Shown: piece by piece, positions 1 through 49,678 of the stretch
Position numbering within the stretch: position 1 is the stretch's first letter
How the letters are laid out: each line of letters begins with the position of its first letter
Assembly (NCBI GenBank): GCA_963693365.1
Contig: CAVNZM010000033.1
Span: 1-49,678 of the forward strand
DNA length: 49,678 nucleotides
From: Amoebidium appalachense
Lineage: Eukaryota > Protista > Ichthyosporea
Reading direction: 5' to 3'
Translations under genes and position numbers: made by a program
The notes under the pieces: generated by a model
Told to the model about the DNA's origin: nothing
Seen by the model: only the letters and a program-made list of their open reading frames with translations
The model's database searches: none

Positions 1-2
1 AC

Positions 3-2817
3 AACGGCAGTGGCTTTGACTTCCACTTTGTGACCAAGAGGGTGGTGGGCAGCCAGGACTACGTGTACGTGCCCATCATGGCCAACAGCAAGATCAAGTC
101 CTGCCGTATACGCCACTACGTCAAGAATGCCGGTGCACCAGCAGCCCCCGTGCCCATGCGGGTGGATGGTGATGGTGATGGTGATGGTGCCGATGGCCAT
201 GGCCATGGCCACGATGGCAATGGCCATGGTGATGGCCATGGTGATGGCCATGGTGATGTGCAGCAGCAGGCAGCAGCAGCAGCAGCAGCAGGCACCGGCC
301 GGAAGAGGAGGCACGGGGGGCAGAGGGGGGACGGCAGCCGCACGACGGTGGTGGAGCTGACGTTCGTGGACACCCTCAACTTCCTCACCATGTCGCTGTC
401 GGACGCCGGCAAGGCCATGGGGTGCCAGGAGACGAAGGGCCACTTCCCCCACCGTGCAGCCACCTTTGCCAACTTCAAGGCCGGCCACATCCTCTTCCCC
501 GGGCCCGAGGACTTTGGGGCCCAGGACATGAAGCCCAAGCAGCATGCTGCCTTCATGCAGTGGTGGCGGGAGGAGCAGGCACGGCTGCAGGGGCAGGCAC
601 CGGCGGGCACGTGCTACGACATTGCCCAGCAGTGCGAGGACTACTGTGTCAAGGATGTGGTGCTGCTGCAGCAGGTGGTCAAGGCCTTCATGTCGAAACT
701 CATCGAGCTGACGGGCATCGACCCCTTCACGTGCGTCACCCTTGCTTCCCTCGCCATGCACTTCTGGATCACGCAGGCCATGCCCAAGGACGTGGCCGTG
801 ATGCGTGACCAGACCATGGGCAACGTGAACAGCAGCAAGAAGGAGCAGGAGTACATCGACTACGTCACCCACGGCCTGGGGGTGGGGCCAGACGACGTTG
901 CACGGCACGTGGCCACCGGGTACGACCCCCACGGCAGGGCCACGGCCGATGCCAAGGCCACCCACGACGACGGCACGTGCACCCACTACTTCTTCCACGG
1001 GTGTGTGTTCCATGGGTGCCCCGACTGCAACAGGCACGAGGATCTGACGATGAGGGTGGTGAAGAGGCCGGCCAGGGAGGCCTACGACAGCACCATGGCC
1101 CACGAGAGGTACATCCGTGCCCAGGGGCACAAGGTGCAGAGCATGTGGGAGTGCAGGTGGGACAGGCTGAGGCAGAGCCCCGAGGTCAAGGCTGCCCTTG
1201 CAGCACAGGCGGCACGGAGGGAGGGCACCGGCAGGGTGGCCCCCGTGCCCACGGGCCCGGTGCAGTTCCGTGATGCCTTCTTTGGTGGCCGTACGGAGGT
1301 CATCACCCGTCACATCGAGGTCAAGGAGGAGGACTGGCCGGAGGCCGGGCTCAAGTACGTCGACGTCACCTCCCTCTACCCGTACGTGATGATTGACAAG
1401 TACATGCCGGTGGGCAAGTCACAGTGGTTCACGTCACTGCCCATCAAGACGGAGGACCACCCCACGGCCATCGTCACGGATGCCCAGGTGCTGAAGGAGA
1501 GGCTCGACAAGACGTGCCGTATGACCCCCGGCTCCCCCCAGGCCAGGACCAAGGGGTACTTTGGTGTTGCACGTGTGAGGGTGCTCCCCCCCAAGGACCT
1601 GTTCATCCCCGTGCTGCCTGTGCGTATGACGGGTGCCCAGGGGTACGACAAGCTGGGCTTTGTGCTGTGCCGGGCCTGCAGCAGCAAGGAGGAGGCCCGG
1701 GCCACCTGCATGGACGAGGACGGCAACCCCAGGGTACGTGAGCACACACTGTGCACACACACGGACGAGGAGAGGGCACTGGTGGGCACGTGGACGACGG
1801 AGGAGCTGAAGGTGGCCGTGCGTGATGGGTACACCATCCTCGACGTGTACGACGTGGTGCACTTCAAGAAACGCACCAAGACTTCGGAACCTCTTCCGGA
1901 AGTACGTGCAGACGTTCCTGAAGGTGAAGCTCACCAGCACCACCGTAGATCCGGCCGACATCCCCGCCCTCGTGCACCTGTTCAAGGAACACTACGGCAT
2001 CACGGTGGCCGCCCACGAGTTCGAGCCCAACCCGGCCCTGCGTACCATCAGCAAGCTGTTTCTGAACAGCCTCTGGGGCAAGCTGGTGCAGAGGGCAGGG
2101 CTGGACACCATCGAGTTTGTCGACGACGTCGACAGGCTGAGGCTGCTGGTGACGAACCCCAACCTGCTGGTGCTCGACGTCGAGCCCATCGGTGAGCAGA
2201 GGGTGGCCATCAAGTACCGGCCCAAGAAGGAGACGGCCCCACCCCCCTCCTACGCCAACATTGCCATCGGCACGTTCGTGACGGCCCATGCCCGGCTGCA
2301 CCTGTACGGGGCCCTCCGGTCCCTCTCCCCCCAGCAGGTGGTGTACATGGACACCGACTCCATCGTCTACCACTACGACAGCAGGGTGCCCCACCTCAGC
2401 CACAACATCGACTCCACCAACGGGGACTTGCTGGGCAACTGGAAGAACGAGACGTCGACACCCATCGTCGAGTTTGTGGGGGTGGCCCCCAAGACGTATG
2501 CCTACCGCACCCAGGACGGCAAGACCGACGTGAAGGTCAAGGGCATCACCCTGTCCCGCCGGGCGGCCGACATGGTGAACCTCCCCAGCCTGCGCATGCT
2601 GGTGCACGGCGAGCTGCCGAGTGTGAGCGTCACCAACCACCGGCTGCTGCGGGAGCCCGTGCCCGGGGTCCCCCACAACTACCACCTGGCCAGCAAGGAC
2701 CAGCGCAAGACACAGTCGGGGGCGTTCGACAAGAGGGGGGTGTTCGAGGCGGCCGACGGCAGTGTACGCAGCTACCCCATCGGGTGGGCGGCACCGGAGG
2801 GGAACCTGCAGTTTTGA
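3..2817 (+). CDS. pPolB: Protein-primed family B DNA polymerase, 5'-partial, one +1 frameshift near 1865-1890
   Basis: ExoII NGSGFDFHF at the window start, FVDTLNFL, KGHFPH, ExoIII YCVKDV, FFGGRTE, motif A DVTSLYP (ORF 30..2195). Motif B SKLFLNSLWGK, motif C YMDTDS and APKTY/KVKG are in ORF 1822..2817. The junction reads HFKKRTKTS/NLFRKYVQTFLKVK. Confidence 0.95.
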
Positions 2818-3279
2818 GTGGGGGGAGGGGGTAGGGGGGAGGGAGGGGGGTCAGTTAGGAGGTAGTCTAGCAGTGGAAAATTATGTGGTGTGTTTGTTAA
2901 CTTAGCATTAGAAGAAAGAAAAATGGGGTGCAGAGTGCACGGGCAGGGGGGTCACCGGCAGAAGAGGAAAAAGATGGTGTTTTTAGGCATACACCACGTG
3001 CACCGTATGCACGAGGGGAGGCAGCCAATAAATTCAGAGCTTAATGCAAAACCAAGCATGTCCAATGTGTCCTTCGGCAAAAGCAACACCAACACCGGAA
3101 CCATACACGTGTACAAGGGCGGGAGGCTTGCCAAAAAGAGCAGGCACCAGCACATATAAAAGGCACACACGTGTGCACAGACACGTCACTTTTTTCCAAC
3201 ACAAAAACAGTCAACATCACGAATTAGGTGAACTTCGGCCGAAACACACACACACACACACTGACACGGAAAAAAAAAA

Positions 3280-4168
3280 ATGGACGAAGACACGTTGCTA
3301 AGTATGGTGGCCAACACCACGGACCCTGAGAAGCTGCTAGACCTGTGCCCCTTCCTCTACGACATGTACTGCAACACCACCACACAGCCACGGCCACGGC
3401 CACAGGCACAAGGGTGCTGGTGGGCATACTGCAAGGAGAGGGAGACTTGCACGGGGGAACACGACGAATACGAGCACGACGGAGGGGACCAGGAGTACGT
3501 GTACGAGGAGGGGGGGAGGGGAGGGGGGAGGGGGAGGGGGAGGAGGAGGAGGAGGAGGACTGGGTGTACGACGGGAGGGGGTGGGGAGGGGCAGCGACGG
3601 GGAGGGGAGGAAGACGTATGAGGGGTGCACGGCCTTCTGGGACAGAAAGAGGTCACAGCCATACAGACACATTAACCACTTCAAGCAGCTGCTGCAGTCG
3701 GTGCAGGGCCTGAATGCGAGCATGGGTGACATGCAGGAGGGGGTGGTGGCAGCATTCAGGGGCGTGCAAGGCATAGAGAACGCCGACCAGGCAAGGAGGG
3801 TGCTGAGACAGAGCAAACTCACCCAACACTACACACGCGTGCCTTACATACTTAACAGGTTGTACGGGCACCCCCTCCCCAGGTTTACGTGCGAGCAGTT
3901 GGAGGTCTTGACGGGCATGTTTAAGTTTTGCTTGTCGTGGCACCGGAGACACAAGGAGGACACACGGAAGAACTTTGTGGGGTACCCCTTCCTGTTGGTG
4001 AAAATGGTAGGGTTAGTGCGTGGTATGGACGCGGGAGTAATAGCCAGGCTGGTGCCCACGGTCAAAAGCAAAGTGACTAGAGTAAAGAGCGATAGGGTGT
4101 GGGCACGGCTGGAGAGGGACCTTAAAAACTACCACATGCTAGTGGAACATAACATGTTCTGCCTGTAG
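3280..4168 (+). CDS. VLTF3: VLTF3-like (poxvirus A2-type) late transcription factor, frameshifted in G-rich tract 3510-3610
   Basis: YRHINHFKQLL, HYTRVPYILNRLYG, RKNFVGYPFLLVKM and KSDRVWARL match the VLTF3 pattern (YxRxNHF, RKNFxxYxYxL). The N-terminus is probably ORF 3280..3621. Confidence 0.8.
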
Positions 4169-4300
4169 GCGGGTAGCCAGGTGCTACCTGCTCTGCATTT
4201 AGAGACAACACTGTGCACAATAGAATGGGGTTGTGGCAGGCGTGGGGTGGTAGTGGGGGTGTGCCAGCACGTGCCCACACTACCGTCGACCCGCCCAGGT

Positions 4301-4492
4301 TTATTTGAACACCACAGGTGCCGTACGAATGGGTCTGTTGGCGTTGACGCCGGACAGTTTTACGGTGTAGTCCAGGGGACGTTGCCGAAAGTCCCGTATG
4401 GTGGACACGTCCATGACATTCAGGTTGTTGTTCTGTTCCGGGAAGATAAACGGCCTCTTGCGTGTGGGGGGCCCGCCGGGGTTGAGCTCCAT
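4301..4492 (-). CDS. Small hypothetical viral protein (63 aa)
   Basis: Co-oriented with the neighbouring minus-strand cluster, preceded by an AATATTGTGTG motif, stop within AATAAA. Confidence 0.45.
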   Translation of the reverse strand: MELNPGGPPTRKRPFIFPEQNNNLNVMDVSTIRDFRQRPLDYTVKLSGVNANRPIRTAPVVFK

Positions 4493-4531
4493 GATGGTGC
4501 TGCAGGCTGTTTACACTAGCACACACAATAT

Positions 4532-4753
4532 TTAAAAGTTTTGGAAGGAGCTCTGGTCGGCGGCCACGGGCCACGGTGTGTAGGTGGGGGGTCTGGGCCT
4601 CATGGTCCCCCCTGGCCCCTCGACGACGTTGCCAGGGCCGTAGAACGGGCGGGTCTGTGGTGCGGGTCGGGCGCGGTAGGGTAGGGGTACGGGGAGGGGT
4701 GCCTGCGTGAGGGGCAAAGCGTGCATGCGCATGTGCTCGGTGCTGTGTGCCAT
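4532..4753 (-). CDS. Small Pro-rich hypothetical viral protein (73 aa)
   Basis: Fills the gap in the minus-strand gene cluster; no recognisable family. Confidence 0.4.
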   Translation of the reverse strand: MAHSTEHMRMHALPLTQAPLPVPLPYRARPAPQTRPFYGPGNVVEGPGGTMRPRPPTYTPWPVAADQSSFQNF

Positions 4754-4784
4754 GTCTGCCGCCGCTGCTGCCTAATGACGTAGA

Positions 4785-7545
4785 TTATTTGCCGGCACCC
4801 TTCTTCCTCTTCTTCTTCTCCTTGCTGGCTGTCTTGGTGCGGTACACCCCACGGGCAGACTTAGGGACCGGGCCACCCTCGACATACCCGGCGGCATGGC
4901 TGTCCGGCACAACCCCTGGCCTGTGCACGTGTGCACGCACGTGCGGGTGGTGTGGGTGCATGGGCATGTCCCCCCTCCCGTAGTTGGCATGATGGTGCAC
5001 GGCCGCTGCCAGCCCAGGGGTGGCTGTGGGTGAAGGGGCACCGGTGGGGGTGGGCACGGGGAAGCTCGGACCATGTGGCCACGTGGGGGTGCCTGTGGGG
5101 GTGGGGGTGAGCAGTAGCCGTGGCTGTTGGCGTGTACGGTAGGCGTGGTACGCCAGTGTTGTTACCTTTGGTAGCAACCTTCAGCATGTGCAGAGCTACC
5201 CCCTTTGCTACCTTCTGGAGTTCTCCGAGGGTGTCACGGTTCCCCAACACGGCCTCTTGCAGGTTCGGGCCACCGCCACCAACACCGCCGTCAGCAATAG
5301 CCGGCTGGCCACCGTCACCATGGTGGCCCCTTACCACGTTGCCCAGAAGCTGGCGTGCTGCCCCCATGAACACCCCCCTCACGTAGGAGGCCACGGCAGG
5401 GTGGTCCCACCCCGTCTGGTCCTCCCTCACCCGCCTTGTGAACTCCTCCGGGCTCTCCCGCCCGAGCATGTCGAGGTGTTCCCGCAACCCCTGCCAAAAG
5501 GGACTCAGCACCCCCTCCTCGTCGGGTCGGGCGGGGGACGTGGGGGGTCTCCACACAGCGGCAGCACCCCCTGTTTGCGAGACCGCCCTCTTGGTGCTTG
5601 GGTACGTCGTCACGTCACCGTCATAGCCGATGGCTGCTGGGGTGGGGCTGGGGCTGGGGCTGGGGGTGGGCGTGGTGGTGGGGCCGTCAATACCAAGGGG
5701 CAGGTCTGAAAGCTTCCCCCCTCGCACACGGTACTCATACAGGGCCTGCCTCGAGGCCTTGGGCTCTTCCTTCTTGAGTCCCCAAGCTACGAATTTGATG
5801 GCTTGGTACGGGGCGAAACCCTGCAGAGCTTGATAATACTCGGGGTGTTTGTCCAACAACTCTTTCTCAAAGTCCCACATGGGCTCCTGGAACTCGTAAT
5901 TGGCTGGTGCCAGAGCGTTTGCGACGTCCAAGAGCGTGACGTTGGACAAGGGTAGTTTCATTTTCCACACATCCAGCTCGTTGGTGGGCATCGGTGTAGG
6001 TGTGACTGTGGGGTGGGCCTGGGACTCGGGCGTTGGGGGCGCAGGCACGAGGGGGAAGGCTTCGGCCCAAATTTGCAACGGCCACCCGCCAGACTTTGGC
6101 GGCTTAGGGGGTATCATGGCCGGCGGGTCGGGTCCACGGTAGGCAGGGGACTGGGGGTACGGCGTTGGTGCCGGTTGTAGTGGTGGGGGGAAGGGTATGG
6201 CCGGGGCAGTCGGCCTCCGCCGTGGCCCGTTACGACCCATGGGCAGGCCGGTACCGTTCCCTTTGGCGGGCGACTGTGGCGGGGGTTGAACCGTCTGCGG
6301 CGGGAAGGGTATGGGTGGTCCGTCCGGCTTGGCCGGCAGGTGGGGGGCCATGGGGGTCTGTGGGTTGAGCTCCGGGGGGAAGGGTACGGGGGTGGCCGGT
6401 TCCTTGGGTGCCTTCCAATACAAGGACTCTGGCGGGGTGGGCATGGTGGGACCGGTCATATGGGGTGCCAAGACCCCCACATGGAGTGGGGAGGGGCGGT
6501 TGGGGTCGTTGCCGGCCAGGGTAACCGGCCGTGGACGTGGCCAGGCACTGGTCGTTGGCTCATCGTCGTCGTCATCGGGAGGCGTGTGTAGAGGTTGTAC
6601 CGGGGCTACGGTGGGTCCGTGGGCTACCGCAGGCTCCACAACGTCGACGTGCTTGCTTGCCACTGCCACCGGCAGTGACCCAGGACGGGTTGTGCTGGTC
6701 CGTGTCACCGGCAGACCGGTGCCTTTCCCTTTGCCGGGCAGCCTCGACCGGTCTGGCTTGGACGTCGGGAGGGGCCGGCCCGTCGAGGGGGGAAAGGGTA
6801 TGGGTGGACCGTTGGGCTTGGCCGGCAGGTGGGGTGCCGTGGGAGTCTGTGGGTCAAGCTCTGGGGGGAAGGCCACGGGGACACGGGCCGGGGGAGGCAC
6901 CTCCCATTTCAGGGACTCTGGCGGGGTGGGCATGGTGGGGCCGGCCACATGGGGCGCCAGGGGCCCGAAGGAGGGTGCGGGCTCGTTATGGGGCCGGCGG
7001 CGTGGTGCGTTTGGGGCAGGGGTTTTGGGCGGTGGAGGTGGCTTGGGAGGTGGGGGGTACGGTATGGCCGGAGCCTGGCCCGGGGGTGTGGCCGGGACAG
7101 GTGGGGGGAGGGGTGGGGTCGGCAGGGGGGCCACGTCGGGCAAGGGGGGCGGAGGTGCCCTAGGTCTGTTCCACACGTACGTGCTACCGTACTTGTCACC
7201 CAAGTGCTCATAGCCAGGGTGGTAGGCTACGTCTACCTTCACCACCTCCGGCAACCGACCACCCCACCGCTCCAGTGGCTGGTTGGGGTCCAGATATGTG
7301 TGGGCCTTCTTGAAAAATGCCTCAACCCCACCCCTGACCAACACCTTGTAGCTATGTCGGAGTAGTGAAAGTTTGGGAGTCCCAAAGTACCCAACGGTGG
7401 TCTCCCGCCACTTGCCTGAATGCACGTCTTCCGGGTACTGGTACTTGACAGTGTACCTGCCCAGGGGCCAAACCCTACTCGTCTCAGAGTCCAAGTCATC
7501 AGCGTGCCCATGAGGCTGCTGCACGTTGGGGGACATGGTGGACAC
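4785..7545 (-). CDS. Large proline-rich protein with an internal ~58-aa duplication; C-terminus probably frameshifted near 5100-5180
   Basis: 894-aa ORF 4861..7545. Overlapping ORF 4785..5177 ends in a basic NLS-like tail KEKKKRKKGAGK and may be the true C-terminus. Confidence 0.7.
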
Positions 7546-7569
7546 GGTGTTGTTGTAAACTGGTGTTTA

Positions 7570-7947
7570 TTATTTCGCAGCGTACTGCGCCATGGGTTGC
7601 CGGGCAAAGCTGCCCTGGGGGTCACTGCTGTGCCCCACCCTCACGGGCGTAAAGTCGACATAGTAGGACTTGCTGTTGAGGGGGAGCCCCCTGCTGCCCA
7701 GACCGCTCCTGCCGGGCATGGAGGGCACGTGGTTGTCGGTGGGCAGGTTGTTGAAGGTCGGCAGCCGGCTGAAGGGCACACCGTAAACGCCGGCCTGGAA
7801 GGCGGCGTCCGTGTGCCGTGCCCGGTAGGGGGCCGCATAGGCAGCCTCGTACTCGGCCTCGGGTGCCAGCTTGTAGCCGTACACGGCCGCCTGCGTGGGT
7901 GTGGGCGCCAGTGGAATACCGTTGACGTTGGCCATGGCCGCGTTCAT
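7570..7947 (-). CDS. Hypothetical viral protein (125 aa) directly downstream of MCP
   Basis: MNAAMANVNG start, GC3-rich codons, tightly packed between MCP and the Pro-rich gene. Confidence 0.65.
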   Translation of the reverse strand: MNAAMANVNGIPLAPTPTQAAVYGYKLAPEAEYEAAYAAPYRARHTDAAFQAGVYGVPFSRLPTFNNLPTDNHVPSMPGRSGLGSRGLPLNSKSYYVDFTPVRVGHSSDPQGSFARQPMAQYAAK

Positions 7948-8851
7948 ACTTGCTAGGTGGCCCACACAATTTGCACCTTTGAGTTATTAAGCCTCCACCG
8001 TCACCTCACGGGCACCGGACAGCACCAGCACGTTCTCGTGGTGCACGAAGGTGTCGAGGGTCAGGTCGTCCTGAACCGTGGGTTCCCCGACCCCGGCGGA
8101 GAACTTTTCCGTGTTCAGGTGCAGCAGAATGGGGGTGGCGTCGGAGCTGGTGTCGAGCCCAGAGTACAGGTCACGGTCCCTCTCGAGGTCCAGGGCGATC
8201 ATGAACTGCTTGTCGGGCCAGGACGTGGAGTTGTACATGCAATCGGCCGTGACGTCACCCAAGAAGTAGAGGGCCTTAGCCAGCTCGGCCCATGCCTCGG
8301 CGCAGTTGTTCTTCGACACACGAATTTCGTCGAGGGGCTTCTGGTAGGGGCCTATCTTGATCTGGTAGCTCGTTATGTTGCTGCGTTCCGACCTAAACGA
8401 CTCGTAGCCGGCCTGGGCCCACGTGTTGCCGTTACGAACGAGGGAGAGCAGGGACTTGACGTTTCTCCCCCGGAACGAAATGTGCAGGTCGGCAGGGCTG
8501 CCCCCCTTGACGTAGCTCTGGAAGTGGGTGAACGTGCTGTAGGGAATGTACACGTTCTTCTCCATCAAGGCCTTTTCGAAGCCGGCCGTGTAGACGGCGT
8601 TCCACTCGATGATTTCGCAGTGGAGGACGGGGTTGATGATCTCGTAGGCGACGTCCTTGAGCCAATTCTCGTTCTCGGTGGGCACGTACAACACTTGGTT
8701 TGCCTCACCCAACGACAGCTCGATCTGCACCTCCCCCATGTACGACAGCGGGAGGTACCGGCCGGACCGCATGAGGCCGAGCTTGAGCTGGTGAATGTAG
8801 GTGAAACCGTCGGTGGCGTCGATTTGGGCCTGGATGTTGGCCTGGTGGGGA

Positions 8852-9776
8852 TGTTGTAATACGTAGTATTTACATATGGTAAGATCTTCTCAGTTTGTGT
8901 TATGTTTCAGTTCATATGCTTAGTGTAAATGCCACACTCCTATTATGTAAAGTGTAGCATCGATCTCCGATATGCTTGTATACTTGTAATCGTGTTGTAT
9001 CGGCTTTAATCGTGTATTGTAATATCGATTAGAATATTTATATGTGTGTACACGGATCCACCCACTCAGGGAGAGACGTGTACATGTTCGTGTGTACATA
9101 AATATCTCTGGTTATAGTTATGCTATTACTATCTTGTTTGTTGATCTGTGCTCTCTTTTCCTTCCTCTTTCTCCTTCCTTATTTTCTTTTCTTTCTCTCC
9201 TTGTCTTCATGTGTATAATCGTATTTCTTTTCTACTAATATATGTTAGGTAGATTTGTGTTACTTAATACGTGTTCATTGGACGGTAACACACTTAGGCT
9301 ACACTTAGAATAGCATGTGTGTTTAGACTTCATTAATTCACTTTAGTTTTCATGTGTTGCCGGGCTTTAACCAATCATCAAGGTTAAGTGTGATATGTCT
9401 GAGTCTTTGCAGTATGTCATAGGTTAGAACTTCCTTGATGATGACACGAGTTGATCCTAACTAGTGTCTGTGTCCTATCGTGTACGCCTCCGCGTACCGG
9501 ATCTCTCTGAAAGCAATTGGTTCTTAGTGATTGGTTTCTATTAGAGATGGATCTGATTTCCGACTGGTCGGAAATCATGTATGGATTGGACTTAGAGGAA
9601 TTTCAGGTATTTATTCGAAGATCAGAATAAATTCAGTTCAGTCGTGTCTAAACATTGATGTCTGTTGTGTACACTGCTCCGATCGTTCCGTGTTTTGTTG
9701 TTGTGTGTGTCTGTGGTGTTTTCACACTGCACCACTGTGTCTCTGCTTACATCCCAAATACTTATAGAAATTAACA
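8852..9776 (+). repeat. 5' LTR of Copia copy 1 (925 bp)
   Basis: Near-identical to the three other LTR copies; TG...CA termini. Confidence 0.97.
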
Positions 9777-9790
9777 GGTTATGCAGCCCT
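9777..9790 (+). promoter_or_regulatory. Primer-binding site, half-tRNA-iMet (Ty5/copia) type
   Basis: GGTTATGCAGCCC immediately after the LTR, resembling GGTTATG(A/G)GCCC of Ty5 and Drosophila copia. Confidence 0.7.
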
Positions 9791-9838
9791 TTTGTACGCT
9801 CCCTACACACATCTAGAACTCGCGCTCGTTTTTCAATC

Positions 9839-12800
9839 ATGGATCCAAACAAAACTGGCGTAAACAAAATCACCATGTGGAAAGGTGAAGGGAAGACTGG
9901 TCCCGATAGCAAAACTACCTATTTTCAATGGGAAATCATTTTTCTCGGCATGATGACCGGCACTAAAGGTGTCCGACTCGTGGATGTTGTCCTTGCTGAC
10001 AACTACGTCCCCCCTACCACCGTCGCGGTTGACGGTGAACCCCCCTTCTATGGCTACGGCACTACCGCGGAACTCAAAGAGGCCCGCAATTGCCTCCTGC
10101 TCCATATGATACAGAACATCGACCCTTCCGTCCTCACCACCGTTGCCCAGTACCGTATTGGCATGGACCCTGAACGGGCCATGTGGAAATTCCGTCAACA
10201 CTATCTCCAAGGCAAACCCGATCAGATCCGCATCCTTCACCGTCAGTGGGATGCCTGTGCCCTTCAGCCCGGTGAATCATTCACCACCTACCTGAGCCGT
10301 CTGCAGACCATCGTGAACCAGCTCCAGTCTCTCCAAGATGAGTCCATTCACTTCACTCGTCTAGCTGAGAAGTTCTTCAATGAACTCACCACCAGAGACG
10401 ACCTCACCCCTGAGTTCAATCGTCTTATCGAAGACTATCACTTCGGTGATAAGCTATTCCCCGACTTCGAGTCCCTCCATAACCACGTCAAGGGCATCGA
10501 GTTACGTCAAGACCTCAAGATGCAACTCCGGAACAACCGTGCCCACCGTGCCTCCAAGTCCAGCATGGCATTAAATGCCAGTGCTCCCCCCCGTGATCTT
10601 CCTCGCCGTGACTTACGCACCCGACTTGACCGTACCTCTGGCACGGACCTCCGAACTCGTCTCTCCCGTCAGCACACCCGATCCCGTTCCCCCCACCGGC
10701 CTGCCTTCCGGTCCACGTCTCGTTCCCCCAGTCGTTCCCGTTTCTCGGGTTCCCGTCGTTCTGATTCCCCGGCTCGTTCTAACACCCCGTCCGTGAAAGA
10801 ATGCTCCTACTGCCACGAGCCTGATCACACGATCATCGATTGCCCTGAGCCGAAATGCCGTATGTCCAGACACAACCGTTCCCGTCAAGGCAGTGAGAAA
10901 TCTGTCTCCTTTGCTTTCTCGGCATACAATGCTAGCTCCGTCCGCGTGTCCTCCGACCCTGCCTGGGATTCCGGGTGCAACATGACTGTTTGCCCCACCC
11001 GTGAGTTCTTCCATGACCTCACTCCCCTTCCGACACCGACTCCCGTTGCTGCCTTCAATGGCACCCCCGTCTTGGCCACTCACACCGGCCATATCGTCAT
11101 CAACACCACCACCGACCATGGCACTACCACCCTAACCATTGAAGCCTACTACACCCCGTCTGGCCAAGCCTTCCTCATTTCAACATCCCAAGCTGCTGCC
11201 GAATACATCAAGGGTGATTTGAACGATGCCTCCACTCCGTCATTCCTCTTCGACCGACTCACCGGCCGTCATCTCGTCAACCTCCGTCTACACAACGGTC
11301 TGTATTACTTCAAGGACTACACCATTCAACCACCCACTCGTCCTGTGGCTCTGGCTGCCACTACCAGTGTTAACCCATCCATCTGGCACCATCGTCTGGG
11401 GCACCGAGCTATGACCAGCATCAAGGACATGGTGAAACACGACCTTGTTATTGGTCTCCCCTCCTCTGTCCTCGACTGTGATGTTCCTGATTGTCATGGC
11501 TGCATTATGGGTAAGACCACCAAGGCTCCGTTCAGGGGTGACCGTCCTCACTCCAACATCCCCGGTCATGAATGGCATTGGGATTTTTTTGAGCCTACCA
11601 CAACATCGTACGGAGGTTCCAAGGTTGCTCTCGTCACTGTCTGCCGTGCCTCTGGCCTCGTCAAGATCTACCCGATGGCCGACCGTACCACCACCCTGGA
11701 TATTCTCACAGCTCACACCAACCTCGTTGCCACCCATGCCCCCTCCAAAGTTGGTGTTTACCACTTCGACTCCGGCTCTGAGTTCACCTCCAAGGATACC
11801 CGTGCTTTTTGCCTCTCCCAGGGCATCAAGGCCAGCTATGCTCCGGTGGACTGCCCTCAACTGAACGGCTATGTTGAACGACGTATGCGGTTCCTCCAAG
11901 AGATTGTCCGTTGCCTCCTCCATCAAGTCCAAGATCAGTCTCTGTCTCCCAAACTGTGGGCTGAGGCCCTCCAACATGCCGCCTACATCATCAACGTCAC
12001 CCCGTCCACGACTGCCAATGGTCGTACACCATTCGAGGTTTTCTACGGTGTCAAGCCCGACATCTCCGAGCTCAAAGTGTTCGGTTGCCCTGCCTACACT
12101 CACGTGCCAGCCTCTAAACGGAACAAGCTGGCCCCCACCGTCAAACTCGGCATGTATATCGGCTATGATCTTCAATCACACTGCCACCGGATCTTCAATG
12201 CCACCACCCATCGTGTCGGCCTCTTCCGTGATGTGATTTTCGACGAATCAGCTTATCTCCCGTCCGACATTCCATCAACCCTTCCGACCCCCGACACCAC
12301 TGCTACCTCGACCACCCCACCCCCCACAGTTGACACTGAAGATGATGTTTGTCTGGTGTACTCTGGCCCCCCTCCTGCCATCGTCGTTCCCCCGACACCC
12401 CCCCCCCACCGGCCCCCCTGCCCCCGTGCCCGTCCAGCCTGCCGACCCTCATCCTGGCCCTGGCAACGTCACACCCATCCGACCCGGCTCCCCCGACAAC
12501 TTCCACTCGGCCCCGTCCAGCCCGGAGGTTGCCCCCCCCTGCACTTCCGAACTTCCAAGTTCCCCCCCCACCGTCTCCACCTACCCCGGTTCCTGCACCC
12601 CGTCGTTCTGCCCGTCTCCAGGGCAAGGTTGGACTTCAAGCCACCACCACCCTGCCAGTCCCCCCCGGTCCCCCCATCAACATCGACCAACTACCCAAAC
12701 TTGTCCGTCAACTCTGTTCCGGACCCAATGGTGATCAGGTCAAGTCAGCCCTGACTGCTGAGTATCAAGCCTTCGTCGACAAAGACATCTTTGAACTTGT

Positions 12801-14248
12801 TGACCCTCCCCCTGGTGCTAACATCGTCGGCTTCAAGTGGATTGTCTCCGAGAAAACTCTCAACTCGGCTGGTGACACCAAGATCAAGGCACGTGGTGTT
12901 GCTCAAGGCTTCAGTCAGCAATACGGTGTTGACTATGAGTTGATTGAGAGCCCTGTCATCCGTCCGGCTGCTCTCCGTGCCATCCTAGCTCTGGCCGTTG
13001 TTGAAGGTCATGACATACATCAACTCGACGTGTCTACGGCCTTTCTCAACAGCCCACTCACCGAGACCATCTACATGAAACAACCCCCGGGATTCATCAC
13101 CATGGCCACACTTGGCAAGGTCTGGAGACTCAAGAAAGCCCTGTACGGCCTCAAGCAAGCCTCCAAGGCTTGGTACGACTTCCTCGACGGCATTCTTCTT
13201 GCCCATGGCCTGACCCGTACTAAGACCGACCCGTGCATCTACCTCCGGTTCTTCCCCAACAACGATGTGGTACGGGCTGGTAACTACGTCGATGACTCCA
13301 CCATCACCAACACCCGGGGTTCTACTGCTGCCAGTGACCTGGCTGCCCACATCAGCAAGATGGCCAGCTGTCGTATGAGTCCATTTGACCGTATGCTCGG
13401 TGTTGATTTTAATCACTCTGATCCCCATCACCTCCACATGCACCAGAGGTCTTACATCATGGATATCATCCACGACTTCAACCTCACCGATGCCAAGTCC
13501 AAGTCTACCCCCATCCCTGCAGGCACCACCGTCTCCCTGGCTGATTGCCCCCCCCCAACCGTTCACCGTGCCCTACCGTGAGTTACTCGGCCGTCTCCTC
13601 TGGGTGGCACGGTGCACACGTCCCGACATTGCCTATGCCATCGGCTTCCTTGGTCGGTTCAGCACCAACCCCGGCAAGACTCACTGGGACCTTCTCCGTC
13701 GTGTGGCCCGGTACCTGCTCGGCACCATTGACCTTGGCATTGACTACAAGTACTCGGCCACCCAGTCCCCCATACTCGAATGCTACACGGATGCTGACTT
13801 TGCTGGTTGTGCCGACAGCAAGAAGTCTACCACCGGCTACATTATCGTGTTTGCTGGTATGCCCGTCATCTGGTACTCCAAGCTCCAGCCCATCACGGCC
13901 ACCAGCACCACTGAAGCTGAGCTGATTGCTCTCAATGCTGGCACCCAAGAAGTTGCTTGGGTCCGTGACCTCTTCAAGGAACTCGGCTGTCCCATGCTTG
14001 CTCCGACTCCGGTGTACTGTGACAACCAGTCGACCATTGCCATCGTCAACTCCACCGGCATCAAGCACCGTACCAAACACATTGCCGTCCGGTATCACAA
14101 CACCAAGGACTACATTGCCAGTGGGGACGTGGTTGTCCACTACGTTGAGTCAGCCCACAACTTAGCTGACATACTCACCAAACCCCTCCCCGGCCCGAGT
14201 CATGTCCACCATCGTGCTCGACTTTGTTTACCGGATATTGTGGATTGA
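9839..14248 (+). CDS. gag-pol: Copia gag-pol polyprotein, copy 1, broken by frameshifts in poly-C tracts
   Basis: Zinc knuckle CSYCHEPDHTIIDC, protease WDSGCN, WHHRLGH...CHGC, integrase HWDFF/FDSGSEF/NGYVERR, RT QLDVSTAFLN/LYGLKQA/YVDD, RNase H YTDADFA...ADILTK. Confidence 0.95.
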
Positions 14249-14673
14249 CCCGACCTACTTCAAGAGTGATTTTCTCATGTGTACTACTTACTTTATCAAC
14301 ATCATTATATCATATGTATTGCCTTTGTGGGTATGCCCACTTAGGGTTTATATATAAGGTTTGACCTGTACCATCACTCTACTCTATCTTTCACTGGTTT
14401 AAAACCCAGTTAATCAAACACCGCCTATACACGTTATATATATTCGTTGTTTTTGCCCCGGTTCCTTCCCCCCCCCCCCCCCCCCCCCCTTCCCCCCCCT
14501 TTCCCCCCCCCCCCCCTCCCCCCCCCCCCCCCCCCCCCTTCTCCCCCCCCCCCCCCCCCCCCCGGGAAAAGTACACACTTTAATTTTTTTTTTCCGTTTC
14601 TGTTCTCAAGTGGGGAGATTTCACTAGTTCAGTGGGGATATGATAACACAAACTTCAAAGTCTTAAGTGGGGA

Positions 14674-15598
14674 TGTTGTAATACGTAGTATTTACATATG
14701 GTAAGATCTTCTCAGTTTGTGTTATGTTTCAGTTCATATGCTTAGTGTAAATGCCACACTCCTATTATGTAAAGTGTAGCATCGATCTCCGATATGCTTG
14801 TATACTTGTAATCGTGTTGTATCGGCTTTAATCGTGTATTGTAATATCGATTAGAATATTTATATGTGTGTACACGGATCCACCCACTCAGGGAGAGACG
14901 TGTACATGTTCGTGTGTACATAAATATCTCTGGTTATAGTTATGCTATTACTATCTTGTTTGTTGATCTGTGCTCTCTTTTCCTTCCTCTTTCTCCTTCC
15001 TTATTTTCTTTTCTTTCTCTCCTTGTCTTCATGTGTATAATCGTATTTCTTTTCTACTAATATATGTTAGGTAGATTTGTGTTACTTAATACGTGTTCAT
15101 TGGACGGTAACACATTTAGGCTACACTTAGAATAGCATGTGTGTTTAGACTTCATTAATTCACTTTAGTTTTCATGTGTTGCCGGGCTTTAACCAATCAT
15201 CAAGGTTAAGTGTGATATGTCTGAGTCTTTGCAGTATGTCATAGGTTAGAACTTCCTTGATGATGACACGAGTTGATCTTAACTAGTGTCTGTGTCCTAT
15301 CGTGTACGCCTCCGCGTACCGGATCTCTCTGAAAGCAATTGGTTCTTAGTGATTGGTTTCTATTAGAGATGGATCTGATTTCCGACTGGTCGGAAATCAT
15401 GTATGGATTGGACTTAGAGGAATTTCAGGTATTTATTCGAAGATCAGAATAAATTCAGTTCAGTCGTGTCTAAACATTGATGTCTGTTGTGTACACTGCT
15501 CCGATCGTTCCGTGTTTTGTTGTTGTGTGTGTCTGTGGTGTTTTCACACTGCACCACTGTGTCTCTGCTTACATCCCAAATACTTATAGAAATTAACA
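14674..15598 (+). repeat. 3' LTR of Copia copy 1 (925 bp)
   Basis: Preceded by the polypurine-tract-like AAGTGGGGA and followed by TSD GGGGA. Confidence 0.97.
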
Positions 15599-16491
15599 GG
15601 GGAGGCCACTTGGCGGCGCGGGCGGTGTAGTCGAGGAAGCGGTCGGCAGGAATGCCGTCCTTGCCCGGCAGCTTGTCGACATCGGGGGCAAACAGGGCCT
15701 CGTTGGGCAAGGGGTCCGTCCCCCTCGCCTTCTCGATGCCAAAGAGCTTTTTGAGGGGGTCGGGGTTGAAGGACGAGTACTGGGCGGCCGTGGTGGTGTT
15801 CCACTTGTCCGCATACTCCCAGTCGGCGTCCTGCGGGCTGTACGTCCCGTGCATGCGGCCGGCGGGGCTGTTGCCGTAGTCGGCCGACGACAGGAACCGT
15901 TCCAGGTTGATCATCAGGTGGTTGTAGCCTGAAATGTCCTCGACGGTGGTGCCGTTGATGGACACACGGGCCCTTTCAAACGGTGCGGCCGAGGAGCAGA
16001 GGTGGCCCCCCATCATGGCCATCCCCTCCAGGTTGCGGACCTTGAGGGGGAAAATGTCGGTTGCCGCCGCGTTGTTGTTGAGGGTGTTGTTGGCCAACGT
16101 CTCGCTCTGGGGCACGGTGGTGCCCTCGTAGTCCCTTATGGTGGTGTCGATCTCGAGGGGGTGGGCCAGCTGACCGGGGAGGGGGAACCTGCGCAGCCTC
16201 TCCACCTTCACGCCCACGTACTCGGGGGCGTTGGGCACGTTGGCCTTGAACTGGAACGTCATGTAGGAGTTGAGACAGTCCAGGAAGCCCACGGCCGGCA
16301 GGGAGAACCGAATCACGCGCTGCCCCTTTGAGCTGTACGTCGAGCCGGTCACCGGGTAGGTCTTGACCGTCGACCGGCGGTTGATGTGGCTGAGCTCCAC
16401 GGGCGAGTACGTGCCGGCGTCCGTCAGCTTGTGGTAGGCCATGTTGAGGGGCACGGAGGCGTCGTAGGGGGCTGCCATGTTGGTGGTGTGT

Positions 16492-17301
16492 TTACCTATG
16501 CCGTACATTTTTTTCGCCGTCACTGTCGCCGCCACCGTCGGACCCCGGGGACCCCAGCACCACCTCCTGTTCGAAATTTCGAAACATCCGCCCCTCGTTC
16601 AAGCGGATAAAGAGGAAGTCGTGCTTGCCCCGGTAGACCGTGTCCATCAATTCGAAAAATTGGGGGGTCTCGAGGGCGGGCAGGAACTCGTCCCGCAACA
16701 CCTTGAGCTCGGTGTTGTTGGTGTTCTTGAAGTAGGCCAAGGCGTCAGCCTGGCTGCGCAGCTCGAGGGGTATCTTGTTGAGCTTCTGCCCGACCATCAT
16801 CACCGACACACCAATGTGTCGGCGGTTCTGCGCCATGCGCACAAACTCGCGCAGGTTGCCCGACTTGCGAAAAATGTGGGACATGTCGTCATTGACAAAC
16901 ACCAGCAGCATGCGGTAGTTGGGGTTAACCTTCTTGTGCTGAAGCGACAGCTTGAGAATCTCGGGGAGGAACGACACGTCCTGGTGCAGGCGGGCCTTGG
17001 GGATTTTCAGGGCCGTGCCCAGGGTGTGCATGCTCGGGCTGAAAATGTACACGCGGTCAAACAGTTTATTGTAGAACTGACCCTCCCGGACAATCAAGTT
17101 GACGAGCAGGTTGGACTTGCCGGACCCGGGCTGGCCAATGAGCAGGAAGAAGAACACGTTGTCCATCAACGGGTAGGGCACCCTCAGCTTGGTGTCGCAC
17201 GTCATTGGTATGTGCTCCACCGAGAGGGGTGCGGGCAGGGGCTTGACGGCAATGGGCGGGGGCGGGTGCATGATGGTGTCACTCTCACCCAACAGGCCCA
17301 T
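16492..17301 (-). CDS. A32-like (FtsK-HerA superfamily) genome packaging ATPase
   Basis: Walker A GQPGSGKS, FDRVYIFSPS, Walker B LLVFVNDD, NRRHIGVSVMMVGQ, IPLELRSQ. Confidence 0.93.
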   Translation of the reverse strand: MGLLGESDTIMHPPPPIAVKPLPAPLSVEHIPMTCDTKLRVPYPLMDNVFFFLLIGQPGSGKSNLLVNLIVREGQFYNKLFDRVYIFSPSMHTLGTALKIPKARLHQDVSFLPEILKLSLQHKKVNPNYRMLLVFVNDDMSHIFRKSGNLREFVRMAQNRRHIGVSVMMVGQKLNKIPLELRSQADALAYFKNTNNTELKVLRDEFLPALETPQFFELMDTVYRGKHDFLFIRLNEGRMFRNFEQEVVLGSPGSDGGGDSDGEKNVRHR

Positions 17302-17305
17302 AAAA

Positions 17306-17542
17306 TTAGTGCCTGCAGCCGTCGATTTGCACGTTGTAGACCGTGAAGTCGTCCAGGCACTCGAAGCTGCAGAGGTACATGGGCTCGTCACCCAGCCACG
17401 TCATGACGCACCCACAGTCAAAGTCGTAGCCCGGCCCCTCCTCCTGGGTGGCGCACTTGAACCAGTGCCCACAGTAGTCGCACGCGTGCTGCCATGGTTC
17501 GGCGTCCGTGTCGGATGCCGCCTTGGTTGTCGGGTTGGCCAT
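17306..17542 (-). CDS. Small Cys-rich putative zinc-binding protein (78 aa)
   Basis: MANPTTKAA...CDYCGHWFKC...DCGC...YLCSFEC; abuts the ATPase start. It is the real 3' part of the listed 325-aa ORF. Confidence 0.6.
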   Translation of the reverse strand: MANPTTKAASDTDAEPWQHACDYCGHWFKCATQEEGPGYDFDCGCVMTWLGDEPMYLCSFECLDDFTVYNVQIDGCRH

Positions 17543-17566
17543 GTCGGTTGCCGTGTCTGTAATACG

Positions 17567-17619
17567 GCACACATTTTTTGGACGTTGGCACCGTCCAACG
17601 TCGGTAAAAAAATGTGTGC
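17567..17619. promoter_or_regulatory. Palindromic divergent-promoter region
   Basis: Outer arms GCACACATTTTTT / AAAAAATGTGTGC and inner arms GACGTTGG / CCAACGTC, between divergent starts at 17542 (-) and 17636 (+). Confidence 0.6.
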
Positions 17620-17635
17620 GTACTGGTAACCAACC

Positions 17636-18244
17636 ATGTCGGCCGAAGACAACCAAATCGAGCGCGTGTCTGACGGCGAAGTCCACCAACCCGTGTCCAA
17701 CGGCGCCACCGGCATGGGTGTGGAGCCCATGGTGTTGGACGCCGGCCACGTGGCCAAGGCGAGACGGCAGCCCACGGCCCGGCAGCTGGAAGCCCTGGAG
17801 AAGGGCCGGAGCACCAGGGTGGAACGCATGCGGCGAAACAAGGACTACATCCGTGAACTCGAGCAGAAGCTGCAGGTGCTGGAGACCCGCCCGCCCGGCC
17901 CCCCGCCGGCAAAAGCAGAAGCACCGGCACAACCCCCAAAAGCACCCCGGCCAAGGCAGAAGAAGGCACCACGGAAGCCCATGACGAGGGTGGTGTTCGA
18001 GGAAGGGGACAGCGATGGCGGCTATGACGACTCGGACCCGCACAGCAACCCCTACTACCAGTACTACATGCCCCCGCCGGTACCACACCCCATGGGTGCA
18101 CCGGGCGGGTACGCACCTCCACAGACACGCCACAGTGCCCCCCACACGGGCATGGGCTACGGTCCGTACCACCCTCCTGCAGCAGCAGCACCCCCTCCCC
18201 AGCGCAGCTACAGCGACCACATCGCCAGCCTCATTTCGTGGTGA
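17636..18244 (+). CDS. Hypothetical protein with basic coiled coil and Pro/Tyr-rich tail (202 aa)
   Basis: Good start context ACCATG, GC3-rich, RQLEALEKGRSTRVERMRRNK helix. Confidence 0.7.
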   Translation: MSAEDNQIERVSDGEVHQPVSNGATGMGVEPMVLDAGHVAKARRQPTARQLEALEKGRSTRVERMRRNKDYIRELEQKLQVLETRPPGPPPAKAEAPAQPPKAPRPRQKKAPRKPMTRVVFEEGDSDGGYDDSDPHSNPYYQYYMPPPVPHPMGAPGGYAPPQTRHSAPHTGMGYGPYHPPAAAAPPPQRSYSDHIASLISW

Positions 18245-18300
18245 CGTAGGAAGGAAAAATTCGTGTGCCCCCACTAGTAGCAAGCTACCGGTGCACGGCC

Positions 18301-18591
18301 ATGGCTACCCCTAGGAGCACGAAAAACCTGCCGTCGGCGTACTCGTCGCCGTTTACGTTCGACGACTACCTCGAGTTCTACATACGACACGGCACGGACA
18401 AACAGTTCGACCCGGCCGACAAGGCCGGGAAGAAGCCCGAAAACAAAATCGAAAAAAAATTCCTGAGATTGAAGAAGAGGGTGCCGGTCGACCGGCAGGA
18501 GGAGCTGAGGAAGGTGCTGGAATACGAGGCCGATCTCGATGCCCGCATGCTGGCCCACATACAGAAGCAGGAGGGAGAGACCAACATCTAA
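18301..18591 (+). CDS. Small charged hypothetical protein (96 aa)
   Basis: GCCATGG start, coding-like composition, stop overlaps the convergent penton stop. Confidence 0.6.
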   Translation: MATPRSTKNLPSAYSSPFTFDDYLEFYIRHGTDKQFDPADKAGKKPENKIEKKFLRLKKRVPVDRQEELRKVLEYEADLDARMLAHIQKQEGETNI

Positions 18592-19977
18592 AAATAGGAC
18601 CGGCCACCGCCCGACCGACCGGCCCGGAAAGACCTCTGCAGGTAGTTGATGTTGCTGCCGGCGTAGGCAATGCCCTGGGCGGCACGACCAATGTCCATGA
18701 CCGTCCGGAACCTGTCCCAGGCCTCGTTGGGGTGGACGATGACGGTGTGGCTGCGTGGTGTGGCCGTGCGGTCCGGCAGTGCCGGCCGCCAGTACTCGGA
18801 GTCGTTGACGTGCCCCACCCCTCGAAAATCCATGTTTGTTTGTAAGGCTCCCGTTAACCGTTGTATGTCAAAATATAGCCACCGTGACGCTAGCCGAACC
18901 GTTGGGGTTTGGCCATGGGCCGGATCGCCGTGACCCCCGTGGGGCTCGGGATTCGCCGGAGGCACGATAAAACCGTCATGTCCCCCCTCAGCCCCACCAC
19001 GTCCCCGTAGCAGCTGACCAGCTTGATGCTGAGCGAGTTGATGTGCGTGCTGACGTCCAGAGGCAGCTCGACGACGGCCCCGTTGTCAAAGAGGGGGAGG
19101 GCGTACTGCGGGAAGGTGGGTATGACGGCCAGAATGTCCTTGCTCGGATAGGACGACTGGAACTTGACGTCGGCGTTGGCCACGCTCACCGACGACTCCG
19201 AATTCACCCCGTGCAGCTCAAGGAAAAAGTGGCTGGGGAATGCCGGTATGTTGGGGGCCATGACCTCTCCCTCTGCCCTAGAGGCGGCCAGCTGGCCGTC
19301 GAGGGGCATGCCGGCCGCTGCAGCCATGACCGGGCTGTCGAACCACATGACCACCCGGTAAAACTCGTTCGCATTGAACAGCGTGATGCGGCTGGCTACT
19401 TGGTGACACCCCACCCCCCCAACGTGTCCACGTCGTTCACAATCTCGTCCTTGATGGCGTCGGGTAGATTCGGGTGGTAGACTTCCTTCAAGGCGTAGTT
19501 CAACCAGGCAGCCACGAGCGTGCCCACAATGTTCTCGTCGTCTAGTTCATACGCCTCAGAGTCATCCGCGCACAGTTTTCTGGACCCACGGCCGATGTAC
19601 TCCCCCCTAGGGTCCACCCCAAACTCGTACAGGGGTATCTGCTTGAAGGTCGACAACGACGATTCCGGCACGTCCGCAGGGAGGGGCTCCAGGGGTATGC
19701 GTCTGTGCTCCATGCTGGGCCCCCACCCGCCCGGGGAGCCGGGGTCGACCGGCCGCAGGGCAATGTTGACGTAGCACTTGTCACGAGGGAAGGGGTAGTA
19801 GAAGGTGTTGGCCGACGTCATGGTGCTCACCCAACGGGCACCCAACGACGTGTTCTGCATGAACCCGATGGGCGGTGAGAGCATGGCCTTCATCTGCACA
19901 GGTGCAGGCTCCTGCTGGCCCTGCACAAAGTCACCGACGTGCTGCATGACAACCAGGTGTGTGGGTGCGTGGTCCAT
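18588..19977 (-). CDS. Minor capsid protein (penton), two frameshifts in G homopolymers near 19410 and 18985
   Basis: DILAVIP...INSLSIKLVSCYGDVVGLRG...WLYFDI is the typical penton C-terminal signature. ORFs 19396..19977, 18890..19414 and 18588..18965 overlap at G runs. Confidence 0.75.
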
Positions 19978-20035
19978 GGTGGTGGTTGTTACGTAATGAG
20001 GTACAAAAAATCGCCGTGTAACAGTAACGTGCAAC

Positions 20036-31139: not shown

Positions 31140-32064
31140 TGTTGTAATACGTAGTATTTACATATGGTAAGATCTTCTCAGTTTGTGTTATGTTTCAGTT
31201 CATATGCTTAGTGTAAATGCCACACTCCTATTATGTAAAGTGTAGCATCGATCTCCGATATGCTTGTATACTTGTAATCGTGTTGTATCGGCTTTAATCG
31301 TGTATTGTAATATCGATTAGAATATTTATATGTGTGTACACGGATCCACCCACTCAGGGAGAGACGTGTACATGTTCGTGTGTACATAAATATCTCTGGT
31401 TATAGTTATGCTATTACTATCTTGTTTGTTGATCTGTGCTCTCTTTTCCTTCCTCTTTCTCCTTCCTTATTTTCTTTTCTTTCTCTCCTTGTCTTCATGT
31501 GTATAATCGTATTTCTTTTCTACTAATATATGTTAGGTAGATTTGTGTTACTTAATACGTGTTCATTGGACGGTAACACATTTAGGCTACACTTAGAATA
31601 GCATGTGTGTTTAGACTTCATTAATTCACTTTAGTTTTCATGTGTTGCCGGGCTTTAACCAATCATCAAGGTTAAGTGTGATATGTCTGAGTCTTTGCAG
31701 TATGTCATAGGTTAGAACTTCCTTGATGATGACACGAGTTGATCTTAACTAGTGTCTGTGTCCTATCGTGTACGCCTCCGCGTACCGGATCTCTCTGAAA
31801 GCAATTGGTTCTTAGTGATTGGTTTCTATTAGAGATGGATCTGATTTCCGACTGGTCGGAAATCATGTATGGATTGGACTTAGAGGAATTTCAGGTATTT
31901 ATTCGAAGATCAGAATAAATTCAGTTCAGTCGTGTCTAAACATTGATGTCTGTTGTGTACACTGCTCCGATCGTTCCGTGTTTTGTTGTTGTGTGTGTCT
32001 GTGGTGTTTTCACACTGCACCACTGTGTCTCTGCTTACATCCTAACTACTTATAAAAATTAACA
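31140..32064 (+). repeat. 3' LTR of Copia copy 2 (925 bp)
   Basis: Preceded by AAGTGGGGA and followed by TSD GTTTT. Confidence 0.97.
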
Positions 32065-33169
32065 GTTTTTCATGCCACGTTACTCAAAGGCAAACAGGGG
32101 GTACAAGGGGGGATTGAGCATGATTGACATGAACACGAGGCAGGCAACGGTCGTGCCCATAAAGACAAAGAGCTCAGGGAGCGGGAAGAACGAGCACCTC
32201 ACCATCAGCAACGGGCCGGAGATGCAGAGGGCTGTGCACAAAGCCTTAAAGACCATCAGGGAGATGAAGGACGAAAGCAACAAAGGGGAGGAAAACCTAC
32301 AACCTACAGAGGTCAAGCAGATCTTTACGGACAAGGGCACGGAGTTCCTCAGCAATACAATGAAAAAGTACTACGATCAACACGACATCACCATCCTCCC
32401 TCAAAAGCCAGGCCGAAAACCACGCAACGTGGCCATGGTAGAACGGTTCCATCGCACCCTAAAGCAAGGATTGAGCAAGTACATGGAGGCCAACGACACG
32501 GGCAAGTGGACGGGGGAAGGGTTGGAAAACGTGTTGGAGGATTACAACGACACGTAGCATGGTTCGATCGGTAGAGAGCCCAACAAGATGACCCAGAGGG
32601 CCGAACGGTGGAACAGCATCAACACGTGGCTGGAGAACAGGAAGCAAAAAGGTAAGCTACGTGCCAAGATGGGGCACACGGAGGGCGTGCACGTGCGTGC
32701 ACTCAAAAAGCCAAAGGGACCGTTTGAAAAGGAGGGAAGAAACTGGTCCAAGGACGTCTACACGCTCGCCTACAAGGATGCAAGTGGGTGGGCGCTACGC
32801 AACGCGGCTACAGGGGAGATGAGGAAACACACGCCAGGCCTACGCTACGCTTGGCCAGACACCATGCTAAAGAAGGTACCACCTACCAGCGTGTCTGTAC
32901 CGCCCAGCAGCGGGATGCGTGCAGCTCGCAAGGAGACAGCCAAGGAGAGGGCTCGCGAGGAGCTGGCGTTTGAAGGGCGCGAGCTGGTGCGCCAGAAGGG
33001 CACGCGTGCACAAGCCCAAAAGGAAAAGGAAAAACGAAAGGCACAGGAACTGAGAAAACTGGAGTTTGCCCACCAACAGGAGCAAACGGGTCTGCGTCGC
33101 AGTGAAAGGCGTGCACGCCGCTAGGTGTGACCTGCCCATTCTGGAAAAACCATCCGTCTTGAAAAAAAA

Positions 33170-33278
33170 ACAGAGACGCCCCACCAACCAGCCACCGCGA
33201 AAACTGGCCATTTTGGGATGATTGCGCAAACAGGGGACGCCCCACCAACCAGCGACCGCCAAAACTAGCCCAATTTGG
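33170..33278 (+). repeat. Two imperfect direct repeats with about 60-bp period downstream of the integrase
   Basis: GACGCCCCACCAACCAGC(C/G)ACCGC(G/C)AAAACT occurs twice. Confidence 0.8.
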
Positions 33279-33483
33279 TCGCCTTCCAAATCAGGCTAAT
33301 CCTCCATGTGCGGACCCCAGGCCCAGGTCCGGATCAGGCCCGTGCGGGTCGGTTCGGGCCGGCCTGGTCAGATTTGGGTCGCGTCGACCCGTTAACGACC
33401 CGGCCCGACCCGACCCGGGCTAATCTGGACCGGCCCGTGGCCCGCGAAATTTTCACAGCACACAGGTGCGGGACTGTGTGATC

Positions 33484-34029
33484 ATGGGGCTGGGCAGCTG
33501 CTGCGGGGTGTACAAGGTCACACAGGACAAGAGGAAGGCCGGAGTGGACACTGACAAGGTGCAGACACCAGCATGGGTGCTGGATGCACTCGAAAAGGAG
33601 TTTGGCGCACTCAATGACCCCTGCCCCATCACCTGGCGGGAGGGGGAGGACCCTTGCGCACTCACAGACGACGACGTGTGGTCCACCGAGAAAATAAACT
33701 ATGTCAACCCTCCCTTCTCTGAGATTCCCCCATTTTTACGCATGGCCATACGAATGTACATATCCAAGGGTAGAAAGAGCGTGCTGCTCGTGCCTGCACG
33801 CACGGAGGCACGCTGGTTCCATGACCTGGCCTTCAGGTACGCCGCAGAGATACGCATCCTGAGGGGTAGGATCAAGTTTGAGGGGTTCAAGAGGCCATCG
33901 CCAGAGGGCGTGTGCCTGCTTTTGTTCACAGAGCCTCAGCCTGTCGGTGGCCCGCGTGTAGTGTCGTGGATGCCTGAGGCATACCCGCGCAGCTCAAAGG
34001 CAGGGGCCGTGTTGGGGCTGGATTTCTAG
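33484..34029 (+). CDS. dam: Phage-type DNA N6-adenine methyltransferase (Dam, PF05869-like)
   Basis: QTPAWVLDALEKEFG..NDPC, catalytic YVNPPFS, VLLVPARTEARWF, EIRILRGRIKF. Confidence 0.88.
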   Translation: MGLGSCCGVYKVTQDKRKAGVDTDKVQTPAWVLDALEKEFGALNDPCPITWREGEDPCALTDDDVWSTEKINYVNPPFSEIPPFLRMAIRMYISKGRKSVLLVPARTEARWFHDLAFRYAAEIRILRGRIKFEGFKRPSPEGVCLLLFTEPQPVGGPRVVSWMPEAYPRSSKAGAVLGLDF

Positions 34030-34104
34030 CTTAATAACTAAGATCTACTAGTAGGGTCTAGATCATAAAAATGTGTGTTAGAGTGTATGTAGTGCGTGCA
34101 CACC

Positions 34105-34368
34105 ATGGCCAACACCTACCAAATCGTGCTGAACGACCAGTTTCAGCCCCTCACTGCGCGTACGTCAAACGCCACGCACACAGACTTTAGCTACTATGGC
34201 CAGCAGGCGATGGCACAGGCCGTTGCGGACAAGATATGCCCGCACGGTACCCGCCACCCCTTCTTCCTCAAACCAAGCACAATGGCAGGGTCTGCAGCAG
34301 GCCGATTTGCTCGCCCCAGACCCACCTTTGCGGCACTCAGGCGTGCACATGGCAGGCCCATGCACTGA
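34105..34368 (+). CDS. Small hypothetical protein (87 aa)
   Basis: CACCATGG start, preceded by an AAAAATGTGTG motif. Confidence 0.5.
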   Translation: MANTYQIVLNDQFQPLTARTSNATHTDFSYYGQQAMAQAVADKICPHGTRHPFFLKPSTMAGSAAGRFARPRPTFAALRRAHGRPMH

Positions 34369-34465
34369 CCGTTAGTGTACGTAGTAGGCCATGGCCAAGC
34401 GGGCAATTGGCAACCAAAAATAAAAATATTGTGCATGCATAAGTAAACGTGCAAGTCACGTCACC

Positions 34466-35047
34466 ATGGGGGTGTCATCGCAAGGCAGGAGCGGCAACAC
34501 GCGTGTCATCTACGTGCAGAACCGGCCAAACAAGGCCTCAGAGGTAGCCAAGTGGGTGGGGGCCCTGGCGGGCGGTGCTGCCTTGGGGGCAGGGGGGTAC
34601 TATGCATGGAAGCACAAGGGGGACATTGCGAGGGGGGTGGGCAACTACATGTACAACAAGGCTGCGGATGCTGCCACCTACACTGCAGGGAAGGCGGGGG
34701 AGGCGGGGGGGACGGTGTTCAAGGGCCTCAAGGGGGTAGCGCGTGCCACAGGCGATGCTGCCATGCAGGGCACGCAGCGTGCAGGGCAGGGCGCGCAGAA
34801 TGGTGCATTCAGTGCGTGGAAGACCCTGAGGAATGGCACGAGGGATGCGGGCAACTACCTGCTGCACAACACCCAGGATGCGTTGGGATATGGTCCTTAT
34901 AACTTGAATGCTGCAGGCACACGCACGGGAAACAGCTACGAGTGGAGAGGGGGCGGAGGGGGCGATGCGCAGGTGCTTGTCGGCGGTAAGCCCTACATCT
35001 GGCCGCCAGCCAGGTCGCCAAACGTATCGGGACGCGGCATCCTCTAA
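34466..35047 (+). CDS. Gly/Ala-rich protein with one hydrophobic segment (193 aa)
   Basis: CACCATGG start; WVGALAGGAALGAGGYYAW followed by amphipathic-looking G/A/K-rich helices. Confidence 0.65.
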   Translation: MGVSSQGRSGNTRVIYVQNRPNKASEVAKWVGALAGGAALGAGGYYAWKHKGDIARGVGNYMYNKAADAATYTAGKAGEAGGTVFKGLKGVARATGDAAMQGTQRAGQGAQNGAFSAWKTLRNGTRDAGNYLLHNTQDALGYGPYNLNAAGTRTGNSYEWRGGGGGDAQVLVGGKPYIWPPARSPNVSGRGIL

Positions 35048-35332
35048 TGGAACCTTCCGTTTATGGTAAGTGTGCAGGGAAAAACCGTTGGCGGGCGGTG
35101 CGAGCGGCCAATCAAATTTTGTAGAATTTGTTGACTTGCATTCCATTGGCGACTCCCCTGCGCTCCTATTGGACGCCTAGGGCAACAGGAGTCACCGAAT
35201 TTTGGAGCACGGTAGCGTGTGTGCACCGGAGGGCACAAAAGCCACCTGCAAACGTTCCTTCTTCAAACACTTTTTCTTATATTCTAAGCCACTCTAGCCT
35301 GGTCTTTTTGCAAGCAGCGAACTTTGGAAACC

Positions 35333-36481
35333 ATGGCAGACCTCTCCTTCCTGCCCCCTCTAGATCTAGACGATGCTGATGTTCTTGCTGCCGCCGCAGC
35401 AGCCATTTCTGTGCCAGCCCGCAGGCCTCCTCCTGGCCGCACCTTCTCCTGGCATCTCAAAGATTTGGATCTTGACACTGTTCTGCTGTGACCCTTCTAC
35501 GCATCCTACCGCACGCTTGCTGAGGGGTATGCAGCACAGCCCAGTGTTTCCGCCAACGCAGCGTCCTTCCTCCTCTCCGCCAAGAAAGGTGACTTCTTCG
35601 CTGGCTATGATGCAGGGGGCGAAGTCTACTTCCAAAAACGCTTCACGGGTCTAGATGACTTTGATGGGGCATGGCTCCCTGAGATGCTGGTGCGTGGTAC
35701 CATCTCTGAGCCTGCAGAACTGGCTGAACTGCACGGCAAGTCGCTTTTGGCAACACTCGCGTGCCGCAACGCCCTCATGCTCAAGGGGGTGGCTGCTGCT
35801 GTGGTAGACATCCTCCTACCGCAGTTCACAGAGCATGACAGATCCACTAGGCACAAGGTAGAGACAGACCCTCAGTTGGTTGGCGACTACATGCAGAGGT
35901 ACCTGGAGGAGATAGAGGCCAACTGGGAGCCCATCGTCGGGATGTGCAAGGCAGGACTCACTCCCCACAGGGAGAGAGAGGTGGCCCGCCACCTGGCTCG
36001 TGTTGTTGCTGGCTTCCTGCAGACCATGGTGGCCACTGCAAAGGCAGCCAAGTTGAAGTCCACGCCCCTCTTCAAAGGGGTCGCCATGGATGTCCTCCAT
36101 GACATGCAGGCATTGCTGCGTGGGGTTGCGAATGAGCGTATGTATGGTGCAGGTGAGAAGATTGTGTTTGCAGGGCTGATCAAGAAAAACATCCACAAGG
36201 AGGCACCATCACGGCGCAAGTCCGGCACGTTCATCGACATTGCCCCCAAGGAGAAGGAAAACCTTGCCCCCCTCCGCAGCAGCAGCACCAACAGCAACAC
36301 CCCCTACAACAACAACAACAACATCATGACGGTCGGTGCCCCCTACTTCTACGGTAGGACCCGGGTGCCTAACTTACTCAGTCCGTACCTCAGCGGCACC
36401 GCCCCTCAAGACTGTGAACCAAGGCTACATGGGCTAGTGCACAGGATAGGGGGGCAGTGCCCTAAACTTTGCCATTTTTAA
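35333..36481 (+). pseudogene. Hypothetical helical protein interrupted by an in-frame TGA at 35489..35491
   Basis: ACCATGG at 35333 (MADLSFLPPLDLDDAD...TVLL*PFYASYRTLAEG...) is in frame with ORF 35684..36481. Confidence 0.55.
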
Positions 36482-36541
36482 TTTTTTTAGTAAAGTACCT
36501 TAAAGTTTGAGCATGCCATGGCCTCATTAACATAGACACCG

Positions 36542-36970
36542 TTGTGATTTGTGTATACATAGTGGGCAGTGCCCTTTATTTTCACGTTTTTTTTCTTCTT
36601 CTTTTATACAAAGAATTGAACCGCCGGCAAAAATAAACTTTTGTTTTTTTACGAAAGTTCCAAGAAAAAAAACAGAGCACAAGCTGAAGACTACCATGGT
36701 GCATTGCACACGTGTGCCTGCACGTGTGCGTGTGTGTGTGCATGTGTGTGCATGTGTGTGCATGTGTGTGCCAAAACACTCTAACAAAAATCTATGAAGA
36801 TTTTAACGATAAAAAATAAAAAAACTTTGTGATCTGTGGATGCATTGGGCGGAGCCCTTTATTTTCACGTTTTTTTTTCTACAAAGAAAACCGACGGCAA
36901 AAAGATCCAAGGAAAAAAAACAGAGCACAAGTTGAAGACTACTATGGTGCATTGCACACGTGTGCCTGCA

Positions 36971-37013
<43 letters not shown>

Positions 37014-37096
37014 ATGTGTGTGTGTGCATGTGTGTGCATGTGTGTGTGCATGTGTTTGTGCATGTGTGTGTGCATGTGTGTGTGTGGGTGTGTGTG

Positions 37097-37153
<57 letters not shown>

Positions 37154-37164
37154 ATGTGTGTGTG

Positions 37165-37204
<40 letters not shown>

Positions 37205-37205
37205 T
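36542..37205. repeat. Two degenerate direct repeats (from about 36542 and 36828), each ending in a (TG)n/TGCATG microsatellite
   Basis: CCCTTTATTTTCACGTTTTTTTT...AAAACAGAGCACAAG(C/T)TGAAGACTAC(C/T)ATGGTGCATTGCACACGTGTGCCTGCACG is present twice. Confidence 0.85.
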
Positions 37206-37475
37206 CTAAACGTTGCTGTTTGGCCCGTGGGGTGGCTCTGCCACAACCACTTGGTAGACCTTCGCGGTCTCCGATGTTAAATCTCAAGTATCAATCTACT
37301 TAATAATTACTAGGCTAAGCCTGGCTGTGCCAGGGCAACGCCTCAATAAAGAACGGTATGCAAAATAACAAGCCTGTGCCTGTGCAATAAATCTCCAAAG
37401 CAAACATCTTGCAAAAAACAACGTCGGTACGTGTTTGTTTGTGTGTGTGTGGTCGCGGCGGCCGCCTGTGTACCT

Positions 37476-37685
37476 AAGGCGTCCAATAAGAGACCCAGAT
37501 AGACCGATCCGGGCGCTCATTGGACGCCTTGGGGATGGAATGTGCTGTCCTTAATGCTCATTGGACGCCTTGTGCGGCAATTTGCTTTTTTGAGCCGAAT
37601 TATCATTGGCCGCCCTGCGCATCCGTAATACCATTGGACGCCTTGTACATGGAATTCAGAATTCGAATTCTTATTGGACGCCTTG
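37476..37685. promoter_or_regulatory. Cluster of ATTGGACGCC(TT) motifs (CCAAT-box-like)
   Basis: Forward copies near 37519, 37560, 37605 (variant), 37633 and 37673, an inverted copy near 37478, and one further copy near 35168. Confidence 0.55.
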
Positions 37686-38094
37686 CGCAAACCTTCGCAT
37701 TCCTTTGATCCGCACTTGTGTACGCACCACATGTACGCGTACACGTACGCGTACACGTGTTCCGCCCTCTCTCTCTTTAATTGATTAATCATTTAGTTAA
37801 AACCACGTGCTCTGCACGTGTTTTACACACACACACACACACACAGTGTGTGCACGTGCTCATGTACATATATCCACCCATATCACATATATCCCATATC
37901 GCGATATGTGTACACAGATATCACATATCTCATATTCACATATCCCATATCCTAAGGGGTGCGGGACCGCGTGAATGTGACGTCACTTGTGACGTCACCA
38001 TTCACGGGGTGCCCCCTTATTGTAGTTTCATCTCAAAGCCAACCATTAAAATATATTGCATTAGTCCTCGATCTTCATTGGCCCACATCTATAT

Positions 38095-39069
38095 TTAGTT
38101 GGCCGCGGCGGTGGCCGTGGGGAGAAGGTAAGGTGCCGTCTCCGGGACGTCGACCATTTCAGTCACCCATGGGGCCGTGGCAGTGGCTGCTTCCGTGCCG
38201 GCAACAACAGGGGCCTCAGCAAAGCGCTTGCACAGTTTGGCTTCGGCAAGGGCAGGGTGCTTCTTGGTGTCGGCACAGAACGACTTGCACTTGGCCACGG
38301 GGATTTTGCACGCCTTTGCACTGCTCGCATTGCTGCACCAATAGGAGGGCCCCTTCATGCACTCGGCGCTGACCTTAGGCTGCTTCTTGCACAGAGCAAA
38401 ATCGGCAGCATTGTTGGTCTTGTCGAAACAGAAAGGACGGCACATGCTGGGAGAAACACCGCACTCCTTAGCCTGGGCCCAGGTCTTGCAGAAGTACGAA
38501 GGGTCGTTTAGGCACTTGGACGTGCACACATCACCGCTAGCAATATTGGCATATCCCTCGTTGTTCTTTGCGGCCGTGCAGTACTTCCCGCACTCTGTGG
38601 CCCACGTGAAGTTGCAGCTCTTTGCGTTTGCCTGGGACGAACACCAGTAGCTAGGGCCCTGGGTGCACTTGTTTGAGCCCACCATGGGCTTGGTGTTCTT
38701 GCAGATTTCGCTGTCCACGAGGTCCTTGTATTCAGTGGCGGCGGCAGCACAGTACTTTGCACACTCAGCGGTGTCCTGTGTTGTGGTATGTATGGTTGGC
38801 ATGGATGGTTGGCGTGTGTGGGAAACACAAAGCAAGGCTATGGGAAAAGGTACCCCTGCATTGTTGAGTACAAATAGACACTGTTTGCTTCCAAAAAAAT
38901 GAAGGGGCTCCATGAGGTTGTGATTTAGAGGGGAAGGGGGGGGGGGGGGGGGGGGGGGGGGGACACCACACACAGTAGACAGTGCAAGGGAGAAGAGAAT
39001 ATGCCTGAAGGAATTGAAACCTGGGCTGGCTCGAAATTTCTCTCTCTTCTTCCCATCAACCCCCCCCCC

Positions 39070-39107
<38 letters not shown>

Positions 39108-40412
39108 AAAAAAAAAAGAAAAAGTCCACACCGACACATCACCTTGTTCCACCAAATATTTGCACAGTCCCTCCAACCACATCATGAACCTCTTTCCTGG
39201 AAAAGCATGAAGCTGGAAAACTTACGAAGTTGCACTTCTTTGCGTTTTCATTGGAGGCACACCAGTAGGAGGGCCCCCAGGTGCATGGGTCACCGCCCAC
39301 CATGGGAACACTGCTGTTGCCTTTGCAAACCTCGCTGTTCTTCAGAGACTCCTGTGTGCAGTATTTCTCCTTGCAGTCCGTAGCGTCACCCTGAGGGAAA
39401 GGAGGATTAGTGTGTGTACGTGTGTGTGTTGTGTGTATGGTGCTGGTGGACCATGGTGGGGTGGGGGTGGGGGTGAGGATGGTGGTGGTGGTGGTGGTGG
39501 GGGGGGGAGGTGTTGAGGGGGAGGAGGGGGAAGGAATGATGGGGTGGCGTCTGGGGTAGTAGGCTGCGGAACGGGCAGGGTCTGGGGCAGGGTGGGGGGG
39601 GGGGGGGTCCTGTTGTACACGAGACTAGCTGCAGCTGTCGGGTATGCTGTATTGGTAGGCCACATAGGCGAGAGGAACCATACTCATATATATATAAGAG
39701 AATGGGAAGGTGGGAGAAGGAGGGGGGAGGTGGGGGGGGGAGGGGCAGGTGAGGAAGTAACTGCATGTGTGTTACTATCCCTACATAATAAGACTTTGCA
39801 TGTGTGAATGCCGCCACAAGGATAGTGCAAAATCATACGAGTGTGCAGCCAAAGTTGTCCCCGGAGAAAAACTGGGGGGGAAAAAAAAACAGGAAAAAAA
39901 GTGGGGGTCAAATCCAAGGGGCTGCTTACCTTCAGACACTTGTCCACGTTAGCCTGGCTGTCGCACCAGAAGCTCGGCCCCCACGTGCACGGGTCTGCGC
40001 CGGGCAGGGTGAAGTTCTTGCAGACCTCGCTCTTCTCCAGGCTGTACATCTTGTTGCTGCAGTACTTCCAGCACTGAGAGTTGTCCCCCTGCAACACACA
40101 TCACTCGTCAGTAAGAATTCACAAAGATGGAGGACACGTGTCTAGAATACAGGGGATACACGAGGAACAAAGGCAACCAACTGCACGCACCCAAATATCT
40201 ATTCAAACACACAGGCAACATGCACAAGCTCGCTTTGCATTTTCACCCACCTCCAGGCATTCCTTCACGGCAGCCTCACTGCTGCACCAGTAGGAGGGTC
40301 CCTGGGTGCATTTTTCAGCCCCAACAACAGGGGCGGTAGCGGTTGGGGCCGCGGAATCTGCGCCAAGGGCGACTGTCGCCGCTCCGGCACACACAAGAAG
40401 CTGCGAAAACAT
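38095..40412 (-). CDS. Host secreted protein with six saposin A-type repeats; four exons (40412..40251, 40088..39930, 39390..39226, 38775..38095), 388 aa
   Basis: Signal-peptide-like MFSQLLVCAGAATVALG; CTQGPSYWC, CTWGPSFWC, CTWGPSYWC, CTQGPSYWC, CLNDPSYFC, CMKGPSYWC; three GT-AG phase-0 introns keep the frame. Confidence 0.85.
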
Positions 40413-41106
40413 GTTTGCTAACAACGAGGGGGGAAAAAACACAGTACAACAAAACAAGTGGTGTGATTTCACCGATGAAAACTGCTCAAGTGGTGTTCAC
40501 ACTTGTGTTGTGCAAATTTATAGTACGTGACCGGTACGCATTTGATTGGCCACACCTAAAGTTAGGAGCCAATAGGAGAGCTTCGATGAGTTGCTGTGCA
40601 TTTTTTCGTAGACGATGGGACTTAACCGGCAGGGTACGAACTTTTAGTACACAAAGGCTCCAGAGCACGAGAATAGAACTTTCTACAGCTTTGGTTTCTG
40701 GAGCAATTATTGGGGGGTAAAAATTTATATATGTCATTAAATGACTAATAAGAAGGAAAATTAGTGAAATATTTCAAATATTGGCGCTAAATGCTACAGA
40801 ACGTCCTACCCCACCACCATGCGGTTCGATCGATGGAACTTGAGTGGAACAAACTTCGAGCCCTGGTTCCAGCAATAAATGTACGCCAATCAGAGTGGCC
40901 CATCTGAGGCGAAGTCATTCCTCGCAAGATCACTGAAACGACAACGTTCTGTGATTTCTATGACTAAGTTATGGTCTCTGGTTGAACCTCATAGATAAAT
41001 AATTATACATTGCAGTGAAAGATAGTCATTGCATGTACCGTTTTCGCTTTACAAATTTGGATATTTTTTCCACCATCCTGCACAGTTGGCAGCCGCTGCC
41101 ACAGTG

Positions 41107-41192
41107 AGGCGCTTTCCTGGAATTTACACTGCTCTGTCATTCTTTTGTACCCAACCAGGTGACTGCGCAGTGTAAATTCCAGGAAAGCGCCT
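41107..41192. repeat. 86-bp hairpin with perfect 26-bp arms
   Basis: AGGCGCTTTCCTGGAATTTACACTGC ... GCAGTGTAAATTCCAGGAAAGCGCCT. Confidence 0.9.
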
Positions 41193-41408
41193 AGGCCTTA
41201 AGAAAAAAATACATACAAACAATACAAACAGTATACAAAGACAAGCAGATAACCACGCGTACATGTTTTGCGTGTATGATAGTGTGTGAAAGGAAAAAGG
41301 AGAGGAGAGAGGGGAGCTTCAATCCCCGCCGAAGACAACGTTTAAATAACAAGACCCGGGTCCTTTAGCTTCTGCCCAGATCTGAGATGCTGAAGTGGAG
41401 TCACTGAC

Positions 41409-41569
41409 AGGGATGCATCGGGTCGGTCGGCCCGACCTGGGACCGGCCGGTCACCGGATCGGTCAGTCGACCAAGCCCATTTTGGCCGATACCCGGGGGT
41501 TAAAAATACCCGGTCGGGTCGGCCTGTGACCGACCCGGCCCGGGGTCAAAACCCGGCAGAGTCATCTGG

Positions 41570-41607
<38 letters not shown>

Positions 41608-41827
41608 GTGGGGTAATATAGTTCAAATGATAGAGTTGTGCATAAATTTCCTTGTGTTTCCTGCACAAGAAAAACACACACGCACACACACACACACACG
41701 CACATACACACACTCTCTCTCTCCGAAAAGTTTCCCTCTCTCAGACCCTCTCTAGATCTCCCTTATTAGATAAACGTCTCCCTAGGCTCTCTCCCAGGGC
41801 CTCTAGATCTGTTCTCTCGGTCAAGGC

Positions 41828-41867
<40 letters not shown>

Positions 41868-41883
41868 CCCCCCCCCCCCCCCG

Positions 41884-41921
<38 letters not shown>

Positions 41922-41955
41922 TCGCTTCTCTCTCTCTCTCCCCCCCCCCCCCCCT

Positions 41956-42036
<81 letters not shown>

Positions 42037-42540
42037 CTAAGACACACACTGACTGGCACATCATCGTGACCATGGCACACACACACAAACACAGTCACAC
42101 CATCACATACACGCACACACACATTAAAACATACACACGCACACACACGCACACGCACTGCACACACACACATGCATGTGTGTACAGTGTGTCACGCACA
42201 CATAGACACATGTAATTGGAAGGTACACATACACATAAACATACTGACACACACACACACCGTGGCACACACACAAAAACACACACACACGCACACCAAT
42301 ACACACACACACACACAAGCGCGCGCACAGGCACACACTGAGTGACACAGTGAAACATACAGCTCTCTGCCGAGAACTTCCGAGGTTTTATGCCGGTCGG
42401 CCCGATGACCGACCCGGTTCGGAACTTGCGCGACCCGGGGACCGAACGACCGAGTTTGAGTTTTTGTGACCGACCATACCCGACCCGACAACATTGAAAC
42501 CCGACCGGGACCGGCCCGTGAAACTTTTGGTGCAGTGAGC
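41409..42540. mobile_element. Possible non-autonomous DNA transposon remnant(s) with CCGAC/GACCC subterminal repeats around a microsatellite core
   Basis: CAGGGATG at 41409 resembles hAT/Ac termini; dense GGTCGG/CCGACC motifs at 41420-41560 and 42390-42520. No matching TIR or TSD identified. Confidence 0.35.
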
Positions 42541-43169
42541 ATACATACTCGTCGGGTGTCGACGTCGGGCAGGCGCTTGTGTGGGTACATGTGGCCTTGT
42601 GCAAACGTGGCAGCGTGGCACCGGCGTGAGCGCCCGTGCACCGTTTCTGAGCAAGGCATGTAGTGGATAGATCGCGATACAGTAGATGTGTATAATAAAG
42701 ACAGTCGTAGCCTATCTGGCCAATACAGTACCGTAAGAGTCTGGCCAGGAGGCAGCCTAACTGAGCTTGAGTCGACGTCGAACGAAGATCATTGCTGAGC
42801 CAAACACCAAACGTTGATCATGATGCGCACTGGGTCTCATATGCATGAGAACATAGGGCACGTTGTAGGTGTGACGACATTGTAACGACAAAAAGCATTG
42901 GCGGGCATGCACGTGATCCGGAGTAGCATTGGCAACTGATGATGGCGACAGCTATCGATATCATCAGTGCAGTACCGTTGACCGTTGGAAACCGTCACAC
43001 GGTGCGTGTGCGTGTGATCACGGCGTGCACATGTGCCATGAGTGTACGTACACGCGCTGTGTGCAGGCCAATAAAAATGTCTGCATGTGCATGTGATGAT
43101 GTGCGTGTATATGTAATAAGTGTGACTGCGAGTACATGCCGCGTGTCTGCCACATTTAAGCTGTACATG

Positions 43170-43212
43170 TACATGTGTGTGTGTGTGTGTGTATGTGTGT
43201 GTGTGTGTGTAC

Positions 43213-43306
<94 letters not shown>

Positions 43307-43307
43307 A

Positions 43308-43343
<36 letters not shown>

Positions 43344-43520
43344 ACACCTTGTACATTTTGTTTTGTTGAATTTAAACGAATGCAATGTTATTTGTGCACA
43401 TTGATTATTGAATGGATGCATACCGTAGTGACGTCCGATATATGGGTACTGCGGGAGACGGTTTGTGTGTGTACATCATGTTCGTGTGACTCAGTCTGTG
43501 TGTGTGTGTGTGTGTGTGAC

Positions 43521-43556
<36 letters not shown>

Positions 43557-43643
43557 TGTGTGTATGTGTGACACTGCGTGTGTGTGTATGCGTGACACTG
43601 TGTGTGTGTGTGTGTGTATGTGTACAGTATGTGTGTGCATGTT

Positions 43644-43719
<76 letters not shown>

Positions 43720-43735
43720 CGCGCGTGCGTGCGTG
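43170..43735. repeat. (TG)n microsatellite blocks
   Basis: Directly visible dinucleotide arrays. Confidence 0.95.
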
Positions 43736-44225
43736 TCTGACAAACATCTTCTTCCTGATGCCAATTGGTGGAAACCCTTAGCGGCACATATCGATATTCT
43801 GTCCCCCTCCTCTCCCCATTCTTCCCCTTTCCGGCCAAATGTGGACGCCAACGTGCATGTGGGCACAACCCCCTCCCCCCTCCCCCCCACCAAATGGATG
43901 CAGTGTTCTGGGTTGAACTTGCATTTTACGCGTTACTGGTGTTCCATCCTCTTACGTAATCACATGAAATTTCCCTACCTCTTACTGATATTATCCTGTC
44001 CTCCACCTTGATCCCCCCCTCCACCACCCGGCACCCCCTCCTCTGCTCCTTCCCTCCCTCCCCGAACACCGTACACACGGGTTGAGAATAAAAATAAATT
44101 ATAAAAAAAGCAACCACCCACCCACCTGGGTAACAGTTTTGAAGAATCTCCTGAAGGGTGGGTGTCACTGAGCTTCCCCCCCTCAAATCCCCCATATATT
44201 ATGTAAGAGTCACGGTGGTTAACAC

Positions 44226-44409
44226 TGTTAGAAAGCCACAGCTAGTGAGTTACTGTGATATGGTTGATTGAGGTGGGGGAGGAGCGTGTTTGATTTTTCT
44301 TTCGTTCTTCCTTCCTTCCGAGTCCTTTCTTTCTTTCTTTCCTTCTTCCCCCCCCCCCCCCCCCCCCCCCCTCTTTTTCTTTTGTTTGTTTACGGTTTTT
44401 GGACGGGAT

Positions 44410-44463
<54 letters not shown>

Positions 44464-47400
44464 GTCATCTTCACTTGATTCTCAGCAAGACTTAGAAGTT
44501 GAGTTTTGTATTTATTTATTAGTTGTTGTAGTTTGTTTCCTTTTCCTTTCTTCATTTCTTTCTTTCCTTTCTGTTTCCGTGTACACGACATCTTAGATCT
44601 GTGTACGTATCGACATACTTAGCTCGCGCACACGTATTGTCGTTTGTGTCAAAATCTATATATGTCATCCAATCATATCTCGTTTGTATTTTCCCAAATA
44701 TAGTAACTTACATTCCTTTCTCATTCCTTTCTCACGACGTAGCATTGTGCTATGTTCTTCAACTATTAGGAATAATTATATTTAGACGTGTTATGATAAG
44801 AACATGTATAAATGTATGTTATGAATTAATAGTTACATAAGTGGTTTCATTTTGTTAAATGTTTCCGTGCTTTTATTAGAAGTTTCTTTCATTAGAGGAT
44901 TGAGTTTTATATTCTATGTGTCGACAGACATTTTAATCGATATATTTTACACTCATAGTTTTCGTTCTTTTGATTGGTTTATCGTTTCACATTCCCAAGT
45001 ATAAAAGGGACTTCATCTTGGAATAAATCTCAAGCAGTCGTATTCATTTCCTATGGTTCCAGAAATCGTTCCTCCTCTCCGGTTGTGTTTTTCCCGTGTG
45101 TCTCTGTGTTGTGTATATCATAACACCCATCTGTGCTCTCTGCTTCTCCGTTTACCCACACAAAATAACAGGTTTACGGCCCCTTTGCACGCTAACACAC
45201 AATCTCGTTACAACCGCGAAATCTCTCAGTCTTACTGCTTCAATCATGACTGACAAACCGTCGTATATCAACCTTCCAATATGGAATCCGTCCGAGAAAC
45301 GAGACGAGAAACGTCTTAATTATTTCGAGTGGGAGCCACTCATTCACCGGTTCATTAGAACAACCATTGCCGAGAAATTCGTTGACGCTATCAAGAGGCC
45401 ACAGTGGGTTGACGGCGCTGAAGCCAACCAGTGGCTAGGCTACGCCACCAAGGACTCTGACATATACTAATCCGTCTCAGCAGATCAGCCTAAGTCTACG
45501 ATCGAGATCGGGGGGGGGGGGGGGGGGGTGGCCCGGGTCCACAGATCATCAAGATCAAGTCCGAGGCCTCAAGATAGTTGTACAGCTGCGTGCATCTTGC
45601 CTCTGCCGGCGCAGGGCATTGGACCACGTCAGCCGGGGCAGCCGTCCAATAGAATTCTAATTAGTGTGTAGGATAGATCGTAGGAGGACTTAGGAATGTG
45701 ATTGTTCGGGCAGAAGCCCTTTTGTAAGTATTGGCAAGGTTTGATAGTGTATGTTGCCAAACGTATTTATATATTTCGATGTAGAGGAAAGGGGGGAGGG
45801 AGGGGGGGGGGAGGATAGTATGAAAGGTAGATTTAGACTCTGCGGTGCCACTAGGGGGAGGGTGAGGGGTGAGACATGGATAAATATATTAGTTGAGTAG
45901 ATCGACTTAGCTCGTGCAGGCGCACGATAAAAGTAGATCGGAATGTTTGGAATGTGGCATCGTAGGGGGGCCAGGTGATGATGATCTTTGAGGGCACGGC
46001 CTTGATGGCCTCAGTTGTAACTTAGTCTCATTCCGTACGGATCTAAGTTTTGCCCGTCGGAGGCTCCTGGTCTGAATAAACTTTACCGTTTTTCCGTACA
46101 CGTTCGTTCCTTTTCGTGTGTGTACACTTAGCAGAGTGCCGCGTCTCTAGTACATATACATTAGGATACGACAGACTCCTACAAGAAAGCTTCCGACGTC
46201 CTCGACCAGATCCTCAACCAGTCCGTCCATCCGACCGAGCTCTACCGTGACGACTCCGGCCGGATGCAAGACAGTGTCCACGGTGGTGAAGTCTTCCACA
46301 ACCTACGTATGGCGTATGTAGCAGAGAAGGAGGCCCGAGTCACCCAAATTCAAGTCACCTTCGAGGAGCTTGAACTACGAGACTACCCCAACGTCACAGC
46401 ATACCTCACCCGTCTCCAACGTCTGGCTACGACACTTGCCTGCCTCGACGAGCCCGTCCAGCACAAGGATGTCGTACGTAAGTTCTTCCTTCACCTCCGG
46501 AAGAACACGGCCTTGGTCTGCTCCGACATTGAACGTCTGTGCTCCGACTACTGGATGAACAACAAGGCCTACCCGTCCTTCAACCAGCTCATCAGTGACA
46601 TCCGAGGAGCTGAAATCCGTGCCGGCCTTATCGACGCAGGCACTGGTGCAACCGTCAACAACCGTCCCCTCCGTGCACTCCAGAGCAGAGTGCTTCCCCC
46701 CGGTGACCTCCGTAACCGTATTCCTCGACGTGAACATACACCTCACCGTTCCCCGTCCCGTTCCCGTGATCCTCGTCTTTCCTCCAAGTCACCCGGCCCC
46801 CGTTCAACTTCCCCTTACCACCGTGGTAACAGGGACAACCGTAACCGACAGCACAACACCAAGCAGGTTGAGTGTTCCTACTGTCATGAGCCTCACCACA
46901 TCACAGCATGCCCGGAGCCTGGCTGTACAGTTGCTCGTTGTGCCAAGCAGGAGAAAGGCAACAAGAGTGTGAAATTTGCACTCATCTCCTCCACCGGCAC
47001 ACCCGACAGTGACGACCCCATTTGGGACAGTGCTTGTAATGCACACATCTGCCCCATCAAGGAGTATTTCTCCTCTCTTACCCCGTGTCCTCCCACCCCC
47101 ATTCACGGCCTCGGCACCGTCAATGCCAAACAACGTGGCATCATCAACATGACACTGCACTACAACGGCAAACCAACACAGTGCAGCATCAATGCTTACT
47201 ACGTACCCGAGTCACCGTCTTTCCTCGTGTCTACCTCCATGGCCTCAGCTGCCGGCCTCCTGGGTCATTGTGACGATACAGACAACCACCCGTCGTTCCT
47301 CTACAGCCGTAATGGTGACATCATCTCAGATCTCACCCCCCTCGACGGTCTCTACTACATCACTGACTATGTGATTGAGACTCACACCCGGGAGTCCAAG

Positions 47401-49355
47401 CCTACACAGCAAGGACTCAACCAACCGCCGACCTCACCCTTTGGCACAACCGTCTCGGCCACCGTGCCCTCTCCACCGTCACCAGGATGGCCAAGGATGA
47501 GCTTGTCATCGGCATGCCCCCCTCCCTCAAGTCACCCGACAACAGTGACTGCTTCGGCTGCATGTCTGGCAAGACCACCAAGGCCCCCTTTCCCGGCACC
47601 CGTTCCAAGTTCACCATTCCCGGTGCTAAGTGGCACCTGGACTTCTTCGAAGCTCCCTGTGCTTCCTACGGAGGCTACAAGGTTGCTCTGGTGTGTGTTT
47701 GTGATGCCACCAGTTACACCACCGTGTTCCCCCTCTACAACCGTGGTGAAACCCTCAGCTACATTCAGTCTCTCGTTGAAACCATCGAACGTCAGACACC
47801 TGAGATCGTCACCCATCTCCGGTTTGACTCCGGCTCTGAGTTCACCTCCAAGGACACCGAGGCCTACTGCAAGCAGAAAGGCATCATCATGGAGTTTGCC
47901 CCCGTCGACACACCACAACACAACGGTGTTGTTGAACGGAAGATGAGAGACCTGCAAGAGACAGTCCGTTGCTTCCTCCATGCCGACAAGGACCAACCTC
48001 TCTCTCCCAAGTTGTGCTTTGCAACGGTCCCAACGGTGATGCCGTCATAGCTGCCCTCACCTCCGAGTACCAAGCCTTCATCACCAAGGATGTCTTCACC
48101 ATTGTTGATCCCCCCCCTAATGCCAACATCATCAAGTTCAAGTGGATTGTGACTGAGAAAGTCCTCAACTCAGCCGGTGACACCAAGATCAAAGCTCGTG
48201 GTGTTGCAAAGGGCTTCACTCAAGTCTACGGTGTTGACTACGGTGACACCTCTTCCCCCGTGGTGATGTCCTCCTCCGTCCGTGCCCTCCTTGCCATCGG
48301 TGTGGACGGCAACCACGAGATTCATCAACTCGACGTCTCAACTGCCTTCCTCAACAGTCCTCTTCAAGAAGACATCTAAATTGAGCCACCACCTGGCTTC
48401 ATCACCCCCGGCAACGAGCACAAGGTCTGGAAACTTAAGAAGGCACTCTACGGCCTCAAGCAAGCATCACTCGCCTGGTATGAGTACTTCGACAAGGTCC
48501 TCCTTGCTCACGGTCTTGAACGTCTCCGTTCAGATCCATGTGTCTACATCAAGACCTTCCCCAACGGTGACATCATCCTCACTGGCAACTATGTGGACGA
48601 CGTCATCATCATCTGCACGGCCAACTCTTCCCACACCAAGGATCTAGTAGACCACATCATGAAGTCAGCTCTCTGCAAGGTTGACCTCCCCGACATCTTC
48701 CTTGGCACCCAGCTCATCCACACCCCCGGTCACCTCAAGCTGCTTCAACAATCCTACATCAACGACATCGTCAGAGACTTCAACCTCAACGATGCTCACC
48801 CCAAGGCTACTCCCATCCCCGTCGGCACCGTCATCACCATCAACGAGAACGACTCACCACCCATCAAGGTTCCCTACCGTGAACTACTCGGCCGTCTTTT
48901 GTGGGTTGCTCGTTGTTCCCGGCCCGACATCTCCTTTGCCATCGGCTACCTCGGTAGATTCAGTGCCAACCCCACCAAACTTGCATGGGAATGTCTACTC
49001 CGTGTCGTTCGGTACCTCATCGGCACTTCCAACCTCGGCCTTCACTACGACAAGTCTGCTTCCGATGACAACACCCCCTTGCTGGAGTGTTATTCTGATG
49101 CTGACTTTGCCAACTGCCCCAACACCCGTCGTTCAACCACCGGATACGTCATCTTCTTCAAGGGCATACCCATCACATGGTATTCGAAGCTGCAGTCCAT
49201 CACGGCAACATCCACCACCGAGGCTGAGCTTCTAGCCATCAATGCTGCTGTTCAAAACGTCATCTGGCACCGTGATCTCCTCCGTGAACTCGGCTACCCG
49301 ATGACCGACCCCACCCCCGTCTACTGTGACAACCAGTCCACCATTCACTGCAAAC
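44226..49355 (+). mobile_element. Decayed Ty1/Copia element of a second, related family; 5' LTR 44226..45170, 3'-truncated
   Basis: TGTTA...TAACA 945-bp LTR candidate, PBS-like GGTTTACGGCCC, gag start at 45246, CSYCHEPHHITAC, WDSACN, FDSGSEF, YVDD, YSDADFA. Frameshift near 47410, internal deletion near 48015, TAA at 48377..48379, break in RNase H. Confidence 0.9.
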
Positions 49356-49366
49356 CCCTGCATTAG
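45246..49366 (+). pseudogene. gag-pol: Disrupted gag-pol of the second Copia family
   Basis: ORF fragments 45096..45470, 46264..47946, 47487..48050, 47969..48379 and 48593..49366 align colinearly with the copy 1/2 polyprotein. Confidence 0.88.
45458..46173. mobile_element. Solo LTR (716 bp) of a third family nested in gag
   Basis: TG...CA termini (TGACATAT / ATACGACA), TSD GACTC at 45453..45457 and 46174..46178. Removal restores the frame ATKDSYKKASDVLDQ. Confidence 0.85.
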
Positions 49367-49678
49367 AAAATCGTGCCCTACAAAGCACGACTGTGATCAC
49401 TACTACATGGGTATAAAGTCGTGCCGGCCGATCGACGATGTCGTTCTGACTCTTTTTTCTACGGGATGGTGCGCGCGCGCGCCGCCGTATTCCGGGAATG
49501 CATTCTTGGCCGTGACACATCATCACGGCGCACAGGAATGCATTCCTCGATCGAATGTGCGCACACACGCGCGCACGCGACCACAGACTCTGCACCGATC
49601 AAAACAGGCACCGACCTTACCCGTCGCCCAACGCCCCCCGACTCTGAACCGATAAAAATAGGCACCGACCTTCCCCGT

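What the first reader, a model, noticed from the sequence alone, without database searches (positions are those of the whole stretch)
1..37950. Endogenous Polinton-like virus with an unusual mosaic gene set
Seen: pPolB, rve integrase, ATPase, MCP, penton, VLTF3, Dam methylase, three fibre paralogues and a 7-TM protein in about 24 kb or more once the Copias are removed. Known: Maverick/Polinton elements pair pPolB with rve integrase and usually an adenain-type protease, whereas many PLVs use other replication and integration genes. Inference: a Maverick-type replication/integration module is joined to a PLV-type capsid module plus an NCLDV-type transcription factor, with no protease visible in the window, so this may be an undescribed lineage.
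Basis: partly seen in the sequence, partly recalled or inferred. Interest (0 to 1): 0.85.

Follow-up and report, generated by a model that had tools for sequence, protein, structure and literature searches.

The report
Decayed Polinton-like provirus in Amoebidium
This is a broken, integrated copy of a small DNA virus in the protist Amoebidium, with its capsid and integrase genes each split by a retrotransposon; it very likely belongs to the 'adintovirus' family already published for this host, although its capsid looks like that of other ichthyosporean Polinton-like viruses rather than of animal adintoviruses.

Summary
The gene list is real: pPolB, VLTF3, a double-jelly-roll MCP, A32 ATPase, probable penton, three paralogues sharing an N-terminal motif, a 6-7-TM protein, rve integrase and Dam, about 24.5 kb once two near-identical Copias are discounted, open at the left. 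The flanking host gene is 100% identical to an Amoebidium parasiticum protein. Sarre et al. 2024 (PMC11244446) already describe about 30-kb Amoebidium 'adintoviruses' with VLTF3, Dam, both capsid proteins and PolB (44 in the reference genome), so 'undescribed lineage' is not supported. Maverick-like PolB plus rve joined to a non-Maverick capsid, and VLTF3 in polintoviruses, are also in print. This copy is very likely dead: Copias split MCP and integrase, the integrase has an internal stop, and pPolB and penton change frame; public runs hold Copia-free forms of the MCP gene. One modest addition: the MCP's nearest named relatives are in other ichthyosporeans (Sphaeroforma, Abeoforma, Pirum), apparently Bellas 2023 cluster MMPC_3, outside the Maverick/adintovirus group, so the 'adintovirus' label likely fits only the polymerase. 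No protease was found, but the left end is missing.

The parts
3..2817 (+). Protein-primed DNA polymerase B, 5' end off the window; frame change near 1880; about 150-aa insert between exonuclease and polymerase parts
   Evidence: PF03175; 7 bases near 1880 absent from the contigs of 4 of 4 runs; insert absent from the 7 environmental pPolBs that aligned on both sides of it; likeness of the insert to a VSR nuclease is recalled, no Pfam or PDB hit
3280..4168 (+). VLTF3-like late transcription factor; the ATG at 3280 and the Pfam-matching part are in different frames across a G-rich tract (real or assembly error, untested)
   Evidence: PF04947 E 6.6e-10; frames; tract skipped
4861..7536 (-). Long proline-rich ORF (891 aa), no family
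7987..8846 (-). Major capsid protein, C-terminal half
   Evidence: 62% to P0001; 32% to Sphaeroforma SARC_11267, E 7e-42
8852..15598 (+). Copia retrotransposon 1 inside the MCP gene; 925-bp LTRs differing at 2 sites; 5-bp target duplication
   Evidence: junction without it seen in 3 of 4 runs, and a diverged form in all 4
15604..16478 (-). Major capsid protein, N-terminal half
   Evidence: 49% to P0001
16492..17271 (-). A32-like packaging ATPase; two extra residues just before Walker B compared with 13 relatives
   Evidence: PF04665; alignment; the 6 bases are absent from half to two thirds of laid depth, so not necessarily private to this copy
17636..18591 (+). Two small ORFs (202 and 96 aa), no family
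18890..19977 (-). Probable penton (minor capsid protein), frame change near 19414 in a C-run (possibly an assembly error)
   Evidence: Atlas lead PF21507; 2 bases absent in 4 of 4 runs; frames
20036..21505 (+). Fibre-like protein 1 (489 aa) with 4.4 copies of a 42-aa repeat
   Evidence: no PDB or PHROG fibre hit
21637..23691 (+). Paralogue 2 (684 aa), shares only the N-terminal motif
23651..24502 (-). Multi-pass membrane protein (283 aa, 6 clear hydrophobic segments), no family
24467..25042 (+). Paralogue 3 (191 aa), shares only the N-terminal motif
25064..25328 (+). rve integrase, N-terminal piece
   Evidence: translation; the frame runs on into the 3' piece beyond the target duplication
25329..32064 (+). 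Copia retrotransposon 2 inside the integrase gene; 99.6% identical to Copia 1; 5-bp target duplication
32070..33124 (+). rve integrase, C-terminal piece, in-frame stop at 32555-32557
   Evidence: the stop was not checked against reads
33484..34029 (+). Dam-family adenine methyltransferase, open frame
   Evidence: PF05869 E 1.6e-13; phrog_111 E 4e-24
34466..36481 (+). Two ORFs of no family (193 aa; about 380 aa with an internal stop); membership of the virus not shown
36482..37952 (.). Non-coding, repeat-rich stretch; presumed right terminal region (a TIR cannot be shown without the left end)
37953..38019 (.). Strong DNA hairpin at the boundary (virus end or small MITE, undecided)
   Evidence: z -7.5, 0 of 200 shuffles; no second copy in the window
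38095..40420 (-). Host gene with saposin-A repeats and introns (flank; 5' extent approximate)
   Evidence: PF02199; last exon 100% identical to a EukProt Amoebidium parasiticum protein

Best explanation
The region is one integrated copy of a Polinton-like DNA virus in an Amoebidium chromosome, broken by two Copia insertions and very likely a member of the family that Sarre et al. 2024 called Amoebidium adintoviruses. An intact member would integrate with its rve integrase, copy its linear genome with the protein-primed polymerase, and fill a double-jelly-roll capsid (MCP, penton, probably fibre-like spikes) with the A32 ATPase (inferred from established Polinton biology). VLTF3 would drive late genes, most likely in a cell co-infected by one of the giant viruses that also endogenize in this host (inferred, about 50%). 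This copy cannot make a capsid or an integrase on its own (shown: both genes are split) and is probably methylation-silenced (inferred from the paper). Its capsid belongs with a group of ichthyosporean endogenous viruses rather than with animal Mavericks (shown by nearest named relatives; formal placement untested).
For: Host: flank exon 100% to EukProt Amoebidium_parasiticum, next hits Creolimax and Sphaeroforma (3 hits in all). CpGs in the CGC/GCG context, the one Amoebidium methylates most, are depleted relative to other CpGs in all three Copias (ratio 0.03-0.06) and in the virus core (0.16-0.69 in 11 of 11 segments left of Copia 2), against 0.58-3.78 in 36 environmental loci, which are mostly AT-rich and so imperfect controls. 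Published gene set matches: VLTF3, Dam, minor and major capsid, PolB, about 30 kb, some copies degenerating. Multi-copy family: 15 of 23 listed runs hold half or more of the sampled words; laid contigs show a near-identical and a more diverged form, and joints lacking Copia 1. Capsid fold. MCP relatives named in the collection are from Sphaeroforma, Abeoforma and Pirum (3 named organisms among the 16 MCP hits looked up), and the window's half groups with the Sphaeroforma protein in an 8-row clade, SH-aLRT 97 (quick tree).
Against: The paper's figures, coordinates and sequences were not visible, so identity with one of its 44 insertions is not shown, and the passages read do not mention an integrase. 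The left end, TIRs and target duplication are missing. The two trees are quick searches with long branches and no Maverick references, and they disagree about L096: near in the ATPase tree (93), outside the clade in the MCP tree. The last 4 kb of coding sequence has the opposite CpG pattern, so the right part may have a different history. Helper dependence has no direct evidence.
Confidence: 0.88

Rival explanations
1. It is a true adintovirus/Maverick (Polintoviricetes) with a divergent capsid, and its maturation protease lies in the missing left end.
For: pPolB and rve define Polintons; Sarre et al. found adintoviruses as closest polymerase matches; an adintovirus protein is rank 13 in the viral fold search; the left end is unseen.
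Against: Named MCP relatives match, by eye, the Creolimax MCP of Bellas 2023 cluster MMPC_3, tabulated under 'Iterative HMM searches' and not under 'Maverick-Polinton-Adintovirus'; Maverick MCPs are almost all metazoan; 0 of 50 family members hit any Pfam capsid model; environmental ATPase relatives carry PLV-type genes such as Tet, Prim-Pol and SF1 helicase, and no maturation-protease family among 207 ORFs scanned.
Confidence: 0.12
2. It is a separate, unreported virus family in Amoebidium, distinct from the published adintovirus clades.
For: Several clades of such elements coexist in Amoebidium (four reported); sequence identity to the published set was not testable.
Against: All five marker genes named in the paper are present, and the family is abundant in the runs, so a methylation-guided manual survey would hardly miss it.
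Confidence: 0.07
3. The region is a composite: a virus core (1 to about 32.7 kb) joined to a right arm (integrase tail, Dam, last ORFs) from a different element.
For: Sharp switch in CpG context near 32,700: 331:985 on the left, 144:79 on the right, Fisher p 1.6e-29.
Against: The switch falls inside one integrase reading frame, and Dam is part of the published gene set, so any joining would predate the family's spread.
Confidence: 0.15

Closest known systems
Amoebidium 'adintoviruses' (Sarre et al. 2024, PMC11244446)
   Same: Host genus; VLTF3, Dam, minor and major capsid, PolB; size compatible with about 29-30 kb; multi-copy with several subtypes; decaying copies.
   Different: Nothing shown to differ. 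The passages read do not mention integrase, fibre paralogues, the membrane protein or capsid phylogeny; figures were not visible.
Ichthyosporean endogenous MCP cluster MMPC_3 (Creolimax, Sphaeroforma; Bellas et al. 2023, PMC10120064 Tables S2, S4, S5)
   Same: MCP family: 32% identity of the window's C-half to Sphaeroforma SARC_11267, which matches the Creolimax MMPC_3 protein by eye.
   Different: Amoebidium is not found in the stored part of those tables (0 hits; file cut when stored); gene content of those elements was not seen.
Maverick/Polinton = adintovirus (Polintoviricetes, Groups 1 and 2)
   Same: pPolB, rve integrase, A32 ATPase, double-jelly-roll MCP, penton; a nuclease-like insert in pPolB is known from some Polintons (10.1101/2023.08.22.554363).
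   Different: Protist host; no Ulp1/adenain protease seen in the window; MCP relatives outside the Maverick group; VLTF3 and Dam present.
NCLDV-related PLVs (Zephyrvirus VC123/VC126, Alpenseevirus; Bellas and Sommaruga 2026, 10.64898/2026.06.19.733378)
   Same: VLTF3 in part of the group, pPolB among replicases; the nearest environmental ATPase (L096, 38%) lies beside VLTF3 and an MCP of the same broad family.
   Different: No large lipase ORF here; Zephyrviruses have no known endogenous form; group assignment needs their HMMs, which were not available.
MELD viruses of Blastocystis, algae and fungi (Starrett et al. 2021, PMC8502044)
   Same: Adintovirus-like PolB and integrase joined to virion proteins unlike those of adintoviruses; VLTF and fibre genes appear in figure legends.
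   Different: Different hosts; sequence relationship not tested.

Membership tests
Amoebidium 'adintoviruses' (Sarre 2024) | Integrated in an Amoebidium genome | tested here: met
   Flank exon 100% to EukProt Amoebidium_parasiticum; contiguous with the element in the window
Amoebidium 'adintoviruses' (Sarre 2024) | VLTF3 + Dam + minor capsid + major capsid + PolB | tested here: met
   penton support is moderate
Amoebidium 'adintoviruses' (Sarre 2024) | About 30 kb with terminal repeats when complete | tested here: inconclusive
   At least 24.5 kb without Copias, left end off the window; no genome held
Amoebidium 'adintoviruses' (Sarre 2024) | Hypermethylated in non-CGC/GCG context; sequence match to a listed insertion | not testable with these tools
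   No methylome; the supplement text seen holds legends only
Polintoviricetes (Maverick/Polinton/adintovirus) | pPolB | tested here: met
   PF03175; subtype not placed
Polintoviricetes (Maverick/Polinton/adintovirus) | rve integrase | tested here: met
   Weak Pfam rve plus PHROG transposase hits; gene broken
Polintoviricetes (Maverick/Polinton/adintovirus) | Ulp1/adenain maturation protease | tested here: inconclusive
   No protease family in 142 of 147 frames of 80 aa or more (the other 5); 63 frames of 60-79 aa not scanned; left end missing; several ORFs unannotated
Polintoviricetes (Maverick/Polinton/adintovirus) | MCP within the Maverick Group 1/2 supercluster | tested here: inconclusive
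   Leans against: named relatives are ichthyosporean, apparently MMPC_3; 0 of 50 Pfam capsid hits; no Maverick reference was compared directly
Adintovirus as proposed (Starrett 2021) | Animal host | tested here: not met
   Host is an ichthyosporean protist
Polinton-like viruses, broad sense | Double-jelly-roll MCP + A32 ATPase + penton in a 15-45 kb element | tested here: met
Polinton-like viruses, broad sense | Assignment to a named group by the Bellas 2026 MCP profiles | not testable with these tools
Virophages (Virophaviricetes) | Virophage-type MCP and cysteine protease | tested here: inconclusive
   Sputnik Z 19.6 and mavirus Z 18.3 rank below PBCV-1 Z 26.9; no Sputnik MCP Pfam hit; leans against
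Mriyaviruses | HUH endonuclease, VLTF2, Mriya48; no integrase | tested here: not met
   An integrase is present, whereas Mriyaviruses lack one; no HUH hit; Mriya48 and VLTF2 not specifically tested

The most novel reading that the evidence does not exclude
Amoebidium's 'adintoviruses' are the best-preserved members of an unnamed, protease-less, ichthyosporean-wide lineage of Polinton-like viruses (Amoebidium, Sphaeroforma, Creolimax, Abeoforma, Pirum) that took a Polinton-type polymerase and integrase, uses its own VLTF3 to plug into the late transcription of the host's Medusavirus-like giant viruses as an inducible virophage, and has purged CGC/GCG from its core to dodge the host's methyltransferases.
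Probability: 0.2. Interest if true: 0.65.

Novelty: already known. Interest (0 to 1): 0.3.

Why it matters
As a discovery it adds little: the family, its host and its unusual VLTF3 and Dam genes are published. The useful refinement is taxonomic. If the capsid belongs to an ichthyosporean PLV group, Amoebidium does not extend true adintoviruses beyond animals, and close unicellular relatives of animals share their own lineage of integrating DNA viruses. Amoebidium grows axenically and responds to 5-azacytidine (PMC11244446), so helper dependence and the role of VLTF3 are directly testable there. The CGC/GCG depletion in mobile elements is a possible sequence-level answer to a context-specific methylation system.

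Tried and rejected
No genome is held for the window, so the left end, TIR and target duplication stay open. Single-sequence folding of P0001 failed (pLDDT 30); the alignment-based model was used. The MCP profile found nothing by sequence in the PDB. Locus searches in viral contigs found no relative with the MCP half, the close-MCP alignment, two pPolB pieces or the last ORF. No RNA holder was listed, which says nothing on expression. Reads were laid only on 1-19,900; the integrase stop, Copia 2 junction and right end are unchecked against reads. The VSR-like reading of the pPolB insert got no Pfam or PDB support. A protease motif scan gave one chance-like match in an antisense frame. The careful ATPase tree did not finish; only the quick tree is cited (59 rows: loci under 8 kb were left out except a hand-picked few). 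Fold-search rank was rejected as a way to place the MCP, because most Polinton and PLV capsids resemble NCLDV capsids. L096's VLTF3 is only weakly similar to the window's (29% over 69 aa, E 0.002), so shared VLTF3 ancestry is not shown. Four look-ups of earlier scan findings gave nothing on this genome or sequence. Considered and rejected: contaminating free virus (host Copias with target duplications sit inside it, and a host gene flanks it); giant-virus fragment (pPolB, rve, small size); Mriyavirus (integrase present).


Full report
Observation. The ORF map and Pfam confirm pPolB (PF03175, two frames, running off the left edge), VLTF3 (PF04947), an A32 ATPase (PF04665), Dam (PF05869) and a weak rve hit. 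Two Copia elements, 8852-15598 and 25329-32064, are 99.6% identical over 6,748 bp, have 925-bp LTRs differing at 2-3 sites, and each carries a 5-bp target duplication, so both are recent. Copia 1 splits the capsid gene: the pieces at 15604-16478 and 7987-8846 align end to end with one full-length relative, P0001, at 49% and 62%. Copia 2 splits the integrase, which also has an in-frame stop at 32555. Subtracting both leaves 24,461 bp with an open left end.

Capsid module. A profile-free search with P0001 found 276 representatives at E up to 0.001. A model built on 124 of them (pLDDT 74, pTM 0.74) matches double-jelly-roll capsids: PBCV-1 Z 26.9, rmsd 3.2 over 357 residues; faustovirus Z 26.2; Sputnik 19.6; mavirus 18.3. 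This shows the fold, not the group. None of 50 family members scanned (of 124) hits a Pfam capsid model. The penton call rests on an Atlas lead to Sputnik minor capsid PF21507 and on position. The three 'fibre' genes share an N-terminal motif; only the first has a coiled-coil-type repeat, so fibre function is inferred. The membrane protein has six clear hydrophobic segments and no family. No protease family appears in 142 further frames of 80 aa or more.

Host. The exon at 38098-38739 is 100% identical to a EukProt Amoebidium parasiticum protein; the only other hits are Creolimax and Sphaeroforma. Independently, CpGs in the CGC/GCG context, which Amoebidium methylates at about 70% against 20% elsewhere (PMC11244446 section 6), are depleted in the three Copias and the virus core but not in 36 environmental loci.

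State of this copy. Contigs of four public runs laid on 1-19,900 show joints lacking Copia 1 (3 of 4 runs for the near-identical form, 4 of 4 for a diverged form), and lack the extra bases near 1880 and 19414 in 4 of 4 runs; the 6 extra bases in the ATPase are absent from half to two thirds of depth. The family is therefore multi-copy with at least two subtypes, and this copy has private damage; the small indels may partly be assembly errors. The right half was not checked against reads.

Relatives. Of 106 loci fetched by ATPase similarity, 18 carry an MCP hit to the family profile, 8 a pPolB hit and 1 a VLTF3. L096 (38% ATPase identity) has VLTF3 and a family MCP; L106 has rve, a pPolB-like gene, ATPase and a family MCP; others carry Tet, Prim-Pol or SF1 helicase; none of 207 ORFs scanned from 20 of these loci hits a maturation-protease family (most ATPase, pPolB and MCP ORFs were left out of those scans). 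In a quick ATPase tree the window groups with L096 at SH-aLRT 93 on a long branch. In a quick MCP tree its C-half sits in an 8-row clade (97) with a Sphaeroforma arctica protein, without L096. Among 16 MCP hits looked up, the three that name an organism are Sphaeroforma, Abeoforma and Pirum, all ichthyosporeans. Bellas 2023 tables list a Creolimax/Sphaeroforma MCP cluster, MMPC_3, under 'Iterative HMM searches', apart from 'Maverick-Polinton-Adintovirus'; its printed sequence matches the Sphaeroforma hit by eye. Neither tree holds a Maverick reference. The pPolB carries an insert of about 150 aa missing from the environmental pPolBs; its likeness to the VSR nuclease of some Polintons is recalled and unconfirmed.

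Mechanism. Shown: an integrated element with replication, integration and capsid genes, several of them broken. Inferred from established Polinton biology: rve-mediated integration, protein-primed replication, ATPase-driven packaging into a double-jelly-roll capsid. Inferred with less support: VLTF3 links late transcription to a co-infecting giant virus (Sarre et al. raise the virophage idea; about 50%). Dam's role is open; an adintovirus Dam gave no 6mA signal in E. coli (10.64898/2026.05.21.726589).

Comparison with the literature. Sarre et al. 2024 describe compact Amoebidium insertions with VLTF3, Dam, minor and major capsid and PolB, about 30 kb, 44 in the reference genome, four clades across isolates, VLTF3 probably taken from a giant virus (seen: passages, section 6, supplement legends; no figures). 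Starrett 2021 reports the same kind of mosaic in Blastocystis (passages and section 3.4). VLTF3 is reported in coral polintoviruses (PMC11131425, one passage) and Zephyrviruses, and module swapping is called common (Bellas and Sommaruga 2026, parts 1-4 of 5; supplements closed). Also seen as passages: PMC10120064 (plus section 9 and table rows from a file cut when stored), PMC11071308, PMC11502894, PMC13696692 and 10.1101/2023.08.22.554363. I found no paper placing the Amoebidium capsid with other ichthyosporean elements or reporting CGC/GCG depletion in its mobile elements (the one listed paper, PMC12344493, was seen as a listing only); closed supplements and unheld papers may contain both.

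Verdict. The capsid affinity and the CpG-context pattern are modest additions. Interest 0.3.

Noticed in passing
window 9839-14248, 26316-30723, 46264-49366: All three Copia elements almost lack CGC and GCG (observed/expected 0.04-0.08) while other CpGs are in excess (1.4); the host flank at 38-41 kb shows no such contrast (ratio 1.03). Possible avoidance of Amoebidium's CGC/GCG methylation by mobile elements.
   Followed up: partly
window about 32,700: Sharp switch in CpG context inside the integrase gene: CGC/GCG-poor to the left, CGC/GCG-rich and otherwise CpG-poor to the right, through Dam and the last ORFs (331:985 against 144:79, p 1.6e-29). Unexplained.
   Followed up: partly
window 37953-38019: Near-perfect DNA hairpin with TGACGTCA boxes at the virus-host boundary, flanked by TA; either a small MITE or the element's end.
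   Followed up: partly
window 35160-35180 and 37478-37690: A 10-bp word occurs six times, once inverted, suggesting subterminal repeats of a separate DNA transposon spanning the last ORF.
   Followed up: no
window near 1880 and 16890: The small insertions in pPolB and the ATPase look like short inverted duplications of adjacent bases, as left by transposon excision or end joining (by eye).
   Followed up: no
window 33125-33470, 41420-41560, 42390-42530: Three stretches rich in CCGACCCG-like words that resemble DNA-transposon ends (by eye).
   Followed up: no
window about 44,600-49,678: A third, more distant Copia (67% to the first two over the RT region), itself interrupted by another insert near 45,470-46,160.
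   Followed up: no
L096:2710-10657: AT-rich IMG/VR contig with VLTF3 (plus A2L zinc ribbon), a family MCP and the closest environmental ATPase; a candidate Zephyrvirus-like relative.
   Followed up: partly
L045:2-1678, L078:2-2219, L083:910-1683, L060:4064-5454: PLV-like contigs carrying Tet/JBP dioxygenase, TET-associated or other glycosyltransferases (next to pPolB in L045, L078 and L083), suggesting a DNA base-modification pathway.
   Followed up: no
window 38095-40420: Host protein built of saposin-A repeats, with close relatives found only in ichthyosporeans.
   Followed up: partly
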